Source of the DNA: Candidatus Poribacteria bacterium
GTDB lineage: Bacteria > Poribacteria > WGA-4E > JAJDTR01
Reading direction: 5' to 3'
DNA length: 64,000 nucleotides
Assembly (NCBI GenBank): GCA_965222225.1
Contig: CBDCTK010000002.1
Coordinates: 4,102,296-4,166,295, forward strand
Part shown: in pieces, positions 1 to 64,000 of the stretch
Layout: the number at the start of each line of letters is the position of its first letter
Position numbering within the stretch: the stretch's first letter is position 1
Made by a program: the position numbers and the translations under genes
Notes under the pieces: model-generated
What the model was told of the DNA's origin: nothing
Seen by the model: the letters and a program-made list of their open reading frames with translations, nothing else
Database searches by the model: none

Positions 1-112
1 GCTGAGACAAGAGCACCGTACAACAATTGCAATCGTCACACACCACGAAGGATTGAAAAAAGATGCCGACCGAATCGTCCAGATGAAAGACGGCCGGATT
101 GTGTCGGAATAA
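1..112 (+). CDS. ABC transporter ATP-binding subunit, C-terminal fragment (gene starts upstream of window)
   Basis: Frame 2..112 reads LRQEHRTTIAIVTHHEGLKKDADRIVQMKDGRIVSE then TAA at 110-112; IVTHH...DRI..M.DGRIV is the conserved H-loop/C-terminal end of ABC ATPases. Confidence 0.6.
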   Translation, partial: LRQEHRTTIAIVTHHEGLKKDADRIVQMKDGRIVSE

Positions 113-217
113 AAGGAATTGGAAACGAGTATCGGGGTCGCAGGAAACGCATACCTTAGACATGGACAAATATTGAAATGGAGAAACAGTGAATCGAGGC
201 ATCGTCACACGGCTTGG

Positions 218-1606
218 ATGAGTATTTTGTTAATCCTTTTCACCTTACTCGTCCATGGACGAGCATTTGCTGAATTATACGAAGGTCCCCCGGATCTTGA
301 GGAATTGGCAATGGGGCAGGGAGGGCTAACCGGAGGTGGTTTGTCATTCATTGACGGCGATCCGTTCGTTCGTTTCCAAGTTCAGCCGGATATCGGAATC
401 GGTAAGGTCGGATTTGGGCTGGGTTTCGTGCTGCTCTATAATCCGGATGCGCAGGAGGGAGAGGATCAGATACTTGCTGAAGATGCGGAAATGTGGGATA
501 ATCCCGGCACGATGCTGCGCGCCATTCGTTACATACGTTATGCGCAGCCACGCGACCCGTTCTATGCACGTCTCGGTGAATTGGGTTTCGTGACGATCGG
601 GCATGGGTTAATCATGTCCGGGTATTCTAACTACGTCCGCCGCGGCATTAGAGCCAATCTCAGAACCGAATCACGTAGAATTGGAGCCGAATCGGTAATC
701 AATGACCTCGTAAATCCGAGGATATTTGGAGGTCGTTTATTCATCCGACCGCTACAGGGAATTAATACGGCATCAATGCTCGGCGGATTGGAACTCGGTG
801 CGACTTACCTGACCGACATCACGCCGGATATCATTCCCGATGACGAGACACCCGGCAAAGAGAATACAATCGATGAAGTTCCATTGATAGCATTGAGCGT
901 CGATGTTGGATTCCCTCTTATTGAGAACGAGCTGTTCCGGTTGGATTTATACGATGAGTTCGCGTTCCTCAACACGCAATCAAGCATCAAGGATTTAGCA
1001 GAATCTGAACCTCCGTCCGGGAACGCGATAGGGATCGGGTTGACATTCCCTAGTTCGCTCTTCAAAGTCGAGTACCGTACCTTTACCGCGGGTTTTATCC
1101 CGACGGTATTTGATTATTCCTACCAAGCTTCCGCCGTTGATTCCGTTCCCGTGTTCCTCGGACTAGGGCCAGACGTAGATAAAGGAAAGGCGAGGTACGG
1201 GTATTTCTCCATGTTTGCTTGGCAACCGATCCCGATGCTCCATATACTGGGGGCATTTGAGGACTACAATATCAGCTATCCGAAGTTGTACGCTGGTATT
1301 ACTGAATCCGGTATAGTTCAAAAAATATCGTTCCGGGCGTTCTATACCAAGCGAGACCTTGGTGAACCCGATATCGGATACCCCGACACCGAAGGCAGCG
1401 AGGACCCAAGCCTCCTCAAAGATTTGTTCCACCTTGATGAAAAATCCGCACTAATTGTTCGCGTCGAATACGAGCTATATAAGCCCGTCGTAGTAGCAGT
1501 CGTCCGTGAGTTTCGTTTTCGTCAGAGGGAAGACGCGGATGGTTTGACCGATTTTGAAACCATCCAAAAAACCACAGTCGAAGTCGGTCTTAATCTTCAG
1601 TTTTGA
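218..1606 (+). CDS. secreted protein, probable outer-membrane beta-barrel (unknown family)
   Basis: ORF track gives 119..1606 from a TTG; the in-frame ATG at 218 gives MSILLILFTLLVHGRAFA, a classical signal peptide; C-terminus TVEVGLNLQF has alternating hydrophobics ending in Phe, the OMP beta-barrel signature. Confidence 0.5.
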   Translation: MSILLILFTLLVHGRAFAELYEGPPDLEELAMGQGGLTGGGLSFIDGDPFVRFQVQPDIGIGKVGFGLGFVLLYNPDAQEGEDQILAEDAEMWDNPGTMLRAIRYIRYAQPRDPFYARLGELGFVTIGHGLIMSGYSNYVRRGIRANLRTESRRIGAESVINDLVNPRIFGGRLFIRPLQGINTASMLGGLELGATYLTDITPDIIPDDETPGKENTIDEVPLIALSVDVGFPLIENELFRLDLYDEFAFLNTQSSIKDLAESEPPSGNAIGIGLTFPSSLFKVEYRTFTAGFIPTVFDYSYQASAVDSVPVFLGLGPDVDKGKARYGYFSMFAWQPIPMLHILGAFEDYNISYPKLYAGITESGIVQKISFRAFYTKRDLGEPDIGYPDTEGSEDPSLLKDLFHLDEKSALIVRVEYELYKPVVVAVVREFRFRQREDADGLTDFETIQKTTVEVGLNLQF

Positions 1607-1765
1607 AAAATTACGAGAAGTTCCAACCGTCTTAATGGTACAAGATAGTTAGGAGATTACTTGGGCATGAGACGGTGTGCACCTGTTCTGAATCCTCGGC
1701 CTCCGGGACTTTACCATCCACCTCGCAATCACTATCGTATCCGAGTCATGATATAAGGACCAACC

Positions 1766-2785
1766 TTGCTCACCTACATCTTTAAGCGCTTACTTTCGAT
1801 GTTCCTTTCTCTTTTTGGTGTGTCGCTACTCGTGTTCTTCATGATTCACCTCATCCCCGGGGATGCAGCGCTTGCGATTTTGGGCGAGCGAGCAACGGAA
1901 GAGGCGTTGACGGAACTTCGGCAAGAGATGGGCCTTGATAAACCCCTTTACCACCAATATGGTGCATTCCTGTGGAATCTTGCCCATCTTGACCTAGGCA
2001 GATCGTTTAAGACGAGGCAGCCGGTCGTTGATGAAATTAAACGTTATTTTCCCGCTACGGTCGAATTGACAATGGCAGCCATGGCGTTTGCGATTCTGTT
2101 CGGAATGGCTGCCGGAATCATTGCTGCCGCTAATCGCGGCAAATTCTGGGATTACGCCACGATGTTCGGCTCACTTGCCGGTGTCTCAATGCCGATTTTC
2201 TGGCTTGGATTGATGCTAATTCTCCTGTTCGCGTATACCTTTCCGATTCTCCCAAGCTCGCAACGACTGGACGCGGTTTTAGATCTTGGTGTTCAGCACC
2301 GGACCCACTTCTACTTGATTGATACACTCCTCTCCGGAAATTTAACCGCGTTTCGCAGCGCGCTTTCGCACCTTATACTACCCGCCATCACACTTGGCAC
2401 CGTACCACTTGCGATTATCGCACGCATGACGCGGTCGAGCCTGCTTGAGGTGCTAAACCAACCGTATATCATGACTGCCCGTGCAAAGGGACTTCCCGAG
2501 CGGGTCGTTGTTCTCAAACATGCATTAAAAAATAGTATGATTTCTGTGTTGACAATTATCGGTCTACAGTTTGGATATCTGATGAGCGGCGCCATTCTAA
2601 CAGAACATATCTTTTCATGGCCCGGTCTAGGATCATGGTTGCGAGCTTCTGTGGAAGCCCGCGATATTCGTCCCATTCAGGGAGGCGTACTCTTTGTGGC
2701 TGCCGTGTTTATGACCGTGAACTTGGTAGTAGACCTGCTCTACGTCTACTTTGACCCGCGAATCAGGGTGGGAGAAAACGCGTGA
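1766..2785 (+). CDS. ABC transporter permease, DppB/OppB-like (peptide/nickel family)
   Basis: N-term MLTYIFKRLLSMF...IPGDAA is the conserved DppB/OppB start; multiple TM segments; 4-bp overlap with next permease. Confidence 0.85.
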   Translation: MLTYIFKRLLSMFLSLFGVSLLVFFMIHLIPGDAALAILGERATEEALTELRQEMGLDKPLYHQYGAFLWNLAHLDLGRSFKTRQPVVDEIKRYFPATVELTMAAMAFAILFGMAAGIIAAANRGKFWDYATMFGSLAGVSMPIFWLGLMLILLFAYTFPILPSSQRLDAVLDLGVQHRTHFYLIDTLLSGNLTAFRSALSHLILPAITLGTVPLAIIARMTRSSLLEVLNQPYIMTARAKGLPERVVVLKHALKNSMISVLTIIGLQFGYLMSGAILTEHIFSWPGLGSWLRASVEARDIRPIQGGVLFVAAVFMTVNLVVDLLYVYFDPRIRVGENA

Positions 2786-3624
2786 GCAATCGTGGTCGAC
2801 GGATGATAATAAGGTTGGTGAACCACAAATCGGCGGTGGCAGGAGCTTCCATACTACTCTTTTTCGTGATAATAGCAATTTTTGCTCCACTAATTGCCAC
2901 ACACGATCCTCGCGAAGCCGATGTAACGACACGCCTTGCAGGCTGGTCTACGGATCACTACTTCGGAACAGATGGCGTTGGGAGAGATATATTTAGCCGC
3001 ATAATTTATGGATCCCAAATTTCGTTGAAAATCGGTTTGGTTGCCATGACGCTGTCTATCTCCGTCGGCGCGATGTTGGGAATTCTTGCGGGCTATTACG
3101 GTGGTTGGCTCGACAACGCCATCATGCGTGTGATGGATATGATGCTTCCACTGCCGAGCATCCTGCTGGCGATGGTAATCGTAGCAATTCTGGGCACAAG
3201 TCTCACCAATGCGATAATCGCTGTTTCGATTGTGTATATTCCCCAGTACGCACGCATTTTACGCGCCTCCGTCCTCAAAATTCGCGAACAGGATTATGTA
3301 ACTGCGGCACGGGTGGTCGGCGCGAGTGACTTTCGAATCCTATGGAACGCAATCCTACCCAACTGCGTAGCACCACTGATTGTCCAATCAACGCTCGGAA
3401 TGGGTGAGGCAATTCTTGTCGCGGCTGGACTCAGCTTTTTGGGTCTCGGCGCTGAAGTCGGTGAACCCGAATGGGGGGCAATGTTGAATGAAAATCGCCA
3501 ACTCATCCGCCGTGCCCCTTGGACGGTGATGACACCGGGTATTGCCATATTCCTCACTGTTTTGGGGTTTAATTTACTCGGTGATGCCTTACGCGATGTT
3601 CTCGACCCCCAGCTTAAGACATAA
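2782..3624 (+). CDS. ABC transporter permease, DppC/OppC-like
   Basis: DHYFGTDGVGRDIFSRIIYGSQISL motif typical of DppC/OppC N-terminal region; TM-rich. Confidence 0.85.
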   Translation: MSNRGRRMIIRLVNHKSAVAGASILLFFVIIAIFAPLIATHDPREADVTTRLAGWSTDHYFGTDGVGRDIFSRIIYGSQISLKIGLVAMTLSISVGAMLGILAGYYGGWLDNAIMRVMDMMLPLPSILLAMVIVAILGTSLTNAIIAVSIVYIPQYARILRASVLKIREQDYVTAARVVGASDFRILWNAILPNCVAPLIVQSTLGMGEAILVAAGLSFLGLGAEVGEPEWGAMLNENRQLIRRAPWTVMTPGIAIFLTVLGFNLLGDALRDVLDPQLKT

Positions 3625-3745
3625 GGCGAAACAAAGTGGTTTTTATCCGAATGATTGATGAATCGCGCCACTATGAACAGACGCGCGTAATTCCCAATTG
3701 AAACTGGATGAAACGAGAGGGTTAAGAAATGGATAATTTGTACGG

Positions 3746-4639
3746 ATGAAAAACCCTGAAATTCCCAACGAGCAGCCGAATGCCAAGATGATTGCCTTCG
3801 CTTTGATGCTTGCGGTGCTTTGGGGTGGAAATTCGGTATCGATTAAAATTGGGCTGCAAGGTGTACCACCGTTGGCACTCGCCGGGTTTCGGTTCCTGCT
3901 CGCGCTCGTGGCGGTCACAGCGTGGTCTATCAGCCAACGTGTAACCATCCGTCTGAGCCGCGGAGAACTGGTTCCACTTATCCTATTGGGGATAGCATTC
4001 GTCCTGCAAATTATCACCCTAAATGTCGGCACACGTTTCACGTCGGCAGCGCGCTCCACAATCATGATTAACTTTTTTCCGTTCTTCACAGCACTGTTTG
4101 CGCATTATTGGGTGCCGGGCGACCGATTATCGTTTATAAAAATCATGGGAATCGGACTGGCATTTTGTGGTATTTTCATCACTTTCGCCCCAGCCCTCCA
4201 ACTTGGCGCTCACTCTTATCCCGTCGGCGATTTGATTGTTTTGATAAGCGCAAGCCTTCTCGGATTTCGAACAGTTGTCACTAAGCGTCTGATACAGTCC
4301 ATTCACCCTTATCGCTTACTCATCTGGTTGATGATTTTTAGCTTACCCTGTTTCTTCGGATTAAGTCTGCTTCTAGAAGATCAGTCCAACTACGCATTCT
4401 CGCCCGCGGTGATCGCCGCCATCCTGTATCAAGGACTCATCGTCGCGGGCTTCTGTTTTGTTTGCTGGACCTCTATTCTGAAAAAGCATAGCCCAAGCAA
4501 ATTGGTGGTTCTCTCTTTTGCGACACCGATCTCGGGAATAATTTTCAGCCACCTACTATTGGCTGACGAACTCGGTTTCAGTCTGATTGCCGGTGCCACA
4601 CTTGTTGCCTTCGGCATCTATCTGGTCAACAGACGATGA
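3746..4639 (+). CDS. EamA/DMT-family transporter
   Basis: 10-TM protein with two EamA-like halves (LWGGNSVSIKIGLQGVPPLALAGFRFLLA...). Confidence 0.8.
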   Translation: MKNPEIPNEQPNAKMIAFALMLAVLWGGNSVSIKIGLQGVPPLALAGFRFLLALVAVTAWSISQRVTIRLSRGELVPLILLGIAFVLQIITLNVGTRFTSAARSTIMINFFPFFTALFAHYWVPGDRLSFIKIMGIGLAFCGIFITFAPALQLGAHSYPVGDLIVLISASLLGFRTVVTKRLIQSIHPYRLLIWLMIFSLPCFFGLSLLLEDQSNYAFSPAVIAAILYQGLIVAGFCFVCWTSILKKHSPSKLVVLSFATPISGIIFSHLLLADELGFSLIAGATLVAFGIYLVNRR

Positions 4640-4755
4640 TAGTTGAAGTGCGGGCGTGTGGTGAAGAAAACGCTATTTGCTTGATTGGCTGCTTCCTCTC
4701 GCATAGGCGGGTTGTAAGATGAATTCTTGACGACGTCAACATCAATGAACACGGA

Positions 4756-4965
4756 GTGCGAATCGTGGAGGCGCTAAATTTTCATTGCAGAATTTGGAAT
4801 ACCGAACGAGAAGCCTACGGTAAACCGTTCAATGTTTGCGATCGGCACTTACAACAGATTCGAGAATCGCTTTCGGAAAACTTTGCCCCTTGCTGGATTG
4901 AACAGCTTAAGCGGACCGATGAGGCGTGTGAGGATTGCATGGCGGAGGAAGAGGAAGGATATTAA
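4756..4965 (+). CDS. small Cys-rich hypothetical protein (69 aa)
   Basis: ORF only; five Cys could form a metal site; no recognisable family. Confidence 0.2.
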   Translation: MRIVEALNFHCRIWNTEREAYGKPFNVCDRHLQQIRESLSENFAPCWIEQLKRTDEACEDCMAEEEEGY

Positions 4966-5106
4966 AGGCTATTTTCGGCGGCGCTAAGAGGCAATAATTT
5001 ATTGACCGGACGCACAGAATGGAGAGGCCTATAGATTAGTAATACCATTTCTCTATATTTACAGTGCATTGGTAGCGTCAATCAAATCTTTCTAATGCGG
5101 GGCAAG

Positions 5107-5146
5107 GGGATTTCTATCGCACTCGCTATCCGCTCGCTTGATCCCC
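5107..5146 (-). repeat. copy of modular dispersed repeat (GGGGATCAAGCGAGCGGATAGCGAGTGCGATAGAAATC, reverse orientation)
   Basis: matches the GATCAAG.GAG.GAATAGCGA.TGCGATAGAGATCC word family seen at 11.6, 27.8, 33.0, 36.2, 52-53.6, 58.7, 60.0 and 61.7 kb. Confidence 0.6.
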
Positions 5147-5405
5147 GCCTACCGGGCCTGGCGTGGAAGATAACGGTTGGTATCGGTTTTTTTATAGTTG
5201 TATAATTGAAAGACATTATACGCAATATCATTCAAGCGAAGTGGTATAAGCGTCCAGAGTCGTCGGCGCGAAAAGTGGGATGGACAATTCACTCGGTTTT
5301 TGATAGAATGGAAATAGCAATCTGAGTCCGCGTCCGGGACCTCATCGTGTGATGTGTTAAACATAGTACAATGGGTGAGGCGAATCCCCGAATGGAGAGG
5401 TTGTG

Positions 5406-6261
5406 ATATTATGACGCCAGTGCAACGATACCTGTTTTATACGACCAGTTCATCCACCTGAGATACGTTTTAAGCCCGGAGGAATTAGAAAGGGCACAAG
5501 AAGCTGCGGACCGTTACATCAATTCGCCGCCCGAAGAAATGCCGATTGGATTCGGCGAGTGCGATGTGCACGGCAATCATTGATGGTTTGCTCGCGGTTT
5601 TGCCTTTGGTAGGGCGCTGGAACACCTAACGATGCACCCGGCGGTCTGGCCCATTGTCAAAGAGATGACTGGAAACAAACCTTGCTTCTGTCGCGGCAAC
5701 TTGATGGTGGATACAGGCGAGCATACCCCTTTTCCGCTTCACGGTGGTGGAGTCGGACACACCATGGTTTTGGGAAACAATGCCGATGGAATAAACAGTC
5801 TGCGCGGCATCGGAAATCCAGGCAACCTTTACTGTGAACTATTTGACGCTTTCTGGTATTTGACCGACGTTAATCCCGGCGATGGCGGTTTCATAGTGGT
5901 GGTCGGATTACACAAAGCTGAATTCGAGTTGCCTTATGAGCAGAAGACGTATGCGTCTGCCGAAGATCTTTCAGACGGAGTGGTGAACATTACGCGCAAC
6001 GCTGGAGATTGAATCATTTCTCCCGAATCGGTCTTTCACGGCTCCCTGCAATGGGAACCCAAGGATGGAGATCATTGGTTTATTGTTAGGCGATACGCGT
6101 CTCAGTATCAACAAGCATTTCACCTTGAGGAGGATTGGCCCGAAAATCTGGCGCCGAAGTTTCTTGAGTGACTGCCTCCCGAAACACGAGACTTGCTAAA
6201 GGTCGCGTGGCGTCCGCACGACTATCATATTACCAAACGCGATGAAATCCGTTTGAAATAG
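5406..6261 (+). pseudogene. phytanoyl-CoA dioxygenase (PhyH) family gene, degraded (no start codon, in-frame TGA at about 5582, frameshift near 6010)
   Basis: Three frame pieces read YYDASATIPVLYDQFIHLRYVLSPEELERAQEAADRYI...HGNH*WFARGF...MHPAVWPIVKEMTGNKP...FWYLTDVNPGDGGFIVVVGLHKAEF (PGSH motif mutated to VGLH)... then in another frame ESVFHGSLQWEPKDGDHWFIVRRYAS (PhyH C-terminal RR.Y motif). Confidence 0.55.
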
Positions 6262-6344
6262 ATGTGATTTCTGTACAAGGGGCCTCGGTAAGGGGGCGCG
6301 AGGCACTTCTCGCTCGAATTGGATTTCAAATCCCGATTTCCTAA

Positions 6345-7520
6345 ATGAAGATAAAACAGCTACGCACCGTATCCGTCAAGATTCCCACACCCTCTCCCAA
6401 ATCGACGGCGCGGCGTCCCAGTTGGAACGAACGCGCCCCTCGCGCATTCCCGATTAACAAATACCCGGAGTTTTCCGGATTTCACACAACTACGCCCGGC
6501 TCCAAACTCAACACCCCTGTTTGGGTTCAGGTGACTGCGGACGATGGAACGTGGGGGTTAGGACGATGCGGTTTTGGAGAACCTGTTGCCGCGTTGATTG
6601 ACTCGCACTTTGCACCGTTGATCGAAGGTCGAGACCCAATGGCGTTGGAATACTTGAACGACCTTATGTGGCGTTCCACGCAACTCTTCGGGGCAAGCGG
6701 AATTTCGGCTGTGGCTCAGTCCGGCATCGACTTGGCTTTGTGGGATTTGAAAGGGAAGATACTCAATCAGCCGGTGTATAAGCTACTCGGCGGTCCTTCG
6801 CGAGAAAAAGTGGCGCTCTACTGCACATCGGATGACCTTGATTGGTCGAAAGAGTTGGGATTCAGGGCGTTCAAAATCAGCAATCCCGTGAATTATGAGA
6901 TGGGAGTTGAAGGCTTGGATCTCTTGGAGGAAAAAATCGCGAAAGCACGGGAGGAGGTTGGACCAAGCGCCGAGTTAATGTTTAATCCGGTGATGTCCTT
7001 CAATGTCGAATTTACGCTTCGGTTGGCTGAGCGGTTGAGACCATACGGGTTGCGCTGGCTGGAGGAGCCTTTAATTCCGAGCGATCTGGAAGGTCATATC
7101 GAGTTAAAACGTGCAATTACGTGGATACCTCTCGCCACAGGAGAGCACCATCACAGGCGTCAAACGTTCCGACAGTTGGTTGAGAACCGAGCGGTAGACA
7201 TCGTCCAGCCCGATATTGCCTGGTGTGGAGGGTTGTCCGAAGCTATCAAGATTTACACCATCGCGGAAGCCGCGGGTATTAGTACAATCCCGCATACGGG
7301 AGCCGGCACGCCTTGGGGACAGCACTTCGGAATTGCCATGCCCGAATCGCCGATGGCAGAGTTCTGGATGGGTTCGGATCCTGGTGTTCCGCTCGACGAA
7401 GTGTGCCCGATTCCGGGGGTGCCGATGCCCGTGAATGGCGATGTGATTCCGTCGGATGCCCCGGGCTTTGGCATGGAAATCGCCGCGGATTGGATTGAGC
7501 CTTATCGAGCCAATTCTTAA
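6345..7520 (+). CDS. enolase-superfamily dehydratase, L-rhamnonate dehydratase (RhmD)-like
   Basis: GIDLALWDLKGKILNQPVYKLLGG, ATGEHHH...VDIVQPDIAWCGGLSE and C-terminal PVNGDVIPSDAPGFGMEI all align with E. coli RhmD as I recall it. Confidence 0.8.
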   Translation: MKIKQLRTVSVKIPTPSPKSTARRPSWNERAPRAFPINKYPEFSGFHTTTPGSKLNTPVWVQVTADDGTWGLGRCGFGEPVAALIDSHFAPLIEGRDPMALEYLNDLMWRSTQLFGASGISAVAQSGIDLALWDLKGKILNQPVYKLLGGPSREKVALYCTSDDLDWSKELGFRAFKISNPVNYEMGVEGLDLLEEKIAKAREEVGPSAELMFNPVMSFNVEFTLRLAERLRPYGLRWLEEPLIPSDLEGHIELKRAITWIPLATGEHHHRRQTFRQLVENRAVDIVQPDIAWCGGLSEAIKIYTIAEAAGISTIPHTGAGTPWGQHFGIAMPESPMAEFWMGSDPGVPLDEVCPIPGVPMPVNGDVIPSDAPGFGMEIAADWIEPYRANS

Positions 7521-7655
7521 AACCGAATCCATAGGATTGACGGTACCTCTAACGTTGGAATGCCTCATAGGCTTGGTGTATAGCGGAATCGAACCGGAGA
7601 CATCTTTCGTGTTTCACGCCCCAAATCTCAATCTTTAACACAAAGGAAGTAATCA

Positions 7656-9206
7656 ATGCAATTTGACTACATCATCCAAGGCGGGAACGTTGTAGACGGT
7701 ACCGGCAAACGTGACCCGTTCCCAGCGGATGTCGGAGTCGTTCAGAACGAAATTGCCGCTATCGGGAAACTTGATGCCGCACAGGCGAGACGTATAATTT
7801 ATGCACAGGGCAAAGTTGTCAGTCCGGGGTTTATCGACGTTCACATTCATTCCGAGATTGCTCTATTGGGTGGAAGGGACCAAATGGGGAGTGTCCGTCA
7901 GGGGGTAACGACGCAACTTAGCGCACCCGACGGTTTTGGATGGGCACCTCTTCCCCCAAAACAGATAAGAGAGCTATGGCATTACACCCAGTTTGCTTAC
8001 GGGGATGCAGAACTTTCGTTCGATTGGAAGTGTGCCAAGGATTACCTGGGTATTTTTCCGGGGAACATTCCCGCGAACCTCTATCCACAAGTGCCGCATT
8101 GTGCCGTACGCTTGGAAGCGATGGGGTGGGATCCGCGACCTGCGACCGACGCAGATTTAACGCGCATGGAGGAAACTACCCGCGAATGGTTGGAGGCGGG
8201 GGCAGGTTGTCTCTGTCTGGGGCTTGACTATCAGCCTAGCGCGAACGCGGACCTTAGGGAACTTGTGACGCTGTCAAAACTTGCCGCCTCCTATGGCGCG
8301 ATATATGCCGCGCATATCCGTTACCAGCAGATTGGTCGAAAGAGAGCCTGGGAAGAGACTATCGAGTTGGCTAAGCAATCCGGGATTCCCGTTCATATTT
8401 CGCATGAGCGCGTGGATGCAGAGTCTGCGGAGTTGTTGGATCGCGTGGATAGCGAAGACATCGACCTGACCTTTGAATCCTACCTTTATCCGGCGGGAAT
8501 GACGCACCTCTCGATGATGTTGCCGCTGAGATTTCAGGTGGGAAACATGGAAGCACGGATGGAAGTTTTGAAGCAGCCGGAGACGCGACAAGAATCCCTC
8601 CCCCACCTCCAAGAAAGCCTAGGAGAGCGTGGCGATCAGATTATCGGTTATACGGCTTCCGGTCGTTATATCGGCATGACGCTCGCCGAAGCAGCGGAGA
8701 GCGAGAATAAGCCGTGGGTAGAGTTTGCTTACGATCTTACGATTGAAGAAAACGGAGTAGAGACATTAATCTTCCCGTGGCAGACACCACGTGAAGAATT
8801 TCAGTCAACCCTGGATCAGACGGCGGTACATCCTCGAATGATGATTGCGAGTGATGGGGTTTATAACATACCTCACCCTCATCCCCGTGGTTACGGTTGT
8901 TTTGTGCAATATCTCGGGCGCTATGTACGTGAACGGAAGCTAGTCTCGTTGGAGGAAGCCGTATACAAAATGAGCGGATTTCCGGCAGAACGTTTCGGAA
9001 TAAAGGACCGTGGGAGGATTGCCAAGGGGTTGGCGGCGGATGTGGTTGTCTTCGATCCGGAAACCGTTTCAGACCGTTCGACTTGGAAGAACCCGATAGA
9101 ACCACCCGTCGGCGTTGACTGGGTGTTGGTCAACGGCGTGCCGGTTGTGGAGGAGGGCAGTCTGACAGGAGCCTTGCCGGGACGTGTCCTGAGACACGAG
9201 TTTTGA
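7656..9206 (+). CDS. N-acyl-D-amino-acid deacylase (D-aminoacylase) family amidohydrolase
   Basis: FDYIIQGGNVVDGTG...VVSPGFIDVHIHSE start is the D-aminoacylase signature; about 516 aa amidohydrolase. Confidence 0.8.
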   Translation: MQFDYIIQGGNVVDGTGKRDPFPADVGVVQNEIAAIGKLDAAQARRIIYAQGKVVSPGFIDVHIHSEIALLGGRDQMGSVRQGVTTQLSAPDGFGWAPLPPKQIRELWHYTQFAYGDAELSFDWKCAKDYLGIFPGNIPANLYPQVPHCAVRLEAMGWDPRPATDADLTRMEETTREWLEAGAGCLCLGLDYQPSANADLRELVTLSKLAASYGAIYAAHIRYQQIGRKRAWEETIELAKQSGIPVHISHERVDAESAELLDRVDSEDIDLTFESYLYPAGMTHLSMMLPLRFQVGNMEARMEVLKQPETRQESLPHLQESLGERGDQIIGYTASGRYIGMTLAEAAESENKPWVEFAYDLTIEENGVETLIFPWQTPREEFQSTLDQTAVHPRMMIASDGVYNIPHPHPRGYGCFVQYLGRYVRERKLVSLEEAVYKMSGFPAERFGIKDRGRIAKGLAADVVVFDPETVSDRSTWKNPIEPPVGVDWVLVNGVPVVEEGSLTGALPGRVLRHEF

Positions 9207-9215
9207 ACTGCGCAA

Positions 9216-10022
9216 ATGGTTATTGAAGAGATGTTGGGGTGTCTGCGAATTGACGGATGGTGTGTGGTACCGGATGTCATTCCTCAAGTTCAAATCGCCC
9301 CCATACGCAAAAACGTTGAGGAAACGACATACGCGCACGGCATCAAGACTAGGGCAGATGGAGTGGCAGCCTGCAAGGGACTGTTGGCTTTTGACCAGTC
9401 GTTTGCTCCCTGTCTTGCCGACGAGCGTATCTTGGGGATAGCAGCGGCATTGTTCGGGCCACACGTACGAATCTCCTTTACGACTACCCACATCAACCTT
9501 CCCGGTAATGCGCGCGGCGGTTGGCACGCAGATTGGCCGTTCAATCAAAATAATGCGGGCCATATCCCTGCGCCCTATCCCGACGTCGTCATGCACCTGA
9601 CTGACGATATGGATGCTCTCGCCATTCACTACCGAGACGGGAGCTAACTTAATCGTGCCCGGCAGCCACCGAGCAAACAACAATCCCACCGGAAACAACG
9701 GAGTCGATCCCCTCGAACAGTATCCGGCGGAGACGCAGGCTATCGGAAATGCTGGGAGTGTGTGATGTTCGAGGGCCGGATGTGGCACGCCGCAGCAGTG
9801 AATCACAGTGACAAACCGAGGGTCGGACTAGTCGTGCGATACGCGCCATGGTGGCTGAACTTGGACGTCTTGGACGTATTGAGGCCCGGTTCGGTGGAGC
9901 GAAGACGCATGGTGGACGAAACAGGGCGACAAGATAATGAAGTCCTGCCGGTTCCCCTTCGTGTCTACGAGGCGCTCCCGGCAAACGTCCAGCCACTCTT
10001 CCGGCACTGGGTGGAACATTAG
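9216..10022 (+). pseudogene. PhyH-family Fe(II)/2OG dioxygenase with two compensating frameshifts about 130 bp apart (near 9625 and near 9760)
   Basis: frame0 ...GWHADWPF...VVMHLTDDMDAL, frame+1 TETGANLIVPGSHRANN...AIGNAGSV (the PGSH motif), then back to frame0 MFEGRMWHAAAVNHSDKPRVGLVVRYAPWW (the RxxxxY C-motif). Confidence 0.65.
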
Positions 10023-10090
10023 TTAAGTTTTTCGGCGCTTTCGCCACCTGTTACGATACAAAGATTGACAATTCGGGAAGGACAGAACCG

Positions 10091-11524
10091 ATGGCACAAC
10101 CCAATGTACTGCTTATCTGCACCGATCATTGGCCAGGACCGTTGTTGGGGACTATGGGACACGATCGGATTCTGACGCCAACGCTCAACGAACTTGCGAA
10201 CAATGGCGTATGCTTTACGCGAGCCTATACCGCGACGCCAACGTGTATCCCGGCCCGGCGCGCCTTGATGACGGGCACTACCGCCCAAACACACGGAGAT
10301 CGGGTTTTCAATGAATACCTCCCAATGGACCCCAAGCTGCCAACGATGCCGCAGACCTTCCGAAACGCGGGTTATCAAGCGTACGCAGTGGGTAAACTCC
10401 ACGTATACCCGCAACGCAATCGCATCGGTTTTGACGAAGTAATTCTCTGCGAGGAGGGGAGGCATCAATTCGGCGGGGTGGTAGACGATTTCGAGCGTTT
10501 TCTTGAACGGGAGGGCTACGCAGGATACGAATTTACCCACGCGATGGGCAGCAACGAATACTGTACGCGTCCGTGGCACTTGCCGGAGCATTGCCACCCA
10601 ACCAATTGGACCACGCGAGAAATGTGTTACACCATCCATCGCCGCGATCCCACCCGCTCAGCTTTCTGGTACTGCTCCTACACGGCACCGCATCCGCCGA
10701 TAACTCCGCCGCGCGACTATTTCGACATGTATCAACGCCCCGGTGTAGACGAACCTGTTGTCGGCGATTGGGCAAAAAATTTCGATAAGCTGCCCTATGC
10801 GCTCAAGATGCATATTGAGAGAATCTCTGCCCCGAATCCTACCGAGACGATTCTGGCTCGGATGGGATTCTATGCGCAGTGCACCTATATTGACCACCAG
10901 ATTCGACTCTTGATTGGAACACTGCGCGAAGAGGGGGTATTGGACAACACAATCGTTATGTTGGTTTCGGATCATGGCGACATGCTTGGCAACCACAATC
11001 TGTGGGCGAAACCACCAATGTTTGAGTGGTCTGCGAGAATCCCAATGGTTCTTATGCCAACAGCCGATTGTGATCGTATCGGACACCACCGGAGAGATGA
11101 TCGTCTAGCGGAGTTACGAGATGTGATGCCCACGCTGTTGGATCTGTGTGACATCCCGATACCGGGGACGGTGGAGGGGTATTCGTTGGCGTCGAACGAG
11201 CAGCGCGATCATCTTTACTGCGAACACTATGAAGACGAGAGAGCCATGCGAATGATTCGATCCGAGCAGTACAAACTCATCTGGTATCCAACCGGCAATC
11301 GAGTTCAACTCTTCGACCTCGAAAAGGATCCGCAGGAGATGTACAACCTCTCCGATTTCCCCAAATATGCGGATGTACGCGAGCGCTTAACAGATCTGCT
11401 AATTCAGAACCTCTATGGCCGCGATCTAGAGTGGGTAAAAGATGGACGGCTGGTGGGAGAGCCGGACAAACTGTTCGTGTCTTCACCAAATCGTGATTTG
11501 GCTGGGCAGCGCGGCTGGCGGTGA
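10091..11524 (+). CDS. sulfatase (arylsulfatase family, formylglycine-dependent)
   Basis: LLICTDH...TPTCIPARRALMTGT contains the C-x-P-x-R formylglycine motif; sulfatase N-terminal domain. Confidence 0.85.
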   Translation: MAQPNVLLICTDHWPGPLLGTMGHDRILTPTLNELANNGVCFTRAYTATPTCIPARRALMTGTTAQTHGDRVFNEYLPMDPKLPTMPQTFRNAGYQAYAVGKLHVYPQRNRIGFDEVILCEEGRHQFGGVVDDFERFLEREGYAGYEFTHAMGSNEYCTRPWHLPEHCHPTNWTTREMCYTIHRRDPTRSAFWYCSYTAPHPPITPPRDYFDMYQRPGVDEPVVGDWAKNFDKLPYALKMHIERISAPNPTETILARMGFYAQCTYIDHQIRLLIGTLREEGVLDNTIVMLVSDHGDMLGNHNLWAKPPMFEWSARIPMVLMPTADCDRIGHHRRDDRLAELRDVMPTLLDLCDIPIPGTVEGYSLASNEQRDHLYCEHYEDERAMRMIRSEQYKLIWYPTGNRVQLFDLEKDPQEMYNLSDFPKYADVRERLTDLLIQNLYGRDLEWVKDGRLVGEPDKLFVSSPNRDLAGQRGWR

Positions 11525-11569
11525 ATCAGGTTTTGTAGTGAAATCAATAACTGTTAATACACTGTGGTA

Positions 11570-11600
11570 GGTTCGGTTTCCTAACCGAACCGGTATTTAT
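11570..11600 (+). terminator. rho-independent terminator candidate downstream of the sulfatase gene
   Basis: perfect 9-bp stem GGTTCGGTT / AACCGAACC with TCCT loop (11570-11591) followed by GGTATTTAT. Confidence 0.45.
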
Positions 11601-11623
11601 CCAGTCTCGTAGAGCGGTTGGAA

Positions 11624-11668
11624 AGAGATCTCTGTCGCCCTTGCTGTTCACTCGGTTGATTGCCTACC
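11624..11668 (-). repeat. copy of modular dispersed repeat (reverse orientation)
   Basis: revcomp reads CGGTAGGCAATCAACCGAGTGAACAGCAAGGGCGACAGAGATCTCT. Confidence 0.5.
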
Positions 11669-11764
11669 GAAATATGTGTAAATATGAATGGAATTGACTA
11701 TAATCGGGAACGTGAATTGAAGGTGTGTCGTTTTGAAATGGTAAAGGTAGGGCTTACTTGATGC

Positions 11765-12776
11765 TTACTGCGCTGATTTGATGTCGTAGTCAACCAATTC
11801 TGCGATCCCGTTAGGAGTTTCGATTTTGACAGGGCCGACACTTGGGGCGAGCCACATCGTTTGCAAATTCAGGTTTTGCATTAGACTCGGAAGGAGTTTT
11901 GTTAGTTCGCTGTTAAGCTCATCTTCCAAATGCTCAAGGAGCGCCTTGTTTTGGTCTTTAGTATAATCGCGGGCATTCCACGCGCCTATTTCATACACCA
12001 GCGTTTCGACAGGCGTTGCCTCTGCGCTATATTCAAGTTTCAGACAGTTCTCGAATCTGCCTGTGGACGTCGTTACCGCGGGCTCAAAAGACGTAGTTCC
12101 CCATATACGTATGTCAACTTCAAAATCGTGGATGTAATTTCTAGGGATAAAGTTGTAGTACCCAGTTATCGTCATATGAATTACTTTTCTTTTTTGGGGG
12201 TAATCGGGTGGGAAATGCAGCAAAGTAAAATCACTGTGCTCAATGACCTTTATTTTGGAGTAAAACAGGAAGACTAAGACGCTGTCGTGTGCTTTTGGTG
12301 TGGTCCACACTCCGTTAATGTATACATGATGGCGTCTTCCAAAGCCCGAGGAATCGTCTTCGCTCTGCAGGACAGTTTGCCAAATAGCGTCGTTTATGTC
12401 GTTTTTCTTGTTTAGGAGGAAAATGCCGTCTGAGGCAACCACATTAGGTAGGTGATTTGATAAAATCGGGATGCTTGTCTGCGAGAGGCGGATTATAGGT
12501 GAAAGAATAGTAGGAATCGTGCTCAATAATTTCCGACTGGGCGACCTCGCGCGACCATTCGGAGCCGTCGGGATTTCGGTAAACCCAGCGGTTACCGAGA
12601 GACATGGGAAAATAAATGGTGGACGCGTCGGCACTACTTTCCCCGCCCAAGGTTGTACCTCTGATGTTGTCGATTGGTTCGTCACCACAGCCAAAAGACA
12701 ATAGGATAACGGCAAAGGCAACAACTAGCGTAAAACAGCGAGGAACTGTAGGTGTAAACGGGGTGCGATGGAGCAT
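11765..12776 (-). pseudogene. lipoprotein paralog A (frameshift near 12445 splits it into 12444..12776 and 11765..12724)
   Basis: N-terminal piece has lipobox LLSFGCGDEP and ends ...HPDFIKSPT, exactly where intact paralog B continues YVVAPDGIFLLNKKNDINDAVWQTVLQS; the continuation VVASDGIFLLNKKNDINDAIWQTVLQS is in the other frame. Confidence 0.55.
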
Positions 12777-12782
12777 CTCACT

Positions 12783-13796
12783 CTAGGGTGCTATCTGGTA
12801 GTCAATCAATTCGGCGATGCCGTTAGGAGTTTCGATTTTTACGGGACCGACGTCCGGGGCGAGCCACATGGTTTGCAAATTGAGGTTTTGCATTAGACTC
12901 GTAAGAAGCTTTGTTAGTTCGCTGTTAAGCTCATCTTCTAAATGCTCAAGAAGCGACTTGTGTTTGCCTTCATCCCAGCGGGCATTCCGCCCGCCTATTT
13001 CATACAGCAGCGTTTCGACAGGCGTTGCCTCCACGCTGTATTCAAGTTTCAGACAGTTCTCGAATCTGCCTATGGACGTCGTTACCACGGGCTCAAAAGA
13101 TGTGGTATTCCATATACGCACTTTAGCTTCAAAACCGTGGACGTAACTCCTAGGGTCGTGGTCGTCGTCGTTGTTCCCACTTATCGTCATACGGATTACT
13201 TTACTCGTTTGGGTGTAATGGGTGTAATCGGACGGGAAATGCAGCAAAGCAAAATCACTGTGCTCAGTAACCTTTATTCTGGAGTAACCCAGGAAGACTA
13301 ACATGTCTTCGTGCTCTCGTCGTGTGGTCCACACTCCTTTACTGTATTTCTGCGAAAATCCCCAGCCCGTGCCCAGGCTCTGCAGGACAGTTTGCCAAAC
13401 AGCGTCGTTTATGTCGTTTTTCTTGTTTAGGAGGAAAATGCCGTCTGGTGCAACGACATAGGTAGGCGATTTGATAAAATCGGGATGCTTGTCTGCGAGT
13501 GGCGGATTGTAGGTGAAAGAATGGTAGGAATTGTGCTCAATAATTTCCGACTGGACCTGGACGATCTCGCGCGACCATTCGGAGCCGTCGGGGGTTCGGT
13601 AAACCCAGCGGTTACCGGTAGACATGGGGAAGTAAATCGTGGAGGGTGGGTCGTCACTACTTTCCTCGTCCGAGGTTCTGGTGTTGTCGATTGGTTCGTC
13701 GCTGCATCCAAAAGACAGTAGGATAACAGCAAAGGCAACAACTAGCGTAAAATAGCGAGGGGTTGTAGGTGTAAACATTATTGCCTCCAAGGCCAT
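12783..13796 (-). CDS. lipoprotein paralog B (unknown function)
   Basis: signal peptide plus lipobox VAFAVILLSFGCSDEP; about 75% identical to paralog A over 300 aa; no recognised domain. Confidence 0.55.
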   Translation of the reverse strand: MALEAIMFTPTTPRYFTLVVAFAVILLSFGCSDEPIDNTRTSDEESSDDPPSTIYFPMSTGNRWVYRTPDGSEWSREIVQVQSEIIEHNSYHSFTYNPPLADKHPDFIKSPTYVVAPDGIFLLNKKNDINDAVWQTVLQSLGTGWGFSQKYSKGVWTTRREHEDMLVFLGYSRIKVTEHSDFALLHFPSDYTHYTQTSKVIRMTISGNNDDDHDPRSYVHGFEAKVRIWNTTSFEPVVTTSIGRFENCLKLEYSVEATPVETLLYEIGGRNARWDEGKHKSLLEHLEDELNSELTKLLTSLMQNLNLQTMWLAPDVGPVKIETPNGIAELIDYQIAP

Positions 13797-13853
13797 CTAG
13801 TAAACGCCTCGGTACGCCAAGGCGTTTACTAGACACCAAGTTATGCCCCATCT

Positions 13854-14248
13854 TTAGGGAAAATGATTCTCACACGCATTGGCCTCCTCCTCTATTTCTT
13901 CTCTTGTACCGTCGGGGTGTTGAATGGTGCGCCATCCATCGACGTGAGATGACGCATGAGCGTCGGTGTTTACGTGCTTCTTATGTTTATGGGCAGTAAT
14001 GGTGCCGCCGCCATTAGCATAGTTCCAACCCTCCTTGTCCTTGTCCTTGTCGGTACCAACTCTTGCATACACCTCCCAAAATCCATTGTTAAGCCCATAA
14101 TTAGACGCATAAGCGTCTGCATAAGTCCTAGGCGCACTACCGCTGTTTGTGATCCTGCACCTTGGTAAATACTCCATGAATATGCGATTTTGACGATTGT
14201 GAAGGCCAGGAATAAGGCTGGAATAGCGAACATAATGAGTTTCTTCAT
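13854..14248 (-). CDS. small secreted protein candidate; signal peptide (13970..14248 frame) and hydrophilic mature part (13854..14177 frame) lie in different frames
   Basis: MKKLIMFAIPALFLAFTIVKIAYS is a signal peptide; the overlapping frame encodes a Gly/Asn/His/Asp-rich hydrophilic polypeptide; either two genes or one frameshifted gene. Confidence 0.3.
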
Positions 14249-14274
14249 AGTATTTTTCCTTCTGTTAAAAGATG

Positions 14275-15183
14275 TTAATCTTCCTCAGCGAGAAAGGTGT
14301 CGGGGTAATACCCGGCATCTGCATAATCAACAAATTTCACACCCGGGTATTTGTTCTTCCACTCTCCCGTGATGAAATCGTCAGTGTCGAATGGCCTAGC
14401 CTGCGATCCTAATGAAGATACAATCATCCTGAATGTGACGACATTTCCATCTCCATTATCAATAATCTCGTCTGCCCATTGGACATACAGTACATCAGGG
14501 TAGATAGGATAGACTTTGCCATCGTTGTGTCCGAAAGCGCCATCTATAAAACCGCGTTCTCCCTGATTCCAGAGTTTTATCAAGACACGGCATATCAACT
14601 CGTGTTCGGGCATGTCTCCCTTTTTGTAGCCGGGCATGCCTAACCAGACGGGTATGAGGTGTGAGGGAAAACCTTCGGGAACGGGTGGGAAATCGCTGTT
14701 TTCCTCGGCGGCTTCCTCATCAAGCGCCAGCAACACGGCTTCAAAATCTGTATCATCAAAGTCGTTGTCTTGGCTTAACGACTCTGTGCTGGCGAATTCG
14801 AGACTGGCGGTGGTTGTACTATCCGTTGTAGATTCATCACCGGACGCCTTCGGTGCATAGGCGCGCTTTGGTGGCTGCAAAGCACGCTTGAGGATCTCGG
14901 CACGCTCCGGATTAGGCTTAGGCAAGGCATAAACCGTCTTGGGTTCGACAGGTTGGCTCGCACGCCATACCAAGAATGTACCTAGCGCGACACAAAGCAA
15001 CACAACTAGAACGCCGGCATATAGGCAGTACTTCTTAACGAAAACCATATTAGCTATCGCCCTCCCTATTCGGTCGGTTGATCCTTTCTCACTGAGTGGA
15101 ATTGAAGCACCGAGATCCATTAATGACAAATCAACGATTCTCCGCAAAGCAAAGAATCCGGTTTGAGATAACCATCCGTTCAT
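14275..15183 (-). CDS. membrane-anchored hypothetical protein (likely true start at internal Met, 15048)
   Basis: single N-terminal TM YCLYAGVLVVLLCVALGTFLVW after MVFVKK; acidic low-complexity linker; C-terminal globular domain of unknown family. Confidence 0.5.
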   Translation of the reverse strand: MNGWLSQTGFFALRRIVDLSLMDLGASIPLSEKGSTDRIGRAIANMVFVKKYCLYAGVLVVLLCVALGTFLVWRASQPVEPKTVYALPKPNPERAEILKRALQPPKRAYAPKASGDESTTDSTTTASLEFASTESLSQDNDFDDTDFEAVLLALDEEAAEENSDFPPVPEGFPSHLIPVWLGMPGYKKGDMPEHELICRVLIKLWNQGERGFIDGAFGHNDGKVYPIYPDVLYVQWADEIIDNGDGNVVTFRMIVSSLGSQARPFDTDDFITGEWKNKYPGVKFVDYADAGYYPDTFLAEED

Positions 15184-15549
15184 GCGGAACGGCTATCGAC
15201 TCACGTTTCGTTAATGTATTACCGCAAACCCTATGCCAAAACCGAAAACAGACACGAATTTGACGCCGGTGAAGCCGTTGCGTCTAGGCATGGTGCGGGT
15301 TCAGGAACTTTTCAGGCGAGGGAGACGGAATCCTACGGCAAGGCAGAAAGGGGTGGGATGTTTTGTCGAGTCAGTTCGGGAAAATGGGCTTAAGAGGTGT
15401 TTCAACTCTTGCCAGCAAAGGATTTCAAGCAAAATCAGACAAAATGTCCCCAAAAGCCACATTGTCACACCCTTTTGAGACGAGTGGTCGCGCGGCAGGA
15501 ATGAATGCGTATAGAACAGCAAGTGAAGTTGGGAAAAGCAAACACCTCC

Positions 15550-16090
15550 TCAGGCTTTGCCTTCAGACTTTCGCATGCGGTTTACGCGCTTGGTTAACGC
15601 CTCTCTTGAAATACTCAAGAGTCGAGCCGCAATGGTCTGCTTTCCATCGGCGCGCTTAAGCGCCTCCTCAATCACGAGTGGTTCTACTTCTTTCAACGAG
15701 GGCAGGTTTCGCGCGCGAGCTAATGTCTCGGTAAACCCGACCTCCCTCGCTCCGGTCACGGTGTCCTTGTGCAAAGCAGAAGTTTGTTCGTCAATCGCTT
15801 CCCGAAAAGGTTCTGTGGACAGTACGCCGCCTTTGTGCTGACTCACGGCGTCGTGCACCATCGCCTCAAGCTCTCTGATGTTTCCGGGGAAGTGGTAGGT
15901 CCCAAGCAGCGTAAAGAGCTCCGGTGGAGGCGTAGGCGTTTTTTGCCAAGCGCATTGCCGGATTGTTTGAGGAAATGGGATACGAGCAAAGGAATGTTCC
16001 CCTTGCGCTCACGCAGCGGAGGCAAAAGTACAGGTCTTCGCGGAAAGTTCCGCCCGCTGTCAGAAATTCAATCGTCCGATCCGTCGTCAC
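15550..16090 (-). pseudogene. sigma-54-dependent transcriptional activator (NtrC/Fis family), 5'-truncated and frameshifted remnant
   Basis: three frame pieces: GTFREDLYF (FREDLYYRL motif), PPLRERKGNIPLLVSHFLKQ (ESR/RER... sigma54-interaction C-region), and NIRELEAMVHDAVSQ...KQTIAARLLSISREALTKRVNRM (Fis-type HTH); Walker A, GAFTGA and receiver domain absent. Confidence 0.65.
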
Positions 16091-16294
16091 AACCGTTGGC
16101 GGCGCTCAATAATTAGCCGATTGATGCAGCCGCTTCTGGTCAAAAAATCGCCGTAGTCTCTCAATTGACGAGAAGCTAGGTTCAACCAAGTCATAATCGT
16201 TAAGATTAACCTCCTCATGCTTGACACTACTCCAAATCTATCCAGCCGAGGTACCACTGTCTGCTTTTCGGCGTAAGGCCTGGTTCTCTCCCCG

Positions 16295-18262
16295 TTACCA
16301 CCACGCGGTGAAGTTGTAGGTCTGGGTTTTAAACACAATTCCAAAAAGCGCCCAGAAACCCCCCACCGCAAATTCGCCCAAAATCATGCCGAAGAATAGG
16401 GGCAGCACTTGTCGATGCAACTTCAATCCGCCGTGTCTTAAAACCAGCCACTTAATCAGCCACGCCAGGAAGAACATCGACCAAAGATCCCGCATTCCGT
16501 ATGTACTGGATACTGCGTACCCCGCCGGGTGAAAGGGCCACCAGAGGAATTGCCACCGCATAACCATCAGGAAGATTCCGAACAACAGACCGTATGCAAA
16601 GAATCCCATGCCCATAAAATCTGTTGATGTCGGATAGGTCAACCATCCCTGTAAACGCTTGAACGGTTCTAGCCCGGCCCAAGTCATGGTAACGCCACTG
16701 TGTTGATACGCCGAATCCAATACCGCCCAAAAGGCGACCACCGTGCCAAGCACCGTGGCAATCAGCATAGCGAGAAGGACACGACGGTTGTTCATCCGCG
16801 ATTGATCGGCAAGCTTGAATCCCTCAAGTTGATGCGGCATGACATCGCTGTAGTGGGCACGGGTGAGGAACCAGAAGAAAGATAGAACAGACAGGTTACC
16901 CGGGCCTAATTTTCGTGTGCCCATTGCACCTACCATGAGGTATTCCGGTCCTGCGAAGTGTAGGTCGTGGATAGGGGAGCCTACCTCGGCACGGATCCGG
17001 GTAATGCCGATTTCCGTCATCAAGTACAGTGCGAAAAAGATTCCCGCTGCCCACATGGACATGCCCGCCTTCCAGCAGAACACCACTAGAAAAGCAAAGC
17101 CAAATATCAACCCAAGCACGGCGGTTCGATAACGAAGCGGCTCCGCAGCCCCAGCATCTCTGTGTTCTCGCGCACCAAGATGCAGTATCGATCTGAATAG
17201 TCGTGCCAAATGCCCTCGACCGATCCACAAGGCGATGACGAAAAGCGCGATGTACGCTCCCGTGCTCTGCTCCGGAAATTCCGGACGCTGGCGAAAGCCC
17301 ATCGCGCTGCCCAAGACTAACTGTGCTTTCCAAAAGAAGAAAAAGAACCAGCAGGAGAAAGCTATGTCGAGCGGAATGAGAAAGATGAGCCCCAACATAA
17401 ACGGACGGAAGGTCAGCGCCATATGACCTATGGCATCCCACGGCTTTGTTGTAAATAGAGTGCCTAGATTAATCGGTTTGAACCGAAGGTATGGAATCGA
17501 GGGAAAGAAGAAGTGAAACCCGTTAATCATTCCGATTAGGCTTACCACGCAGAAACTAATCAAAAACAGCCTATTCGTGAACAGTTTGGATGCGGGGTTC
17601 GTCATCTGGAAGGGGAGTTGAACAATCGGGAATGACAATCGCTCCCGATCCGACCACTGCTTGCGAATGATTATATTGACACAGATCATCACAAACATCA
17701 ATACACATATAAAGGCAGACCATATGAGTACCGGCGCTAGCCACGCTTCGATGTGTCGTGCGGTATAAAGGGACGATTCCGTTTTTACCCCTGTGATGTA
17801 CCCATCCAGAGTCCACTGGTCGGTGATGGCAAGCCATTTGGGAATGTAGCGGCCGAAGAGTTCGCTCCATTCGTTCTCCGGGGTGGCCAAGCCAAACGGG
17901 GCAGCCATAGTCGGCGGCAGGATTTGAATCATGCTGTGACCGACCAGCGCTGCCGACTGGCTCAGCATAATGTAGAGCGTGACCAGTTCGCCCTGGCGAA
18001 AAACCAGTTTGGGAGAGATTTTTCGCAGCGGGATGTTAAGAACGATTAGGATGAGTAGGTTGAAGACGACGTTGAAAAAGAGCGCAACGAGTGTCGAGTG
18101 GGCGGAATAGTAGATCGCTTCCATCTGCATGATCCAGTATGAGTTTAGCGGGATCAGCAGAATGGCGATCAGTATTGCGCGCCACGTCACAGCAGTGTCC
18201 TGATTTGGTTTGTCAAGGGTCATGTTCTGCGATTTTCCTCCGGCGTTCCGATAATCATCCAT
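16295..18262 (-). CDS. large polytopic integral membrane protein of unknown function (655 aa, at least 14 TM)
   Basis: continuous ORF, very hydrophobic, Trp/Phe-rich helices; no motif I can assign. Confidence 0.65.
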   Translation of the reverse strand: MDDYRNAGGKSQNMTLDKPNQDTAVTWRAILIAILLIPLNSYWIMQMEAIYYSAHSTLVALFFNVVFNLLILIVLNIPLRKISPKLVFRQGELVTLYIMLSQSAALVGHSMIQILPPTMAAPFGLATPENEWSELFGRYIPKWLAITDQWTLDGYITGVKTESSLYTARHIEAWLAPVLIWSAFICVLMFVMICVNIIIRKQWSDRERLSFPIVQLPFQMTNPASKLFTNRLFLISFCVVSLIGMINGFHFFFPSIPYLRFKPINLGTLFTTKPWDAIGHMALTFRPFMLGLIFLIPLDIAFSCWFFFFFWKAQLVLGSAMGFRQRPEFPEQSTGAYIALFVIALWIGRGHLARLFRSILHLGAREHRDAGAAEPLRYRTAVLGLIFGFAFLVVFCWKAGMSMWAAGIFFALYLMTEIGITRIRAEVGSPIHDLHFAGPEYLMVGAMGTRKLGPGNLSVLSFFWFLTRAHYSDVMPHQLEGFKLADQSRMNNRRVLLAMLIATVLGTVVAFWAVLDSAYQHSGVTMTWAGLEPFKRLQGWLTYPTSTDFMGMGFFAYGLLFGIFLMVMRWQFLWWPFHPAGYAVSSTYGMRDLWSMFFLAWLIKWLVLRHGGLKLHRQVLPLFFGMILGEFAVGGFWALFGIVFKTQTYNFTAWW

Positions 18263-18295
18263 TCTGAAAGGATCTCTATCGCCTTCGCTATCCGA

Positions 18296-19258
18296 TCAGT
18301 TGATTTGATTTACCGGACTGCGGGGTTTCTGACCTTGCAGAACACGCACTACCTCTTCCGCTCCTCTCGTTCGCATATCTTCCATCGATTCTTCCGAATA
18401 CCAGGCGCTGTGCGGCGTAATCCACACCCGTTCTTCGTGCAGAAGTGGATGGTCAACCGGTGGAGGTTCAGCCGACAGCACGTCAAGCGCTGCTCCTGCA
18501 ATCTGTCCGGACCTTACGGCTTCAAGCAACGCATCCTCGTCAATCAATGCACCGCGAGCGGTGTTGATTAGGAAGGCTGTGGGTTTCATCAATGAAAGCG
18601 ATTTGGAATTGATGATGTGCCGCGTTCCCTCTGTTAGCGGCACGTGTAGAGAGATATAATCCGATGTGCGCAGCAGCGTCTCCCAATCAACCAACTGAGC
18701 GTCGGAGGATTCAGGGGGCAACGAATCCAGGTAGGGATCGTGAACAACCACTTCTAGACCGAGACCGCGAGCCTTACTGCCTACTGCTCGACCAATACGC
18801 CCGAAACCCAACAAACCGAGCGTTTGTCCTTGAAGTCGGCGAATGGGCGCAACGACCTTGTTTCCCCATTCACCTCTACGAGTCGATTCGAGCAGACGTG
18901 GGAAACCGCGTGCGTGAGCCAATAGGGACGCGATGGCGTGAGTCGAAACCTCATCAACTGCGTAGTCGGGGACGTAGGTCACCCAAATACCGTGTTTGGT
19001 GGCTGCATCGATATCAATGGCATCAAGTCCGGTTCCCACCCTGCTGATAATCCGGCAACGCTCCATGGTGGCTATTAGCTCGGCAGGAACGGGTTGAAGG
19101 GTGACCATCAGTGCGTCAGCCTGTGCTACGACTTCACGTGAGGCAGGTGTGTCGAGACTACCTAGATGTGACACATTTGCGTCAATCGTACTTAACATTT
19201 CCTCCTCTATCCGGATGTCGCCGAATCCGGGATATGCAATTACAACAGTTGGTGCCAT
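18296..19258 (-). CDS. D-isomer-specific 2-hydroxyacid dehydrogenase (NAD-binding)
   Basis: GLLGFGRIGRAVGSKARGLGLEVVVHDP Rossmann motif and catalytic-domain architecture of the PGDH/glyoxylate reductase family. Confidence 0.85.
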   Translation of the reverse strand: MAPTVVIAYPGFGDIRIEEEMLSTIDANVSHLGSLDTPASREVVAQADALMVTLQPVPAELIATMERCRIISRVGTGLDAIDIDAATKHGIWVTYVPDYAVDEVSTHAIASLLAHARGFPRLLESTRRGEWGNKVVAPIRRLQGQTLGLLGFGRIGRAVGSKARGLGLEVVVHDPYLDSLPPESSDAQLVDWETLLRTSDYISLHVPLTEGTRHIINSKSLSLMKPTAFLINTARGALIDEDALLEAVRSGQIAGAALDVLSAEPPPVDHPLLHEERVWITPHSAWYSEESMEDMRTRGAEEVVRVLQGQKPRSPVNQIN

Positions 19259-19371
19259 TTGCTATATGCTCCTTCTTTATGGATTGTTTGGTAGTAACTC
19301 CCTGCGGTAGTTATTCGATTCTCCGCGTAATGGGGGCGATTGTCCGAAATTACTCCTGTCGTTCTCTACAA

Positions 19372-21351
19372 TTAAATTTGCGCATAAGTAATCAACAGCG
19401 AGCCTGGCGCTTTGTTGATTGTCACCTCAATCCCGTCGCTGAGAGCACTGCCTGTGACCGTTTCCACATCGCGCGAATCTTCGGATTTGAGTTCGTACCG
19501 TGCTTTTGGATCAAGCCCCCTTAAACTCAGTCGAGCTGAAAGGTAAGGGCTCTGCGGACGGCGAAATGCCAAGACCATGCCCTGTTTCAAGTCTTCACGG
19601 TGGAACTGGAACGCCATCCAAACGTCATCATTGGTCGAGTACGATGTCAGTGGATAGTAGTCTCCGTAAAAGAAGGGACGGATTCGTTTATATTCGGCTG
19701 CCGTCTTTTGAGCAATCTCGACCGGGAAGTTCGGGGAATGGACATCCCAGCCAAGAACGAATCCACTGTTCATCGCGCTACGTGATTCATAGGAATTTGG
19801 GTTGTTGCTACCGGTGCCGCTGCATGGCAGATAGTAGTGCAATCCATACGTGTGGCACTGGTATCCGTTCGGTTCATAGTAGTCGTAATCAGTGCGCCAG
19901 AGCGGCACGCTTCTGGAGGTGGTTTCAAGATCAATGCGCCGTCCGCCGCTGGCACAATTGTCGATGATTAACCCAGGATGTCGATTCAGCAGTTCATCCC
20001 AGAACGCATATAAACCTTCAATATGTCGGATTTCCGTCATTCCCTGGCGGTCCGGAGCGTCTGCCGTGCGCCAATGACGAAGCGGATCCATATTGAAATC
20101 CTGACGGTAGACGCTAATTCCCTGTCCTGTAATCATCCCGGAGATGTGCTCTATGAGCCAACGCCTCGCCTCAAGGTTCCCTAGATTTAACAATCCGTTT
20201 GGGTTGTCAGGAATCCTAAGAACCCAGTCGGGGTGTTCCCGGTCGAGCCACGATTCTTGATATACGCGCTCCGGTTCAAACCAGAGAAGGAATTTCATCT
20301 CAGCGTTCTTGGCGGCATCCGAAAGCGGCTTAAGCCGGTTGGGAAAATGATCTTCTCTAATGGTCCAATTCCCAACGCCGCTAGGCCAGCCGCCATCAAA
20401 CCACCCCGCGTCGAGCCACCAATTCTCGACATTCAATCCCAGCTCATGGTAACGTTGGGTAAATGCAATCTGATTGGACTCGGTCGATTCGTTTAGGGGA
20501 GAGCCACTGGCTGAAAAAGGCGTCGTCACGGGCTTACCGTCCTTTTGAGGGGTGTGGTGAGCCAAGATGAAACGCCTCAGCAGGTTGTGGCCTCGCATTC
20601 GATCTTCACCCTCCCAGAACAGCAAAAGTATCCGGGGTGTGCGAATTTCTTCGCCGGGATAAAGCTTCAGATGGGTCAATTCCATCCCGGATAGAATCCT
20701 CAGACTCTCCGCGTCGTCTCTGAGAAAGCTAATCGACCACTGCCCCGACCAGCCAATCCCCAGCATCACGCCTCCGCCGGGCGTTTCAGTGTTGAAAAAC
20801 GGAAGTGCTCGCGTATTGGAGGATCGTCCGCCTACCGGCGCAAGTTCAATCTTCGTGTTGGCGTGCAATACGTCTGTAATGGGGGCGAAATCGTTTCGGG
20901 AGGCCGAACTGCCCAAGGCACGATGGAGAACAAATTCGCCTTCCCCGTTGCGAGTGAAGACGGTATCTAGTGCCTGCACGTCCTCAAGGATGGGTGTGTG
21001 CGTAGCGCCCTCGTTCCTGAACTTAACAACCCACTCCACCGCCGGGAAGTCCGAGAAGATTTCCCATTCGCACTGGATAACAAGACCGGATTTGCTGTCT
21101 CTATAAGTCAGCAAGCCCGCTGTTTTCACGTCGTCATGGTGCGTCGTTTCCTTGCTGGATTCCCAGGTCTTGAGCAGGTTAGCGGAGGGTGTGCCACCAT
21201 AAGTGAATGAAAATGGTGGAAGGGTCTCTGTCGACAGGTGAGAATTTATCCACGATTGGACTTTGTTTTTTTCTTCTGTAGATTGCAGAAGCGACAAACT
21301 GCCCTCCTTGAGAATTCCTTCTGTGATGTCCTTCACTGGCGTGCGCGCCAT
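19372..21351 (-). CDS. glycoside hydrolase family 36-like (alpha-galactosidase-type) paralog 1
   Basis: GH36 signature motifs WWLDAGWF (DDGWF), KFLLWFEPERV (GLWFEPEMV), VYRQDFNMDP (KWDMN nucleophile) and IDNCASGGRRIDLE (CSGGGGR acid/base). Confidence 0.8.
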   Translation of the reverse strand: MARTPVKDITEGILKEGSLSLLQSTEEKNKVQSWINSHLSTETLPPFSFTYGGTPSANLLKTWESSKETTHHDDVKTAGLLTYRDSKSGLVIQCEWEIFSDFPAVEWVVKFRNEGATHTPILEDVQALDTVFTRNGEGEFVLHRALGSSASRNDFAPITDVLHANTKIELAPVGGRSSNTRALPFFNTETPGGGVMLGIGWSGQWSISFLRDDAESLRILSGMELTHLKLYPGEEIRTPRILLLFWEGEDRMRGHNLLRRFILAHHTPQKDGKPVTTPFSASGSPLNESTESNQIAFTQRYHELGLNVENWWLDAGWFDGGWPSGVGNWTIREDHFPNRLKPLSDAAKNAEMKFLLWFEPERVYQESWLDREHPDWVLRIPDNPNGLLNLGNLEARRWLIEHISGMITGQGISVYRQDFNMDPLRHWRTADAPDRQGMTEIRHIEGLYAFWDELLNRHPGLIIDNCASGGRRIDLETTSRSVPLWRTDYDYYEPNGYQCHTYGLHYYLPCSGTGSNNPNSYESRSAMNSGFVLGWDVHSPNFPVEIAQKTAAEYKRIRPFFYGDYYPLTSYSTNDDVWMAFQFHREDLKQGMVLAFRRPQSPYLSARLSLRGLDPKARYELKSEDSRDVETVTGSALSDGIEVTINKAPGSLLITYAQI

Positions 21352-21415
21352 CTATACGCTTTGGGAAGAGTCTTATTACACGCCAAGAACTCAGTCGGGA
21401 AATACAATCGACGTG

Positions 21416-23341
21416 TCATTGACGTCCTCGATATGTCACGAGAAGACTTGCTCGCGGTACGGGTTTGTCGATCGACAACCCTTCGGTCATTTCCGCCCCA
21501 CTGATTTGCCGATTGGTCCGGTTTCGAGATTCATCGCTCAAGGTGAGAAAATAATTTCCATCTGGGTTGAGTCTTCGCGGCAACACCTGAAGCGTGGAGG
21601 CGGAGCACTGTTCCCGTCGGAAGGCTAGGATGATTCCCTCGTCCAGATCCTGCCGATGCAACTGAAACGCGAGCCAGTCCTCGGGAGCAGATGAAGGTTT
21701 CGTTAGCGGGTAGAAATCGCGCAACCAGTAGGGGCGATTGACTCTCAATTCAGCCGTCGCTTCTCGCGCCAATTCAAATGGGAAATCGGCGTCCAACAAC
21801 TGCCACTGTGAAACGCCTCCGATGGTTGCGGAACTGCGGCAGTGATAAGTCTCGTGGCTATGCGTGCAGGCGAGATGCAACACAATGTAGGAACTCAATC
21901 CTATCGTCTGCACTTGGCGCCAGTCTGAATGATCGGAACCGCAACTCGTATCGCTCCGCCACATAGGAATGGCGCGCATACAGGTCTCAAGATCGATTCG
22001 TCTACCGCCGCTCGCGCAATTGTCAATTATTAAGTTCGGGCGCGCACCGAGAAGGTCGTCCCAAAACTGATAGAAACCCGCAACCCACATCATCTCGGTC
22101 ATCCCCTGCCGGTCCGCTGTATCCTTAGAACGCCAATAACCCAGCGGGTCAATGTTGAAATCTTCGCGGTAGATGTCTATTCCAAATTCGTCAATCAACC
22201 CTCCGATTCGTTCTGTCATCCATTGCCGGGCTTCGGGAATCCCAAAATTAAAAACACCGTGAGATTGATCCCACAACCTAAGCACTCATTGCGGGTGCTC
22301 CCCCCAAACCTCGGTTCCCTCATGGACACGCCCCGGCTCAAACCGCACGAGGAATCGCATCCCGTTCTCATGAACGGCATCTGCAATCGGTTTTAGCCCA
22401 TGTGGAAATTCCCGAGGTTTGGCGAACCAATTACCGACGCCGTGCGGAAAATCTCCTTCGAACCAAGCCGCGTCCAGCCAATAGGTATCTATTCCACACT
22501 GCGCAACCTTATCGATGAAATCAAGTTGGCCAGCCTCCGTGGGCCAGGTCGGGTGGCTGTGATAAACATCGAAGTTGTTCTCCGCAATCGGGACATCGGG
22601 CAACTCACCGCCTACCCTCGGGACATAATGCGCAAACATCAGTCGGCGAAATTGATTATGTGCTGCCGCCAATCCATCAGACCAAGGCATTAGAAGAATC
22701 CTAGGCGTTCTGATCTTCTCTCCGGGATGAAGCCGCAAGTGGGTGTGTGCCATCCCGGCTTGCAGATTCAGGCTTCCCGGTTGCGTTCGCGATAGCGAAA
22801 CTTTCCATTGACCCGTCCAGCCGATTGCGACGATTAGTCCCTCACCCCGATGTTCCGTAGTGAAATACGGAAATACGTTGTTAGACGATCGTCCACCCGT
22901 AGGTTGAAACGCGACTTTCTGACCGGCGTCCAATCGTGTTTCAAACGGGAGAAAACTCTGCTCGTTGCACGCATCACCATGAATTTGATGGAGCTTCACC
23001 GGTTCATCGGATTCTGTTGACAGGGCAATATCCAGTGGCAGAATCGTTTCTAGAATGGGCGTATCTTCTTCGCCTACGTTTTCGAAGTAAACAACCAACT
23101 CTACGGCAGTGAAGCCGCGATGTACCTTAACTTGCAACGTCACCACAAGATCGGTATCGGGTTCTTTGAGGGATTTCACAATCTGAAATTGGTCGCCGTC
23201 CGCTGCTTCTTCTTTGGTGCCTTCGGACGTGTGCGGCAACGCCTTGAAACGGGCATCCCCGTACCTGAATGAGAGCGGAATACTAGAGCACATTTCCGTC
23301 ACATCTCCCTCAAGCATGGTTCTGAATTCGCCCATCCACAT
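21416..23341 (-). pseudogene. GH36-like paralog 2 interrupted by an in-frame TGA at 22286..22288 (aligned to a Trp codon in paralog 1)
   Basis: minus strand reads ...GEHPQ*VLRLWDQSH versus paralog 1 ...REHPDWVLRIPDN; both halves (22286..23341 and 21416..22285) are the same frame and keep the GH36 motifs (YWLDAAWF, RFLVRFEPGRV, IYREDFNIDP, IDNCASGGRRIDLE). Confidence 0.7.
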
Positions 23342-23357
23342 ATTGCCTTTTTCCCTT

Positions 23358-25394
23358 CTATTCGACCCGTTTATAGGTGATTATCGCAGCGTGCGGTTTC
23401 TCGGCGATCCGGGTAACCAAGCCCTCTTCCATCAGTTCACGCCCAGTCATCTCGCGTGAGGTATCGGCGTCCATGTCCTCTAAGAGGTAACGCGCGTCTG
23501 CAACCAATTCGTGTAAGTGCAGCCGGGCGGATTCGTAGATGCTCTCTTCGCGTCGAAACGCTTGTACCATTCCTTCGCCATCCTCGGGCAGGTTGAATTG
23601 CCACGCCATCCAAACACCTTTATCTTGGCTGTACGATGTCAAAGGATAATAATCGCCGTAATAAAACTTGCGAATGTCGAGGTACTGCTCTAGCAGACAT
23701 CTCGCCTCCTCGCCCTGATCGCCGTCGGCCTCCTCCCACAATTGAGTCATCAATCCTGCGGTCATGACGCTACGAAATTCGTATTCATTTCCCTTTTTCA
23801 AAACGGCGCCACGTGCAGCCATGTGCAGCGGCACCCACTGAAAGAGGCCGTAGCTGTGGCATTGGGCGTGGATGCTGTCATGAGCCCAGTCTGTTCGATG
23901 CAGTGCGGTGCTGCGACCAATTGATTCGAGGTCGATGCGCCTCCCCCCGCTCGCGCAGTTATCTATCATCAGATGGGGGTGTCGTTGTATCAGGTTGTCC
24001 CAGAAGGCATAAAGCCCTTCAATATAGCGAATCTCCGTTATGCCCTGTCGGTCGGGCGCGTCGGCATGTCGCCAATATTCCAACGGCGCAATATTGGCAT
24101 CTTCACGATACCAATCAAGTCCAAATTCAACGATTCGGTCAGAGATAAAATCGGTCAAGAACGCTTGCGCATTGGGGTTGCCCATGTTGAACATCAGTTC
24201 GTCGGCGCTCATCTGGCTGCGCCGGCTCTCATAGACTATCCACCTGGGGTCGTCGTGGGGGATGGGCCAGCCGTTTGTTTTCCACTGTTTGTAGTTGTCC
24301 TCTCCGTTTCCAAGTTCCAGCAGCCAGTTAGGGCGCGCCTTGAACGAAGACCAAGGGGTATCTTTGCAAACGCGGTGCGGTTCAAACCAGAGCAGAAATT
24401 GACCACCGGATTGATGCAACATATCGGAGATTGGTCGGAAACCTTGGGGATAGAGGTCACTTTTCACCTCCCAATTTCCGGGCATGCTCCACCATGAACC
24501 TTTGCCGAACCATTCCGCATCAATCCAATAGCACGTAATGGGTAGTTCGTGCTTGACGACTCGTTGGAGGTTCGTCAGATGTTCGGCGGCTGGCGTTCCT
24601 CCCCAGCTACCGAGGATGACGGGCAAGGTGAGAGGTTCGCCGTTAGGTTGGGGTCGGTGGTGGGCAAGAATAAACCGACGGAGCAAGTTGTTTCCCCTGA
24701 TGCGTGCGCCGTGCCAGAATAACATCAGAATGCTCGGTGTTCGGATAGTTTCTTCCGGATGCAACTTCAGATGCGTTAAAGCCATGCCCGCACCAAGCCG
24801 CAGCGCGTTTTCTCCTTCCCGGCAGAAAGTAGCTTCCCACTCACCCGTCCAGCCGATTCCCGTAACAAATCCATTCGATCCTGACTCAACGTTAAAAAAC
24901 GGCAGTATTTCGCTGGACGATCTGCCTCCGCCGGGTTGGAGGTGTACCTGTTCTCCCGGTTCAAGCGGTTTTTCTACCGGCGCGAAATCATCAATGCAGC
25001 AAAGGGCGCCTTTGGAATAGTGCAAGACGGCTGACTCTTCGGCAAGCGGCAGGTTCGCATCAAGCGGAAGGATTTGCTCCAAGATTGGAGTATCGGTTGC
25101 GCCTCCATTCTTGAAATTCAGAACCCATTCGATGGCGGGAAAATGACGATAACTGATTGCCTCTACGTTTACTTCGAGGCGTGTATCGGGATCTGTGAAG
25201 GTGAGGGTGTGTGCGGTACGTTCCTCATCAAGCGTTTCTCTGCTATATACGGTCTCCCAACTCTTGATGAAATCTTCGGAGGAATGCCCGTCGTAGACAA
25301 AAGAGAATGCTCGTCGCGTTGCCTCGGGACAGAAACATTCCGCAATCCATGAATCTACCGCCGTCATTTCTTCCGATGCTGGCTCTACGGACAT
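23358..25394 (-). CDS. GH36-like paralog 3
   Basis: CYWIDAEWF, QFLLWFEPHRV, WYREDANIAP, IDNCASGGRRIDLE. Confidence 0.8.
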   Translation of the reverse strand: MSVEPASEEMTAVDSWIAECFCPEATRRAFSFVYDGHSSEDFIKSWETVYSRETLDEERTAHTLTFTDPDTRLEVNVEAISYRHFPAIEWVLNFKNGGATDTPILEQILPLDANLPLAEESAVLHYSKGALCCIDDFAPVEKPLEPGEQVHLQPGGGRSSSEILPFFNVESGSNGFVTGIGWTGEWEATFCREGENALRLGAGMALTHLKLHPEETIRTPSILMLFWHGARIRGNNLLRRFILAHHRPQPNGEPLTLPVILGSWGGTPAAEHLTNLQRVVKHELPITCYWIDAEWFGKGSWWSMPGNWEVKSDLYPQGFRPISDMLHQSGGQFLLWFEPHRVCKDTPWSSFKARPNWLLELGNGEDNYKQWKTNGWPIPHDDPRWIVYESRRSQMSADELMFNMGNPNAQAFLTDFISDRIVEFGLDWYREDANIAPLEYWRHADAPDRQGITEIRYIEGLYAFWDNLIQRHPHLMIDNCASGGRRIDLESIGRSTALHRTDWAHDSIHAQCHSYGLFQWVPLHMAARGAVLKKGNEYEFRSVMTAGLMTQLWEEADGDQGEEARCLLEQYLDIRKFYYGDYYPLTSYSQDKGVWMAWQFNLPEDGEGMVQAFRREESIYESARLHLHELVADARYLLEDMDADTSREMTGRELMEEGLVTRIAEKPHAAIITYKRVE

Positions 25395-25693
25395 GATATT
25401 TCCCTTCTGGATAACTCAGCAAAATCCATTTTATGTGTTCAGTGACTAGTGGTTAGTGCAAACCCGACAGACACTGATGGGCAACGCATGAGGATTCAAT
25501 CTACGATCTGATGATTGAAGATTTCAACTACGAATCAATCGGCGGCGGAATCGGAATGGAGGTTTAAATTTGATGCGCGGTAGAGGCAACGCGTTTTGAG
25601 ATGGTGGGCAATGTCCACCCTACAATAACTGGGTTCTACGAACATGATATTTCCTTCTGGAGAACTCGAATCTAGAACTGTGGACGGATCGAG

Positions 25694-27694
25694 TTAGTCA
25701 ACCCTCTTGTACCTTACTACTGCCGCGCCCGGGCAATCCTTGATAGGAATCGTAAAACCGTTTTCCATCAATTCCCTCCCGCTCATGACCGCTTCTCCAG
25801 CAACATCAAAAGTGTTTAGTTTGTAGTCGGACTCCGGTACTAATCCATGAAGGGTGAAGATGCAAGTGTCGGTCTCATTCTCGGGTCGGCGGAACGCCTG
25901 CACCATCCCCTCACCCGACTCCGGCATGTTGAACTGCCAGGCTATCCAGACGTTGTTCTCCAGGCTGTAGGGGGTAAGCGGATAAAAATCACCGTAATAG
26001 TAATCCACAATCTCCCGCCGCTGCCGGTGCAACTTTCGCAGCGCTTCGTAGTCAATCTCTTTGACACGTATGTCAATTGCACTGTTAATGCTCGGATAGC
26101 AGGTGCTCCAGAATGCGTACGATTCTACTGATGTATGGCCTGCTCCGCCGTAGTCGGCGCTCGCATCGGCGACGTTGCCGCCACCGTGGTAGGGAATCCA
26201 AAAAGAGATGCCGTAGGTCTGACACTGCTCTCCCACGGGTTCGTATTGATAGTCGGTCCGCCAAAGCGGCACGGCGCGGCGAAGGGTCTCAAGATCGTTC
26301 CGCCGTCCGCCGGAGGCGCAGGTGTCAATGAGCATATTTGGGCGGCGGCGGATCAACTCGTCCCAATATGCCAAATACCCGGTCACATGCTTGATTTCGG
26401 TGATGCCTTGCCTGTTTTCCGCGTCGTTTCCCCGCCAGTAATCTAGGGGATCCATATTGAAATCCTGCCGATAGACATCAATGCCCTGCAGGGTCAGGAG
26501 TTCATCAACGTGATTGGTTAACCAGTTCAAGGCGTCCGGATTTCCGAGGTCGAGCAGTCCGCCATCCGCGCCGCCCAACACCCATTCGGGATGATTCTCG
26601 GTGAGCCAGGTATTAGCGGAAACCCGCTCCGGCTCAAACCAAACCATCGTCTTGATGTCCTTGGAATGAGCGTAGTCGCTAATGGCACGCAATCCTCTCG
26701 GGAAACGCTCGGTGTCCACCTCCCATGTACCCACGTTTCCCCAGCCACCATCACAGGGATACCAGCCGGCATCCATCCACCAATATTGGAGTTTCAGGTT
26801 CTCCTCAATATAGCGATTGATAAACATGATTTGGTTCTCTTCGGTTGCGTTTACCATCTCGCCGTATACGCGGTAACTGGAACCGAGAACACGGGGTTCG
26901 GGAAGTTGCCCGTAGGGTTTGGGCATATTGTGATCCATCATCCACCGCCGCCAGACATTCTGCGAATCGATCCAGTCCCTGTTCTTCCAGAACAGAAGCG
27001 CAATCAACGGCGTGCGAACTTCTTCTTGGGGATGCAGCGTAAAGTGGGTAAGTTCCTGACCGGCGGTGACGTGCATTGTCTTATCCGAACTGCAACTGAA
27101 GTCGGCAGACCATTGACCGGGCCACCCAACAACCACAATAACGCCTTCATCTTTTCTACCTTCAAGGTTGAAGTAGGACATGTCCGTATTCGTCGGACGT
27201 CCCCCGGCACCGCTAAAGCGCTTGTTTGTGCCGGGTTGCATCACCGCTTGGAAGGGCCTGTAAGCGCTCGGTTCGGCGAATCCGCCCGCAAAGTGGTGCA
27301 GCACGACTCTGTCCTCGTTTTCCTCTGCCCCGAAATTCAAACCTATGTCCAAGGCTTGAATGTCTGAAAGAATGGGGATATCCGAGGTCCCGGTATTCTT
27401 GAAGTAGAGCGTCCACTCGACCACTGGAAAATCGTCGTATTCAACCGCCACGCATCGCACTTGCAAGCCCGTGTGTGAATCCGTGTATGTGAGTGTCCGC
27501 CTAGTGCGGCATTCGTCCAATTCCTCGGAAGCGTCTTCGGTGTCGCAATCTTTGAGAAAATCGGATGATGTCCTATCGCCGTACTTGAAGGAGAAAGGCG
27601 GAACAGACGCATCTCGTCCTAGATTTAAGGCGATCCACTCTCTCCCCGATGCCATCTCTTCAGCGGTTGGTTTTGCTGTGTTTTCAGCGCTCAT
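25694..27694 (-). CDS. GH36-like paralog 4
   Basis: QYWWMDAGWY, KTMVWFEPERV, VYRQDFNMDP, IDTCASGGRRNDLE. Confidence 0.8.
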   Translation of the reverse strand: MSAENTAKPTAEEMASGREWIALNLGRDASVPPFSFKYGDRTSSDFLKDCDTEDASEELDECRTRRTLTYTDSHTGLQVRCVAVEYDDFPVVEWTLYFKNTGTSDIPILSDIQALDIGLNFGAEENEDRVVLHHFAGGFAEPSAYRPFQAVMQPGTNKRFSGAGGRPTNTDMSYFNLEGRKDEGVIVVVGWPGQWSADFSCSSDKTMHVTAGQELTHFTLHPQEEVRTPLIALLFWKNRDWIDSQNVWRRWMMDHNMPKPYGQLPEPRVLGSSYRVYGEMVNATEENQIMFINRYIEENLKLQYWWMDAGWYPCDGGWGNVGTWEVDTERFPRGLRAISDYAHSKDIKTMVWFEPERVSANTWLTENHPEWVLGGADGGLLDLGNPDALNWLTNHVDELLTLQGIDVYRQDFNMDPLDYWRGNDAENRQGITEIKHVTGYLAYWDELIRRRPNMLIDTCASGGRRNDLETLRRAVPLWRTDYQYEPVGEQCQTYGISFWIPYHGGGNVADASADYGGAGHTSVESYAFWSTCYPSINSAIDIRVKEIDYEALRKLHRQRREIVDYYYGDFYPLTPYSLENNVWIAWQFNMPESGEGMVQAFRRPENETDTCIFTLHGLVPESDYKLNTFDVAGEAVMSGRELMENGFTIPIKDCPGAAVVRYKRVD

Positions 27695-27821
27695 GATGGT
27701 TTTCTCCCGTTACACAATTTATGTTAAGTGCGATGCAGGCAATACAGTTTGAACTGTTCAAGACTTACGCAAAAGCAGAAGTGCTAATTTCTGTGACAAT
27801 CTCATATTGCAGGGCTTTTGT

Positions 27822-27959
27822 GGGGAATAACGAGGGATCAAGGGAACGAATAGTGACTGCGATAGAGATCCATGAAGGTATATAGAAACACCAAAACCCC
27901 GTGCACATAAGCCCCAGCGCGGGATCAAACGAACGAATAGTGAGTGCGATAGAGATTCC
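27822..27959 (+). repeat. two copies of the modular dispersed repeat (27822-27871 and 27921-27959)
   Basis: GGGAATAACGAGGGATCAAGGGAACGAATAGTGACTGCGATAGAGATCC ... GGGATCAAACGAACGAATAGTGAGTGCGATAGAGATTCC. Confidence 0.6.
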
Positions 27960-28147
27960 GGCAGGTTGCAAGGTATCAGGAACCGCTTGAGACTTTTTCA
28001 ATGGTCAACCAAAAAGACCAAATGTCTAAAATCTCCCCCGCTTTTCTTCAACGCTTGATTGACACCGTTTGTTGTCTCGCTCAAATGTACAAAGTCGATC
28101 TAAGTCCGATTGTAACTTAATCAGGAATTGCGCGATTCGGTTTTATC

Positions 28148-29008
28148 TTAAGCTATCGTGGGGCCGTCGCCAACCAGTGTGGTACGGTGCAAGATACGTG
28201 CGTATTTGTTTCCATCCCATGGTCGAGCGCGGTGCAGGCAGCACATATTGTCATATACGACGAGATCATTCGCGCGCCATTTGTGGCTGTAGACGAACTG
28301 TGGTTGGGTAGACCAGTCCAGCAATTCCTTCAGCAACGCTTTGCCCTTTTCAAGGGGCAAACCGATAATGTGCGTTGCATAGGAACCCACCAGCAGCGCC
28401 TTTTTTCCCGTTTCCGGAATTGTCCGCACCAAGACTTGGTTCTGAGACGGTGTCTCCTCCAGAAAGGCTTTGCTCATCAAGTTCGGCGCAATCTGATCAC
28501 GTGAGTGTGCCAAGCTGTGTTCTGCGACCAACCCCTCAAGGCTCGCCTTCTTTTCCTCGGACAAGGTGGCGTAGGCGGCGCACAAGCTGGCGAATTCGGT
28601 CCCCCCGCCGTCCGGAGGAACGACCTTTGCCGCTAACAGTGATCCTCGCAACGGTACGCGCTTGAACGAGCCGTCGGAATGCCAAAGTCCGTTGCCCCGG
28701 TGATAGACCATCCGGGGGTCCTCTGGCGGAATGAGTTCCTCATTTTCATCGAGGTTCGTAAGAACACCGACGGGGCCGCCGTCGCCGATGGGATCATTCC
28801 GCATCGTCATTTCTATCTTGCCCAAGCCTTCCGTGAACGTGACATGCTGTTCGTCCGTGATTTCTTGATCGTGGAAGATCAGAACCGCGTGTTCAGCAAG
28901 CGTGGTGCGAAGTTGCGCGAACGTTTCTTGGCTAATTGGCGAAGTAAGGTCAATACCCTGTACCTCGGCTCCGATGTTTTCTGTCAGTTTACGAACGGTG
29001 AATGCCAT
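28148..29008 (-). CDS. TauD/TfdA-family Fe(II)/2-oxoglutarate dioxygenase
   Basis: WHSDGSF (HxD iron ligands) and overall 286 aa TauD-like layout. Confidence 0.8.
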   Translation of the reverse strand: MAFTVRKLTENIGAEVQGIDLTSPISQETFAQLRTTLAEHAVLIFHDQEITDEQHVTFTEGLGKIEMTMRNDPIGDGGPVGVLTNLDENEELIPPEDPRMVYHRGNGLWHSDGSFKRVPLRGSLLAAKVVPPDGGGTEFASLCAAYATLSEEKKASLEGLVAEHSLAHSRDQIAPNLMSKAFLEETPSQNQVLVRTIPETGKKALLVGSYATHIIGLPLEKGKALLKELLDWSTQPQFVYSHKWRANDLVVYDNMCCLHRARPWDGNKYARILHRTTLVGDGPTIA

Positions 29009-29738
29009 TGTCTCGTCTCATCAATCTTATCAACGCAGCCACGGGAAAACCCCTAGCGAGTCAGGTGTCAACTATATATTATCGGTGGGAAAAAAGCAAT
29101 AGAAAAATATGTGCTGTAGTGAGTAGCAAAGCAATCCTCCGGTTGTAGTGGATGTAGAAGTGTGTTATGGCTGCGACGAAATCTATTGGTAAGTCCACTT
29201 CCGTCCGGGATTCAGTTGTAGGAGCATTCATGGCTGCGTTGCGGGACTTGAGAGCAACCCTCGGGACGCCTACGGTTTCTTGTGGATCGACTATCATGAA
29301 CTATGGTATAATTACAGCGTTTCCGCACAGTAGTCATGTCCTTGAATCGTTAATCATGGAACAGAGCAATCGCTGATTCCTTTCCACTGCTCTTCGAAGT
29401 CACAGTCCATAATGTCCTCGAATCGGTTGGTATTGCCAAGAAATCTACCTGAATTCGCGGCGGATCGAAATGCTTCAAACCAGACTGACGATTTAACCCT
29501 CCAATGCACCACGCTTTCAGTCACGCTCGATTTGTAAGAAGCCGGATCGATACCCGTCGCTGATTCTCCTCTGCTCAGAAATTAACAAATCAAAGTACCG
29601 GGTAATGAGGTGCCGTCTTTGTGCACAGTCCCTCCCGTTTCTGAAGCCACGTTTATCTTTCCGGGGTAACTCGGCAGATTAGCATCCGGCTAGCGGTGAC
29701 CTTTACAAGTGATTGCCCCATTTTCGATAGGAGGAATC

Positions 29739-30731
29739 ATGCCGTTAAAATCGAACTACAGACTGCTGTTTTTCGCAGGACTTTTTGCCATTCTATTGAC
29801 TGAGGCGATGGTCGCGAGAAACGCGCTCGCCTTCAACACAAGTCGGATTGTTTTTGCATCCCTGAGAGATGGCAACAAGGAAATCTATGTAATGGATGCC
29901 GATGGAGGAAACCAAGAAAACCTGACAAACAATCCAGCGTATGACGGCCAGCCGGATTGGTCCCCTGACGGGACGAAGATTGCATTCGTTTCCCGCCGAG
30001 ACGGCGTTTCTCAAATCTACGTAATGAACGCCGATGGAAAGAACCCGATTAGACTGACAGATGGACCGCGGTGGAAGCGGGATCCAGACTGGTCTCCCGA
30101 TGGGGGTAAGATTGCATTCACCGTCAACGCAGATTGGAAAAAAGAAGAGTGGTTAGATCATATCGCCGTGATGGATGCTGATGGAAATAATCGTGTGAAG
30201 CATGAAGACCACGCGATGCAGCCATCATGGTCTCCTGATGGGGGTGAGATTGCATTCACATCCTGGAGAGATGATTGGAACTGGGATATTTACGTGATAG
30301 GCGCTGACAGACGGGGGCTTAAAAGGGTGACGCACGATTTAGCGCCTAAATTCAGACCAGCGTTTTCTCCCGACGGGGGACGGATTGCATACATGTCCGA
30401 GCACGAAGGATTCAATCACATCTATGTGGTGGGGGCGGATGGTAGAAATCGGGTGAGGCTTACGCACAATCAAGAGAATCATTTGGACCCCGCATGGTCT
30501 ACCGATGGACAGGCGATTGCATATTATCTCTCGGAGGGCATCTGGCCCGGGAACTTTCGCAGCACGATGCACTTGATGGCCTCCAATGGAAGGTATATTA
30601 GGCAACTTAGCGATGGCCGTAATGCGCGCGATCTCTACCCCGACATTAGCCCGCTAGGATTTGCTGTGTCCCCAGCCGCGAAGTTTGTCACCATCTGGGG
30701 CAAGATCAAAATGCTAACATTGGGTCGTTGA
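29739..30731 (+). CDS. TolB-like PD40 beta-propeller secreted protein, paralog 1
   Basis: AGGAGG 7 nt upstream of ATG 29739 (ORF track starts at GTG 29709); signal peptide; six or more PD40 units (P.WSPDG.KIAF.S.RDG...IYVMDADG.N..RLT); conserved C-terminal tail VTIWGKIKMLTLGR. Confidence 0.75.
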   Translation: MPLKSNYRLLFFAGLFAILLTEAMVARNALAFNTSRIVFASLRDGNKEIYVMDADGGNQENLTNNPAYDGQPDWSPDGTKIAFVSRRDGVSQIYVMNADGKNPIRLTDGPRWKRDPDWSPDGGKIAFTVNADWKKEEWLDHIAVMDADGNNRVKHEDHAMQPSWSPDGGEIAFTSWRDDWNWDIYVIGADRRGLKRVTHDLAPKFRPAFSPDGGRIAYMSEHEGFNHIYVVGADGRNRVRLTHNQENHLDPAWSTDGQAIAYYLSEGIWPGNFRSTMHLMASNGRYIRQLSDGRNARDLYPDISPLGFAVSPAAKFVTIWGKIKMLTLGR

Positions 30732-30785
30732 TGATGTGTGCGACGCGGTTGACACATCCGCTTATTTTCAAAATAGGAGGAACAG

Positions 30786-31763
30786 ATGTCATTCACAGCT
30801 AGACGATTCTTGACTACAATGCTTGTCGTCTCCGTGTTAATCCAGATGCAGTTTGCTAAAAGCGGTTACGCCGCTCAGAGACCCAAGATTGCCTTCAGCT
30901 CTACGAGAGATGGAAACAGCGAAATCTACGTCATGGATATTGACGGACGTAATCATGTAAGACTAACGTATGATCCGGCGATTGACTATGATCCGTCGTG
31001 GTCTCCGAATGGCGATAGGATTGCGTTTGTCTCCAACAGAGACAATGGAGTTGAACAAATCTACGTCTTGGATTCTGACGGACGGAATTTGATGAGACTG
31101 ACAAACGAAGCGGTAAATCGGGAGCCGACGTGGTCTCCCACCGGAGAAAAGATTGCGTACACTCGCAGCAGAGGAGGACGTCAGGTTTGGGTAATGGACG
31201 ACGACGGACAAAACCAGACACGTTTGACTCAAATAGGCAAGAACCTTCACCCAGCCTGGTCGCCTGATGGGGTACGAATTGCCTTCGTATCCGTTAGGGA
31301 CGGAAGGACCGGTATATACGCAATGGATAAGAACGGTAATAATCAGGAAAGAATCACCCTACACATGGTGATTCCGGGCCATCCATCGTGGTCTCCCGAC
31401 GGTAAATGGATTGCGTATGAATCTCTTGACGAAGAAAGCAAATTTCAAATCTTTCTCGTGAAAACCGATGGCAGCGGTCTTTCGAAAAGGCTAACACACA
31501 ATCCACCGAATAAATGGCGTCCTGCATGGTCCCCCGATGGCGACACGATTGCCTACGTGTCAGTAGAGCCCTTTCCCTTCCAAAATATGACGATTCACTT
31601 GATGACTGCCCGTGGAAATCATCTTAAACAACTCAGTGAGGAGCACAATGGTTCGGATAACGATCCCGATTGGTATGCTCCGGTAGGATGGTCGGTGTCT
31701 CCCGCCGCAAACTTCATTACCATGTGGGGCGAGATTAAAAAGCCAACATCGGCTCTCCGTTGA
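30786..31763 (+). CDS. TolB-like PD40 beta-propeller secreted protein, paralog 2
   Basis: AGGAGG RBS, signal peptide, PD40 repeats, tail ITMWGEIKKPTSALR. Confidence 0.75.
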   Translation: MSFTARRFLTTMLVVSVLIQMQFAKSGYAAQRPKIAFSSTRDGNSEIYVMDIDGRNHVRLTYDPAIDYDPSWSPNGDRIAFVSNRDNGVEQIYVLDSDGRNLMRLTNEAVNREPTWSPTGEKIAYTRSRGGRQVWVMDDDGQNQTRLTQIGKNLHPAWSPDGVRIAFVSVRDGRTGIYAMDKNGNNQERITLHMVIPGHPSWSPDGKWIAYESLDEESKFQIFLVKTDGSGLSKRLTHNPPNKWRPAWSPDGDTIAYVSVEPFPFQNMTIHLMTARGNHLKQLSEEHNGSDNDPDWYAPVGWSVSPAANFITMWGEIKKPTSALR

Positions 31764-31813
31764 TGTGTACGGCGCGCTTGAAACTGCAGCTTTTTTTAAA
31801 AAAGGAGGAACAG

Positions 31814-32790
31814 ATGTCATTCAAAGCTAGACAACTGACGGGGACAGCGCTTGTCATCTCCCTGCTAATCCAGATGCACATTGCAGCAAGCAGTTACGCC
31901 TCTCGCAGAACCAAGATAGCCTTCACCTCTACGCGTGACGGGAATACTGAAATTTATGTCATGGATGGTGACGGGAGTAACCAGAGAAGAGTAACGGTAA
32001 ATCCAGCAAGTGATGAATATCCGGCATGGTCTCCCGACGGCAAAAAGATTGCCTTTGTTTCCAATAGAAACAACGTAAACAAAGATCACAAGCAAATCTG
32101 GGTGATCGACGCCGACGGGTAGAACCCGATTAGACTGACGGACGGGTTGGTGGACTCTTATCCGGATTGGTCGCCAGACGGCACGAAAATTGTGTACGAC
32201 GCCCATCTTCATCCAGAGGAACATCATGTAGCCCCCGCCGGGATTACTGTAATGGATGCGGATGGGAACAACAAGAGACTACTTACGGGTGAAGGCGCAC
32301 ATGCGTCGTGGTCGCCCGATGGAAAACGAATAGCATTTGTCTCCGGTAGAAATGAAAAAGTCAGTCACATTTTCGTAATGGATGCCGACGGACAGAATCA
32401 GATAGAGTTAACGCATGACTTCGTGCATAAACGTCTGCCATCATGGTCACCCGACGGGAAGCGCATCGCGTATGTGGGCGATAACGTGATTTGGGTGGTG
32501 GATAGCGACGGAGCGAACCAGAGGCAACTCACCAATATAATTACGGAAGAACACCCTACATGGTCACCGGACAGTGAATCCATTGCTTTTCACTCTTTTA
32601 CAAGGGATCGTGGAACTGGGATTTACATGGTGGATGTAACTAACGGCGCTGTCGACGTTTTGCAAGTTGATCCCGCGTTCTTTAATCTCGACCCGATTGG
32701 CTCTATCCCGGAGGACTCTCCGTTTCGCCGGAAGGTAGCCGGATTACAATTTGGGGCAGGATGAAGAGTACCGCGCTCAGCCTCCGGTGA
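31814..32790 (+). pseudogene. TolB-like PD40 paralog 3 with in-frame TAG (32120..32122, Lys in paralog 4) and a 1-nt deletion near 32690
   Basis: IDADG*NPIRLTDG vs paralog 4 IDADGKNPIRLTDG; conserved tail ITIWGRMKSTALSLR only readable in the +1 frame after CCGATT vs CCGGATT difference. Confidence 0.7.
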
Positions 32791-32952
32791 GGGGTGCGCT
32801 TGGTCGGTGGCAGTTAACGTTGTCTGAACTGTGATTCATGAGAATACGGGATTACCTTGATTGTACGTGATTAGTTGCGAGTCATGAGGCGACTATTCCG
32901 CATCTTGCAGCCACTAGGAATTAGGGAAAAAACCTAGTCTATAAGAAAAAAG

Positions 32953-33105
32953 GGATGAACGGAGTGAACAGCGAGTGGGATGGACTATCGCACGGGATTT
33001 GCTATCGATCAAGTGAGCGAAAAGCGAACGCGATAGCCAGTCTTGCTCCTTATTCAGTCGCTTGATCGATATTCACTCACTTGACCGATAGAGGTCCCTT
33101 GCGCT
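32953..33105 (+). repeat. modular dispersed repeat, composite copy with internal inverted words
   Basis: GATCAAGTGAGCGAAAAGCGAACGCGATAG ... CGCTTGATCGAT ... TTCACTCACTTGACCGATAGAGGTCCC. Confidence 0.5.
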
Positions 33106-33175
33106 AAAAACTGTCGGTTGATGTCTAGAATATTGTAATTCGCATATTAATTTTGCTCTGACTAAGGAGGAAAAA

Positions 33176-34162
33176 ATGACATTCAAAGCTAGACGCTTGT
33201 CCGTGGCAGCGCGTGTCATGTCTCTGTTAATACAGATGCACATTGCAGAAAACGGTTACGCCTCTCGCAGAACCAAGATCGCCTTCTCCTCTATGCGTGA
33301 CGGGAATTTGGAAATTTATGTCATGGATGGCGACGGGAGAAACCAGAGAAGAGTAGCGGTAAATCCGGCAAGGGACGAATATCCGGCATGGTCTCCCGAC
33401 GGGAAAAAGATTGCGTTTGAATCCAATCGAAACAATGTAAACAAAGATCACAGGCAAATTTGGGTGATCGACGCCGACGGGAAGAACCCGATTCGACTGA
33501 CGGACGGGTTGGTGGACACTCATCCGGATTGGTCGCCAGACGGCACGAAAATTGTGTACGACGCCTATCTTGTTCCAGAGGACCATAATTTAGCACCCGG
33601 TGGGATTGCTGTAATGGATGCGGATGGGAACAACAAGAGGTTAGTTAAGAATGCAAGAGGCTCACAATCGTCCTGGTCGCCCGATGGAAAACGAATAGCA
33701 TTTATCGCCGGTAAAAATCCTGGTGACGACTCTCAAATTTACGTAATGGATGTCGACGGACGAAATCGGTTGCAGTTAACGCATGACTTTGTGCACAAAC
33801 GTTTGCCATCATGGTCACACGACGGGAAGCGCATCGCGTATGGTGGCGACAACGTGATTTGGGTGGTGGATAGCGACGGAGAGAATCCGAGGCAACTCAC
33901 GTGGCATGTTACGGAAGAACACCCTACATGGTCACCGGACAGCGAATCCATCGCGTTTCACTCTTTTGGAAGGGATCCTGGAATTGTTGGGATTTACACG
34001 GTGGATGTAACTATCGGCGCTGTCGACCCTTTGCCAAGTGATCCCGGCTTCCAGAATTACTATCCGGATTGGCTCTATCCCGGAGGACTCTCCGTTTCGC
34101 CGGAAGGTAGCCAGAATACAATTTGGGGCAGGATAAAGCAATTGGCGGTCAACCTGCGGTAG
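33176..34162 (+). CDS. TolB-like PD40 beta-propeller secreted protein, paralog 4
   Basis: AGGAGG RBS, signal peptide, PD40 repeats, tail NTIWGRIKQLAVNLR. Confidence 0.75.
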   Translation: MTFKARRLSVAARVMSLLIQMHIAENGYASRRTKIAFSSMRDGNLEIYVMDGDGRNQRRVAVNPARDEYPAWSPDGKKIAFESNRNNVNKDHRQIWVIDADGKNPIRLTDGLVDTHPDWSPDGTKIVYDAYLVPEDHNLAPGGIAVMDADGNNKRLVKNARGSQSSWSPDGKRIAFIAGKNPGDDSQIYVMDVDGRNRLQLTHDFVHKRLPSWSHDGKRIAYGGDNVIWVVDSDGENPRQLTWHVTEEHPTWSPDSESIAFHSFGRDPGIVGIYTVDVTIGAVDPLPSDPGFQNYYPDWLYPGGLSVSPEGSQNTIWGRIKQLAVNLR

Positions 34163-34305
34163 TTTGCACACCGAATCGGTGAAATCGAAGGGATTGCGGC
34201 GTGCCGCTCCGCTACCTAGTTCATTGGTGGTACATCCGTGCGGCAAGCTTACCACATTAAAGGAGGGAGAACATGCGAATCAAGTCGATAAATAAACGAG
34301 AGTAT

Positions 34306-34713
34306 TCACACAAAGATAGATAAGGCAATCTTCTGATACCGACGGAAGACCTCTGGGTTGGTCAAAGCAGTCCATAACTTCATGGCATTGTCCACCATCT
34401 CAAGTTTCTTGGATACTATTTTGGTGCGGCGTGTGAATCGTCCAAGATGATGGCGTGTATTGCTGTTATCACGTTCGACTGTTGCTGTCCCTGATTTCCC
34501 GATGTGATGACGCTCCGCAGGAAGTACCTTGGCAAACGCTTCCCAATTGTCAGTGTAATACTGGCAATCACTTAAGTGTTTCACTTTGTCGAATAGCCGT
34601 CTGAAGGTATCAGCATCACGACCACCGATAACCCAGGCAACGGTTTTGCCTGTTTCACGAGAAACTGCTTTGTGAATCCATCTTTTGTTTTTTTTGACCC
34701 GATAAAATGCCAC
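34306..34713 (-). CDS. insB: IS1-family InsB-like transposase ORF, expressed by -1 frameshift from insA
   Basis: KKNKRWIHKAVSRETGKTVAWVIGGRDADTF resembles IS1 InsB [26 protein letters not shown]; stop lies inside the terminal IR as in IS1. Confidence 0.7.
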   Translation of the reverse strand: MAFYRVKKNKRWIHKAVSRETGKTVAWVIGGRDADTFRRLFDKVKHLSDCQYYTDNWEAFAKVLPAERHHIGKSGTATVERDNSNTRHHLGRFTRRTKIVSKKLEMVDNAMKLWTALTNPEVFRRYQKIALSIFV

Positions 34714-35024
34714 ATCTCATCAAATTCCAATTCACGGGTATTGATTGGAATCTCAGGCTCCGACAACAGGGCTGCTTCCTTTGCAGGCCATTTTTGAACA
34801 GTACTTGGCGATACATTAAACAAGTTGGCAATAGTGCCGTAAGACGCTTTTGCAAGCGAGTAGAGAATTACTGCAAAAGCACGCTTGATGGTGGTTTGAG
34901 GGTTGGTTCTCTCGTCTCCCTCAACGAAATTATAACCGCACGTTTTACAACGGTATCGCTGTTTGGAACGAACGAATCCGTTTTTCGTGACTTCCGAACT
35001 TTGACAGTTCTTACAGTTTGACAT
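34581..35024 (-). CDS. insA: IS1-family InsA-like protein (zinc finger + HTH)
   Basis: CKNCQSSEVTKNGFVRSKQRYRCKTCGYNF zinc finger then HTH, then ELEFDEMWHFIGSKK at the slippery run, as in IS1 InsA/InsAB'. Confidence 0.7.
   Translation of the reverse strand: MSNCKNCQSSEVTKNGFVRSKQRYRCKTCGYNFVEGDERTNPQTTIKRAFAVILYSLAKASYGTIANLFNVSPSTVQKWPAKEAALLSEPEIPINTRELEFDEMWHFIGSKKTKDGFTKQFLVKQAKPLPGLSVVVMLIPSDGYSTK
34688..34695 (-). promoter_or_regulatory. programmed -1 ribosomal frameshift site (A8 run, TCAAAAAAAAC) between insA and insB
   Basis: minus strand UCA AAA AAA ACA in the insA frame becomes AAA AAA AAC AAA AGA UGG in the insB frame after -1 slip; same A6C-type site as in IS1. Confidence 0.6.
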
Positions 35025-35083
35025 AATATCTCCTTCCTGACCTTTCTGGTTAGTTAGAAGAATTATATCATAAATCTATCTAT

Positions 35084-36067
35084 ATGGCAATACTCTCAAG
35101 TAAACTTCTGTTTTTCATGGGACTATGCACATCCTTGGTGAGTGGGGAGCTATTGGTGGGAACCGGATTTACCTCGCACCACAAACCACAGATTGCATTC
35201 ACTTCTATAAAAGATAGGAATGCTGAAATCTATGTGATGGATGCCGATGGAGAAAACCAAATCAGGTTAACAAAACATGTGGCGAGTGACCGTCATCCCT
35301 CGTGGTCTCCCGATGGGGAGCGGATTGCATTCACTTCCAATAGAATTAGTATTGGCGGTGAAATGTACGTGATGGATAGCGATGGAAAGAATCTGATTAG
35401 GTTAACAAATGGAGAATGGGACACAAATCCAGCGTGGTCTCCTGACGGAAAAAAGATCGCCTTCGAGTCCTCTCCAGCGAAAGGTAATTCTGAGATATAC
35501 GTGATGGATGCCGATGGAAGAAATCAGACCCGACTAACAGATAGTCCGAGGTATGACGGACACCCGTCATGGTCGCCCGACGGTCAAAGGATTGCATTCG
35601 TATCGCAAAGGGGTGGTTTCAGGATTCAAATCTACGTGATGGACAGCAACGGCGAGAATCAGACGAGATTAACACACGATGGCGGGAATAAGCGTGAGCC
35701 CTCATGGTCTCCTGACGGGCAAAGCATCGCTTTCATGCTCAACAATTTTGCCTCGATTCAAATCTACGTGATGGATAGCGACGGCAAGAATCGGACAAGG
35801 TTAACAGACGGAAGGCACGACTGGAGTCCAGCTTGGTCGCCGGACGGCGAGATGATTGCATACGAGTCGTGGATAGGGGAAGACTTCCTTAGCAAAATCC
35901 ACTTGATGACTGCCGACGGAATGTACCTCAAACAACTCAGCGACTTGCACGAACGTGGAGATTACGATCCTGACTGGTTTGATCCTGCATCGCTTGGTGT
36001 GACTTCCGTAGGCATCACAATTACAATCTGGGGCAGGATCAAGAGATTAGCGTTGAACCTCCAGTAA
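35084..36067 (+). CDS. TolB-like PD40 beta-propeller secreted protein, paralog 5 (start codon lies inside the IS1 terminal repeat)
   Basis: signal peptide MAILSSKLLFFMGLCTSLVSG, PD40 repeats, tail ITIWGRIKRLALNLQ. Confidence 0.7.
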   Translation: MAILSSKLLFFMGLCTSLVSGELLVGTGFTSHHKPQIAFTSIKDRNAEIYVMDADGENQIRLTKHVASDRHPSWSPDGERIAFTSNRISIGGEMYVMDSDGKNLIRLTNGEWDTNPAWSPDGKKIAFESSPAKGNSEIYVMDADGRNQTRLTDSPRYDGHPSWSPDGQRIAFVSQRGGFRIQIYVMDSNGENQTRLTHDGGNKREPSWSPDGQSIAFMLNNFASIQIYVMDSDGKNRTRLTDGRHDWSPAWSPDGEMIAYESWIGEDFLSKIHLMTADGMYLKQLSDLHERGDYDPDWFDPASLGVTSVGITITIWGRIKRLALNLQ

Positions 36068-36244
36068 ATCGCACATTTACTCGACGTATTGCATTGTTTG
36101 AAACTGATTTAATTCAAATGAAAAATGTGCTCATGCGGATTAGAACCGATTGGCTGCCAGATTTATAGCCATTTTACCATCATATTTACACATATTAAAG
36201 AGAGAAATTGTCGATTTGAAGATTGTTACGACAAGCCTACTGTA

Positions 36245-36282
36245 GGGGATCAAAGGAGCGGATAGCGACTGCGATAGAGATC
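36245..36282 (+). repeat. copy of modular dispersed repeat
   Basis: GGGGATCAAAGGAGCGGATAGCGACTGCGATAGAGATC. Confidence 0.6.
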
Positions 36283-36418
36283 TTCTCCAGGCCGAGACTT
36301 CATATCGCGAGCAGAACTCGCTCCTACAGAAGACGCGCAGTAAATTGCACTACTACAAACTGACCAACGTAAATCCTATATGTAAAATTCTTAGTTATAG
36401 CGACTATAGTCGAAACCC

Positions 36419-37639
36419 CTAAACCGCTTTGCTTTCGAGCCAGTCCTTTGTCACCTCGATTCCGAATCCGGGCGCGTCGCTCGGCGTAAGGTAACCCCCT
36501 TTTATGACGGGTGTCCCCGGTAAAACGACCTGTTCTTCGAGTGGCACTCCCGGCGGTGACACACCCTCCGAGCGCTCACCCCACTGTATGGCGGGCATTG
36601 CGTACGAAACATGCTGCCCGTAAGGGTAATTCATGCCGGCATGGCTGATGACACTCAGACCGTGCGCTTCGGCGATGTGGCAAATCCGTACCAGCGCCGT
36701 GACGCCGCCGACCCACTGAATATCCGGCTGCAATATGTCGACCAATCCTTTCCCCGCCGCCAATGCGAATGGGTGAATAGTGTACCAATGTTCGCCGGTG
36801 GCGAGAATCTGCGACGGCACCCGCTCTCGCACTTTGAAGTAGCTGTCCAAATCTTCCGGCAGCAGGTAGTCTTCGAGCCACTTCAGGCGGTATGGTTTCA
36901 ACGCTTCGACGAGCCTCACGACGTATTCCACATTAAACGACATCCACGCATCCAGCATGAGTTCAACATCATCGCCTATCTGCTCCCGAGTCCTTGCAAC
37001 CAACTCTTCCGTCGCTCGGATTCCTTCGATTCCCGATTCAGGCCCATGTCGCGCGAAAAGTTTGACGGCTTTAAATCCCAGTTCCAAGAACCACGCGATA
37101 CTATTCTCCGTACCGTATGATATATCCGTATTGCTGGCGTAGCAGAATATTTTGTCCTTTTGGGGTCCGCCGAGAAGTTCGTAGACAGGGCGCTTGAGTA
37201 ATTTGCCTTTCAGGTCCCATAAGGCGTTGTCCACGGCGCTGATAGCGTAGCTAGCCAACCCCGCGCTATGGTACGGCGCAGAACCTCGACGCATCAAATC
37301 CCATATTTTCTCGGTGGCAACACAGTTTTGGCCGGTAAGCAAAGGAGCAAGTTGGTCGTTTATGATGCTGAGTACCGGGCCGCTATTCGTTGTCATTCCC
37401 AGTCCCCAGGTTCCGTCCTCGGCAGTCACAACGCAGGCGAGGCGCGTCCAATCGGCTGTCCAATCACTTCTCTTGAATTCGGAGTATCGCGCCATCGGAC
37501 TGGTGAACCCGTCGGTCTCAACGCGGGGAACACGAGGTTCGGTCTTGGACTCGGGGGTAAGGTTAACTGCAACAGCACGAATATCTTTTATCTTCACTTC
37601 TGTTGCTCCTTTATGAATGGAGAATGGCAACGTTAGCAA
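36419..37639 (-). CDS. enolase-superfamily dehydratase, RhmD-like, paralog of 6345..7520
   Basis: ISAVDNALWDLKGKLLKRPVYELLGGP, ATGEHWY, QPDIQWVGGVTAL motifs; about 45% identical to the other copy. Confidence 0.8.
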   Translation of the reverse strand: MLTLPFSIHKGATEVKIKDIRAVAVNLTPESKTEPRVPRVETDGFTSPMARYSEFKRSDWTADWTRLACVVTAEDGTWGLGMTTNSGPVLSIINDQLAPLLTGQNCVATEKIWDLMRRGSAPYHSAGLASYAISAVDNALWDLKGKLLKRPVYELLGGPQKDKIFCYASNTDISYGTENSIAWFLELGFKAVKLFARHGPESGIEGIRATEELVARTREQIGDDVELMLDAWMSFNVEYVVRLVEALKPYRLKWLEDYLLPEDLDSYFKVRERVPSQILATGEHWYTIHPFALAAGKGLVDILQPDIQWVGGVTALVRICHIAEAHGLSVISHAGMNYPYGQHVSYAMPAIQWGERSEGVSPPGVPLEEQVVLPGTPVIKGGYLTPSDAPGFGIEVTKDWLESKAV

Positions 37640-37912
37640 TCGCCGGTCTGCAAATCGATTGTCACAAGGTATCTCCCTTGCGCCTAGAATCTATACGCGC
37701 ATTGGATGCGGAAAATCATTATAACACGTCGTTGGACCAGAATCCAACACCGAACCTTTGGTCCCTGAAAGTTGCACCTAGTTTCGGAGAAGTAAGAGTT
37801 AATACCATCTGGTACTGACCAAAGTGACAAAGAACTAAGCGATAATGCCGGTGGCTGTGCCGTTTTTTGCTGTTGACACCCCTAAGCAAATTGGTATAAT
37901 TGGATTGACGAT

Positions 37913-39058
37913 TTGTTAGTTCCCAATTCCCCAGAACCGCGTAATAAGAGTATGCCAATGGAAATGAAATTTAACGTCGGAATTGTCGGAGCCCGTCGAG
38001 GCACTGGGCACATTCTACCGTTTAGCACGATTACTGAAACGGAGGTGGCTGCGCTCTGTGATTTGAATGAGGAAACACTTCACACCGTCGCGACAGCGCA
38101 CGGCATAGCCAAACAATTCACGGACTATGAGAAGCTACTTGAGGACGACGATATACAGATTGTGGTGTTGGCGACTCCCGAAAATCTCCACGTCCCACAG
38201 ACCATCGCGGCGTTAAACGCGGGAAAGCATGTAATCAGTGAAGTAACGGCAGCGGTATCGCTCGATCAGTGTGCGGAATTGGTTCGGGCGGTCAGACAGA
38301 GCCGCACGAAATATATGATGGCTGAGAATTACTGCTACCTCAAATCAAATGTGTTGATTGGCAACATGGTGCGGCAGGGGATGTTCGGGGAAATATATTT
38401 TGGCGAAGGGGAATACCTCCATAGTATCAAATCGCTTCATCACGATAGCGAAGGCAATCCAACGTGGCGCTACTACTGGCAAGTGGGCGTGAATCGTTGT
38501 AACTACGCGACACACCACCTCGGTCCTGTGCTGCAATGGTTTAACGAACGGGTCGTAAGCGTTTGTTGCTTGGGAACCGGTGTGCACACCGACCCTGAAC
38601 ACACAATGGAAGATACAGTGATGATGCTATGCAAGACGGATAGCGGCGCACTCATTAAGATCCGAGTAGATATGTTATCCAACCGTCCTGCCAACTCGTA
38701 CTACAGTCTTCAAGGCACAAAAGGCTGTTATGAAGGCACACGGGGCCTTGGAGATCAGCCGAAAATTTGGTTAGAAGAGTCAGGTCGTGGTGATGAGTGG
38801 ATGCCGCTTTCAGCGGTTGAGGAAGAATTCCTGCCCGAGCGATGGAAAAACCCGCCTCAAGAAGCCGCACATCTAACCGATGGACTCGGCGATTACTTCG
38901 AGCTACGGGACTTTGTGGATTGCATCCTCAAGGACACTGAACCGCCGCTGGATGTCTATACGGCGCTGGATTTTACGGTTCCGGGCTTGGTCTCTGAGCA
39001 GTCGATTGCCAATGGTGGCGCTCCGGTTGAAGTTCCTGACTTCCGAAACATGGACTGA
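37913..39058 (+). CDS. Gfo/Idh/MocA-family NAD(P)-dependent oxidoreductase (start probably Met at 37952/37958)
   Basis: KFNVGIVGARRGTGH Rossmann start and Gfo/Idh/MocA C-terminal domain. Confidence 0.8.
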   Translation: MLVPNSPEPRNKSMPMEMKFNVGIVGARRGTGHILPFSTITETEVAALCDLNEETLHTVATAHGIAKQFTDYEKLLEDDDIQIVVLATPENLHVPQTIAALNAGKHVISEVTAAVSLDQCAELVRAVRQSRTKYMMAENYCYLKSNVLIGNMVRQGMFGEIYFGEGEYLHSIKSLHHDSEGNPTWRYYWQVGVNRCNYATHHLGPVLQWFNERVVSVCCLGTGVHTDPEHTMEDTVMMLCKTDSGALIKIRVDMLSNRPANSYYSLQGTKGCYEGTRGLGDQPKIWLEESGRGDEWMPLSAVEEEFLPERWKNPPQEAAHLTDGLGDYFELRDFVDCILKDTEPPLDVYTALDFTVPGLVSEQSIANGGAPVEVPDFRNMD

Positions 39059-39345
39059 CTTCAGCCGGAGCCCATTCATGGTAGTCGTATTTGATATTCA
39101 GAGTTCCTACCCATAAAGGTGGCCTATCGCCCACCATGTCTATTAAGGCACGCTTCAGACGGCAAAACACACGGATTTAAACCAGGAATCCGAGACAACA
39201 AAACCGTTTGTTCACTGACGAAAGTATGGAAATGAATCTCCACGAAATGAAATGCAAAGCCCTGCGGGAAGAAATGAAAAGGCGTGGACTGAAGGGATAT
39301 TAATCGTTAAATAAAGCCCAACTCATCCAATATATTTCAACCGGC

Positions 39346-40215
39346 GTGCACCCGATTCGGCACGTTGCCGAATCTAGTGTGCGGTCGAATAAAAAGGTAC
39401 AGACAGTTATTCCAAGAGTTGAGAATCATTCACCTATATCTCCGGCAGCCACGCAGAATGGTTTTCCCATAAACCAAATCTTAGCCGGTGATTGTCTAAA
39501 TGTACTTCCTTCCCTTGCTAGCAATGTTTTTGATTGTTGTATCGCCGATCCCCCGTTCAATATGTCACAAAAAAAAGGATTGGGCTGGGCGTTCAGTTCC
39601 CATATTACGATGCAGGAAGGGTGGGATATCTTCTCAAAAGACGAATATTCCCAGTTCACACTCGATTGGGTCTCCGAGGTTCTGAGAGTCGTCAAGCCGA
39701 ACGGGAATATCTTTGTTTTCGGATCGTTTCACAGTATTTTTACGTTAGGATTTATCCTTCAGAACATATTTGATCGGCGCATTATCACCCAGATTGTATG
39801 GTATAAGCCGAATGCACAGCCCAATATCACCTGTCGCATGTTTACGGAATCAACTGAATTCATTATTTGGGCAGTTAACAATGAGCGTAAAAAGGCAAAA
39901 AACTGGACATTCAATTATCATGAGATGAAGGCGATGAATAATAACAAACAGATGCGAAACATGTGGGAAATCCCGCTGACGAAGCCGTCTGAACGAAAAT
40001 ACGGAAAACATCCTTCACAGAAACCGCTAGCAGTGGTTGAACGGCTAATTTTGGCGGGCACGAACGAAGACGACCTGATTCTAGATCCGTTTTCCGGAAC
40101 CGGAACAACCGGAATTGGTGCACAAAAGAACAATCGAAAATGGGTGATGATTGAGAAAGAAGAATTCTATAATCAGATTGCTCGACGGCGACTTGAAGAG
40201 TTAGCCGGCGAATAA
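39346..40215 (+). CDS. type II DNA methyltransferase, beta-class (N6-adenine or N4-cytosine)
   Basis: motif IV DCCIADPPFNM precedes motif I ILDPFSGTGTTG (beta permutation); markedly AT-rich relative to flanks; stop overlaps the start region of the endonuclease gene. Confidence 0.8.
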   Translation: MHPIRHVAESSVRSNKKVQTVIPRVENHSPISPAATQNGFPINQILAGDCLNVLPSLASNVFDCCIADPPFNMSQKKGLGWAFSSHITMQEGWDIFSKDEYSQFTLDWVSEVLRVVKPNGNIFVFGSFHSIFTLGFILQNIFDRRIITQIVWYKPNAQPNITCRMFTESTEFIIWAVNNERKKAKNWTFNYHEMKAMNNNKQMRNMWEIPLTKPSERKYGKHPSQKPLAVVERLILAGTNEDDLILDPFSGTGTTGIGAQKNNRKWVMIEKEEFYNQIARRRLEELAGE

Positions 40216-40242
40216 TGAGTGTTCATTATAGAGGAGTTTGAC

Positions 40243-40854
40243 ATGCAAAGGCAGGAAGCACTCTCGAAACTGTCAGAGCTTATCAACCAAGACCTGCGTT
40301 TTCTTGCGAATCAATATGAAGTAACGGTTTTCAAGGGAGACAAACCAAATAAGGGTTGGGCATGGCACGTTCTTGAGCGTCATCTTAACTTACCAATCAA
40401 CTCTGCTCAAGCACCAAACTTTGGTTCTTGGGAATTGAAGGTAGTTCCTCCGAAGTATCTAAAAAGTGGAAAGTTGACAATCAAGGAAACAATGGCAATT
40501 ACGATGATTGATGCCTACAATGTTGAACATACCGATTTCCAAGATAGCCATCTGTTCACCAAACTCAGGAAACTAATAGTTGCTGCCAGAATCTGGGAGA
40601 GTCAGCAGGAAGAACGATCTGTGCTTCATATTGTGACAACCTTTGACCTTGACAATCCCAAGATATACAGTCAAATTAAAGCGGATTATGATTTAGTCAG
40701 AGAGACAATCCGCACGAAAGGTTTTTCGGCTTTGACCGGAAAAATGGGGGTATATATTCAACCAAGGACAAAGGGGCCTGGACATGGTAGTATGTCACGA
40801 GCGTTTTACGCAAGAACCACCTTCCTTAAGCAGTTCATTTTTCCGTCGCTTTGA
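40243..40854 (+). CDS. MutH/Sau3AI-family endonuclease, predicted restriction enzyme partner of the methyltransferase
   Basis: NKGWAWHVLERHLNL...NFGSWELKVVP...KETMAITMID...GVYIQPRTKG...RAFYARTTFLKQF parallels E. coli MutH DKGWIGVLLEIWLG...LGVELKTIPV...ETTFVCVAP...EYLQIRPKAA...RGFYLKKNF including the D...E-x-K core; GAGGAG RBS before ATG 40243. Confidence 0.7.
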   Translation: MQRQEALSKLSELINQDLRFLANQYEVTVFKGDKPNKGWAWHVLERHLNLPINSAQAPNFGSWELKVVPPKYLKSGKLTIKETMAITMIDAYNVEHTDFQDSHLFTKLRKLIVAARIWESQQEERSVLHIVTTFDLDNPKIYSQIKADYDLVRETIRTKGFSALTGKMGVYIQPRTKGPGHGSMSRAFYARTTFLKQFIFPSL

Positions 40855-40968
40855 AGACATAAAATCCGCGCAAAAACAGATGCGTTGAATTGACAATTAG
40901 AACATATTCCGTTTTGAATCACGAGGAATCGCCAACCCTACCAACAGACCGGCGACAAACACTGTACG

Positions 40969-42927
40969 ATGGACACAAAACCAACCTTCCAGACCATTAC
41001 CCAGAGTAAAACTTCAACTCCAGTAGATCCTGTAGTAGCGGCGGAGGTTGGTCTAGAGAGGGGCAAAATCGGCAAACTGCATCTGGAGCGGAATGGCGCA
41101 GCCATCCCACCCTTGTCAACACCGATTTTGTACCCCGTAGTTTCATTCATGACCGGTTCGACGCCGCGCGGCGGGGGTTTGTGGAAGTACCTACTTCGAG
41201 ATTTCATGAAGAACGATGTGCCGATGTTGTCGCAAGTCCTGCACTTTCTGGATTTCCCTATCAACGGTAAGAGTTTGGCGAAATGGCGAAGTAAAACCGT
41301 TCGTGAGTGGTATCGTGAGGTCAATGGACCATACGAAGCGCCGCTCCTGCTCGATTCCGGCGGATTCAAACTGCTTTATAACACGGGGCTAGATCTCTCT
41401 GAGTTCGGCATTAACGCAGAAACGGAAGCGGATGATATACTCGCACTCCAGGACGACATGGGTGGGGACATGATTGCTTCTCTGGACTACCCGCTTCCAC
41501 CGGGGCTGGATCGATCGGAAGCCGAAAGGCGGATGAACCGCAGCCTGAAAAATGCCTTTAGGGTAGCGGAATGCATCGCCGATCGCCGTAACCCGCCATA
41601 TCTGTACATCTGTTGTCATGGACAATCCCGGGTTGACATTGAAGAGTACGTCCAGAAGGTTTTTGACAGGCTTCTGGGAGTCTTACCATCGTTTGGACTT
41701 GCGGTTGGCTCTCTCGTACCGCTGCGAGGAAAAAAGGATTCGGAAGTATTGGAGCGGATATTGGGAGTGGTAAACGGAATACCGGAATCGGAGCGACATC
41801 GGACGCCGATTCACGCCTTCGGCGTTTCAGGTGAACTTGCCCCCATACTCGCTTACATGGGAATTGATAGCTTTGACAGCACAAGTTACATTCAAGCTGC
41901 TCGCGGCCTCAACTATTCCCATCCCGAAACGCGGCGGAAGCAGAAAATTATGGAGTTAGACGAAACGGTGTGCACTTGCCGCATCTGCCGCGAGGTGTCG
42001 CTTGATGAAATGCACCTTGCCCTGTCGGATGCAGTAAGTTATAGGAAGACTTCAACCGGGAAGTACAAGAGCGAATACTATGCCGCCATCGCTTTGCACA
42101 ACTTTGAGATGGAAGCGGGGTTACTTTCCCGTATGAAAGAAGCTATTGAGAGCGAAGACTCGCTTGAAGAGTTGGTTCGTCACGCGCAGGTAGGACGAGG
42201 CATCAATAGAGCAGTAGGCTGGCTGCTTGAGAATGATGAGATTTTTGCCAGTAAGATGGCGAAAACTGTCTTTGAGGCCACCGATTCACGGGGCAAATCC
42301 GCCCTTCCAATTGGGCGGAATCCGTATCAACTCGAACTCTTCACGGGATCCTTGACAGCGGAAGGAAATGGCGAGGAATCGCGATCAATCTCGCTCAATT
42401 ATACACCTGATTCCTTTTCCATTCCCGATGATTATGCTCCCCCTAAGGACAAAGACGTACTGCTGGTTATTCCGTGTGCCGGGAAAAAGCCGTATTCACT
42501 GTCGCGCACACACGCTATTGTCAATACCAAACTTCAGACGGCCTTCGGTGAAGCGGGAACTTCCATCCACAGAATTACCCTTTCGGGACTTTACGGACCC
42601 GTGCCGGAGGAATATGAATCTGAAGAAGCTGTCCTCCGATACGATTTTCAGTTGTCACCGAGAAATACCGCGAAAATACAGCTCGGTGCGGATCGGCTCT
42701 GCGCCTATCTGGAGAAGTATGCCAATCACTACAAGCTGATTGTCGGATACGCGACAAGCCAAGCTTATCGCAAAGTGTTTGAACTCACCCGATCCAGACG
42801 GTCAGACTTTGTTTTGCTGCCGACGAAACCGAAACAGAATCGACTCACCGAGTTTTTCCGGCACGTTCACCTTGATGAACTCGTTGAGGTTTTGTCAACT
42901 GTAGCGCAACCACTGAGCAAAGAATAA
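40969..42927 (+). CDS. tRNA-guanine-transglycosylase (TGT) superfamily protein with 250-aa C-terminal extension; candidate DNA/RNA 7-deazaguanine base-exchange enzyme
   Basis: LLLDSGGFKL (TGT DSGGFQ Asp), DMIASLDYPL (substrate Asp), YMGIDSFDST (nucleophile GxDxFD), zinc site VCTCRICREV ... IALHNF (CxCxxC...HN); C-terminal 400-652 carries a PCAGKKPYS motif of unknown function. Confidence 0.75.
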   Translation: MDTKPTFQTITQSKTSTPVDPVVAAEVGLERGKIGKLHLERNGAAIPPLSTPILYPVVSFMTGSTPRGGGLWKYLLRDFMKNDVPMLSQVLHFLDFPINGKSLAKWRSKTVREWYREVNGPYEAPLLLDSGGFKLLYNTGLDLSEFGINAETEADDILALQDDMGGDMIASLDYPLPPGLDRSEAERRMNRSLKNAFRVAECIADRRNPPYLYICCHGQSRVDIEEYVQKVFDRLLGVLPSFGLAVGSLVPLRGKKDSEVLERILGVVNGIPESERHRTPIHAFGVSGELAPILAYMGIDSFDSTSYIQAARGLNYSHPETRRKQKIMELDETVCTCRICREVSLDEMHLALSDAVSYRKTSTGKYKSEYYAAIALHNFEMEAGLLSRMKEAIESEDSLEELVRHAQVGRGINRAVGWLLENDEIFASKMAKTVFEATDSRGKSALPIGRNPYQLELFTGSLTAEGNGEESRSISLNYTPDSFSIPDDYAPPKDKDVLLVIPCAGKKPYSLSRTHAIVNTKLQTAFGEAGTSIHRITLSGLYGPVPEEYESEEAVLRYDFQLSPRNTAKIQLGADRLCAYLEKYANHYKLIVGYATSQAYRKVFELTRSRRSDFVLLPTKPKQNRLTEFFRHVHLDELVEVLSTVAQPLSKE

Positions 42928-42933
42928 GTTGAT

Positions 42934-43428
42934 ATGTACCAATATCGAATGGCGAAAACAGACGATTTGAAGCGAATTGTGGAAATCGAGATGCGATCGG
43001 AGATCCAATCCAATCCATCTTGTCGAGAGAAGCATCAGATTGGCTTCGATACTCGCTACCGTTGGTGGACCGATTATTTTAATCGCACCAGCCACACCGA
43101 AACGATCAGTGTTCATCGGACGATATACGTTGCTATGATTAAGCTGAATATTGTCGGATACATCGCCGGACATCTGACCTCTCAACCCGATCCGCAAGGC
43201 GAGATTCAGTCGATGAACGTCCTGAAACCGCAGTGGGGAAAAGGAGCGGGAGTAAACCTGCTTAGGAATCTGGCAAGGTGGTTCAAGAAGCAAGGCGTCG
43301 CGTCCGTCTGTGTGCATGTGCCAGAGCATAGCCCATATAAGGAATTCTATGCCCAACACGGTGCTACGGCTGTGAATGACTCCCTTTGTCGGTGGGATAA
43401 CATCGGCGAGGTGACAGAAGAATCGTAA
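42934..43428 (+). CDS. GNAT-family N-acetyltransferase
   Basis: QSMNVLKPQWGKGAGVNLLRNL is the acetyl-CoA-binding motif A (Q/R-x-x-G-x-G/A); 164 aa. Confidence 0.7.
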   Translation: MYQYRMAKTDDLKRIVEIEMRSEIQSNPSCREKHQIGFDTRYRWWTDYFNRTSHTETISVHRTIYVAMIKLNIVGYIAGHLTSQPDPQGEIQSMNVLKPQWGKGAGVNLLRNLARWFKKQGVASVCVHVPEHSPYKEFYAQHGATAVNDSLCRWDNIGEVTEES

Positions 43429-43444
43429 CACCCATAACGAGATA

Positions 43445-44503
43445 ATGAGTAGCCCTTGGTTAATCTCTCAAAAAGCCGATCTAAGCTTTTTTTTCTTGCC
43501 CCTAATCGTTATTTGGGTGGTAATATTCCTGTTGCCGTCTTCCGTCCTTGACCACGATTTGCCCTTGTGGGCATGGGCAGTATTCATCCTGGGATTTGAT
43601 GTAAGCCATGTTTGGAGCACGTTGTTCCGAACCTACATCGACAAGGATGAAACCGAGAGGTTGGGACGAAAGGCGTGGTCGATCCCGCTCCTCTCTTTTC
43701 TTGCCGTTTTCGTCGTATGCTCATTGTCGATTGACGTGTTTTGGCGATTATTGGCATATCTCGCTGTTTCTCATTTCGCGAAACAGCAGTTCGGTTTTCT
43801 CGCTCTTTACCGAATCAGACAGGGAAGAATTAGCAAACGTATTCCGGACAAACTAGCAATTTACCTAGCGGTTCTTTATCCTGTCGTCTACTGGCATTTG
43901 GCTCAAGACAGGTCATTTGAATGGTTTGTGTCGGGCGATTTCGTGTTTCTTAAGCACTTCCAACTACCGCATCAAAAACTAATCATTACCAATGTATTGT
44001 ACTGGACGATCTTGGCAGGTTGGTTAATAGAGGAATGCATTACTTCTGTCAAACAGGTCGGCAAGATAGCTTATGGCAAAATCGCTTGGGTATTGGTCAC
44101 CGCGTTCAACTGGTATTTCGGGATTGTACACTTCAACTCCGACATTGTTTTCTCCGTTACCAACGTAGTTGCGCACGGTCTACCGTATATGACATTGGTT
44201 GTTTGGTATAACATAAGGAAAAACGCGAGTTTGAATCAATCTGTGCCGATATTCCAAATGATTTTCACCGTTGTATTTGGAGCTATATTGTTGGCATATA
44301 TTGAGGAGTTTGGCTGGGATATGCTGCTATTTAGAGAGAGAGGCGAGTTATTTCCGGCTTATTTCATCGGTCTCTTTGAAGGTTCACTGGCGATTGCTTT
44401 TGCGTATGCGCTACTGGCTTTGCCACAAATCACTCATTACATTCTTGATGGAATCATCTGGAAAAACAGCGCATCAAATCCTCACGTGAAACAGATGCTG
44501 TAG
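43445..44503 (+). CDS. polytopic membrane protein of unknown function (352 aa, about 10 TM)
   Basis: hydrophobic ORF tightly following the GNAT gene (16-bp gap). Confidence 0.55.
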   Translation: MSSPWLISQKADLSFFFLPLIVIWVVIFLLPSSVLDHDLPLWAWAVFILGFDVSHVWSTLFRTYIDKDETERLGRKAWSIPLLSFLAVFVVCSLSIDVFWRLLAYLAVSHFAKQQFGFLALYRIRQGRISKRIPDKLAIYLAVLYPVVYWHLAQDRSFEWFVSGDFVFLKHFQLPHQKLIITNVLYWTILAGWLIEECITSVKQVGKIAYGKIAWVLVTAFNWYFGIVHFNSDIVFSVTNVVAHGLPYMTLVVWYNIRKNASLNQSVPIFQMIFTVVFGAILLAYIEEFGWDMLLFRERGELFPAYFIGLFEGSLAIAFAYALLALPQITHYILDGIIWKNSASNPHVKQML

Positions 44504-44531
44504 GCCGGTGCGAAGGAGAAAGAAGCACATT

Positions 44532-45254
44532 ATGGAGTTGTACCCGATTCGCCACGGTCAGTCGACCAACAACCGTGGAGATGCGCGTGTCTCTGATCCA
44601 TCGCTGACGGAGCTCGGGAGGCAGCAAGCGACCAGAGCAGGACTGGCGCTGAGAAACCTGGGTATCACGCGCCTTTAATGTAGTGCGATGCTTCGTGCGG
44701 TGCAAACCGCCACAATTGTTGGAGAACACTTGGGACATGCCCCGCATGTTTTCGTGGGAATTCACGAGTGGGGCGGCGTTTGGGAAGATCGGGTTGATGG
44801 TGGTATGGATCAACTGCCGGGACTAACACGATCGCAGTTGCGCGATGCCTGTCCGACAGCCGTGTTGCCAGATGATGTAACGGACGAAGGTTGGTGCATT
44901 CAAGCATTCGACGCCCACGAACTAGCGTACGGAGGGAACGATGAACAAATGCTGGGCTTGGCACACGAAAATTGCCTTCGATTCATCGCCCACTTGGACC
45001 ACCACCACCACGCAAGAGAACATGAAAAGGTCGGGGCAATTTTGCACGGTGGATCCGGATCAATGCTGCTCGGTGCATTTTTTGGTTTGCTACCAAATGA
45101 AACTCAAAATCGCTTCCCGCACAACAACGCCGGAATCACGAAAATTATTAGAACTCCGAAGTATACCCAGTTGCTTTATCAAAACCAGACCAGCCATCTA
45201 TTGAAAGAGAGTGAATTCGACCTAGAAGCCAGTTCTCCCATGGTAATTTGGTGA
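44532..45254 (+). pseudogene. histidine phosphatase (phosphoglycerate mutase family) tandem copy 1, in-frame TAA at 44676..44678
   Basis: MELYPIRHGQSTNNRGD (RHG catalytic motif) ... ITRL*CSAMLRAVQ where copy 2 has VTRLYFSAMLRAVQ (TAT to TAA). Confidence 0.7.
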
Positions 45255-45408
45255 AACGAGTACTGAATGACCAACACCGCCTAGACGGAATTATTTGAAA
45301 AAACAGTGCATCGAATCCCCACCTGAAACAGATGCTAAAATCCGATACCGTGATAAAGCAGTGCATGATTGCCGGAACCGTTTTCAAGCTGAAAGGAAAT
45401 AACAGATT

Positions 45409-46131
45409 ATGGAATTGTACCTAATTCGCCACGGTCAGTCGACCAACAACCGTGGAGATGCGCGTGTTCCTGAGACACCGCTGACAGAGATCGGAAAGCA
45501 GCAAGCGGACAGATCGGGACGGGCGTTGAAGAACTTGGGTGTCACGCGCCTTTATTTCAGCGCGATGCTCCGTGCGGTGCAAACCGCCACAATTGTTGGA
45601 GAACACTTGGGACATGCCCCGCATGTATTCGTGGGAATTCACGAGTGGGGCGGCCTTTGGGAAGATCGGGTTGATGGTGGTATGGATCAGCTACCGGGAC
45701 TAACACGATCGCAGTTGCGCGATCTCTGTCCAAAAGTGGTGTTACCAAATGATGTGACAGACAACGGTTGGTGGTTTCCATCGTCTGTCAATGATAAACC
45801 GGTATCGGCATGGGACTATGCGCAGATGCTCCAATTGATTCACAGAAACTGCCGTGGGTTCATCGCGCATTTGGAGCAACACCACGGTGGGGAAGCTGAG
45901 AAGATCGGAGCAATTATACACGGAGGCTCCGGCTCAATCCTAATCGGAGCCCTGCTAGGGATGCCACTGCCAAACGAATTTCCAGAGCGCTTCCCACACA
46001 ATAACACCGGCATCACGAAAATTCGAAGAACCCACGAGCACACACAGTTACTGTATCATAACCAAACCGGTCATCTACTGAAGAATTGTGAGTTCAGTCA
46101 AGAAGCTAGCTCCCCATTACTAACATGGTGA
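45409..46131 (+). CDS. histidine phosphatase (phosphoglycerate mutase family), tandem copy 2, intact
   Basis: MELYLIRHGQSTNN...; 240 aa; about 85% identical to copy 1. Confidence 0.75.
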   Translation: MELYLIRHGQSTNNRGDARVPETPLTEIGKQQADRSGRALKNLGVTRLYFSAMLRAVQTATIVGEHLGHAPHVFVGIHEWGGLWEDRVDGGMDQLPGLTRSQLRDLCPKVVLPNDVTDNGWWFPSSVNDKPVSAWDYAQMLQLIHRNCRGFIAHLEQHHGGEAEKIGAIIHGGSGSILIGALLGMPLPNEFPERFPHNNTGITKIRRTHEHTQLLYHNQTGHLLKNCEFSQEASSPLLTW

Positions 46132-46264
46132 GACATTCGATTGACTCAATATTTAGGCGGTATCGCATTATTCAATCGGCTCTTGGCCGTACAATTAGGG
46201 TCGGAATATGCACCCGTACAAATCACTACTCCGTTCTTATCCGTGAGGGAAGGATACAGACGAA

Positions 46265-46963
46265 GTGAATCGCAATCGTATAATCACCGTGGGATATCTC
46301 ATCATCGTTGGAGGGATGTTTGCGCTTAAAGAATTCCTTAATGGAGATATATACCGCGCTGCGTTAACCGCCATGGCGTTTGTATTATTTGGAGTCCTAA
46401 CGTTTTTCTACGACGATTTGCAACATTGGATTAAGCCTTTTGCCCTGACTTTACCGTTAATCGTCCTAGGGTCATCAGTTTATCGAGATTTCAGAGTGGG
46501 CGATGTCTCCTTAGCGATGCTAGGCGTAGCCATGATTGGGGGCGGTGCAATCATATTTTTCCAATCCCAACCGCTCGCAGCAATTAAGGCAATGTTTCTC
46601 ATGAATGTAGGAGGATTATTCGCTTATAGACAATCCTTTGACGGAAACATCGAAAACACAATTCGCATGGGCATCCTGTTTACCTTCTTCTTCGTTCTGT
46701 TCTTTTATGAGAGTGTACCGGCATGGATTAGACCTTTTGTGATGCTACTACCCATAAACCTCTTGGGGTTATCTGCCTATAGAGATTTCCGACTTGGAAA
46801 TACGTCCTGCGTTATTTTAGATATAGTCTTGATTGCAGGGGGCGCTCTGATGTTGGTTCAAGACGCACCGTTCATAAAAGGGAAATTGCGGTCCTCTTTC
46901 AGTTTAATTCCGGTCATCGCATTTACCGTTTTCCTCCTCTGGGATATACTTCTGCTCTCCTGA
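46265..46963 (+). CDS. small membrane protein built from an internal tandem duplication (about 6 TM)
   Basis: two similar halves: FALTLPLIVLGSSVYRDFRVGDVSLAMLGVAMIGGGAIIFFQ and FVMLLPINLLGLSAYRDFRLGNTSCVILDIVLIAGGALMLVQ. Confidence 0.5.
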   Translation: MNRNRIITVGYLIIVGGMFALKEFLNGDIYRAALTAMAFVLFGVLTFFYDDLQHWIKPFALTLPLIVLGSSVYRDFRVGDVSLAMLGVAMIGGGAIIFFQSQPLAAIKAMFLMNVGGLFAYRQSFDGNIENTIRMGILFTFFFVLFFYESVPAWIRPFVMLLPINLLGLSAYRDFRLGNTSCVILDIVLIAGGALMLVQDAPFIKGKLRSSFSLIPVIAFTVFLLWDILLLS

Positions 46964-47770
46964 AACAAAATCCTCTACACAGGGATGGGATGAAGTTCAT
47001 TTAAGTTATCAAGAAACGTAGACGCATCTGGAACGAGCAGAATACGTGATGCGTTTTCCTCGTGTAGCACGGTATCCACAACATCTAACAAGGCCCCGTT
47101 CAATCGGCAACGCGTATATGAAGCAACACGTTGCATTGAGCTAATCCGAGAGATTATGGCGCACTACAAACAGCTAGAGCTTGATTACAATGGACCAGAA
47201 ATGGAGGAGACAAACTTAAAAGAAGAGGACTACATCGTTCTGAGTTTGTAACCGGAATCATACGAAGGAATCTTATCGAGTGAAAATACATACGAGTACC
47301 GTATCCAGTTTAGAAAAAGACCAACAATAGCCTTTGTCTATTTAATGTCACCGGTAAAATGTATCAGTGGCATCATTCGATTCGACACACCACTTATCGA
47401 TTCGCCGGAAGAAGAGGAACAGAAGCTTGGCAACTGCAAGCCCGTAATTGAATACCTATCAAGATATAAGTTGGGATATGCTATTCCCATCGCAAGGTGA
47501 CGGAAATCACACCTGTGTCGTTGGCTAGTTTGCAATCGAAATACAATTTCACACCGCCTCAGGCGTTCCTGTATTTGAAGAACAACAGACCTCTCTTTGA
47601 TTTCTTGGTTATCCAATGAAATTTGGAAACCTTAATCGCAGGGGAAATTCTCTCCCAGATTCTACCTCATTAGCTGCTTTTTTATGACCACTGTTTTCAT
47701 CGGAAGGAATCCCCATAGAAATTTTGAGAGAATTGAAGTTTGACCGCGCGGTAGGGGAGCATTCTCGAAG

Positions 47771-48244
47771 ATGACCATGAAGAGACGAAAGACAGTATAC
47801 CTTGCGAATCCCTACGGTTTCTCGGAGCAACAGCGGGAATACCTATTACCAGCCCTGATTCAGGCACTGGAAGCTATTGGCTTAGAGGTATGGGAGCCGT
47901 TTGAGCGAAACAACAATGAAGACATTTCGTTACCCGGCTGGGCATACCGAATTGGACAACGAGACAAGAATGATGTCGTTGAAGCGGACGCGATTTTTGC
48001 CGTCGTGAACGGTGTCCCGCCCGACGAAGGGGTTATGGTCGAATTAGGAATCGCGATTGCGCTCGGAAAGCCCACATTCCTATTCCGCGACGACTTTCGG
48101 GGTGCCGCCGATTCCGATGAATACCCACTCAACCTCATGGTCTTCACTGGCTTACCCCGCTGTGGATGGGAGCGGTACTACTTCAAATCGATAACTGAGA
48201 TTTCATCGCCCGACAAAGCATTGGCGCCTTGGGCAAAAATATAG
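47771..48244 (+). CDS. nucleoside 2-deoxyribosyltransferase-family protein
   Basis: TVYLANPYGF ... DAIFAVVNG ... MVELGIAIALGKPTFLF matches the NDT fold signature (YLAGPFF ... E.G.A.A.GKP). Confidence 0.7.
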   Translation: MTMKRRKTVYLANPYGFSEQQREYLLPALIQALEAIGLEVWEPFERNNNEDISLPGWAYRIGQRDKNDVVEADAIFAVVNGVPPDEGVMVELGIAIALGKPTFLFRDDFRGAADSDEYPLNLMVFTGLPRCGWERYYFKSITEISSPDKALAPWAKI

Positions 48245-48287
48245 GCAAGATTTTATTTCACATATATGATTACGAACTGGAGGTCTT

Positions 48288-49493
48288 ATGAAACTGATCG
48301 GTGGCGGAATTACGGCTGTTCCCGGTATTCGGGCATCGGGCGCGCACGGCGGCTTAAAGTCGGATAACCAGAGAGATGTCGCGTTGATTGTTGCGGATTC
48401 GCCGGCAGTGGCAGCAGGGGTATTTACGCGAAATCGTGTATGTGCCGCAACAGTTCTGCTTTCCCGTGAACACCTGAAAGATCCGGTCGCCCAAGCAATA
48501 GTCGTCAACAGTGGCAATGCAAACGCCTGCACCGGGGAACAAGGACTCGACAATGCTCGAAAAATGGCAGCCTTGGTTGGGGAGCAGCTTAACTTGGAGT
48601 CGAAAAACGTATTGGTTTCTTCAACGGGTGTGATTGGTGTACAATTGCCGATGGATGCAATCAGAAAGGGCATTGAGCGTGCTGCCGATACGTTGCGCGA
48701 AGATGGCGGATACGATGCGGCACAAGCCATTATGACCACTGACACCGTGCCGAAAGAGATTGCAGTGGAGATTGAGGTTGGCGGAGAAAAGGTCAAGATT
48801 GGGGGAATGACAAAAGGCTCGGGCATGATTGCGCCGAACATGGCGACGATGCTTGCGTTTCTGGCGGCGGATGTGAATATTGCAGCTGCGCCGTTACAGG
48901 AAGCTCTCCGGAAATCGGTCAATAAATCATTCAACCGGGTAACGGTTGACACAGACAGAAGTACCAACGACACAGTACAAATCTTGGCGACCGGATCGGC
49001 ACGCAATTCTGAAATCACCGAAGCATCAGGCGACGATTTTGATGCCTTCTACACAGCACTTGAGTTTGTCTGCATTGAGTTGGCGAAGAAGATAGCGCGG
49101 GACGGAGAAGGAGCCACAAAGATGATTGAAGTGGTTGTCAAGAATGCGAAGACCGAGGCAGAAGCCGAATTAGCAGCGCGAGCTACCGCCGAATCCCCGC
49201 TTGTAAAAACTGCCGTTTTCGGGAAGGATGCCAACTGGGGACGTATAATGATGGCGGTTGGAAAATCTGAAGCGCAGTTCGATCCTTACCAAGTGGATGT
49301 TTGGCTGGGTGATTACCAACTGGTGAAGGCAGGCATGGACTCGGGTTTTGATGAGGAGAAGGCTACACAGCTTTTCTCTGAGGACACGGTTGTAATCACT
49401 ATAGATCTTGCCGCAGGTGATGCAGAGGCGACGATGTGGACGTGCGACTATTCCTACGACTATATCAAGATAAACGCAGATTATCGGACATAA
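48288..49493 (+). CDS. argJ: bifunctional glutamate N-acetyltransferase / amino-acid N-acetyltransferase ArgJ
   Basis: autoproteolytic site PNMATMLAFLAAD and overall ornithine acetyltransferase family layout. Confidence 0.9.
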   Translation: MKLIGGGITAVPGIRASGAHGGLKSDNQRDVALIVADSPAVAAGVFTRNRVCAATVLLSREHLKDPVAQAIVVNSGNANACTGEQGLDNARKMAALVGEQLNLESKNVLVSSTGVIGVQLPMDAIRKGIERAADTLREDGGYDAAQAIMTTDTVPKEIAVEIEVGGEKVKIGGMTKGSGMIAPNMATMLAFLAADVNIAAAPLQEALRKSVNKSFNRVTVDTDRSTNDTVQILATGSARNSEITEASGDDFDAFYTALEFVCIELAKKIARDGEGATKMIEVVVKNAKTEAEAELAARATAESPLVKTAVFGKDANWGRIMMAVGKSEAQFDPYQVDVWLGDYQLVKAGMDSGFDEEKATQLFSEDTVVITIDLAAGDAEATMWTCDYSYDYIKINADYRT

Positions 49494-49546
49494 AGACGCT
49501 CAACTAGATTCAGAAATATGCCTCTGCCCGTCATTGCCGAATCCGT

Positions 49547-49586
49547 CGAGACCGAGGTTTTTGCGAATAACTCGGTCTCTCTTGCG
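49547..49586. terminator. possible bidirectional terminator hairpin between convergent argJ and isomerase genes
   Basis: GAGACCGAG ... CTCGGTCTC 9-bp stem with 14-nt loop containing GTTTTT; the loop is longer than ideal. Confidence 0.3.
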
Positions 49587-49612
49587 CAATTTCTTAACAC
49601 GAGCCCTTTAGG

Positions 49613-50611
49613 TTAGTCTTCAAATGGCGCATCAAACGCAATGTCTGACGGTTCAAAGTCATACGCTTTGACCGCGGCGCATGATTCGCGCGCGCCGTGC
49701 TCGCGGTCCATGCCACTATCCTCCCACTCAATCGATAAGGGGCCATCGTGCCCAATGCGGTTGAGCGCTCGGATAATCTCCTCAAAGTTGATATTCCCGC
49801 GGCCGATTGAACGGAAATCCCAGTATCGTTGACCATCTCCGAAATCGAGGTTTCCGCCGAAAACGCCGGAAAGACGCGGCGTGGATGACCACCAGACATC
49901 CTTCATGTGGACATGGTAGATTCGGCTGCCGAGACGCTCGATAAACGCGACGTAATCAACCCCCTGATATCCAAGGTGGCTAGGATCGTAGTTGAAACCG
50001 AAGGTTTCACGACCGTCAAGCGCTTCGATTGCCCGCTCGGCGGTCACAATATCGAAAGCAATCTCGGTCGGGTGAACCTCAAGCCCAAACTGGACACCCA
50101 CTTCATCGAATACGTCAAGGATCGGATTCCAGCGGTTGGCGAAGTCCTCATATCCCGCATCAATCTGGGCGGGATCGTTCGGCGGGAAGGAATAAAGCAG
50201 ATGCCAGATGCTGCTGCCTGTAAATCCGTTAACCACGCTTGCTCCCAGTTTTGCCGCCGCGCGTGCAGTTGCCTTCATTTCATCGGCGGCGCGTTGACGG
50301 ACGCCTTCCGGATCGCCATCGCCCCAGATATTTGGAGCAAGAATGGCTTGATGTCGGCCGTCAATATTGTCGCAGACCGCCTGACCGACAAGGTGATTAC
50401 TGATTGACCAGACTTTAAGTCCGTACTTCGCCAGAAGGTCGTGTTTTCCCTGACAGTAATCGGGATCTTCCAAAGCTTTGTCAACCTCGAAGTGATCGCC
50501 CCAGCAAGCTAGTTCCAAGCCGTCAAAACCCCAGTCGCTTGCTTTCTGCGCCAAATCTTCCAGTGTCAAATCCGCCCACTGGCCAGTGAACAGTGTAACA
50601 GGTCTCGCCAT
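49613..50611 (-). CDS. sugar phosphate isomerase/epimerase (xylose isomerase-like TIM barrel)
   Basis: [23 protein letters not shown] ... [10 protein letters not shown] pattern of the AP-endonuclease-2/xylose-isomerase-like TIM barrel family. Confidence 0.75.
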
Positions 50612-50741
50612 TTTGCTGCCTCCTTTGATTCTAATATTTTGATTCTAATATATGGTATTCTTTTTGGAAGGATCGCCTTCAGAAAATTGAACGGTCAACG
50701 CTATATTGAAAAGTTGGTTTCCAAAAACACCAAATGTCGGA

Positions 50742-51914
50742 TTACGAAGGTGGTGTATAGCAAGCGTCGATCCAGGCGCGTTTTGTACCGCTTTCGACCG
50801 CTTTATGTATGAAATGAACGCCGCGCGCCCCGTCCTGCACCGTCGGAAAGTCTGTATCGAATTCACCCGGCTGCTCGCCAGCAATTTTTGCCGCCATTGT
50901 GCGTGCTGCGTTGACGTAGATATTCGCGAAAGCCTCTATGAATCCTTCGGGGTGGCCAAACGGAATGCGGGAGTTGTGCTGCGCGATTTCGGCGACATAG
51001 CCGTTTCCTCGTTTGTAAACTTGCTCGGGGCCGTCCGGAAAACGAACGTAGAGGTAGTTCGGGTTCTCTTGATGCCAGTCTAACGAAGCGTCAGTACCGT
51101 AAACACGGATGCGAAGGTTGTTTTCCTCTCCCACCGACACTTGAGATGCGTAGAGGATTCCTCTCGCGCCGTGTTCGAAACCCACCAAGACGTTTCCGTC
51201 GTCTTCCAATTTGCGTCCCGGCACAAACGTCGTCAGATCGGCGCAAATTTCTTCTATCCCCAAGCCGGTGATGTAGTGAGCGAGGTTTTCCGCGTGCGAA
51301 CCAATGTCGCCGATACAAGAAGAAACACCTGTTTGATTGGGGTCTGTGCGCCAGACAGCCTGTTTGGTACCTTCCGCTTCCAAGAGAGTTGACAGCCAGC
51401 CCTGCGGGTATTCGACCACAATTTTTCGAACCGTTCCAAGCTGTCCGCCTCGAACCAACTCGCGTGCCTGCTTGACCATCGGATAGCCGGTATAATTATG
51501 GGTAAGTGCGAAGACGGCATCGTGTTGCGTCACTAGCCGACATAATTCCTCCGCGTCCTCTACCGTCGTTGTCATTGGTTTGTCGCAAACGACGTGGAAT
51601 CCCGCTTCGAGAAAAGTCTTCGCCGCATCAAAATGAATATTATTTGGTGTAACAATAGATACAAAATCGATTCGATCTCCTTCAGGTAGTTGGCTCTCCT
51701 TCTCTGCCATCTCCTTATACGAGCCGTACACTCGACTGGCGTCAAGTAGAAGCTCTTCGCCCTGTTGACGCGATTTGTCGGCGGATGAGGAGAACGCACC
51801 CGCGACTAGCTCAATTTCGCCGTCAAGTGCCGCCGCCTGCCGATGGACGGCACCAATAAACGCGTCCGGACCACCTCCTACCATCCCGTAACGTATTTTT
51901 CTTCCGAGTGGCAT
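50742..51914 (-). CDS. Gfo/Idh/MocA-family oxidoreductase
   Basis: [18 protein letters not shown] Rossmann start and conserved C-terminal alpha/beta domain. Confidence 0.8.
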
Positions 51915-52137
51915 ATTGGTATCTCCTTTGATGTTATGTATGCCAACAATCGTGTTGACCGAATCATTTTGAGACTGCTTTCGTAAGTCCTATCTATCTA
52001 GCAAATTACTGCATCCAAAATATCGATCCAATATAGCACGGTGGTGGGTTGCTGTCAATCACATAAAAAACGTAAATCGGAGCAATTGTCTCTATTCATG
52101 TGTGGAAATCCGTTATCTTGCACTCCTAATTCTCCGT

Positions 52138-53620
52138 AGGGGATCAAGTGAGTGAATAGCGAATGATCAACTGAGCGAACAGCGAAGGCGATAGAGTTCC
52201 CATAGAGATCCCTCCTCGCCCGCTCCCTTTCGGCAGAAATCCCTATATCCAACCACGCCCAGTCCATTGCGAACCACAATCCTGCGAGGCTATATGTAGG
52301 GTGCGCACCGCGCACCAGCCTTTTCGTCGTACTCGCGCGATAGAGTTCCTACCAGCCTTCCTATGCACCCGTAGGAGCGGCCTCGCGGTCTCGCTTGCGC
52401 AAGCCGGAGCGTCTGTCGTGAATATGCAGGTTGCGGGGCGGTGGAAATCCCCTCGGATGCCGGCGCATTATGCCCGCGCCGAGTTGGCAGAGCAAGGAGC
52501 AATTGCACGCTTCAAATACGGGAAAGACGGTGGGGGGTAGCGAACCGGGAAGGATAGTTGAGGGAAAGTACATATGTAGGGTGGGCACTGCCCACCATTT
52601 TTCTTAGGTGCGATTAACCGCCTGTTTAAGCCCGTGGGTTGGGATGAACGAAACCGAGAATTCCGGTGTCGACACACCAAACTTCCTCAAACTGGCTGAC
52701 CCGTCGGATAGCATCAAGGAAAGAGTGAAACCCAACTTCACCCCCTACGTCATCGGACACCTCCCCGGCAAACGTTGGGTTTCACTAGGATCACCGAGAA
52801 TTTATTCCGAATAGCGTCCCACAATCGTCGTGTCATGCTTGGTGTTTTTGCTTGTTACCGTTCAACCCAACCTACGCGCTTCCCACCATCTCTTATGGGG
52901 TACGATAGCCGATCCCGATAGAAATCCCTCAAGCAAACCAGATCGTGGGGGCGAGGTCTCCTCGCCCATTCTGTTGCGCACCCTAATCCCGTGCGGTAGA
53001 GCGTCCATTCCGCCAACCCCACACCTCCGCCACACCAATAAACGGCACATGCTCCTCCCACCGCCGACTCAACCCGCCGTTCCTAATCCACGTAATCCAA
53101 TAATCCATCAAGCGAGTGAATAGATCGTGTGACCGAAAAGGATCAAGGGCGCGAATAGCGACCGCGATAGAGATCCGCCATGTCTGTCGCAAACCGATAG
53201 CCCCGTCTTGCACTCCAGCTGAGAACAAGCGACTGAATGAGGAGTGATCGAACCAATGGACACTGAATACGATAGGGAATCCTGATAGTATTTCCCACTG
53301 CGATGGAGTTCTTAAAATGAAGTTAAACGTCGCGCCTTGCACTCCAGCGGAGTGCGATGTCGATAGAACTGCAATGCGTACAATCTTCGCGCTCCAAAGG
53401 AGCGCAATGTCGGTAGGATGGCGATTCGATAAGGATCAAACGAGTGAACAGTGGTCTCCGTAGGGGCGCGATCAACTGACTAGATAAGGAAGGATCAAGT
53501 AAGTGAATAACGATCAACCGACTGATTAGGGAGGACGATAGTAGATTCTGCGCGATAGAATTCCTATAGAGATCCCCCCGCGCCCAATCCCGCGCGATAG
53601 ATTTCTCATAGCAATCACGA
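52138..53620. repeat. 1.5-kb gene-poor tract densely packed with the modular dispersed repeat (at least six copies in both orientations)
   Basis: e.g. 52138-52212 GGGGATCAAGTGAGTGAATAGCGAATGATCAACTGAGCGAACAGCGAAGGCGATAGAGTTCCCATAGAGATCCC; 53107-53180; 53222-53290; 53410-53620; only short overlapping ORFs. Confidence 0.6.
52301..52540 (+). pseudogene. C-terminal fragment of a tyrosine recombinase (integrase) gene
   Basis: SGLAVSLAQAGASVVNMQVAGRWKSPRMPAHYARAE...ARFKYGKDG parallels the C-terminus of the intact integrase at 58873..59784 (GHSLRIGSAVSLAEAGASVKEVQRAGRWQEPTMPARYVREA...ARYKAGK). Confidence 0.55.
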
Positions 53621-53907
53621 CCGGGTTTCCATGACGGCCTGACTTCCAACAGCAAATCGAATCTTCCTCTTTATAGCCAAACGCCCTGCAGTAGTTCTAT
53701 TTGCTTGTTCGCTTTCCTCGGTGCTATACTTGCCACGCTATTCTACTTCGGTACAATAGCTGTTGTCAAATAAGCGATAGAGCAATTTAGCGCCATCGTC
53801 GGTTTCACGAGGCGCGCTGCTGACAGAAATCGAACCCAATGTGTCTTATCATACGTTCTATCGACTAATCGACTCCCGCGGCAAAACCAATCCGTGAAGG
53901 AAAAAAC

Positions 53908-54993
53908 TTGAGAATTGAAAACGTCGACTTTCCCAAACCGTTGATAGAAGCCTTGCATGACAACGAACTCGTAGTGTTCGCTGGGGCTGGCGTTTCAATC
54001 GGTAAACCTGCCCGTCTGCCCAGTTTCAGATCGTTGACCAATATTATCGCCGAAGGTACCGGGAAAACGGCGCGCGATGGCGAGACGCCTGAGCAATTCC
54101 TCGGAAGATTAAAAGACCAAGGCGTAAAAGTGCATGTGCGCGCTGCGCGACCGCTTTCTCAAGAAGGTTTGCAGGCTACGGCCCTTCATCAAGATCTTCT
54201 TAGACTCTATCCTAAAACAGCGCCCGTTCGCCTCGTCACCACTAATTTCGATCCCCTGTTTGAGCAGGCAGCCTTTGAGCAGGCAGCCGAGGAAATATTC
54301 GACAGTTCGCCAGAAGTATTCCGGGCACCCGCGCTGCCTTTGGGACGTGAGTTCGACGGCATTGTTCATGTTCACGGTTCAGTCCGTCGCCCTAACGAGA
54401 TGTTACTTACGGATAGAGATTTTGCTCGCGCTTATCTGACCGATGGCTGGGCTCGACGCTTTCTCGTCGAACTTTTCAGTAATTTCCGAATCCTCTTTGT
54501 TGGCTACAGTCATGACGACACGATTATGAATTATCTGGCCCGCGCGCTTCCTGCCGGTTCGGAATACCAACGTTTCATTTTGACCGGTTCCGAAGACAAG
54601 AAACCCTCTGATGATTGGCGTTCACTAGGGATTGAACCGATAGTCTACCCTCAGGCTAACGAAAATGACTATAGTGAACTCGACACAAGCATTCATGGCC
54701 TCGCCGAACTTGTACAGCGACGCGTTGTTGTTTGGAATGATGAAATAACCAATATAGCGCAAGTTCCGCCTCCCACTGACGAGAATAAGGCAGATCTCAT
54801 TGAGTACGCGCTAAGCGATGAAGTAAACACAAGGTTCTTTGCAAAAGCGGCTTCAGATCCTGATTGGATTGACTGGCTCGACGAGCGTGGACATTTGACC
54901 GCGCTATTCCGCGACGATATACTCACCGCGCAAGCCAAAACCTTGTCTTGGTGGTTGGCAGATCGATTTCTTTTCGGAATTAGTAGCTTGTAG
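53908..54993 (+). CDS. SIR2-like (DHS-like NAD-binding, SIR2_2 type) domain protein; candidate NADase defence effector, probably the 5' part of an IS-disrupted longer gene
   Basis: LVVFAGAGVSIGKPARLPSF (GAGxS), VTTNFDPLFE (TTNYD) and VHVHGSV (catalytic His) are the three SIR2_2 hallmarks; ORF ends abruptly 20 bp before an IS1595 element. Confidence 0.75.
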   Translation: MRIENVDFPKPLIEALHDNELVVFAGAGVSIGKPARLPSFRSLTNIIAEGTGKTARDGETPEQFLGRLKDQGVKVHVRAARPLSQEGLQATALHQDLLRLYPKTAPVRLVTTNFDPLFEQAAFEQAAEEIFDSSPEVFRAPALPLGREFDGIVHVHGSVRRPNEMLLTDRDFARAYLTDGWARRFLVELFSNFRILFVGYSHDDTIMNYLARALPAGSEYQRFILTGSEDKKPSDDWRSLGIEPIVYPQANENDYSELDTSIHGLAELVQRRVVVWNDEITNIAQVPPPTDENKADLIEYALSDEVNTRFFAKAASDPDWIDWLDERGHLTALFRDDILTAQAKTLSWWLADRFLFGISSL

Positions 54994-54999
54994 CTTTTA

Positions 55000-56215
55000 G
55001 ACTGACGACAAACATAAAACTTGGTACCCTGTCGTAAATCTTTTCGTCACACGTAGATGTCCATAGTGACTATTCTTCTCGTAGGAGTTTGCTATGGACA
55101 TTTTGAATCTTATGAAAGAGTTTCCAAATCAAGAATCTTGTCTCAGATTTATAGAGGAAAAACGTTGGAAGGACGGTGTTTGCTGTATCCACTGTGGCAG
55201 TGAAAAAGTTGGACGCAAGAACAAAAACGACATTACTACTGGTTGGAATTGCTACGATTGTGAATCTAGCTTTTCGGCTACAGCAGGAACCATCTTCCAT
55301 GGTACCAAGATACCTCTCCAGAAATGGTTTTTGGCTATCTCAATTCTTTCCAATGCCAAGAAAAGCATATCGAGTTGTCAGCTTGCTCGTGACTTGGACA
55401 TGAATCAAAAGTCCGCTTGGTATATGGCAATGCGCCTCCGTGAGAAAATGAGTGATAGTGATGAATTGCTGAAAGGGATAGTTGAAGCGGACGAAACCTA
55501 TGTCGGCGGCAAACCCAGAGCAAAATCTAAGAGAGGTAGAGGCACAAATAAATCTCCCGTCATCGGCGTAGTCGAGAGAGGCGGTCGGGTGGTTGCTAAA
55601 TTCATGAAGGTTCTATCTGGTGAAAATATCAGAGAATTCATCCTTAGCAATGTCTCACCCGATGAGTCTATTCTTATGACTGATGAATTTCGCTCTTACA
55701 ATAGTCTGGACGAAGATATCGAAAGACATGTTATCCATCACCAAGAGAGATATGTTTCTGAGGACGGCGTAACTCACACCAACACCATCGAGTCGTTTTG
55801 GGCTTGTGTCAAGAGGTCATTCTACGGAACGCATCATCACTACAGCAAGAAGTGGCTGCCACTGTATATCATGGAGTCTTGCTGGAAATATAATCGCAGA
55901 AAAGATGATGAGATTTTCATAAGATTTTTTGATGAATGCTTCACCTGAGCCACATGAATTGTTTGGCTATCGGTATATTCTGTCAACGACAACATCATGG
56001 TGTGCTGAAAATCCCATAGTGTTGGAAATTAAAATCCCGCAGATAACCCGCAATGCTCCCGCGAGCATGTACAAACGCTTGGTCAACATGATATGCCTCC
56101 ATTTCTCTCTTATAGAGATGTATTTTAGTGTGAATCAAGATTCCGAACACTGTCTAAAATGATTGTACATTAAGAAGAGAAAAGCAAGCAAATCGACCAA
56201 AAAGCAGTTAACTAC
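55000..56215 (+). mobile_element. IS1595-family insertion sequence (boundaries approximate)
   Basis: single transposase gene with N-terminal CxxC zinc ribbon and E-x-DETYVGG motif; I could not define the terminal inverted repeats by eye. Confidence 0.55.
55094..55948 (+). CDS. IS1595-family transposase
   Basis: CIHCGSEKVGRK...CYDCESSF zinc ribbon; EADETYVGGKPRAKSKRGRG; DDE-type C-terminal region. Confidence 0.8.
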   Translation: MDILNLMKEFPNQESCLRFIEEKRWKDGVCCIHCGSEKVGRKNKNDITTGWNCYDCESSFSATAGTIFHGTKIPLQKWFLAISILSNAKKSISSCQLARDLDMNQKSAWYMAMRLREKMSDSDELLKGIVEADETYVGGKPRAKSKRGRGTNKSPVIGVVERGGRVVAKFMKVLSGENIREFILSNVSPDESILMTDEFRSYNSLDEDIERHVIHHQERYVSEDGVTHTNTIESFWACVKRSFYGTHHHYSKKWLPLYIMESCWKYNRRKDDEIFIRFFDECFT

Positions 56216-56274
56216 TAAGTCCCTTTCTTTTCAACCATGCAAACAGACTTTTCCTGCTCATTGGTAAGCATAAT

Positions 56275-58626
56275 ATGCGCTTGCATCCGCAGCTCTGGCG
56301 CGATATGGGTTGGAAACTTGCGAGGAATGGTGAAGTTTTTTCTGATAAAGACACGCTTCGCCGCTGGTTTTCACTGTTGCTTACCTCTCTTCGAGAGAAA
56401 ATAAGCATGAACGATCTGATGCATGTCGACACGGACTATCTCCTGCCTCAGATGGGTGAACTTTGCATAGCAAACGAAATGCTGGATGATTTATTGCAGA
56501 TATTCGATTGGATGATGGAAAGTCGCATTCGGATTAACAAAGGATACTCGTGGCCTTCTGCCGACGATGACAGGGAAATACCCTCTGTTGATGCTGAATT
56601 AATTCCAATTAGCGAACAACACGAATTGAATGAACTGTGGGAAGTGGGACTGAAGCCTAAGCTACCTCAAGTAGCCAAGCCGTTACTCGATCGGGTAATC
56701 AGGCGGCTAGAAGGACAATATCTCACACTGTGTACTTGGGGAAAGGTGCACGGCACATGGGATCCAATGAGCGAGGGACGTTCTGCCATTGAGCCTGAAG
56801 AAGGGGATGGTAATACCGAATCGATTGATGTGATGATCAATGCGGCCCGCGATTGCCTCTTATGGCTGGCTTCCAATCAGGTAGAAACAGCGACACAATG
56901 GTGTAATCGGCATGTGCGTTCGGGAGTAACTCTGCTACGCAGACTTGCGGTACATGGGGTGTACAAACGCGAAGATTTAACAGCAGACGACAAAATTGAT
57001 TGGTTACAAACACACATAAATCAGATTGGGTTGTCGGTTGGCGCCGAAGTGTTCCCGTTACTACAGCAAGCCTATCCCGAAGCCTGCCCGGCACATCGAA
57101 GCTCGCTTATTGAAGCCATGTGGACTTACCGTTGGCCTAAGGAAACAGCTTCGGACGGAGATAAGCATGCGGCAAGGCAACAATTCGACTGGTTTAATTG
57201 CATCCATCGATGTGTTCCTGACTGCCTCTTGGCTAAAGCAGCGTTGGATAAAGTGTTGGCGCGGTACCCAGAATTCAAGTCGATGGTACCTCAACCTCCG
57301 ACACAAGGAGGCATATCAGGTCCAATCGCGCCGCAAAGTGCTCCGCCCCCTGAAGAACTACCGCCAACACCTTCCGCCGATCAACTACACGAGTTACTGT
57401 CAAATCAAACTGCAGCGTGGGATGAAGCTAAACATAGTCAAGTATTCCAGAGGCTTGTCAGAATTGAGTTGTATCCAAAATATAGTCACGCGATTGCCAA
57501 TGCGCTCTATGCACTGGTAGAGAACGGTGGTCCCTCCTATGCCTTAAAACTACTCCCGCAAGCCCAGCGAATCGCTTCGGCACTGTGGCCCCATCTTGAC
57601 CGGACCGCGCCAATCGATGCAAGAGGAGACTGGCTATTCGCCGCCATGAATCACCCGGCAGGGCTCCTGGCTTACTTCTGGATATCTGCACTCTCACTCT
57701 GGCGCGAGCACCACGATCCTAAACCTACAATTCTCAACGATGACTATCGTAGGGCGCTGTCCGACATTGTGGTGGACCGGTCGCCGGCAGGTACGCTCGG
57801 GCGGACGGTTCTCGCCAGCAAATTGCATATTCTCTTGGACGCTGACCAGGTATGGACACGTGAATATCTTCTTCCGCTTTTTGACCCGTGCAGCGATGAC
57901 TTCCAAAGTGCGTGGGACGGTTTCGTAAAATGGGGAAAGCTCAATCCTTCGGTCGCTAAAGCCATGACTGATCTATTCCTCAAGGCAGTTACGCGGATCG
58001 GCACCGACCTCTTCAACCAACGTGATTCATTCGTAAAACACTACATCGCTATGCTCATAGATTCCATTTATATCGCCGAAGACCCTCTCAGCGAATGGAT
58101 TCCTAAGATATTCAATCACGGCAGCCAAGATAGTCCTTCTGCCGATAGCGAACCTACGCTTTTTCCCCGCGCCAATCGATCTATTGCGGAGATCTTTGCA
58201 TCAGTTATGAGTAGCCGCTTACGGAATATGCCTGAAACCGAGCAGCGGGAGTTGTGGGAGCACTGGCTCAAGGATTACTGGCAGAATCGCCTGGAAGGTG
58301 TGCCCTCCCCACTTATGTCTAGCGAAGCTAAACTCATGCTCGATTGGCTGACGGCTTTGACTGCGGTATTTCCCGATGCCGTCGCGCTTGCTGTCCAGAT
58401 GCCATCGACTTCGTTGGAGCGTACGAGGATTCTATCTTCTCTGGTGAAAAATAGTACATGGTTGAGCCATCCCGATGCGGTCGCGAAGTTATTGATTTAT
58501 CTGTGGCAATGCGGTATACCGGCACACTATTGGCACTTAGTGCAGAAGATCGTTGCCCCCCTCGTCGAGTCGAAAATCCCGGCAGAACTTCAGCAGAAAC
58601 TGGAGGACATCAGAATCCAACTCTAG
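56275..58626 (+). CDS. large all-alpha-helical protein (783 aa), possibly the displaced C-terminal sensor part of the SIR2 gene
   Basis: reading frame is open upstream of the annotated Met back to 56217 with no RBS; highly helical, Leu/Ala/Trp-rich repeats. Confidence 0.5.
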   Translation: MRLHPQLWRDMGWKLARNGEVFSDKDTLRRWFSLLLTSLREKISMNDLMHVDTDYLLPQMGELCIANEMLDDLLQIFDWMMESRIRINKGYSWPSADDDREIPSVDAELIPISEQHELNELWEVGLKPKLPQVAKPLLDRVIRRLEGQYLTLCTWGKVHGTWDPMSEGRSAIEPEEGDGNTESIDVMINAARDCLLWLASNQVETATQWCNRHVRSGVTLLRRLAVHGVYKREDLTADDKIDWLQTHINQIGLSVGAEVFPLLQQAYPEACPAHRSSLIEAMWTYRWPKETASDGDKHAARQQFDWFNCIHRCVPDCLLAKAALDKVLARYPEFKSMVPQPPTQGGISGPIAPQSAPPPEELPPTPSADQLHELLSNQTAAWDEAKHSQVFQRLVRIELYPKYSHAIANALYALVENGGPSYALKLLPQAQRIASALWPHLDRTAPIDARGDWLFAAMNHPAGLLAYFWISALSLWREHHDPKPTILNDDYRRALSDIVVDRSPAGTLGRTVLASKLHILLDADQVWTREYLLPLFDPCSDDFQSAWDGFVKWGKLNPSVAKAMTDLFLKAVTRIGTDLFNQRDSFVKHYIAMLIDSIYIAEDPLSEWIPKIFNHGSQDSPSADSEPTLFPRANRSIAEIFASVMSSRLRNMPETEQRELWEHWLKDYWQNRLEGVPSPLMSSEAKLMLDWLTALTAVFPDAVALAVQMPSTSLERTRILSSLVKNSTWLSHPDAVAKLLIYLWQCGIPAHYWHLVQKIVAPLVESKIPAELQQKLEDIRIQL

Positions 58627-58680
58627 CAATCAATGTGACCAGTTTCAATCTGATGAATCAGATTGATGACTATTATTGTA

Positions 58681-58810
58681 GGGTGGAATCTGCGATCAAG
58701 CGACTGAATAAGGAGCGATCAAAGGAATGGATTATGACTGCGATAGGAATCTCTATAGAAAATCCCACGCGATAGAGCTCCCATAGCAAATCGCGTACGA
58801 TAGAAAGTCC
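58681..58810 (+). repeat. modular dispersed repeat, multi-word copy
   Basis: GGGTGGAATCTGCGATCAAGCGACTGAATAAGGAGCGATCAAAGGAATGG...GCGATAGAGCTCCCATAGCAAATCGCGTACGATAGAAAGTCC. Confidence 0.6.
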
Positions 58811-58872
58811 TTTGGCGCCAGTAGGGCGTGATTCGATACTGTTCAAATTCGTCGTATTCCGCTCTCGCCTTC

Positions 58873-59784
58873 TTACTTCCCAGCCTTATACCGCGCCACT
58901 GGACTCCGTTCCGACGGTGCCTCCCTCACATACCGCGCCGGCATCGTCGGCTCCTGCCACCGCCCCGCTCGTTGCACCTCCTTCACGCTTGCCCCGGCCT
59001 CTGCAAGCGACACCGCAGACCCGATACGAAGCGAGTGTCCGCTAATCAATCCCGTCACTCCCGCTTCCGCCGCCCGCCGCTGTATCGCCGCGCGCCCCCC
59101 CTTCACCCCCAGCCGATCGTCAGTCACATGATTCTGGAAGCGTATCCTCCGGAACAAAGCCCCCGACGCAATCCCCGCTCTCGTTCGATACCGCTCTATC
59201 AACCGCCGTGTCGATTCACAGATATACAGATTCTCGCCCTGGTCCTCCCCGCTTGTCCTCTTGCCGTAGACCTGAAGCCCCTCGGCTCTAACATCCTCCA
59301 CATCCACTGCAACCGCCTCCGAGATGCGTAACAGGCAATCGCTCATCAGCCTAATCATGGCGGCATCACGGGTGCCCGCCGCGGTATCTGACGATTCCGC
59401 CGCCGCACACACCCGCTCCACTTCGTGCCACGTAAGCCCGTCTACCTGGCGCCGCCCGCGCCCTTTACCTTCGCCGCGGATATCAGACAATGCGCGAGCG
59501 GTGATGTCCCCAACCACATTGCCAACCCCACGGTACTCCGCCATCCACTTCACCGCGGACACGACCAGCTTGATCGTCGCCGGCGATTTCCCCTGTGCAT
59601 ACAGAAACCTGATATATTCCGCCAGCACCGCATCCGATAGGGCACGTCCGTCTAGCCAAGCTTCCAGCTTGCGGCTCGCGTGCTCATACGCCTTGAGCGT
59701 GTTATCCGCCACGTTTGCCCGAATCTCCTGCCCCGTACCCGCGGCGATTCGCAACCCCCTATCCGATTCCTTGCCTTGCTTCAT
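58873..59784 (-). CDS. tyrosine recombinase / phage-type integrase
   Basis: C-terminal catalytic box GHSLRIGSAVSLAEAGA...AGRWQEPTMPARY (H-x-x-R ... Y) and N-terminal SAM-like core-binding region. Confidence 0.85.
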   Translation of the reverse strand: MKQGKESDRGLRIAAGTGQEIRANVADNTLKAYEHASRKLEAWLDGRALSDAVLAEYIRFLYAQGKSPATIKLVVSAVKWMAEYRGVGNVVGDITARALSDIRGEGKGRGRRQVDGLTWHEVERVCAAAESSDTAAGTRDAAMIRLMSDCLLRISEAVAVDVEDVRAEGLQVYGKRTSGEDQGENLYICESTRRLIERYRTRAGIASGALFRRIRFQNHVTDDRLGVKGGRAAIQRRAAEAGVTGLISGHSLRIGSAVSLAEAGASVKEVQRAGRWQEPTMPARYVREAPSERSPVARYKAGK

Positions 59785-59956
59785 GATAAACCCCTCGTCA
59801 GATTTATACCACCGTTGCCATATTCATCGACCGCCCAAGCCGTCGAGCATAACTGGCACCCCAAGTGAACATGGCAACACGAATATCGTTACATACAGCC
59901 AGTGTTGAGGAATCTCGACCTTTCTGCCTTGGAGCCTGTTTGAAAAGTACAGTTTG

Positions 59957-60225
59957 TAGGGTGCGATCAAAGGAATGAATAATGACTCCGATAGAGATCC
60001 CCTGCGATCAAGCGAATGAATAATAAGCGATCAACTGAACGAATAGTGAAGGAGCAACTGACCGATAGGGAAGGCGGTAGAGATCCCATAGAAAGTCCTG
60101 ATAGAGATCCTACCAGCCTCTAAAAGCCCCCAGAGTGGGATCAAGGGAGATCCAATGAGCGAATAGCGAATGCGATAGGGATCCCTGATAGAGACTGCGA
60201 TAGAGATCCTAACAGGTATGTAGCA
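59957..60225 (+). repeat. modular dispersed repeat, long multi-word copy
   Basis: GGGTGCGATCAAAGGAATGAATAATGACTCCGATAGAGATCCCCTGCGATCAAGCGAATGAATAATAAGCGATCAACTGAACGAATAGTGAAGGAGCAACTGACCGATAGGG...GCGATAGAGATCC. Confidence 0.6.
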
Positions 60226-60301
60226 GCCAACAATGAAAACATGAAAAAACTCTCTACAAATGACCAAAAATGGCTTTGCCACCGATTATTCAAACAGGCT
60301 C

Positions 60302-61155
60302 TTAGAACACACCCTCCCTTACCATCGTTCGGTTCAACTTCTTCACCACCGCCGGCGTCACCGGATCGTTGTCCGGGAGGAATCCCTCTCCCTTCTTTAG
60401 TTTAACAGCCGCAACACTGTCCAACTCAGCCAGCTTCTTAGCCCCTTGCACCGCCTTCAGATCGCCCCCGTAGTACTCGTACCAAGGCAGCTTCGCGTTT
60501 GTGTAATCCTGAGCCGTCGGCGGCTTCCCTGGCGGCTCGCAACCCGTCACTTTGAGGAGCTCCACGCGCTATTCACGATATGAACGAAGCAGCGCGAGCC
60601 GGTCGACGTGTCCCACGCATCGATGCCGTATTCGTCCTCGTATATCTCCTGCCGCATAAGACCGCCCGGCGCCAACCCCATCCGCGGTTCCTCGCGAAGT
60701 ACATAGTAGTCTGCTCTGCTCAGGTTCTTATCAAGTGGCAGTTCCTCGTATATCGACCGCTTCATCGGATAGACAGCAATCTGGAGCCCGCCGTGCTCCG
60801 CCTCGCCCGTTAGCTGCTCCTCCGCCGTGAAACCCTCACCCAGCGGCATCGCCACGAACTGCCGAATTAGCCCCTTCTCCACGCAGAACCCGTCCAACCA
60901 CGGTTGACCCGGCACCACCAAGTAATCCTGCCGCTCCCCGCTGAGCTCCTCCTCCCATGCCCCCCCGGTCACCGTGTTGACTTTGCCCGCTGCTATCTTC
61001 ACCGCCATCGGATAGTCGCCGTGGAAACAGATCCACATCGCCTCCGCTTGATACATCGGGGTGAACACCCCGCCATGTTTCCTCCACGTTTCCGGCAAGT
61101 TATCCGGGTAGTCGTCCACTCGACTCAGCGGGAATCTCCCAAGCCCCGGCGGCAA
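60302..61155 (-). CDS. hypothetical protein, apparently frameshifted (60547..61155 and 60302..60565 overlap by 19 nt in different frames)
   Basis: ORFs only; no recognisable motif; the two pieces abut as expected for a single disrupted gene. Confidence 0.3.
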
Positions 61156-61727
61156 ATAATGTTTTCGGTTGTCGTCCGGAATCCGCAGCGTACGCTGGAA
61201 TTCAATCGCGAGCTCGGCAAATCCGTATATCTCCGGAAATCGAAATATAATCTAATCGTTTCTCAGTTCAATAGTTTTTTTCCCGTTCCTAGTCCTATTA
61301 GCCATAATCATAGACCTCTCTGTTTTTTAATTCCTGATGAGCAAAACACTTCAACACGTAATATGTATTATAACAGGATTTATATAACTTAACAACCGAA
61401 AACATCAAGCCCTTTCCAATTCAGCCCCGCCGCCCTTGTAGCCCCTCTTCTACGGTCGCAATCCCCCGGCGGACGCGCCCGCTGTTCGTGGCGTGGGGTA
61501 CGCTGCACACTGCTATCAAGCCAGCTAGCCGGCGAATACCGAGTGCGGTAGACATCCCCTCCAGCCGGCGCCGCGCAAATACGCCTAAGCAACGGGCAAC
61601 GGCAACCCTCGAAGCGATGCGGGCTGCTTTGGTGTCGTGCCGAGGCGCCGCCCTGCGCCACCAACTGATCGAACATATTGATGGATTGAAAAACGATAAA
61701 GCGAATGGCCAACTGACTGGATAATGA

Positions 61728-61805
61728 AGGATCCACTGAGATCAACCGACTGATTAGGGAGGACGATAGTAGATCCTGCGCGATAGAGTTCCCATAGAGA
61801 TTCCA
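61728..61805 (+). repeat. copy of modular dispersed repeat
   Basis: GAGATCAACCGACTGATTAGGGAGGACGATAGTAGATCCTGCGCGATAGAGTTCCCATAGAGATTCC. Confidence 0.55.
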
Positions 61806-62161
61806 TGAATCCTAGTTCGGACAATCCCGTCCCCTTCCCCACTCTCCACCGCTCTCTCAAGTGCAAAAGATTTACGGAGTTGGTAGTTAGAGACTGGCAA
61901 TATTGAACAAGCACGTATACGTATGAGTGGGAGTGTAGTTATTTTCTGACACCTGCACATAAACGTGCTATTATACGGTAAGTATCAAGAAGTTCATCCG
62001 CTATCAGGGAAGGGTGGCATACGATAACAGCACACGACACAACAGCGAATTTATTATAGCGCTTCTCTATTGGCTTAGGTATAGTATAATGGGGCGGTTG
62101 CAACACAGTGGCGATTGATTCGATACATGCAACACATGAAGATAAAAGAAGGGATAAACCA

Positions 62162-64000
62162 ATGACACGCTTTATTTGTATCCTAGCCTTGCTCCTAGGC
62201 CTGATGACATGGGTATACGCCCAACCCGTCAACATGCCCGACCCAAACCTACGCACCGCAGTGCGCGAATCTCTTGATCTTCCAAATGGCGCACCGATTA
62301 CGCGTGATGCTATGCTTCAGTTGATTAAGCTTCGTCCTGGAAGCCGCGGCATTGAAAATCTATCCGGTGTGGAGTTCGCAAAAAACCTCAGAGAACTATC
62401 AATCTGGGGCAACCCCATAACCGATCTCAGTCCTATCGCCGGACTAACTAAGTTGGAACTGCTGTACATGTGGGGGACACCGATTTCGGATATTACACCA
62501 CTAGCGAATCTGGCGAATCTGATAAATTTGCGTCTGAACTATTGCAACGTTGCCGATATAAGCCCAGTTGCACATTTGCTTAAACTTGAGAAACTGTCAT
62601 TAGCCGGAAATGGGATCACCGACGTTGGACCTCTTGCCAACTTAACGCAACTCCGACTCCTCAACCTCGAAAACAATGGCATTGTGGATGTGCGTCCGTT
62701 GGCGGGCCTGCGTCGATTAGAAACATTAACAATAGAGGGCAACCGTATAACAGACCACAGTCCACTTGATGGATTGTCGTTGGAACACTTTACACATGAC
62801 CTCGAAACGCCGTGCGACATGGCGCCGCTTCCTTTGGAGCCTCGTATAGAGAATAGAAACTTCCCCTCCCTCTTTTCCGCCTGGATCGATCGGAATAAAT
62901 ACTCGGCATACGATTTGATCTTCTGCTGCCCTCGGTTCGAGAGTTGGCTTGTTGAAACGGCCGACGGTTTTCAATTCCGTACCGCGCATTCATCGTGGGA
63001 TGGACCGGTTCAGATACGCGACGGCTACCTAGAACAAAACCCGACTATGGTATTTTTGCACGGACTATCTGTAATTTGGCATGAGCTGGACTCCCTGCCC
63101 GAAGATTCTCCTTGGTGGCTGCGTGATGAACAAGGGAACATACTTCCAGCCTGGGATATGGGCTTAATGAATCTTAATCATCCGGGTTGGCAGCAGCGGA
63201 TGATTGACATAGCGGCGACTATAGATCAATGCGGTTTGTACGACGGGATTTTCATCGACGGCTGGAGTGAATGGCATAACGAACGGCGCGGGCAACTACC
63301 GGGGCAGGTGGCTATTCTCAAAGGGATACGCGAAAGGGTGCGGGACGATTTTCTTATCATGGTGAACACAAATACCTGGACAGCACCGGTGTCGGCACCT
63401 TACATCAACGGACTGTTTTTGGAATCCGGCTTTCCGGGCGATAGCAACTCACCTGAAGATCTTGAAGAACGTCTGTCGGAACTAGAGGATACGCTGAGAT
63501 GGGCTGAGACCACACTGCTGGAGCCTCGAATCACCGGACTCGAAGGAAGCAACTACCGTGACGAACCGCCAGACAACCCAAAGAATATGCGGTGGATGCG
63601 GGCGACTACCACTTTGGCGCTCACGTTTAGCGACGGTTATGTTGCTTTCCCGTTACGAGGAGGACCTTGGTACGATTTCTGGAATGCCGACCTCGGACGC
63701 CCCGTCGGAGAGACTTTGCAGCTCTATGAACACCGCCCAGGTCTCTACATCCGTGAATTCACGAACGGTTGGGCGGTATACAACCACAGCGGCGCGGCGC
63801 AGGTTGTGACATTGCCGGAAGATGTACAATCAGTAGCTAGCGGATTGAGCAACACGGAACATGCCGTGCTTAACCTGGACGGCGATATTTTTTTGCGGGT
63901 GACGCCGAAGAATCCAGCGGACGTGAACGGGGACGGGGTAGTGAATATCTTGGATTTGACGTTGGTGGCACAGGGGTTCGGCGGCGATCGACCGGGCGCC
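62162..64000 (+). CDS. secreted leucine-rich-repeat protein with central TIM-barrel-like (glycosidase-like) region and dockerin-like C-terminal repeat; runs off the window end
   Basis: my own translation from ATG 62162 (GAAGGG RBS) is open for 613 codons to 64000; signal peptide MTRFICILALLLGLMTWVYA; 22-residue LRR units L..L..L.L..N.I.D..PLA; DVNGDGVVNILDLTLVAQ matches the dockerin type I Ca-binding repeat. Confidence 0.6.
   Translation, partial: MTRFICILALLLGLMTWVYAQPVNMPDPNLRTAVRESLDLPNGAPITRDAMLQLIKLRPGSRGIENLSGVEFAKNLRELSIWGNPITDLSPIAGLTKLELLYMWGTPISDITPLANLANLINLRLNYCNVADISPVAHLLKLEKLSLAGNGITDVGPLANLTQLRLLNLENNGIVDVRPLAGLRRLETLTIEGNRITDHSPLDGLSLEHFTHDLETPCDMAPLPLEPRIENRNFPSLFSAWIDRNKYSAYDLIFCCPRFESWLVETADGFQFRTAHSSWDGPVQIRDGYLEQNPTMVFLHGLSVIWHELDSLPEDSPWWLRDEQGNILPAWDMGLMNLNHPGWQQRMIDIAATIDQCGLYDGIFIDGWSEWHNERRGQLPGQVAILKGIRERVRDDFLIMVNTNTWTAPVSAPYINGLFLESGFPGDSNSPEDLEERLSELEDTLRWAETTLLEPRITGLEGSNYRDEPPDNPKNMRWMRATTTLALTFSDGYVAFPLRGGPWYDFWNADLGRPVGETLQLYEHRPGLYIREFTNGWAVYNHSGAAQVVTLPEDVQSVASGLSNTEHAVLNLDGDIFLRVTPKNPADVNGDGVVNILDLTLVAQGFGGDRPGA

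Follow-up and report, generated by a model that had tools for sequence, protein, structure and literature searches.

The window, which is the whole 64-kb stretch of DNA analysed here, is chromosomal DNA of Candidatus Poribacteria, a sponge symbiont (31 of the 31 closest loci belong to Poribacteria MAGs), and contains 12 disrupted loci among approximately 52 gene loci, which very probably represent derived lesions and real gene decay, as accessory genes of this host-associated bacterium undergo ordinary birth-and-death. Checked locus by locus, every lesion listed in the preliminary description is present in the sequence, its density of about one per 5 kb holds, and the host-associated lineage it suggested agrees with the organism. 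The lesions comprise nonsense substitutions, 1–2-nt indels, truncations and an IS insertion. Decay is limited to expanded accessory families, a strain-variable island (11530-16295, missing from the assemblies L041 and L045) and a defence/mobile island (52–62 kb of the window), where the expanded families are GH36-like glycosidases, PD40 beta-propellers, PhyH dioxygenases, histidine phosphatases and lipoproteins. As judged by alignment with sister strains, the decay is polymorphic and recurrent, with independent inactivation in different strains. Comparable MAGs are PacBio HiFi metaMDBG assemblies of sponges (PMC12181767).

The GH36 family contains psi-GH36-2 (21416..23341, minus strand), an alpha-galactosidase-like gene interrupted once, by the nonsense change TGG to TGA at 22286-22288, and the intact paralogues GH36-1 (19372..21351, minus strand; Melibiase and GH36 Pfam matches), GH36-3 (23358-25394) and GH36-4 (25694-27694), which share 33–42% identity among themselves and, where intact, have dN/dS values of 0.13–0.17. 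The equivalent codon of GH36-2 is TGG in L041 and L045, and orthologues are intact in strain L041 (P0004; 641 aa, 97%) and, with approximately 80% amino acid identity, in L002, L005, L006, L007 and L008. The break differs by strain, being TGA in the window and a 2-nt deletion in L045, and the 90% cluster of GH36-2 includes several other truncated forms and at least seven intact members; one truncated form (424 aa, starting with MPWSDGL) is recorded in one JGI and one ENA assembly. Conserved motifs of psi-GH36-2 are altered, e.g. WFEP to RFEP. GH36-4 is disrupted in L041. In L001 one GH36 gene is a hybrid, and PD40 is represented by one gene only.

The PD40 tandem array (29709..36067) consists of five plus-strand copies, one of them broken: PD40-1 (29709-30731), PD40-2 (30786-31763), psi-PD40-3 (31814..32790), the intact PD40-4 (33176-34162) and PD40-5 (35084-36067), with an IS1-family element (34306-35024, minus strand), which probably uses programmed frameshifting, inside the array. 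The TolB-like beta-propeller psi-PD40-3 is interrupted by TAG in place of AAG at 32120-32122 and lacks 1 nt near 32692; it shares 76% amino acid identity with the adjoining PD40-4 across the stop and carries its C-terminal 32 residues in another frame. The copy number and content of the array vary between strains and species, and one PD40 gene is broken in L047. In psi-HisPhos-1 (44532..45254, plus strand), the nonsense codon TAA at 44676-44678 replaces TAT, which is retained in L043, L046 and L047, while L043 has its own 1-nt deletion farther downstream than the stop site in the window. The intact tandem paralogue HisPhos-2 (45409..46131, plus strand; Pfam His_Phos_1) shares 70% amino acid identity with copy 1, and a tract common to the two copies (44682-44831; 95–98% identical), beginning directly after the stop, suggests an event resembling gene conversion. 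In psi-lipoprotein A (11765..12776, minus strand), as aligned at the DNA level with paralogue B, one additional A at approximately 12445 shifts the frame and leads to a TAA codon. The tandem paralogue lipoprotein B (12783..13796, minus strand) is intact, with a continuous 337-aa ORF and a lipobox signal peptide, and shares 71–81% amino acid identity with the two halves of A.

Both PhyH copies are broken. The old pseudogene psi-PhyH-1 (5411..6261, plus strand), encoding a PhyH-like dioxygenase, contains three in-frame TGA codons (5581, 6010 and 6169) and an N-terminal frameshift near 5435, and its PGSH motif is lost (now VGLH). It matches residues 8–282 of the intact 283-aa homologue P0146 in a single frame by tblastn (70% identity), where the three TGA codons align to R, C and R. 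L039 and L040 carry every one of these lesions in identical form, together with one extra 1-nt deletion at 5946. The PhyH-family gene psi-PhyH-2 (9216..10022, plus strand) has a T insertion at approximately 9601 and a 1-nt deletion at 9763, placing the catalytic PGSH segment out of frame, while its orthologues are intact in L001, L003 and L004 (ORFs of 288–298 aa) and in strain L045 (265 aa, Pfam PhyH). These two lesions are nested, as the first is present in four assemblies including the window (the others being L039, L040 and L041) and the second in three (shared with L039 and L040).

Among the remaining loci, the sigma-54 EBP remnant (15553..16105, minus strand), located at the edge of the strain-variable island, is spread over three frames and has lost its 5' part, presumably about 300 codons judging from typical family members. 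What survives is limited to the last part of the AAA+ core plus the lid and the Fis-type HTH: one frame holds AAA_lid_14 positions 29–82 together with HTH_8, another lid positions 1–37, and the third a FREDLYF motif. The N6/N4 DNA methylase gene (39232..40215, plus strand), whose lesion was missing from the earlier list, carries TAA instead of TCA at codon 24 (39301-39303), upstream of an intact catalytic domain (Pfam N6_N4_Mtase); the codon is TCA or TCT in the aligned L043, L046 and L048, and the gene is disrupted in L047 too. A degenerate ORF had been placed at 47140-47630; it is indeed broken by a frameshift and a stop, with different bounds, being a conserved hypothetical gene of 109 aa (psi-orf109; 47345..47670, plus strand) in which 1 nt is missing near 47497 and a stop occurs prematurely. 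Its intact counterparts (109 codons) in L043, L046, L047 and L048 share 95–100% amino acid identity among themselves, and orf109 matches no Pfam family. The conserved hypothetical pseudogene at 60302..61251 (minus strand) is frameshifted by the loss of 1 nt near 60560, and an in-frame TAG stands immediately before its homologous N-terminus; its rejoined product (313 aa) matches single uninterrupted genes on six plasmids, of which the best match, 346 aa long and from Euzebya pacifica, has 46% identity at 99% coverage.

The defence/mobile island also contains a tyrosine-recombinase fragment (52373..52537, plus strand), which represents the C-terminal ~50 residues only and shares 57% identity with residues 266–316 of the integrase at 58873-59784, which is intact; the remainder of an integrase is not detectable. 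The SIR2 gene described earlier as split by an IS is confirmed as such and identified as a Dsr1 anti-phage gene, of which the 5' part (53908..54974, plus strand; Pfam SIR2_2) matches positions 8–362 and the 3' part (56232..58626, plus strand; Pfam DUF4020) positions 913–1049 of the 1248-position PADLOC Dsr1 profile. Between them lies a 1249-bp IS1595-family element (54975..56223, plus strand), with a transposase at 55094-55948 (Pfam DDE_Tnp_IS1595 and Zn_ribbon_IS1595), imperfect terminal inverted repeats and an 8-bp target duplication, TTTCTTTT, at 54967-54974 and 56224-56231. Removal of the element and one copy of the duplication restores a single Dsr1 ORF of 1153 codons, the product of which matches the Dsr1 profile with E = 3e-48. 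The transposase, duplication, inverted repeats and excision-restored ORF are all shared with known IS1595-family insertional inactivation, and the window shows nothing unusual in this respect; no further copy of the element is present in the fetched loci.

Nearly every paralogous family was previously said to have exactly one disrupted member, which is correct for GH36 (1/4), PD40 (1/5), HisPhos (1/2), the lipoprotein pair (1/2) and the integrases (1/2), but not for PhyH (2/2 copies broken) or for the enolase and GFO pairs (none broken). The pattern is statistically indistinguishable from chance, as four random lesions would fall one in each of the four tandem families with a probability of about 0.11, and tandem families are not significantly enriched in disruption (4/13 vs 8/39, Fisher p = 0.47). 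It is a mere snapshot, because different members are broken in sister strains. In the birth-and-death model of Nei and Rooney, tandem multigene families reportedly evolve by duplication, gene conversion, unequal crossing-over and the non-functionalisation of copies that are redundant. The window shares with this model one dead copy in each of four tandem families, dead PD40, lipoprotein and HisPhos copies adjoining an intact copy of 70–81% identity, the conversion-like HisPhos tract, and the variable copy number and hybrid gene in relatives. It differs in GH36-2, which is an old paralogue with only 33–42% identity to its neighbours and orthologues conserved in other species, and whose loss is not the simple decay of a fresh duplicate.

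The comparisons show three processes at work: copy number is altered by tandem duplication, unequal recombination and gene conversion, single copies are lost by spontaneous nonsense substitution, 1–2-nt indel, truncation or IS insertion, and dead copies gather additional lesions. Purifying selection on the affected genes is probably weak, given their redundancy or dispensability within the sponge; loss-of-function alleles would therefore recur and segregate between strains living side by side, with core metabolic genes remaining strongly constrained. The relaxed selection with ongoing decay proposed earlier is right as to the decay, but relaxation is not general: measured in one gene, GH36-2, it gives a near-neutral dN/dS of 0.76 against L041 within the species, while most intact neighbours have values of 0.03–0.25 against sister strains and species, the higher values of a few short intact genes resting on very few differences.

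It is quite unlikely that the window-specific lesions are sequencing, polishing or strain-mixture consensus artefacts in genes intact in the organism, and the error-prone assembly once offered as an alternative is disfavoured. Such artefacts would fit the majority of lesions being private to the window, as those of 9 of the 12 loci (GH36-2 TGA, PD40-3, HisPhos-1, methylase, lipoprotein A, orf109, the 60.5-kb gene, the IS insertion and the integrase fragment) are found in no other assembly compared. Within 36–49 kb, 3/13 genes are broken in the window vs 0–1/13 in four sister assemblies, so that this genome appears to carry a somewhat heavier load than related ones. Coverage of some sister assemblies is low (6x, 11x), and a few of their private indels may be errors. 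Mixed-strain metagenome consensus can also yield chimeric sequence, and one sister truncation (P0131) lies at a G6 run. However, five of the lesions specific to the window consist of base substitutions, an infrequent type of error in accurate long- or short-read consensus, and none of the small frameshifting indels lies in a long homopolymer (at most T4), in agreement with the earlier remark on their context. Moreover, the six PhyH lesion sites (four in PhyH-1, two in PhyH-2) recur identically in two further assemblies from different samples, L039 and L040 (one of them a scaffold assembly from a separate metagenome), with one site also present in a third. Intact neighbours show 0–1 indel per 10 kb against sister assemblies (one in 11.5 kb vs L039, none in 9.1 kb vs L041), GH36-2 combines its elevated dN/dS with damaging missense changes, and the target duplication at the IS insertion is perfect.

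It is very unlikely that loss-of-function alleles of leaky or costly accessory functions are selected rather than neutral, being either advantageous or maintained at intermediate frequency within the sponge population. The functions named in this connection are glycosidases, surface propellers, and restriction-modification and defence genes, and example routes are Black-Queen-type cheating and phage- or host-driven frequency dependence. Independent hits do recur (several truncated forms of GH36-2, two hits in HisPhos-1, two in the methylase and several in PD40), and intact alleles persist beside broken ones; however, neutral decay of dispensable genes predicts recurrent hits too, the dN/dS of GH36-2 is near neutrality and not above 1, and psi-PhyH-1 simply goes on decaying.

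It is extremely improbable that the interrupted genes stay functional through stop-codon recoding, programmed read-through or frameshifting. Although psi-PhyH-1 has its three TGA codons within an otherwise single-frame gene and the IS1-family element probably uses frameshifting, the residues opposite the stops in orthologues or paralogues are of six kinds (W, K, Y, S, R and C), the codons at these sites in sister strains are sense codons, and TAA, TGA and TAG terminate 17, 13 and 6 intact genes in the window, as had been anticipated, while a search of the 64-kb window finds no tRNA, SECIS or other Rfam element and psi-PhyH-1 has also lost its PGSH motif. In-frame TGA, TAG or TAA inside homologous frames resembles UGA read as Trp or Gly (codes 4 and 25), selenocysteine and pyrrolysine; the stops of the window differ from these code variants in replacing many residues, being absent from sister strains and serving as ordinary terminators. 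Recoding of the stops is excluded, and they are true terminators. The lesions represent normal gene turnover and no new genetic code or mechanism.

Pseudogenes accumulate in host-restricted bacteria such as Sodalis glossinidius and Mycobacterium leprae. A sponge-associated Tethybacterales bin contains ~25% pseudogenes (PMC8546597). The window shares with such bacteria the lesion spectrum, the host association and the local density of about 12/52 gene loci, but differs in that the 64-kb window gives no sign of genome-wide erosion, decay lies in accessory families and islands and is mostly strain-polymorphic, purifying selection on core genes is strong (dN/dS of 0.03–0.2), the coding density of the region is high, and the genomes of relatives are large, at 5.6–7.0 Mb.

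Twelve of about 52 gene loci in the window are disrupted, corresponding to roughly one lesion per 5 kb, which bears out both the lesions listed in the preliminary description and the density it gave, with one methylase lesion added. In 11 of these loci, homology to an intact gene runs past the lesion, as detected by tblastn or DNA alignment with paralogues, orthologues or database homologues; the exception, the integrase piece, is a fragment of only 51 residues. The lesions of GH36-2, PhyH-2, HisPhos-1, the methylase and orf109 are derived, as a sense codon or an intact frame is found in orthologues or sister strains, and those of PD40-3 and lipoprotein A are judged against paralogues only. 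About one fifth of the gene loci in the window thus need annotation as pseudogenes, and in metabolic or defence inference neither their glycosidases, dioxygenases and propellers nor the defence system, and possibly not the methylase, should be counted as working.

GH36-2 (21416–23341, minus strand), the second of four paralogous GH36-like genes, contains a single in-frame TGA at 22286–22288, where the 98% identical strain L041 has TGG, and its orthologues are intact in five other species at about 80% identity. PD40-3 (31814–32790), compared with its 76% identical neighbour PD40-4, carries a change of AAG to TAG at 32120–32122 and a 1-nt deletion near 32692. The first of the two histidine phosphatase copies, HisPhos-1 (44532–45254), has TAA at 44676–44678, where strains L043, L046 and L047 have TAT. 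In lipoprotein A (11765–12776, minus strand), an extra A at approximately 12445 puts the gene out of frame with copy B, its intact tandem neighbour. The largest ORF of PhyH-1 (5411–6261) has no Pfam match, and the family is recovered only by a full HMMER search, which yields the intact 283-residue homologue P0146, and by a custom HMM. When aligned with P0146 in one frame, PhyH-1 contains TGA at 5581, 6010 and 6169 in place of R, C and R together with an N-terminal frameshift, and its PGSH motif has decayed to VGLH; in addition to these four lesions, a fifth (a deletion at 5946) is present in L039 and L040. PhyH-2 (9216–10022), a second and distantly related copy detected with the custom PhyH HMM, has an inserted T at approximately 9601 and lacks one nucleotide at 9763, and its orthologues are intact in three loci (L001, L003 and L004).

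The remnant of a sigma-54 activator (EBP; 15553–16105, minus strand) is reduced to the last part of the AAA+ core plus lid and HTH, distributed over three frames. The locus at 60302–61251 (minus strand) has a 1-nt deletion near 60560 and an in-frame TAG just upstream of the homologous N-terminus, and its product, rejoined over the deletion, matches single uninterrupted plasmid genes (best match: 99% coverage, 46% identity). The degenerate ORF previously placed at 47140–47630 corresponds to orf109 (47345–47670; 109 codons), which has a frameshift and a premature stop and is intact in four sister assemblies, and only about 50 C-terminal residues are left of an integrase (52373–52537). The added lesion is found in an N6/N4 methylase, where TCA is changed to TAA at codon 24 (39301–39303) in comparison with three sister assemblies. 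This restriction-modification pair (39232–40854) is seemingly lopsided, as the adjoining MutH/Sau3AI-like nuclease is intact; the stop cuts off a small N-terminal helix-hairpin-like segment, and either translation of the methylase resumes further downstream, from the GTG at 39346, or the nuclease lacks activity. Directly after this pair lies a 652-residue fusion of a tRNA-guanine transglycosylase-like domain and DUF5591 (40969–42927), which is intact and conserved in all sister strains and has only a weak DpdA match (E = 9e-4); its role may lie in DNA modification or defence.

The cleanest lesion in the window is that of the SIR2 gene, which is split by an IS1595-family element filling exactly 54975–56223. 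This element encodes a DDE_Tnp_IS1595 transposase (Pfam E = 1.3e-36), contains the inverted-repeat cores GGAATTAGTAG and GGACTTAGTAG, and is flanked by the 8-bp duplication TTTCTTTT; its ends were identified by a joint search for target duplication and inverted repeats, a simple local alignment having given none. Excision of the element and one copy of the duplication restores a single ORF of 1153 codons, whose product contains Pfam SIR2_2 at the N-terminus and DUF4020 and matches Dsr1 of PADLOC over two stretches (E = 3e-48). The SIR2 domain at its start and the long stretch with DUF4020 towards its C-terminus make the restored protein a predicted Dsr1 defence-associated sirtuin. The window contains a second insertion sequence, an IS1-family element (34306–35024, minus strand) between PD40-4 and PD40-5, with overlapping ORFs of 147 and 135 residues which meet at an A-rich KKxK stretch; this junction looks like the programmed −1 frameshift of the family rather than a lesion. 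No further copy of either insertion sequence was found among the fetched loci.

The preliminary description left open an error-prone assembly as the source of the lesions, a reading made unlikely by the following comparisons. The three TGA codons and the N-terminal frameshift of PhyH-1, as well as both frameshifts of PhyH-2, are identical in L039 and L040, and lesions of the two PhyH pseudogenes thus recur in independent assemblies (L039, L040 and L041). The lesions of PhyH-2 form a nested series: the window, L039, L040 and L041 all have the first, the window, L039 and L040 alone have the second, and L045 is fully intact; this nesting is the signature of stepwise decay along a genealogy. Besides these sites, there is one indel in 11.5 kb relative to L039 and none in 9.1 kb relative to L041, and intact genes show 0–1 indel per 10 kb relative to sister assemblies. 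The small indels lie in the contexts CTCGA-CC, CCTA[A]TG, CTGAC[T]GAC, GTGTG-TGA, GCG-TGG and TTCCC-ATCG; the sole frameshift at a run is that in the N-terminal part of PhyH-1, where the run is the longest found (T4) and the frameshift is common to L039 and L040, in agreement with the earlier impression that no homopolymer context is obvious. The indels are thus neither concentrated at homopolymers nor spread evenly over genes, unlike those expected from a sequencing or assembly artefact. The lesions of the remaining loci are private to the window and rest on one consensus sequence, and five of these private lesions are substitutions. Assembly error is therefore unlikely to be the main cause of the lesions.

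Gene decay under relaxed selection, as proposed in the preliminary description, is right in substance, and that description is largely correct; decay and a local relaxation on accessory genes are supported, a general erosion of the genome is not. Most intact genes have dN/dS values of 0.03–0.25 in every comparison (HisPhos-1 being left out), while GH36-2 reaches 0.76 relative to L041, and GH36-4, which is broken in L041, reaches 0.43. Relative to other species, the dN/dS of GH36-2 is only slightly raised (0.17–0.20), so that its relaxation is recent. A decay signature, taken as dN/dS moving towards 1 or as multiple lesions, is present in GH36-2, both PhyH pseudogenes, the EBP remnant, PD40-3 and orf109, where PhyH-2, the EBP remnant, PD40-3 and orf109 have two lesions apiece. 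In other Poribacteria species, 3/83 orthologues of window genes are disrupted according to a curated orthologue census, which replaced an all-against-all split-gene census in which stop-to-stop and antisense ORFs produced false stops. The low dN/dS of most intact genes in the window and the few disrupted orthologues give no sign of genome-wide reductive evolution and point to selection relaxed locally on accessory genes. The lesion spectrum is the same ordinary one found in pseudogenes of host-restricted bacteria, and about 25% pseudogenes are recorded for a sponge Tethybacterales bin (PMC8546597). Classical reductive evolution differs, as here the relatives have large genomes, core genes are tightly constrained and most lesions are strain-polymorphic. 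No publication describing pseudogenes of Poribacteria turned up in searches of the literature; pseudogene decay is new for this lineage but not new in kind, and involves no new mechanism.

That nearly every paralogous family has exactly one disrupted member is suggestive of loss permitted by redundancy, yet the regularity does not exceed chance. Four random lesions would hit each of four tandem families (sizes 4, 5, 2 and 2) once with a probability of 0.11, and disruption in tandem-family genes (4/13) is not significantly enriched over that elsewhere (8/39; p = 0.47). Sister strains break different members, so the pattern is a snapshot of a single strain. In the 90% orthologue cluster of GH36-2, at least seven members are full-length and several others, located on long contigs, are truncated in different ways; one truncated form of 424 residues (start MPWSDGL) is known from a JGI as well as an ENA assembly. 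GH36-2 is broken by a 2-nt deletion within the DNCASGGRR motif in L045 and intact in L041, where GH36-4 has two 1-nt insertions; HisPhos-1 of L043 carries a separate 1-nt deletion, in L047 one PD40 gene is interrupted by a stop and the methylase by three, and L048 has a single HisPhos gene. It is conceivable, and in our judgement improbable, that the recurrent independent knock-outs of GH36-2, GH36-4, HisPhos-1, PD40 copies and the methylase reflect selected or balanced polymorphism instead of neutral decay, with frequency dependence of the Black-Queen type, or driven by phage or host, preserving loss alleles of leaky or costly functions; within a sponge, strains would then differ in which one member of each family is switched off.

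Decay is accompanied by turnover of the arrays, consistent with birth-and-death evolution of tandem families. In L001, which represents the closest species, one GH36 gene (5176–6810 of that locus, compared with window 21419–27757) is a hybrid that takes its N-terminus from paralogue 4 and its C-terminus from paralogue 2, with the switch near window 22331/27034, and a lone hybrid PD40 gene (3076–3987) stands in place of the five of the window (29424–36062); both hybrids indicate unequal recombination among array members. PD40 plus Laminin_G_3 cassettes are present in sister strains instead. A 150-bp tract with 95–98% identity between HisPhos-1 and HisPhos-2, against a background of 55–80%, starts just past the TAA, and an island at 11.5–16.3 kb, which includes lipoproteins A and B together with the activator remnant, is missing in L041 and L045 and different in L039. 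The expanded 'symbiosis' families of Poribacteria are in rapid flux, with loss alleles varying by strain and core genes constrained, which can inform pangenome and population work on sponge symbionts. Identity to the sister strains is also mosaic (window 36419–49019 relative to L043, L046, L047 and L048; 7308–27839 relative to L045): the single contig L045/L046 is 98% identical over 7–28 kb, yet 93% over 36–49 kb, and within HisPhos-1 the identity of L043 jumps from about 88% to 100%. This mosaic suggests frequent inter-strain recombination.

Stop-codon recoding, already thought unlikely, is rejected, as the residues opposite the in-frame stops are W, K, Y, S, R, C and R rather than a single amino acid, the same positions are sense codons in sister strains, the 36 intact genes end in all three stops (TAA 17, TGA 13, TAG 6), and the window contains neither a tRNA gene nor an Rfam family at gathering score that could supply a special tRNA or RNA element; selenocysteine, pyrrolysine and programmed frameshifting of the interrupted genes are likewise rejected, and the dense in-frame stops are explicable without a variant genetic code.

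With the DUF6785 membrane protein (16298–18262, minus strand) as query and one genome per species, 38 loci were retrieved, the best 31 of the 38 being from Candidatus Poribacteria MAGs and the nearest a 6.6-Mb chromosome (OZ240209.1; 96% amino-acid identity). Much of the window is syntenic with relatives at 82–92% nucleotide identity. MAGs of such naming style derive from sponge HiFi metagenomes assembled with metaMDBG (PMC12181767), which makes the window a piece of chromosome from a sponge symbiont. In keeping with this origin, its genes encode GH36-like glycosidases, PD40 beta-propellers, a sulfatase and dioxygenases of the TauD and PhyH types, together with an LRR-GHL15-dockerin protein, the restriction-modification pair, the Dsr1 defence gene and two insertion sequences. 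No exact-protein matches for ArgJ, deoxyribosyltransferase, TauD, GFO or the IS1595 transposase were found in the protein collection searched. Sister strains were identified via members of protein clusters, which gave three assemblies from other samples, L039 (a contig of 374 kb), L040 (a scaffold from the assembly of a different metagenome) and L041, with 97–99% identity to the window. The JGI contigs of this species are only 1–5 kb long.

The protein encoded at 62162–64000 is large and secreted, combines leucine-rich repeats with a dockerin and a GHL15 glycosidase-like domain, and extends past the window end; it is of the eukaryote-like repeat type typical for sponge symbionts. A small Cys/His-rich ORF (4756–4965; 66–69 residues) without a Pfam family is annotated as a gene in L039 and L040 and shows 68–81% identity in other Poribacteria species (L002, L008 and L009). 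Intergenic DNA is occupied by degenerate REP/MITE-like repeats with the core TCTATCGCAnTCGCTATCCGCTCGCTTGATCC and subunits of 22–24 nt (5113–5144, 36247–36278, 52139–52230, 53138–53616, 59962–60209 and 61536–61758), which concentrate at the edges of the defence/mobile island and have copies in many other Poribacteria loci.

Follow-up and report, generated by a model that had tools for sequence, protein, structure and literature searches.

Four similar genes for putative glycosidases lie side by side on one strand of a Candidatus Poribacteria genome, and one of them is interrupted by an in-frame TGA. This arrangement raises two questions: whether the genes arose from one another by tandem amplification, as was first supposed, and whether the interrupted gene still has a function. 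Candidatus Poribacteria is a sponge symbiont, and the relatives of the cluster carry the same label in their source records. The features of the window (the whole 64,000-nucleotide stretch of DNA that was analyzed) on which the argument depends are the following.

16295-18262, minus strand: DUF6785/DUF6784 polytopic membrane protein gene, 655 aa, conserved neighbor (Pfam DUF6785, E 1e-153; DUF6784, E 1e-33)
18296-19258, minus strand: D-2-hydroxyacid dehydrogenase gene, conserved downstream neighbor (Pfam 2-Hacid_dh_C, E 2e-59)
19372-21351, minus strand: P1, GH36-family glycosidase, 659 aa (ORF and translation)
21416-23341, minus strand: P2, GH36-family gene, 641 codons with a single internal stop (ORF and translation)
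22286-23341, minus strand: P2 N-terminal fragment, 351 codons, ending at the premature TGA (22286-22288)
21416-22285, minus strand: P2 C-terminal remainder, 289 codons plus stop
23358-25394, minus strand: P3, GH36-family glycosidase, 678 aa (ORF and translation, Pfam, alignment)
25694-27694, minus strand: P4, GH36-family glycosidase, 666 aa (ORF and translation, Pfam)
28148-29008, minus strand: TauD/TfdA-family dioxygenase gene, conserved upstream neighbor (Pfam TauD, E 7e-60)

The original prediction of four minus-strand GH36-like genes at 19372-27694 was borne out by the open reading frames and their translations. The lengths of 660-680 aa that it gave suit P1, P3, and P4 (659, 678, and 666 aa) but not P2, which at 641 codons falls below that range. 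The order TauD, P4, P3, P2, P1, 2-hydroxyacid dehydrogenase, DUF6785, sulfatase is common to the loci L001 (98% nucleotide identity) and L002 (85%), the latter a closed 6.15-Mb genome. All related loci keep the dehydrogenase gene, intact and syntenic, and the TauD/TfdA gene is syntenic in L001, L002, L006, L007, L008, and L009. The open reading frame at 16295-18262 was considered as a fifth paralog and ruled out by its Pfam assignment; its product is a candidate transporter. Promoter and terminator scans of 16000-29800 gave no excess over shuffled expectation, so operon boundaries cannot be drawn. Exact-sequence look-up of P1 and the P2 fragment returned no identical record, and the literature search found no paper tying Poribacteria to GH36 and none mentioning DUF6785.

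P1-P4 belong to glycoside hydrolase family 36 (clan GH-D), as established by Pfam, by alignment to solved structures, and by predicted fold. PF02065, PF16874, and PF16875 all exceed their own cut-offs in the Pfam search of the window proteins. PF02065 (Melibiase, cut-off 27 bits) matches P1 with 106 bits, P3 and P4 each with 89.9 bits, and the P2 fragments with 46.5 (N-terminal) and 33.8 bits; GH36N is found in the N-terminal fragment of P2 (33.9 bits) and GH36C in P1 (29.4 bits). A phmmer search of the PDB recovered GH36 alpha-galactosidases (P1 against 2xn0, E 6e-35). In that alignment the Asp of YRQD in P1, the nucleophile, and that of GGRRID, the acid/base, fall opposite their 2xn0 counterparts. 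Both residues also align with 4fnq, are present in all four window genes, and are invariant in 55 family members (D394 and D450 in the numbering of P0001). The motifs quoted beforehand are likewise in place, LDAGWF, LWFEPERV, YRQDFNMDP, and DNCASGGRRIDLE in P1 and close variants in P2, P3, and P4; in P3 the WFEP strand is followed by an additional 33-aa insertion. An AlphaFold (AF2) model of P0001, an intact P2 ortholog that is 97% identical, was predicted with pLDDT 91.6 and pTM 0.92 and shows the three-domain GH36 architecture of N-terminal beta-sandwich, (beta/alpha)8 barrel, and C-terminal beta-sandwich. In Foldseek it matched the GH36 structures 2xn0, 4fnr, 3mi6, and 8k1a with TM 0.78-0.83 (0.81 to 2xn0) and E 1e-40 to 1e-43, as against a TM of only about 0.5 to GH31 and GH97. 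A weak match to the NCBIfam beta-L-arabinopyranosidase BAD1528 model (55-58 bits, where the cut-off is 1100) was not used for functional assignment. The reading frames are already maximal and the N-termini lack a hydrophobic stretch, in agreement with the expectation that signal peptides would be absent, and the products are most likely cytoplasmic.

The common history ascribed to the four genes fared less well. Their pairwise identities, put at about 40-55%, were measured by alignment at 34.1-44.4%, and each gene has closer counterparts in other phyla than in the genes beside it. Outside the close Poribacteria group, other phyla included, P1 finds proteins at 60-65% identity and P2 at 49%; P3 reaches up to 55% (best representative in an exhaustive search), and P4 is 60-63% identical to proteins of Armatimonadota, Phycisphaerae, and Verrucomicrobia. 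In 200 neighbor-joining bootstraps P1-P4 never formed one clade (0/200) and no two of them were ever sisters (0/200), while P4 grouped with its cross-phylum set in 197 and P2 with its own in all 200. A lineage-specific tandem amplification in Poribacteria, followed by fast divergence, would account for the adjacency, shared strand, and common family, architecture, and length of the genes, and homologs are indeed single-copy in the two other organisms examined; yet it sits so poorly with identities of 49-65% to other phyla against 34-44% between neighbors, and with the bootstrap counts, that we regard it as very improbable. By these comparisons P1-P4 would be four anciently separated, cross-phylum subfamilies standing side by side, and not the outcome of a recent or lineage-specific amplification. 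Substrate diversification among them is plausible.

The internal stop of P2 lies exactly where it was first reported, a TGA at 22286-22288 (minus strand, ...CAA TGA GTG...) that occupies codon 352 of 641, and the gene contains no further stop or frameshift. The position is Trp in P1, P3, P4, and every ortholog, including the full-length proteins P0001-P0007; the loci L001, L007, L009, L008, and L002 read TGG there. The lesion is a single-base change at 22286, where the coding strand has A in place of G. Mapped onto the P0001 model, the break after codon 351 separates barrel strand 4 from helix 4; the two catalytic Asp motifs are both retained in the C-terminal remainder, which has been severed from the N-terminal part. 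Exact-match scans of genome and metagenome collections found the TGA allele in no other assembly. The corresponding scan with the wild-type 19-mer had a single match, in Paenibacillus (L015), which looks like chance.

P2 is evolving differently from its neighbors. Pairwise NG86 dN/dS for P2 is 0.67-0.99 in the strain group (window, L001, L007, and L009), compared with 0.02-0.36 across six neighboring genes: 0.09-0.36 for P1, P3, and P4 (P1 0.14-0.25, P3 0.12-0.36) and 0.02-0.19 for the flanking genes, of which the DUF6785 gene has 0.03-0.10. Between the window and L001, P2 differs from P1, P3, and P4 combined with a Fisher p of about 0.001; for changes private to the window's P2, which comprise 5 synonymous changes, 11 replacements, and 1 stop, the replacement excess is on its own marginal (Fisher p 0.058). 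Two of the replacements, W333R of the WFEP motif in the N-terminal fragment and G541R in the C-terminal remainder, strike columns that are invariant in 55 family members, and P469S, H475R, D500H, G590R, and I626K fall at sites invariant among orthologs. P2 accordingly combines a premature stop, where its orthologs are full length, with purifying selection that is relaxed relative to its neighbors. The private substitutions are unevenly placed, 14 of 16 lying downstream of the TGA (21416-22285); since the synonymous changes are equally skewed (0 upstream, 5 downstream), the pattern suggests a recombination mosaic, not an effect of selection. This clustering complicates the dating of the stop.

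Sister lineages have lost P2 by routes of their own. L001, the closest relative, has an intact 641-aa P2. In L007 a (GC)n run has lost 2 nt, L008 has TGA in place of W427, and one and the same 1-nt deletion, along with TAG and TGA codons, occurs in both L009 and L010, which come from two different samples. A deletion fusing P4 to P2 is found in L006 and at least four other assemblies, among them genomes of 6.4-6.6 Mb. A stepwise decay, from replacement through slippage-prone repeat to indel, can be followed across the strains. P1 is kept in all seven related loci examined and is free of disabling changes in L001, L002, L003, L006, L007, L009, and L010; in L008 it carries a 1-nt insertion at codon 10. 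The related assemblies have 6-16x coverage and are, judging by contig names, long-read, so some single-base indels (L001 P4, L009 P3 and P4) could be assembly errors, and P3 is intact in L010 where L009 has frameshifts. Single-base indels seen in just one low-coverage assembly (L001 P4, L009 P3/P4, L008) were left out of the evidence, and cluster members shortened on short contigs (P0123, P0124, and similar) were treated as contig-edge calls and not counted as lesions. The original view of a lone, very recent hit on a gene whose halves are otherwise intact does not survive the near-neutral evolution of P2, the 11 replacements private to the window's copy, which include two at family-invariant residues, and the independent breakage of the gene in sister lineages.

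Three other accounts of the TGA were weighed against loss of function. It could be a sequencing or assembly error in an intact and functional P2, given that TGG and TGA differ by one base, that no other assembly searched has the TGA allele, and that the closest relative has an intact gene. We judge this unlikely. The 9.1-kb block surrounding the TGA aligns to L001 without gaps, and its other genes all match their orthologs in length, which speaks for good local sequence quality; the same P2 copy bears the radical private replacements listed above, and dN/dS is near 1 in every within-group comparison. Some variants of the window's P2 recur in independent assemblies as well (W39S in P0132 and P0133, R347G in P0128), and the sister lineages broke the gene in other ways.

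The remaining two would leave the TGA real and P2 in use. UGA is the leakiest stop codon and is misread by tRNA-Trp in bacteria, and because the stop stands exactly at a Trp codon, programmed or leaky read-through by a near-cognate tRNA-Trp would restore the ancestral residue; selenocysteine insertion or an altered code could also yield some full-length protein. Such a rescue has very little to recommend it here. TGA terminates 16 of the 39 large open reading frames of the window, P2 itself included, at lengths consistent with their orthologs, and within the window nothing indicated recoding of UGA as selenocysteine or under code 4 or code 25: the Rfam scan gave no match and no SECIS, and the tRNA scan no gene. 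Selenocysteine in place of a structural Trp lacks a rationale, P2 is without purifying selection and has lost the invariant Trp333 of WFEP, and in the sister lineages the gene contains TAG codons and frameshifts. Alternatively, translation might restart at the in-frame GTG immediately 3' of the TGA, which has a GGAG about 12 nt upstream, and the two halves might assemble into an active split barrel, as split (beta/alpha)8 barrels can in other systems. This is the least credible of the three, since no relative has such a split arrangement, both halves evolve without constraint, and the modeled barrel is interrupted after strand 4, ahead of helix 4. P0138, a 289-aa protein that starts at the GTG after the stop site, was examined as a case of the same lesion and rejected: the site itself reads TGG, and the frame runs open to the start of contig L005, which lies 91 nt upstream.

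We therefore consider it highly probable that this is a glycan-catabolism locus with four ancient GH36 subfamilies in which P2 has decayed, through a genuine TGG-to-TGA change, to a non-functional pseudogene. The locus would form part of a glycan-catabolism region of the genome, and P1-P4 would be, or descend from, cytoplasmic retaining exo-glycosidases of the three-domain type, with the nucleophile Asp in Y-R-x-D-x-N and the acid/base Asp in C-x-x-G-G-R-R-x-D, most likely cleaving different linkages of imported oligosaccharides. P2 would have lost its selective value in the strain group and first gathered replacements at conserved sites, after which, in the window's lineage, the TGG-to-TGA transition would have ended the protein within the barrel, at codon 352. 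Strong constraint persists on the DUF6785 membrane protein, the dehydrogenase, and P1, a conserved trio of joint interest. The biology is ordinary and has little reach beyond annotation, where P2 should be entered as one pseudogene and not two genes, and P1-P4 should not be handled as a recent expansion. For sponge-symbiont biology it provides a small, clean case of a carbohydrate-degradation island that is still losing a gene, with intermediates kept across strains.

Among characterized enzymes, the GH36 subgroup-I alpha-galactosidases (LaMel36A of Lactobacillus acidophilus, 2xn0; AgaA/AgaB of Geobacillus stearothermophilus, 4fnr/4fnq) have the three-domain fold in common with the window proteins (TM 0.78-0.83), match the same Pfam Melibiase, GH36N, and GH36C models, and align at the nucleophile Asp, the acid/base Asp, the Trp of WFEP, and the Cys of C-x-x-G-G. 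The shared fold and catalytic residues lead one to expect a retaining double-displacement mechanism. Identity is a mere 16-20%, however, the solved enzymes exceed the window proteins by about 70 residues, and several motifs differ: D-D-G-W is replaced by D-A-x-W (Ala invariant), K-x-D of the nucleophile motif by R-x-D (Arg invariant), and G-G-G-G-R-F-D by G-G-R-R-x-D, and N-W-E of barrel strand 1 is absent. The canonical residues of an alpha-galactosidase (EC 3.2.1.22) missing here, namely the second Asp of D-D-G-W, the Lys of K-x-D, and N-W-E, are those that bind galactose in LaMel36A and AgaA. Alpha-galactoside specificity cannot be assumed from such motifs, and the name 'alpha-galactosidase' needs caution, since these conserved sugar-binding positions depart from the characterized GH36 enzymes.

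The true closest relatives are uncharacterized 'alpha-galactosidase' or NPCBM(NEW2)-GH36 proteins of Armatimonadota, Phycisphaerae, Planctomycetota, Verrucomicrobiota, and Latescibacteria, a group of 6108 clusters at 50% identity. The window paralogs, each in a different subfamily, are 49-65% identical to them across the full GH36 portion; many of these relatives have an extra N-terminal NPCBM/NEW2 carbohydrate-binding domain (PF08305, about 180 aa) that is absent from all four window proteins, and they are single-copy in both loci examined (two homologs). The search found a tested function for none of them. GH36-like proteins with D-A-x-W and R-x-D make up a very large cross-phylum group in which no characterized member was found. 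A bolder and distinctly tentative suggestion is that these proteins may not be alpha-galactosidases, and that the four subfamilies, with DUF6785, the 2-hydroxyacid dehydrogenase, the TauD dioxygenase, and the sulfatase, might constitute a pathway that handles one particular glycan of host or algal origin, perhaps a sulfated one; if so, the repeated independent loss of the P2 subfamily in one strain group would signal that the supply of glycans to these symbionts has recently changed.

As a pseudogene, P2 resembles the unitary pseudogenes that host-associated bacteria acquire when a Trp codon mutates to a stop, which it matches in the single TGG-to-TGA transition, in a dN/dS close to 1, in the loss of invariant residues, and in independent disabling lesions in sister strains. 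In none of these respects is it unusual, and it stands out only for the stepwise route that is seen across strains.

The feature was correctly recognized but is ordinary: four divergent GH36-family genes form a conserved cluster in a Poribacteria genome, and one of them is a pseudogene. The genes, designated P1 to P4, are as follows:

19372-21351, minus strand: P1, 659 aa (ORF list and translation)
21416-23341, minus strand: P2, 641 codons with one internal stop
23358-25394, minus strand: P3, 678 aa
25694-27694, minus strand: P4, 666 aa

In a MAFFT alignment, the motifs originally quoted for these four minus-strand genes are all present in P1-P4, but their pairwise identity measures 34.1-44.4% and not the 40-55% first stated. 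Differences among them are concentrated in loops; P3, for instance, has an insertion of 33 aa and P4 one of 13 aa. The 655-aa ORF directly downstream was considered as a fifth paralog and rejected, being a DUF6785/DUF6784 membrane protein.

Searches with the restored P2 sequence recovered full-length orthologs at 97% (protein P0001) and 79-82% identity, and some of these relatives are labelled Candidatus Poribacteria in the source records. The conserved gene order is TauD dioxygenase, P4, P3, P2, P1, D-2-hydroxyacid dehydrogenase, DUF6785, sulfatase, amidohydrolase, and enolase-superfamily (MR_MLE) gene; it is shared by the related contigs L001 (98% nucleotide identity, without gaps across 9.1 kb) and L002 (a closed 6.15-Mb genome; 85%), and the cluster has stayed conserved from the divergence of the window and L002 lineages, at the latest, onward. 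Every related locus retains P1 and the dehydrogenase, with a possible exception for P1 in L008 (a 1-nt insertion at codon 10). The DUF6785/DUF6784 gene (16295-18262, minus strand) and the dehydrogenase gene (18296-19258, minus strand) are kept with P1 in related loci, the exception again being L008, with a 74-nt deletion in the DUF6785 gene, and both are under strong constraint (dN/dS 0.03-0.11). No mention of DUF6785 was found in the literature searched; its product may transport the substrate of the cluster. Other genes in the window encode ABC permeases, an EamA transporter, two MR_MLE proteins, a GH109-like oxidoreductase, and five tandem PD40 propellers, and this remainder fits a carbohydrate-catabolism neighborhood.

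Several further features of the window were recorded. Some 4.7 kb between the DUF6785 and sulfatase genes (11529-16296) are missing from L001, L002, and L007, and include two tandem lipoprotein-like paralogs without a Pfam match:

12783-13796: intact lipoprotein-like paralog
12444-12776 and 11765-12724: second lipoprotein-like paralog, split by a frameshift
14275-15183: ORF in the same stretch

A 103-aa ORF (15550-15861) occupies the position of the 103-aa HTH_8 gene of contigs L009 and L010, and the DUF6785-sulfatase junction differs among strains; in L007, an intact PhyH gene (265 aa) sits at another junction, sulfatase/amidohydrolase. The five PD40/Tricorn-like beta-propeller paralogs (29709-36067, plus strand) share 41-47% identity; one copy (32147-32764) is truncated and 72% identical to that at 33176-34162, and a similar array lies beside the GH36 cluster in L001, L002, L007, and L009. 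The MR_MLE genes (6345-7520, plus strand; 36419-37639, minus strand) are 42% identical, a 126-aa ORF (5632-6012, plus strand) lies inside the 1.7-kb gap between the EamA transporter and MR_MLE genes, and a tandem pair (44688-45254 and 45409-46131, plus strand) encodes proteins of ~190-240 aa with 69% identity. The 2 kb at 51915-53907 are devoid of long ORFs and are probably a mobile-element remnant, since a 79-aa ORF (52301-52540, plus strand) resembles a tyrosine recombinase at its C terminus (...GRWKSPRMPAHYAR...).

The array had been proposed to result from an old amplification; the relationships of its members do not bear out an amplification in this lineage. Each of P1-P4 is closer to outside proteins, including those of other phyla, than to its neighbors in the cluster. 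Beyond close Poribacteria relatives, identity reaches 60-65% for P1 (including Latescibacteria and Dehalococcoidia), 60-63% for P4 (Armatimonadota, Phycisphaerae, Planctomycetota, and Verrucomicrobiota), 49% for P2, and at most 55% for P3 in an exhaustive representative search. In a neighbor-joining tree of 93 sequences, the four paralogs fall in four separate subfamilies, and each L002 ortholog falls with its counterpart. Over 200 bootstrap replicates with 56 taxa, neither a single clade of P1-P4 nor any two of them as sisters was ever recovered (0/200 for each), whereas P4 and P2 grouped with their cross-phylum sets in 197 and 200 replicates, respectively. At the two loci inspected outside the Poribacteria set, the homologs are single-copy. 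Together, these results indicate that the cluster is a juxtaposition of four old subfamilies and no amplification within this lineage, as judged from a distance-based, unrooted tree.

The in-frame TGA of P2 (22286-22288, coding ...CCG CAA TGA GTG CTT...) stands where the paralogs have Trp (HPDW, RPNW, and HPEW in P1, P3, and P4), as originally noted for P1, and in the AlphaFold2 model of P0001 the truncation falls within the barrel, after strand 4 and before helix 4. Low-level read-through of UGA by tRNA-Trp would restore the ancestral residue, but the window copy of P2 also lacks Trp333. TGA is an ordinary stop here, terminating 16 of the 39 large window ORFs (P2 included), several of which match ortholog lengths; scans of the window returned no tRNA gene and no Rfam match, which also means no SECIS. 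None of the other assemblies searched has the TGA allele; protein P0138 was considered as a second instance of the lesion and discarded as a gene call at a contig edge. A base-call error at this one position is nevertheless improbable. The window variants W39S and R347G recur in independent assemblies, so the window differences are real polymorphisms, and P2 is unconstrained even if the TGA itself were such an error.

This loss of constraint is evident from Nei-Gojobori estimates. For P2, dN/dS is 0.67-0.99 in all pairwise comparisons of the window, L001, L007, and L009; in the same pairs it is 0.09-0.36 for P1, P3, and P4 and 0.02-0.19 for the TauD, dehydrogenase, and DUF6785 genes. With L008 and L002, which are more distant, the P2 values fall to 0.37 and 0.21, as a recent loss of constraint would predict. 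Between the window and L001, synonymous and replacement differences number 7.5 and 19.5 in P2, compared with 94 and 54 for P1, P3, and P4 combined (Fisher p ~0.001). Polarization against three sister sequences leaves 5 synonymous changes, 11 replacements, and 1 stop private to the window copy, a replacement excess that is marginal by itself (p 0.058). The majority of these replacements fall at residues conserved out to L002, and two of them hit invariant positions of a 55-member family alignment: W333R destroys the Trp of W-F-E-P, and G541R alters a Gly. The original reading, a very recent nonsense mutation or sequencing error with both halves otherwise intact, understates the decay, although the TGA is the sole internal stop of P2 and the gene has no frameshift. 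Window-private substitutions are concentrated past the stop, with 14 of the 16 on its downstream side (binomial p 0.0007). Since the synonymous changes are equally skewed (0 upstream, 5 downstream), this reflects a recombination mosaic, also evident in gene-to-gene variation in dS, and not differential selection, and as a consequence the stop cannot be reliably dated.

Sister lineages carry P2 lesions of their own. Coverage of the related contigs is 6-16x, with long-read status inferred from contig names, and single-base indels present in just one low-coverage contig were excluded from this evidence; P3 of L010, for example, is intact where that of L009 has frameshifts. P2 has lost 2 nt within the catalytic C-A-S-G-G motif in L007, shares a 1-nt deletion, a TAG, and a TGA in L009 and L010 (two different samples), and has W427 changed to TGA in L008. 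In another Poribacteria lineage, represented by L006 and four or more further assemblies (genomes of 6.4-6.6 Mb among them), a deletion has removed P3, leaving the first third of P4 fused with the final half of P2:

L006 8001-9332, and proteins P0140-P0144 of the 6.4-6.6-Mb genomes: P4-P2 fusion, P4 nt 21-661 joined to P2 nt 1011-1926

The outcome is a 443-aa chimeric ORF, with P1 alone intact. Intermediate steps are visible as well: S444R, seen in L001, makes a (GC)4 run, within which a GC is lost in L007, and R347G, seen in the window, makes a G6 run, from which one G is lost in L009 and L010. In L008, IS-type transposase genes (DDE_Tnp_1, DUF4096) lie between the P4 and P3 orthologs (5392-6839), and lesions are present in P4, P3, P2, and the DUF6785 gene, although some of the indels may be errors at the low coverage of 11x. 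Selection, private changes, recurring variants, sister-lineage lesions, and these steps together argue that P2 is genuinely a pseudogene, still early in its decay.

Membership of the cluster in GH36 is established by sequence, fold, and catalytic residues. P1-P4 all exceed the gathering score of Pfam Melibiase (PF02065, the GH36 catalytic domain) by a wide margin, and their GH36N and/or GH36C matches are close to or over the cut-off. PDB matches by phmmer are GH36 alpha-galactosidases only, headed by LaMel36A (2xn0; E 6e-35), with which the nucleophile Asp (Y-R-Q-D versus I-K-W-D) and the acid/base Asp (G-G-R-R-I-D versus G-G-G-R-F-D) align. An AlphaFold2 model of P0001, an intact P2 ortholog (97% identity), built from a 55-sequence alignment (pLDDT 91.6, pTM 0.92), gave Foldseek TM scores of 0.78-0.83 to GH36 structures versus ~0.5 to GH31 and GH97. 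The four proteins are probably cytoplasmic, as first suggested, because none has a signal peptide: the ORFs are maximal and the top 10-residue mean Kyte-Doolittle value in the first 50 residues is ~1.0 or less. They may be retaining exo-glycosidases that trim imported oligosaccharides, possibly taken up by the DUF6785 protein, and the four subfamilies could differ in linkage or sugar specificity; truncated P2 would be inactive, its substrate having perhaps lost relevance for this strain group.

Least ordinary are the stepwise route of gene loss preserved in the strain set and the whole D-A-x-W / R-x-D GH36 branch, for which no characterized member was found; NCBIfam gives nothing better than a far sub-threshold match to GH36 beta-L-arabinopyranosidase. 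The source annotation "alpha-galactosidase" is a family label and no proof of specificity, because motifs invariant in this family depart from those of characterized GH36 alpha-galactosidases: the N-W-E of strand 1 is absent, D-D-G-W is replaced by an invariant D-A-x-W and K-x-D by an invariant R-x-D, and the acid/base motif reads G-G-R-R-x-D.

Follow-up and report, generated by a model that had tools for sequence, protein, structure and literature searches.

The two adjacent genes examined here raise the questions of whether they encode a Type II restriction–modification (R–M) system, at which site such a system would be aimed, and whether it arrived recently and still works in its host. They lie in a stretch of 64,000 nucleotides of Candidatus Poribacteria DNA (contig CBDCTK010000002.1), the whole of which was analysed and is referred to as the window. 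Our comparisons point to a two-gene defence system of a known, ordinary kind that is long resident in its lineage of sponge symbionts and is probably decaying here. That the pair is a GATC-directed Type II R–M cassette of long residence we regard as very likely; the fuller reading, in which the nuclease of this old cassette is also impaired in the strain cluster, is in our judgement likely.

The methylase and nuclease genes

Both genes are on the forward strand, 27 nt apart. The methylase open reading frame as called by NCBI and ENA (39346..40215) runs for 289 amino acids from a GTG to a TAA stop at 40213–40215, and the nuclease frame (40219..40854) has its true start, the same in all homologues, at the ATG at 40243, giving a protein of 203 amino acids; a ribosome-binding site read from the sequence, GAGGAG (40231..40236, forward strand), lies 6 nt upstream of this ATG. 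The original prediction had put the methylase stop just 5′ of the nuclease frame and assigned the nuclease its own GAGGAG, and the coordinates bear out both. It had also described the pair as AT-rich, which a check of GC content and codon positions confirmed, with 43.2% GC where the window averages 50.4% (SD 2.8) and the flanks have 51–55%. This corresponds to the 1.4th percentile among 1509-bp windows, and GC at third codon positions is likewise low (0.46 in the methylase gene, the second lowest among 35 long open reading frames, and 0.42 in the nuclease gene, compared with 0.53–0.61 in flanking genes). Scans for promoters (5 promoter-like sites, 3.8 expected) and terminators (1 terminator-like site, 2.6 expected) were uninformative.

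The catalytic domain of the methylase matches PF01555 almost end to end (7e-50, profile positions 2–220 of 221) and the protein matches the PADLOC model MTase_II (4e-75). Its motifs were read from the sequence: the catalytic motif IV, D-P-P-F (39547..39558, forward strand; aligned to DPPY in CcrM), precedes the AdoMet-binding motif I, DPFSGTGTTG (40084..40113, forward strand; aligned to DPFFGVGTTG in CcrM), which is the beta-class order. We predict a beta-class N6_N4 DNA methyltransferase of the N6-adenine type. The closest solved relative is CcrM (6pbd; 2e-47 over residues 43–285), likewise of the beta class and with a motif IV of the DPPY type, but the C-terminal DNA-binding domain of CcrM (~80 amino acids) is absent from the window methylase, which reaches only 224 bits against the NF050803 cutoff of 830 (positions 2–250 of 350). 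The Poribacteria methylases, unlike CcrM, carry an N-terminal SAP-like extension, and whereas CcrM is an orphan methylase, the window methylase is, or was, bound to a cassette.

The second gene (40243..40854, forward strand) encodes a single-domain nuclease of the MutH/Sau3AI family, the restriction component of the pair, as judged from PF02976 (MutH; 1e-11, 44.9 bits, gathering cutoff 23), from its fold and from profile matches; PADLOC places it in REase_II (2e-12), and an exact look-up of the protein returned no record. Only the GATC enzymes Sau3AI (3e-21) and MutH (5e-19) were matched full-length by the nuclease-family profile, the matches to BcnI (1e-4) and MvaI (7e-3) being weak and confined to the N-terminal catalytic stretch. 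The AF2 model (pLDDT 95.2) found the MutH–DNA complexes 2aor and 2aoq as its best Foldseek matches (TM 0.83–0.84), and across solved enzymes its fold agreed with MutH and Sau3AI (TM 0.72–0.84) far better than with MvaI and BcnI (0.39–0.45). In hhalign the nuclease aligned to Escherichia coli MutH with a probability of 98.9% over MutH residues 14–223, the E-L-K core included, in line with the whole-length homology that had been proposed.

Most functional residues of MutH have a counterpart in this alignment (K48/G49/W50, E56, E77, K79, H112, K116, R184/K186 and Y212). The active-site stretch (40375..40440, forward strand) holds E45 (40375–77), N59 (40417–19), E64 (40432–34) and K66 (40438–40), the equivalents of MutH E56, D70, E77 and K79; E64 and K66 are invariant in the family and E45 is found in at least 90% of its members. 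The MutH catalytic set E56/D70/E77/K79/K116 is thus represented by E45, E64, K66 and K107, with N59 at the place of D70. Asn is the common state at this position among the fetched family proteins (about 158 with Asn, about 43 with Asp), the Asn members accounting for some three quarters of the subfamily proteins fetched and all standing in intact R–M contexts. With Asn at a metal-binding site, the chemistry may differ from that of MutH. Tyr189 (40807..40809, forward strand), shared by at least 90% of family members, corresponds to MutH Tyr212 (hhalign sets RAFYAR against RGFYLK), a residue implicated in sensing adenine methylation (PMC3848065).

Such full-length homology, with all functional residues but Asp70 kept and the pair widely retained within Poribacteria, is also what would be expected if the nuclease were no restriction enzyme but a true MutH, serving methyl-directed mismatch repair alongside a Dam-like methylase of the chromosome. 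We consider this extremely improbable. The protein falls far short of both MutH equivalog cutoffs (NF003458, 38.2 against 243 bits; TIGR02248, 22.8 against 229.9 bits) and is operonic with a methylase, so that the orphan MutH of a Dam-directed repair system, named by the original prediction as the case that would speak against restriction, is not what was found. Its family is patchily distributed and always found within methylase cassettes, two methylases being frequent, and the nuclease is lost in sister lineages and probably decaying in the window strain; MutH, for its part, is placed by the literature only in a group of Gammaproteobacteria (PMC4390886). The E. coli and Haemophilus influenzae MutH proteins have the same size and fold as the window nuclease (TM 0.83–0.84), but they stand alone, with dam unlinked, whereas the window nuclease sits in a mobile methylase cassette, has Asn for Asp70 and lacks a loop of ~14 residues preceding the Y212 strand.

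With Sau3AI, LlaKR2I and DpnIII the nuclease shares a homologous catalytic domain (3e-21; TM 0.72), a P-x-T-K-G loop, an adjoining cognate methylase and, presumably, the GATC target. Sau3AI-type enzymes, ~470–530 amino acids long, contain in addition to the catalytic domain a MutH-like effector domain that is not catalytic, and their partners are C5-cytosine methylases (PMC4471560; bioRxiv 10.64898/2026.04.21.719898); the window nuclease, in contrast, is a single domain of 203 amino acids without this two-domain architecture, has an adenine-type methylase as partner and carries Asn for the catalytic Asp. In keeping with this, the Sau3AI equivalog NF040973 was not reached (54.8 against 300 bits, profile positions 5–192 of 475).

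Relatives of the cassette and its probable target site

Members of the nuclease family are present in over 570 species genomes from many phyla (~500 clusters at 50% identity), and homologues 61–70% identical to the window nuclease are spread across many phyla, while plasmid and phage collections held almost none (one weak match each). We collected 85 homologous loci by a search from 10 closer sequences with the pattern N[FL]GSWELK, and because this pattern was used the fetched loci are all of the Asn type. A methylase adjoins the nuclease homologue in 81 of the 85, again across many phyla, and together with the Pfam, NCBIfam and PADLOC matches and the fold this upholds the proposal of a Type II R–M pair. 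The neighbour is a beta-class methylase in 54 loci and a Dam-family methylase in 31, both kinds occurring together in four (L039, L071, L072 and L085). Nucleases next to Dam-family methylases are 61–70% identical to that of the window, and these loci usually encode a further methylase as well, a permuted PF01555 enzyme, in an arrangement like that of DpnII/MboI. The window has no Dam-family (D12 class) open reading frame, so the partners seen in 31 of 85 homologous loci bear on the specificity of the cassette and not on the membership of the copy studied here.

The comparison with DpnII and MboI, which combine an alpha-class methylase (DpnM), a beta-class methylase (DpnA) and a nuclease, extends to the methylase set of the homologous cassettes and to the inferred site and m6A protection; the window cassette differs in having a beta-class methylase alone. 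The DpnII and MboI nucleases themselves belong to another family (Pfam DpnII, PF04556) and do not have the MutH fold. What the loci document is a subfamily of restriction nucleases that is very widespread yet biochemically uncharacterised; its members are single-domain proteins the size of MutH, most of them with Asn for the metal-binding Asp and partnered by adenine methylases in place of the C5 methylases of the Sau3AI type.

Several lines of evidence argue strongly that the cassette is directed at GATC, as originally predicted. The characterised members of the MutH/Sau3AI family, Sau3AI, LlaKR2I, DpnIII and MutH, all cut GATC (PMC4471560), and the window nuclease shows the full-length profile matches and MutH residues, including that equivalent to Tyr212, described above. 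Partner methylases agree: in NCBIfam scans of three Dam-family partners, each scored 281–312 bits, above the TIGR00571 cutoff of 115, and the single one compared with solved structures (from locus L027) had DpnM as its best match (6e-55) and retained the FNGLYRVN..EFNVPFG hairpin. Word counts in the window are less clear. By a Markov model, GATC (O/E 0.62) ranks second among 4-bp palindromes in the strength of its depletion, but this avoidance is model-dependent, since the raw count of 245 equals the zero-order expectation of 250 and GGCC is depleted far more. The dispersed repeat family of the window is rich in GATC, as had been noted (30.6 per kb against 3.8 per kb across the window).

The closest solved methylase, CcrM, is a GANTC enzyme, which counts against GATC; it is the best match of the window methylase in both the PDB and NCBIfam. 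Many nuclease homologues also match PF15515, the Pfam family of MvaI and BcnI, which share the D/N-x4-E-x-K spacing, and CCWGG is depleted (O/E 0.63). The pair might on these grounds be aimed at another site, either GANTC or CCWGG/CCSGG, but we find this quite improbable. The methylase is without the CcrM C-terminal domain and, as given above, far below the CcrM equivalog cutoff, and GANTC is hardly depleted (O/E 0.88). BcnI and MvaI are only distant structural relatives, with the low TM scores and N-terminally confined profile matches already reported; their sites are CCSGG and CCWGG and their partners N4-cytosine methylases, whereas nuclease homologues at 61–70% identity are partnered by Dam-family adenine methylases, of which the one tested resembles DpnM. 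The fold and profile of the nuclease, together with the Dam-family partners, led us to reject both GANTC and CCWGG/CCSGG as targets. BcnI and MvaI do serve as models of how a monomer can cleave the two strands in succession.

The predicted GATC cassette would work as follows. The methylase, with its DPPF catalytic motif, would use AdoMet to methylate N6 of the GATC adenine in each strand; its partner nuclease would bind unmethylated GATC as a monomer and nick 5′ of the G by means of E45, N59, E64, K66 and K107, two such nicks making a double-strand break. Tyr189, the counterpart of MutH Tyr212, would clash with a methylated adenine and host DNA would thereby be spared.

Residence in Poribacteria

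The block formed by the methylase gene, the nuclease gene and a TGT/DUF5591 gene recurs in Poribacteria with differing flanks, and in three further loci (L089, L090 and L091) the orthologous methylase stands beside the TGT gene with the nuclease absent; in L089 and L090 the methylase and TGT frames overlap. From these sister lineages the nuclease has disappeared, but the methylase persists. These neighbourhoods suggest that, while the cassette family moves between phyla, the copy upstream of the TGT/DUF5591 gene is an old, vertically inherited resident of a Poribacteria clade. No paper on the cassette was found in the literature on Poribacteria.

The original prediction of horizontal acquisition holds for the family, found as it is in more than 570 species genomes of many phyla, and fails for a recent arrival in this genome. 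Low GC might mark the pair (43% against 50% for the window) as a recently imported genomic islet; its spread over many phyla at 61–70% identity would fit, and an identical 1.5-kb allele in strains whose flanks diverge by ~5% does indicate recombinational exchange between close strains. Yet in 67 of 68 loci the GC content of the cassette lies below that of the flanks, by ~7 points, and it tracks the GC of the host (r = 0.85); a deficit shared by the whole family is not to be read as a sign of recent transfer, all the more so given the synteny across diverged Poribacteria. Orthologous methylases, with or without the nuclease, lie beside TGT in Poribacteria whose TGT proteins are only 64–71% identical, the methylases of Poribacteria score 456–585 bits against at most 222 in other phyla, and the cassette edges carry no integrase, transposase or tRNA. 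Recent import is, on this evidence, improbable.

The TGT/DUF5591 gene was considered as a general third component and rejected, being a companion of the cassette in one Poribacteria subclade only; it has a host-like GC content (51%) and also occurs with queD in the absence of methylase and nuclease genes. A link between the methylase and TGT specific to this lineage is nevertheless possible. The retention of the methylase beside this archaeal-type gene of the 7-deazaguanine pathway after loss of the nuclease also underlies a further reading, which we hold to be very improbable: the cassette would have been domesticated and no longer be purely selfish, the GATC adenine methylase with its SAP-like DNA-binding N-terminus, peculiar to the clade, serving as a resident Dam-like epigenetic enzyme and the MutH-like protein having formerly been a methyl-directed nickase with no role in defence. 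Were it correct, MutH-type strand discrimination would extend beyond the Gammaproteobacteria.

Lesions in both genes within the strain cluster

The original prediction had begun the methylase gene at 39346, a start that our comparison does not support. An in-frame segment upstream (39226..39303, forward strand) opens at the ancestral ATG at 39226, continues for 25 codons that specify an N-terminus of the SAP/Rho_N-like helix-hairpin-helix type (MEMNLHEMKCKALREEMKRRGLKGY) and then ends in an early TAA, and the relatives are uninterrupted proteins of 327–345 amino acids from the same start. The N-terminus of these relatives matches SAP (E 0.009) and Rho_N (E 0.03), both below the Pfam cutoffs, and is kept in orthologues down to 66% identity. 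The nonsense codon (39301..39303, forward strand) is a former Ser codon altered by a C>A change (TCA>TAA), the five aligned relatives all having TCA or TCG at this place. As the same TAA is found in two further assemblies (L093 and L094), it is a real population variant; another (L095) retains the Ser codon. Upstream of the GTG at 39346 there is no clear start signal for the predicted truncated methylase.

In the nuclease, codon 41 is TGG (40363..40365, forward strand), placing Trp where Gly is otherwise invariant (MutH Gly52). Of 215 family proteins 213 have Gly at this position, as do all 88 open reading frames from the loci and the enzymes MutH, Sau3AI and BcnI; Trp was seen in the window protein alone, the strain cluster having W or L. 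The change, GGG>TGG, was placed on the window branch and is probably damaging to the nuclease. Further substitutions accompany it. Within the W41 clade, 8 of the changes in the nuclease are nonsynonymous and 1 is synonymous, as against 42:129 in flanking genes (Fisher P = 1.6e-4), a ratio that is compatible with neutrality (P = 0.70) and comprises nine changes, several of them from 5–16x contigs of a single sample; they include G166E, at the second conserved Gly, and W41L. The signal exists at strain level only, the deeper window branch with outgroups showing no relaxation in the nuclease (N/S 5/10). The pattern could also reflect diversifying selection instead of decay. On balance, we lean slightly towards a nuclease that is impaired in the strain cluster.

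A fully working GATC system in this strain is a less probable reading, though one that deserves some weight; in it G41W would be tolerated, translation of the methylase would re-initiate at GTG 39346 behind the 25-codon leader and the nonsynonymous excess would be noise or diversifying selection. Both frames are open, that of the nuclease still behind its strong GAGGAG site, and many beta-class methylases of the cassette outside Poribacteria are 277–300 amino acids long without any N-terminal extension. The methylase catalytic domain, moreover, is under purifying selection between alleles (3 nonsynonymous and 18 synonymous changes in the strain comparison), and the allele with TAA and W41 spreads successfully, since two strains with flanks ~5% apart share it without a single difference over 1.5 kb. 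Against this stand the invariance of Gly41, which ~300 homologues have in common with MutH, Sau3AI and BcnI, the renewed alteration of residue 41 from W to L and the loss of a second conserved glycine (G166E), the excess of nonsynonymous changes over the flanks, the conservation of the SAP-like methylase N-terminus down to 66% identity, and the prior disappearance of the nuclease from sister lineages.

Under the favoured reading of an impaired nuclease, its activity would probably have been lost or greatly reduced through G41W, followed by mostly nonsynonymous changes; later, the methylase would have shed its SAP-like N-terminus by the nonsense codon, with its catalytic domain intact. The nuclease lesion is independent of that in the methylase, since W41 occurs together with an intact methylase in L095. 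Passage from an R–M system to an orphan methylase is the usual route, and the strain-level contigs would offer a natural snapshot of the order expected, the nuclease decaying first and the methylase being eroded or orphaned thereafter. In annotation, the locus would best be labelled as a routine Type II R–M pair with an N-terminally truncated methylase and a probably impaired nuclease. The nonsense codon in the methylase gene, the Asn in place of Asp and the signs of decay in the nuclease are observations that had no place in the original prediction. The 289-amino-acid methylase product is recorded in identical form on two contigs.

The gene pair and its nuclease

The methylase ORF (M, 39346..40215, + strand; GTG start, 289 aa) is annotated identically by NCBI and ENA and is followed by the nuclease ORF (R, 40219..40854, + strand), whose start according to homologues is ATG 40243, giving a protein of 203 aa. 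Reading the sequence confirmed the originally predicted junction, with the M stop (TAA, 40213–40215, +) just upstream of R and a GAGGAG (40231–40236, +) ahead of ATG 40243. The reported low GC of the pair was also borne out, both by a GC window scan (43.2% versus 50.4 ± 2.8% for the window; 1.4th percentile among same-sized windows) and by GC3 (0.46 in M and 0.42 in R versus 0.53–0.61 in adjoining genes).

The M product is a DNA methyltransferase (PF01555, 7e-50; PADLOC MTase_II, 4e-75) with DPPF (39547–39558, +) and DPFSGTGTTG (40084–40113, +) in the beta-class motif order. Its closest solved relative is CcrM (2e-47), but orthology was rejected, as it scores 224 bits against an equivalog cutoff of 830 and is without the CcrM C-terminal domain. 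Methylases of Poribacteria form their own group (456–585 bits among themselves versus ≤222 to other phyla), with a clade-specific N-terminal extension in which matches to SAP and Rho_N fell below threshold.

The R product matched PF02976 (MutH; 1e-11, 44.9 bits versus a cutoff of 23) and is a member of this MutH/Sau3AI Pfam family, in agreement with the predicted type II restriction–modification (R-M) pair with a MutH-family nuclease. NCBIfam's equivalog models for Sau3AI and MutH were matched more weakly, far under both cutoffs, so that neither a Sau3AI-type two-domain enzyme nor a MutH orthologue was retained; relatives already carry the NCBI name 'MutH/Sau3AI family endonuclease'. The R product has 5285 relatives in the 90% clusters, nearly all members being about 200 aa in length, with about 500 clusters at 50% identity reaching E ≤ 1e-3. 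A profile of 65 family sequences matched Sau3AI (3e-21) and MutH (5e-19 and 8e-18) over its full length, whereas matches to BcnI and MvaI were weak and limited to the N-terminal catalytic stretch. The AlphaFold model (pLDDT 95.2, pTM 0.90) had MutH–DNA complexes as its top PDB fold matches (TM 0.83–0.84), followed by Sau3AI (0.72), versus only 0.39–0.45 for MvaI and BcnI. The R product is thus a MutH-fold enzyme of a large single-domain subfamily.

The lengthwise alignment with E. coli MutH held in hhalign (probability 98.9%, MutH residues 14–223), which paired K37/G38/W39 with MutH K48/G49/W50, E45 with E56, E64 with E77, K66 with K79, H103 with H112, K107 with K116, R175/K177 with R184/K186 and Y189 with Y212. 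In MutH, H112 and K116 are described as holding the DNA and the water nucleophile in position (bioRxiv 10.64898/2026.04.21.719898), and Tyr212 is implicated in adenine methylation readout (PMC3848065). The sole departure among the aligned residues is Asn59, where MutH has the metal-binding Asp70. This substitution is not private to the window, since 141 fetched family proteins carry PN..S.ELK, against 27 with PD..D.ELK and some minor variants. Asn59 would be a functional variant, given that Asn-type nuclease genes occur within intact methylase cassettes across phyla. The catalytic loop (40417–40428; alignments A1 and A3 of the nuclease family) covaries as P-N-x-G-S-W-E-L-K or P-D-x-G-D-W-E-L-K, so that two acidic residues are either both present or both absent, which suggests a family with two different metal-binding arrangements. 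The single MutH-sized domain, the adenine methylase partner and the Asn replacing the catalytic Asp make the pair mildly unusual.

Recognition site

Four lines of evidence point to GATC, the site originally proposed. First, all characterised members of the MutH/Sau3AI family (MutH, Sau3AI, LlaKR2I and DpnIII) are GATC cutters (PMC4471560); for a MutH-like R-M pair of Flavobacteria and a protist mitochondrion, GATC was assigned via REBASE comparison (PMC8099122). Second, the DNA-contact and methyl-sensing residues of MutH are kept in the R product.

Third, homologous loci contain Dam-family partner methylases. We classified the neighbours of the nuclease (61–70% identical to the window protein) in 80 loci fetched from >570 matching species-level genomes, plus six further loci. 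A beta-class methylase of the window's kind adjoins the nuclease in 54 loci and a Dam-family methylase in 31, both kinds being found around it in four (L039, L071, L072 and L085). The Dam-family partners examined are bona fide by their profile scores (PF02086, 1e-60 to 1e-72 in four; TIGR00571, 281–312 bits versus a cutoff of 115 in the three scored). The single one compared with solved structures, from locus L027, was closest to DpnM (6e-55) and then E. coli Dam (4e-39), and keeps the recognition hairpin FNGLYRVN..EFNVPFG. The usual order in these loci is Dam-family methylase, nuclease and permuted PF01555 methylase, a layout matching the DpnII/MboI arrangement, where a Dam-type methylase and another methylase sit on either side of the nuclease.

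Fourth, GATC ranks second for depletion among the 4-bp palindromes of the window (245 observed versus 397 expected, maximal-order Markov model). This is weak evidence, since a zero-order model predicts the raw count and the depletion of GGCC is much stronger. These data also speak against the alternative sites GANTC and CCWGG/CCSGG. We infer that the pair would act as a Dam-sensitive type II R-M system directed at GATC.

GGCC occurs 82 times in the window versus about 233–258 expected (O/E 0.35), and CTCGAG and GGGCCC are absent (9.2 and 3.6 expected), a hint that the genome may encode further restriction systems outside this region, e.g. HaeIII-like or XhoI-like. Dispersed intergenic repeats of about 50 nt (27831–27966, 33002, 36243, 52140–53498, 58692–60217 and 61705), with a consensus near GGGATCAA..GAACGAATAG.GA.TGCGATAGAGATCC, hold one or two GATC per copy. 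The family is indeed GATC-rich, as had been noted (30.6 GATC/kb in repeat family D5/D14/D16 versus 3.8/kb in the window), and should GATC be methylated, each copy would add to a cluster of methylation sites. Direct-repeat families D1–D8, D12 and D13 are not non-coding elements but repeats within the coding sequence of tandem PD40/TolB-like beta-propeller genes (29880–36067).

Spread and age of the cassette

The predicted horizontal acquisition stands for the family, since 61–70% nuclease identity across phyla fits horizontal spread, but low GC is no sign of recent arrival: cassette GC lies below flank GC in 67/68 loci (mean −7.4 points) and tracks host GC (r=0.85). Within Poribacteria, M and R lie in a block with a TGT/DUF5591 gene, and the genes on both sides of this block differ between L001, L008 and L012 on the one hand and L004–L007 and L018 on the other. 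The cassette is a mobile family, yet an old resident in this Poribacteria clade. Loss of the nuclease has been repeated there while the methylase persists, as an orthologous methylase lies directly upstream of TGT without a nuclease in L089, L090 and L091 (TGT identity 64–69%; M stop overlapping the TGT start in L089 and L090), and L087 and L088 have queD–TGT without M or R.

In the window, the TGT/DUF5591 gene (40969–42927, +; 652 aa) is directly downstream of R. Its family is widespread in Poribacteria and seems confined there, adjoining queD/PTPS in L087–L090. The protein most resembles ArcTGT (1e-21) and ArcS (9e-22), which are archaeal tRNA enzymes, with DpdA marginal, and the product is predicted to be an archaeal-type 7-deazaguanine transglycosylase in bacteria. 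In a close relative (L006, 8782–10687) this gene is broken into one ORF of 179 aa and another of 407 aa, likely a frameshift or pseudogene.

Two separate Poribacteria genomes (L009, 5247–6935; L061, 5957–7627) have M and R in one frame with no intervening stop, possibly encoding fusion proteins of about 555 aa. Some Poribacteria have extra MutH-like paralogues beside the cassette (L009, 7313–8950; L026, 7694–8356; L030, 5934–6566 and 7668–8351). The downstream gene in L009 encodes an Asp-type SIR2_2 plus MutH-like fusion (1e-9 and 4e-8 respectively), which looks like a different defence architecture with the same nuclease domain. In the window, a SIR2_2-domain protein (9e-23) adjoins an IS1595-family transposase (1e-36) at 53869–54990 and 55085–55945; this region has the lowest GC of the window (42.2% around 55000) and may be a further defence or mobile islet. 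In other phyla, three small-ORF families (174–198 aa; e.g. L033, 5627–6148; L035, 5669–6253 and 6398–6991), with homologues in about 15 loci, recur in the space separating Dam-family methylase and nuclease; a Pfam scan of the three gave no match, and their products might be controllers or an additional nuclease.

Lesions and probable decay among co-occurring strains

The probable decay trajectory of the cassette is well documented. The M reading frame begins at ATG 39226, upstream of GTG 39346, and is interrupted after 25 codons by TAA (39301–39303, +), where five of five aligned relatives have a Ser codon (TCA or TCG). The 289-aa ORF from GTG 39346 may still yield a functional methylase if translated, as it keeps the entire catalytic domain and is about as long as many homologues outside Poribacteria. 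The nuclease ORF remains intact, with codon 41 changed from GGG to TGG (G41W). This position is Gly in 213/215 fetched family proteins and 88/88 locus ORFs, as well as in MutH (G52), Sau3AI and BcnI.

Both lesions are real population variants, being carried in differing combinations by three strain-level contigs from a different sample: L093 (methylase TAA, nuclease W41), L094 (TAA, L41) and L095 (intact 345-aa methylase, W41), the last of which makes the nuclease lesion independent of the methylase lesion. Flanking genes of the window and L093 diverge by about 5% and are under purifying selection (nonsynonymous:synonymous 3:44, 15:34 and 24:51). The interval 38855–40354 nevertheless contains one mismatch in 1.5 kb, indicating recent recombinational spread of the allele.

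The nuclease differs between the window and L093 by seven nonsynonymous codons and one synonymous codon. Among the four W41/L41-clade sequences, the changes are W41L, D101Y, F105L, T106S, E140K, I156S, G166E and T184M plus one silent; this 8:1 ratio differs from the 42:129 of the flanks (Fisher p=1.6e-4), the counts being small and the strain contigs 5–16x assemblies from one sample. The ratio is compatible with neutrality (p=0.70). Diversifying selection is an alternative source of the nonsynonymous excess. Methylase catalytic-domain alleles show 3:18. We read the nuclease as probably non-functional, or mostly so, in this strain cluster; the methylase would now be free to erode, moving toward the orphan state of L089–L091. 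L094 and L095 have mosaic methylase alleles, and the cassette forms a hotspot for homologous exchange among co-occurring strains.

What the first reader, a model, noticed from the sequence alone, without database searches (positions are those of the whole stretch)
40969..42927. TGT-like enzyme retains every catalytic and zinc ligand but has a 60-aa N-terminal and 250-aa C-terminal extension unlike bacterial QueTGT
The core motifs are all present: DSGGF, the SLDYPL Asp, the GIDSFDS nucleophile motif, and the zinc site CTCRIC plus the HN motif in IALHNF. The enzyme is therefore presumably active as a transglycosylase. Its length (652 aa) is archaeosine-TGT-like rather than bacterial (about 380 aa), but the C-terminal region (aa 400-652, motif VLLVIPCAGKKPYSLS) does not look like the C1/C2/PUA modules to me. 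A new C-terminal domain on a base-exchange enzyme suggests a different substrate (DNA rather than tRNA) or a coupled second chemical step.
Basis: partly seen in the sequence, partly recalled or inferred. Interest (0 to 1): 0.8.

Follow-up and report, generated by a model that had tools for sequence, protein, structure and literature searches.

The report
Fused deazaguanine inserting-and-modifying enzyme, probably for DNA
This sponge-symbiont (Poribacteria) gene fuses a guanine-swapping enzyme to the catalytic core of archaeosine synthase. Its relatives sit inside Dpd- and BREX-like defence islands, so it most likely installs an archaeosine-type base in DNA rather than tRNA, which has not been shown for any cellular genome.

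Summary
All TGT catalytic and zinc residues align with P. horikoshii ArcTGT.

The C-terminal "new domain" is not new. It is DUF5591, the catalytic core of archaeosine synthase ArcS. The quoted VLLVIPCAGKKPYSLS is the ArcS signature PC-X3-KPY-X2-S-X2-H. ArcS/ArcTGT C2 and PUA tRNA-binding domains are absent. The N-terminal "extension" is about 30 residues, including a 17-residue lineage-specific insert.

The protein belongs to a small, uncharacterised TGT-DUF5591 family found in bacteria and haloarchaea. In 87 full-length members both active centres are invariant, including a DpdA-type His in place of the tRNA-TGT Gln.

Outside Poribacteria, 62 of 83 loci carry QueC/D/E, a preQ0 transporter, DpdJ/K/H-like genes, a second TGT or BREX-like genes. 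In the Poribacteria clade the gene is under strong purifying selection. It usually follows a CcrM-like methyltransferase, with or without a MutH/Sau3AI-like nuclease.

Best reading (about 0.55): a DNA preQ0 insertase fused to an ArcS2-like nitrile-amidinating domain. A tRNA role is not excluded. I rate it a new variant of a known kind.

The parts
40969..42927 (+). Whole ORF, 652 aa: TGT-DUF5591 fusion protein
   Evidence: ORF list. Pfam TGT + DUF5591. Orthologues at 69-92% identity in five Poribacteria genomes. dN/dS 0.07-0.16.
41056..42276 (+). TGT domain, residues about 30-436: N-terminal beta-sheet, TIM barrel, zinc subdomain and trailing helices
41353..41367 (+). DSGGF motif, residues 129-133. 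D129 is the general acid/base (ArcTGT and DpdA D95).
   Evidence: Position. D129 and S130 invariant in 87/87. Residue role from PMC10164549.
41485..41487 (+). D173, base-recognition Asp (ArcTGT and DpdA D130)
   Evidence: Alignment to 1iq8. Invariant 87/87.
41617..41619 (+). H217, aligned to Gln169 of ArcTGT. DpdA has His181 at this role.
   Evidence: alignment (H217 to Q169). Invariant 87/87. DpdA His181 from PMC10164549. PADLOC DpdA profile coordinates are consistent.
41875..41877 (+). D303, the nucleophile (ArcTGT D249, DpdA D256)
   Evidence: Alignment to 1iq8. Invariant 87/87.
41971..41988 (+). CTCRIC, residues 335-340: zinc ligands C335, C337, C340. The inferred fourth ligand H377 is at 42097-42099.
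   Evidence: Aligned to C279/C281/C284 of 1iq8. C335 82/87, C337 68/87, C340 85/87, H377 87/87.
42280..42372 (+). Disordered interdomain linker, residues 438-468
   Evidence: pLDDT below 50 at residues 438-440 and 442-468.
42376..42903 (+). DUF5591 domain, residues about 470-645: ArcS C1-type catalytic core, Rossmann-like alpha/beta
42472..42513 (+). ArcS signature PC-X3-KPY-X2-S-X2-H, residues P502-H515 (PCAGKKPYSLSRTH)
   Evidence: Motif definition from PMC10516641 and PMC5699537. C503, K507, P508 and Y509 invariant 87/87; S512 85/87.
39346..40215 (+). Beta-class N6/N4 DNA methyltransferase (CcrM-like), recurrent upstream neighbour. Functional link not shown.
   Evidence: Pfam N6_N4_Mtase E 7e-50. 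PADLOC MTase_II. Directly upstream of the TGT-DUF5591 gene in 9 of 14 Poribacteria-clade contexts, some with different flanks.
40219..40854 (+). MutH/Sau3AI-like endonuclease homologue between the methyltransferase and the TGT gene. Functional link not shown.
   Evidence: Pfam MutH and NCBIfam Sau3AI. Present in 5 of 14 contexts and lost in others. Asn at the MutH catalytic-Asp position.
42934..43428 (+). GNAT acetyltransferase starting 6 bp after the TGT-DUF5591 stop. Possible operon partner in the closest relatives only.
   Evidence: Pfam Acetyltransf_1. Syntenic in L001-L004 only. A TGT/GNAT pairing is reported for BRC systems (bioRxiv 10.1101/2025.10.09.681413).

Best explanation
The ORF encodes a bifunctional 7-deazaguanine nucleic-acid modification enzyme that most likely acts on DNA.

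- **Step 1 (inferred from conserved residues).** The N-terminal TGT domain exchanges a guanine for free preQ0 by the standard double-displacement mechanism. D303 is the nucleophile, D129 the acid/base, and D173 and H217 read the base. V250 fits a nitrile rather than an aminomethyl substituent.
- **Step 2 (inferred from homology to ArcS and phage ArcS2).** The tethered DUF5591 domain adds an amine to the nitrile of the inserted preQ0. The amine could be ammonia, glutamine-derived or lysine. The product would be an amidine: 2'-deoxyarchaeosine or a preQ0-lysine-type adduct.
- **Consequence (inferred).** Work on ArcS showed that this step blocks the reverse exchange. Fusing the two domains would therefore make insertion irreversible without a DpdB-type ATPase.
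- **Role.** In most lineages the enzyme is the self-marking part of Dpd-like or BREX-related restriction systems. In Poribacteria it has left those islands and is inherited vertically. It usually follows a CcrM-like methyltransferase and a decaying MutH/Sau3AI-like nuclease. That pattern is what a modification gene of a restriction-modification module, or an orphan epigenetic mark, would show.
For: **Domains and residues**
- Pfam TGT + DUF5591.
- D129, S130, D173, H217, D303, H377, N378, C503, K507, P508 and Y509 are invariant in 87 full-length members at 28-92% identity.
- The model is confident, with two domains joined by a disordered linker.
- No PUA or C2 domain.
- H217 aligns to ArcTGT Gln169. 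DpdA uses His181 there (PMC10164549).

**Family context**
- 62 of 83 non-Poribacterial loci carry at least one of the following: QueC (16 loci), QueE (13), QueD (13), Vut_1/YhhQ preQ0 transporter (13), helicase (28), PLD protein (13), approximately 970-aa ATPase (17), second short TGT (about 23), HATPase_c_3 ATPase (27), DUF6884/DpdC-like protein (22), PglZ/BrxC/HerA-type genes (4-8).
- PADLOC identifies the helicase as DpdJ-like (E 1e-53), the PLD protein as DpdK-like (4e-11) and the ATPase as DpdH-like (2e-13).
- Cassettes with only one TGT (L006, L009, L060-L067) require this protein to do the base exchange.
- The RefSeq plasmid of Haladaptatus sp. YSMS36 shows the same island.

**Precedent**
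- Phage nt-1 DpdA2 plus stand-alone ArcS2 gives dG+ in E. coli plasmid DNA, and DpdA2 works without DpdB (PMC10516641).
- ArcS accepts a preQ0 nucleoside and prevents the reverse exchange (PMC11298593).

**Poribacteria clade**
- dN/dS is 0.07-0.16.
- The methyltransferase is directly upstream in 9 of 14 contexts, some with different flanks. The nuclease has been lost repeatedly while the methyltransferase and TGT gene stay.
- QueD abuts the gene in L092, L093 and L097.
Against: - No biochemical data exist for any family member.
- The model keeps N-terminal strands where TGTs carry the beta-sheet lid that DpdA lacks (PMC10164549).
- The window has no Que, Dpd or BREX-type genes anywhere in 64 kb.
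- The closest non-Poribacterial relatives (L012, L015; 50-52% identity) sit among housekeeping genes: an ABC transporter, a sigma-70 factor and Lon protease.
- No relative was found in viral contigs or phage genomes.
- Bacterial TGT also lacks PUA, so its absence does not exclude RNA.
- The amine donor and the final product are unknown. No RaSEA-like gene was seen.
Confidence: 0.55

Rival explanations
1. It is a tRNA (or other RNA) modification enzyme. On this reading it is an archaeal-type archaeosine pathway compressed into one polypeptide, acquired by Poribacteria from archaea. It inserts preQ0 into tRNA and converts it to G+ or preQ0-Lys.
For: - The TGT domain is most similar to ArcTGT (E 5e-35; NCBIfam TgtA 76.9 bits against DpdA 16 bits).
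- The model keeps N-terminal strands where tRNA TGTs carry their beta-sheet lid.
- The gene is inherited vertically under strong constraint, in housekeeping-like surroundings in some genomes. Examples are ArgRS and RsfS in L091, Pth and RsgA in L092, and sigma-70 and Lon in L012.
- Poribacteria are already reported to carry archaeal-type enzymes for phosphopantothenate synthesis (PMC7883664).
- Bacterial TGT works on tRNA without a PUA domain.
Against: - No PUA or C2 domain, although canonical ArcS and ArcTGT have them (PMC5699537).
- His217 is invariant where tRNA TGTs have Gln.
- Most family members lie in Dpd- or BREX-like defence islands, often on plasmids or conjugative elements.
- The usual partner in Poribacteria is a DNA methyltransferase with a restriction-type nuclease.
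Confidence: 0.22
2. The TGT domain no longer exchanges bases. It only binds or flips out preQ0 already placed in DNA by a separate DpdA-like enzyme. The protein would then be purely an ArcS/DpdC-type finishing enzyme.
For: - About 23 loci encode a second, short TGT (about 415 aa) with all catalytic residues, next to an HATPase_c_3 ATPase. That pair could be the true insertase.
- Canonical ArcS itself carries a TGT-like N-terminal domain (PMC10516641).
Against: - Many cassettes, and every Poribacterial locus examined, have no second TGT within reach.
- The nucleophile, the acid/base Asp and the HN motif are 100% conserved across the family, and the three zinc cysteines are kept in 68-85 of 87 members. 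That is hard to explain for a binding module alone.
Confidence: 0.12
3. The substrate is a protein or a small molecule, as with the CBASS TGT-like Cap10, which conjugates a deazaguanine to a cyclase.
Against: - It is much weaker than the matches to nucleic-acid TGTs.
- No CD-NTase or Cap9-type partner appears in any locus.
- The neighbours are DNA helicases, PLD nucleases and PglZ-type proteins.
Confidence: 0.04

Closest known systems
Phage DpdA2 + ArcS2 pair (Vibrio phage nt-1; Cui et al., NAR 2023, PMC10516641)
   Same: A TGT-family transglycosylase is combined with a DUF5591-only ArcS core that lacks PUA. Together they gave dG+ in DNA when expressed in E. coli. Neither needs a DpdB ATPase.
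   Different: Here the two activities are one polypeptide. The protein is cellular, not viral: no viral or phage relative was found. The TGT half is of ArcTGT lineage, not DpdA2. The ArcS motif is intact here, whereas it is degenerate in nt-1.
Bacterial Dpd system: DpdA/DpdB/DpdC with DpdD-K (S. Montevideo; PMC10164549)
   Same: It uses preQ0 insertion into DNA followed by chemistry on the nitrile. Family neighbours include DpdJ-, DpdK- and DpdH-like proteins and preQ0 synthesis genes. The base-reading His matches DpdA His181.
   Different: There is no DpdB. DpdC (DUF328, nitrile to amide) is replaced by a fused DUF5591 (nitrile to amidine is expected). The DpdA HMM match is only 16 bits. The N-terminal strands are retained. 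The Poribacterial copy has none of the Dpd restriction genes nearby.
Archaeosine synthase ArcS and ArcTGT of Euryarchaeota (PMC11298593, PMC5699537)
   Same: The architecture is a TGT-like N-terminal domain followed by a C1/DUF5591 core with PC-X3-KPY-X2-S-X2-H. The TGT half is the best sequence match to ArcTGT. The closest solved DUF5591 structure is AF0587.
   Different: C2 and PUA domains are absent. Scores are far below the equivalog cut-offs: 77 against 440 for ArcS and 77 against 350 for TgtA. No RaSEA partner was seen. The TGT half keeps a full catalytic set, so one protein could do both steps.
BREX-related capture (BRC) systems with TGT and GNAT (bioRxiv 10.1101/2025.10.09.681413)
   Same: L016, L071 and L073 show a TGT gene beside PglZ-like, BrxC-like and HerA genes. 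In the window a GNAT gene follows the TGT gene by 6 bp.
   Different: In the passages I retrieved, the preprint calls the protein simply "TGT" and expects dPreQ0 only. A full-text search for DUF5591 did not return it. The window has no PglZ, BrxC or HerA genes.

Membership tests
TGT superfamily (Pfam PF01702; TIGR00449 tgt_general) | Score above the curated cut-off | tested here: met
   PF01702 59.6 bits against 26.3. TIGR00449 66.1 bits against 47.6.
TGT superfamily (Pfam PF01702; TIGR00449 tgt_general) | TIM-barrel plus zinc-subdomain fold | tested here: met
TGT superfamily (Pfam PF01702; TIGR00449 tgt_general) | Three active-site Asp residues and the Cys3-His zinc site | tested here: met
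   D129, D173 and D303 with C335/C337/C340 and H377, aligned to 1iq8.
Bacterial queuine/preQ1 tRNA TGT (TIGR00430) | Equivalog score | tested here: not met
   31 bits against a cut-off of 306.75.
Bacterial queuine/preQ1 tRNA TGT (TIGR00430) | Gln at the base-reading position (Z. mobilis Q203) | tested here: not met
   His217 is invariant in the family.
Archaeal ArcTGT / TgtA (TIGR00432) | Equivalog score | tested here: not met
   76.9 bits against a cut-off of 350.
Archaeal ArcTGT / TgtA (TIGR00432) | C-terminal C1-C2-PUA tRNA-binding domains | tested here: not met
   No PUA hit in Pfam. The chain ends after DUF5591.
Archaeosine synthase ArcS (NF040592) | PC-X3-KPY-X2-S-X2-H motif in a DUF5591/C1 domain | tested here: met
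   P502-H515 reads PCAGKKPYSLSRTH. PF17884 E 3e-13.
Archaeosine synthase ArcS (NF040592) | Equivalog score | tested here: not met
   77.4 bits against a cut-off of 440.
Archaeosine synthase ArcS (NF040592) | C2 and PUA domains | tested here: not met
   No PUA hit. Only the DUF5591 half of AF0587 aligns: 135 of 270 residues.
Archaeosine synthase ArcS (NF040592) | RaSEA radical-SAM partner | tested here: inconclusive
   No radical-SAM ORF among the window ORFs I scanned (21.4-58.6 kb). The rest of the genome is not available.
DpdA DNA-guanine transglycosylase (PADLOC PDLC02807; PDB 7ui4) | HMM membership | tested here: inconclusive
DpdA DNA-guanine transglycosylase (PADLOC PDLC02807; PDB 7ui4) | His (His181) instead of Gln reading the base | tested here: met
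   H217 aligns to ArcTGT Q169. It corresponds to about position 181 of the DpdA profile. I did not view a direct residue-level alignment to 7ui4.
DpdA DNA-guanine transglycosylase (PADLOC PDLC02807; PDB 7ui4) | [quoted passage not shown] | tested here: not met
   The model has strands at 6-12, 33-41, 44-51 and 53-57.
DpdA DNA-guanine transglycosylase (PADLOC PDLC02807; PDB 7ui4) | Encoded with dpdB, dpdC and dpdD-K | tested here: not met
   None are in the window. DpdJ/K/H-like neighbours occur only with distant family members.
DpdA DNA-guanine transglycosylase (PADLOC PDLC02807; PDB 7ui4) | Guanine-to-preQ0 exchange in DNA | not testable with these tools
   Requires an in vitro exchange assay or nucleoside LC-MS.
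Phage ArcS2 (stand-alone DUF5591) | DUF5591 core without PUA, working with a DNA transglycosylase | tested here: met
   The domain content matches. Here it is fused rather than stand-alone.
BRC (BREX-related capture) system | PglZ, BrxC-like DUF6079, STAND NTPase, DUF4007 and HerA next to the TGT gene | tested here: not met
   Absent from the window. Present around family members L016, L071 and L073.

The most novel reading that the evidence does not exclude
Poribacteria, and the haloarchaea and other bacteria that carry this family, would hold an archaeosine-type base in their own chromosomal DNA. The base would be 2'-deoxyarchaeosine or a lysine-amidine adduct of preQ0. A single self-sufficient polypeptide would install it, with the second domain making base exchange irreversible so that no DpdB-type ATPase is needed. 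In Poribacteria the mark would have outlived its restriction partner and become a vertically inherited epigenetic base. It would sit alongside CcrM-type methylation and might be further acylated by the adjacent GNAT.
Probability: 0.3. Interest if true: 0.8.

Novelty: new variant of a known kind. Interest (0 to 1): 0.62.

Why it matters
In the papers I read, dG+ in DNA is reported only from phages, and cellular Dpd systems make dPreQ0 and dADG. A fused insertase-amidinotransferase in cellular defence islands, fixed across a whole symbiont phylum, would have several consequences.

- It would add a new cellular DNA base.
- It would give a one-gene tool for installing 7-deazaguanine amidines in DNA.
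- It could explain what marks "self" in some Dpd-like and BREX-related (BRC) systems.
- It would test the idea that coupling a second chemical step replaces ATP-driven insertion.

Current annotation as "tRNA-guanine transglycosylase" or "7-cyano-7-deazaguanine tRNA-ribosyltransferase" may be misleading.

Tried and rejected
- **Viral and phage searches.** Viral contigs with the family profile and the phage genome collection by tblastn gave no relative. A phage origin is therefore not supported.
- **ArcS sequences.** A search with the AF0587 fragment, meant to collect canonical ArcS sequences, returned nothing. Phillips et al. 2010 and 2012 are not held. I could not check whether canonical ArcS keeps the TGT catalytic Asp residues.
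- **GNAT as a general partner.** It is syntenic only in the four closest genomes. It is not among the recurrent neighbour families of 146 unclassified neighbours.
- **Downstream membrane protein (43445-44503) as a preQ0 transporter.** It has no Pfam or NCBIfam hit. Its homologues are widespread, with source names from Cytophagales-type Bacteroidota and Planctomycetota, and the one context I examined was unrelated. I treat it as unrelated.
- **Promoter and terminator scan of 38.9-44.8 kb.** Counts were no better than in shuffled sequence, so it says nothing about operon structure.
- **Pseudogene or relic reading.** Rejected because dN/dS is 0.07-0.16 and the catalytic residues are invariant.
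Full report
**1. What is in the sequence**

The ORF 40969..42927 (+) starts with ATG and encodes 652 aa.

Orthologues at 69-92% identity occur in five Candidatus Poribacteria genomes, so the window is Poribacterial. Pairwise dN/dS against orthologues is 0.07-0.16, which indicates a constrained, functional gene.

**2. Domain content**

- Pfam gives TGT (PF01702, residues 123-405, E 4e-16) and DUF5591 (PF17884, residues 487-610, E 3e-13).
- NCBIfam places the protein far below every equivalog cut-off: ArcS 77 against 440, TgtA 77 against 350, bacterial Tgt 31 against 307.
- PADLOC DpdA scores only 16 bits.
- The closest solved sequences are ArcTGT 1iq8 and AF0587 2q07, a DUF5591+PUA protein. With a family profile the E-values are 5e-35 for ArcTGT, 1e-12 for AF0587, about 1e-11 for bacterial TGTs and 7e-4 for DpdA 7ui4.

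An AlphaFold2 model built on a 42-sequence family alignment is confident (pLDDT 90.3, pTM 0.90). It shows:

- a TGT domain over residues about 30-436;
- a disordered linker at 438-468;
- an alpha/beta domain at 470-645.

**3.

*Catalytic residues.* The alignment to 1iq8 pairs D173 with D130, H217 with Q169, V250 with V198, D303 with D249, and C335/C337/C340 with C279/C281/C284. D129 pairs with D95 through the shared DSG(G/S)F motif. The catalytic-residue claim is correct.

*N-terminal extension.* The "60-aa extension" is overstated. Strands 6-12 and 33-57 are modelled, where TGTs carry their N-terminal sheet. Only a low-confidence insert of about 17 residues is extra, and the 615-635-aa orthologues lack it.

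*C-terminal domain.* It is not unknown. DUF5591 is the ArcS C1 catalytic core, and its published signature is PC-X3-KPY-X2-S-X2-H (PMC10516641, PMC5699537). Here that reads P502-C-AGK-KPY-SL-S-RT-H515. What is truly missing is C2 and PUA.

**4. The family**

An exhaustive search of 1.84 billion representatives found 104 clusters at E below 1e-30. Many are full-length proteins of 600-700 aa. Shorter members of 500-546 aa are also TGT+DUF5591 without PUA.

I aligned 87 full-length members taken from 90 loci.

- D129, S130, D173, H217, D303, H377, N378, C503, K507, P508 and Y509 are invariant.
- S512 is kept in 85 of 87.
- The zinc cysteines are kept in 68-85 of 87.

Both active centres are therefore under selection. 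H217 matters because tRNA TGTs have Gln at that position, whereas DpdA uses His181 to read the base (PMC10164549).

**5. Genomic context of the family**

I fetched 80 metagenomic loci, called ORFs, clustered them and annotated the clusters. Of 83 non-Poribacterial loci, 62 carry at least one of the neighbours below.

| Neighbour | Loci | Annotation basis |
|---|---|---|
| DEAD helicase, about 1300 aa | 28 | PADLOC DpdJ, E 1e-53 |
| PLD protein | 13 | PADLOC DpdK, E 4e-11 |
| P-loop ATPase, about 970 aa | 17 | PADLOC DpdH, E 2e-13; preceded by an unannotated 255-275-aa protein in 12 loci |
| QueC | 16 | Pfam |
| Radical-SAM QueE | 13 | Pfam |
| QueD | 13 | Pfam |
| Vut_1/YhhQ preQ0 transporter | 13 | Pfam |
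| Second short TGT, about 415 aa, with all catalytic residues | about 23 | Pfam TGT; sequence |
| HATPase_c_3 ATPase | 27 | Pfam |
| DUF6884 protein | 22 | Pfam; also hits DpdC (PADLOC) and YaaA/DUF328 |
| PglZ-like, BrxC-like and HerA genes | 4-8 | Pfam |

The last set matches the "BRC" system of a 2025 preprint. In the passages I retrieved, that preprint lists a "TGT", sometimes fused to GNAT, and does not mention DUF5591; a full-text search for DUF5591 did not return it.

Further points on context:

- Cassettes such as L006, L009 and L060-L067 contain no other TGT, so in those the fusion must perform the base exchange.
- L007 lies on a conjugative-element-like contig beside helicase, DUF1998-like and PLD genes.
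- Cultured carriers exist. The Haladaptatus sp. YSMS36 plasmid NZ_CP119784.1 carries two fusion genes, a short TGT, DUF6884, a PLD protein and a helicase, all annotated generically. Natrinema sp. SYSU A 869 also carries one.
- No relative was found in viral contigs or phage genomes.

**6. The Poribacterial clade**

Within 64 kb the window has no Que, Dpd or BREX-type gene (Pfam scans).

The gene order is:

- CcrM-like beta-class methyltransferase (39346-40215);
- MutH/Sau3AI-like protein (40219-40854);
- TGT-DUF5591 (40969-42927);
- GNAT (42934-43428);
- a membrane protein.

Across 14 contexts at 61% identity or more:

- The methyltransferase is directly upstream in 9: the window, L001-L004, L090, L091, L095 and L096. 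In some of these the flanks differ.
- The MutH-like gene is present in 5 and reduced or lost in the others.
- QueD abuts the gene in 3: L092, L093 and L097.
- 3 contexts have none of these.

Losing the nuclease while keeping the methyltransferase and the TGT-DUF5591 gene is the decay pattern expected if both are modification genes. The nearest non-Poribacterial relatives (50-52% identity) sit among housekeeping genes. The "solo" clade could therefore have a different role from the defence-island clades.

**7. Mechanism**

*Shown.* A two-domain architecture, intact TGT and ArcS catalytic sets, no PUA or C2, and a defence-island context for the wider family.

*Inferred.* The TGT domain exchanges G for preQ0 in DNA. 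The tethered DUF5591 domain then converts the nitrile to an amidine.

*Precedents.*
- Phage nt-1 DpdA2 alone inserts dPreQ0 into plasmids in E. coli. Adding the stand-alone ArcS2 gives dG+.
- T. kodakarensis ArcS transfers lysine even to a preQ0 nucleoside, and its product cannot be exchanged back by ArcTGT.

Fusion could therefore drive insertion to completion without a DpdB ATPase.

*Unknown.* The amine donor, the final product (dG+, a lysine adduct or an amide) and the target sequence.

**8. Rivals**

- A tRNA role stays plausible, at about 0.2. The TGT half is ArcTGT-like in sequence and fold, and the gene behaves like a housekeeping gene in Poribacteria.
- A "finishing enzyme only" role is possible where a second TGT exists. 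It is unlikely where none does.
- A protein substrate, as for Cap10, has little support.

**9. Novelty**

A full-text search for "DUF5591" returns only the two versions of the 2023 phage paper. Searches for ArcS/DpdA fusions found nothing else. Sources name these proteins tRNA transglycosylases.

I rate this a new variant of a known kind: the 7-deazaguanine DNA modification systems (Dpd, phage DpdA/ArcS2). It is not a categorically new system, and its substrate is still unproven.

Noticed in passing
window 40219-40854 (+): In the MutH/Sau3AI-like protein, the residue aligned to the MutH catalytic Asp is Asn (APNFGSWELK). MutH has 'eqDF...ELK' at this point; this is E. coli D70 by my recollection of the numbering. 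The Asn is conserved in the window, L001, L004 and L090. The protein may be catalytically altered, or may act as a site-recognition protein.
   Followed up: partly
L027-L047, L094 (for example L029:5697-6158): A 153-aa DUF6884 protein sits between the fusion gene and a second short TGT. It also hits DpdC (PADLOC) and YaaA/DUF328 (Pfam). hhalign aligns it to the DUF5591 domain (probability 72%, E 3e-5), matching SCSxxK to PCSxxKPY. This may indicate a common nitrile-modifying fold shared by ArcS, DpdC and DUF6884.
   Followed up: partly
L006:11129-14787, L008:3212-6975, L009:2202-5596, L060-L067: A recurrent three-gene cassette: TGT-DUF5591, then an unannotated 255-275-aa protein, then a DpdH-like P-loop ATPase of about 970 aa. 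Start and stop codons overlap. L008, L024 and L025 carry two divergent fusion genes in one locus.
   Followed up: partly
window 53908-58626 (+): A SIR2_2-domain protein (53908-54993), an IS1595 transposase (55094-55948) and a 783-aa DUF4020 protein (56275-58626). This looks like a separate defence locus interrupted or flanked by an IS element.
   Followed up: no
window 47771-48244 (+): A nucleoside 2-deoxyribosyltransferase family gene lies 5 kb downstream. It is syntenic in L001, L002 and L004. No link to the TGT gene was established.
   Followed up: no
window 21416-23341 (-): Two GH36 (melibiase) ORFs abut exactly and are separated by a single in-frame TGA at 22286-22288. Intact paralogues of 666 and 678 aa lie next door. 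This could be a pseudogene, a sequencing error or recoding.
   Followed up: partly
window 29709-36067 (+): Five tandem paralogous PD40/WD40-like beta-propeller genes. The array is larger in L002.
   Followed up: no
window 43445-44503 (+): A 352-aa multi-pass membrane protein with no Pfam or NCBIfam family. Homologues at about 41-50% identity are widespread, with source names from Cytophagales-type Bacteroidota and Planctomycetota. The one context I examined had no deazaguanine genes nearby.
   Followed up: yes
window 44688-46131 (+): A truncated histidine-phosphatase ORF (44688-45254) lies next to a full-length paralogue (45409-46131). This is a local duplication, also seen in L004.
   Followed up: no
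L092:9613-9999, L097:5613-5999: In one Poribacteria-clade subgroup a 128-aa QueD (PTPS) gene ends 2 bp before the fusion gene. A lysine-2,3-aminomutase-like radical-SAM gene lies 2.4-3 kb downstream.
   Followed up: no
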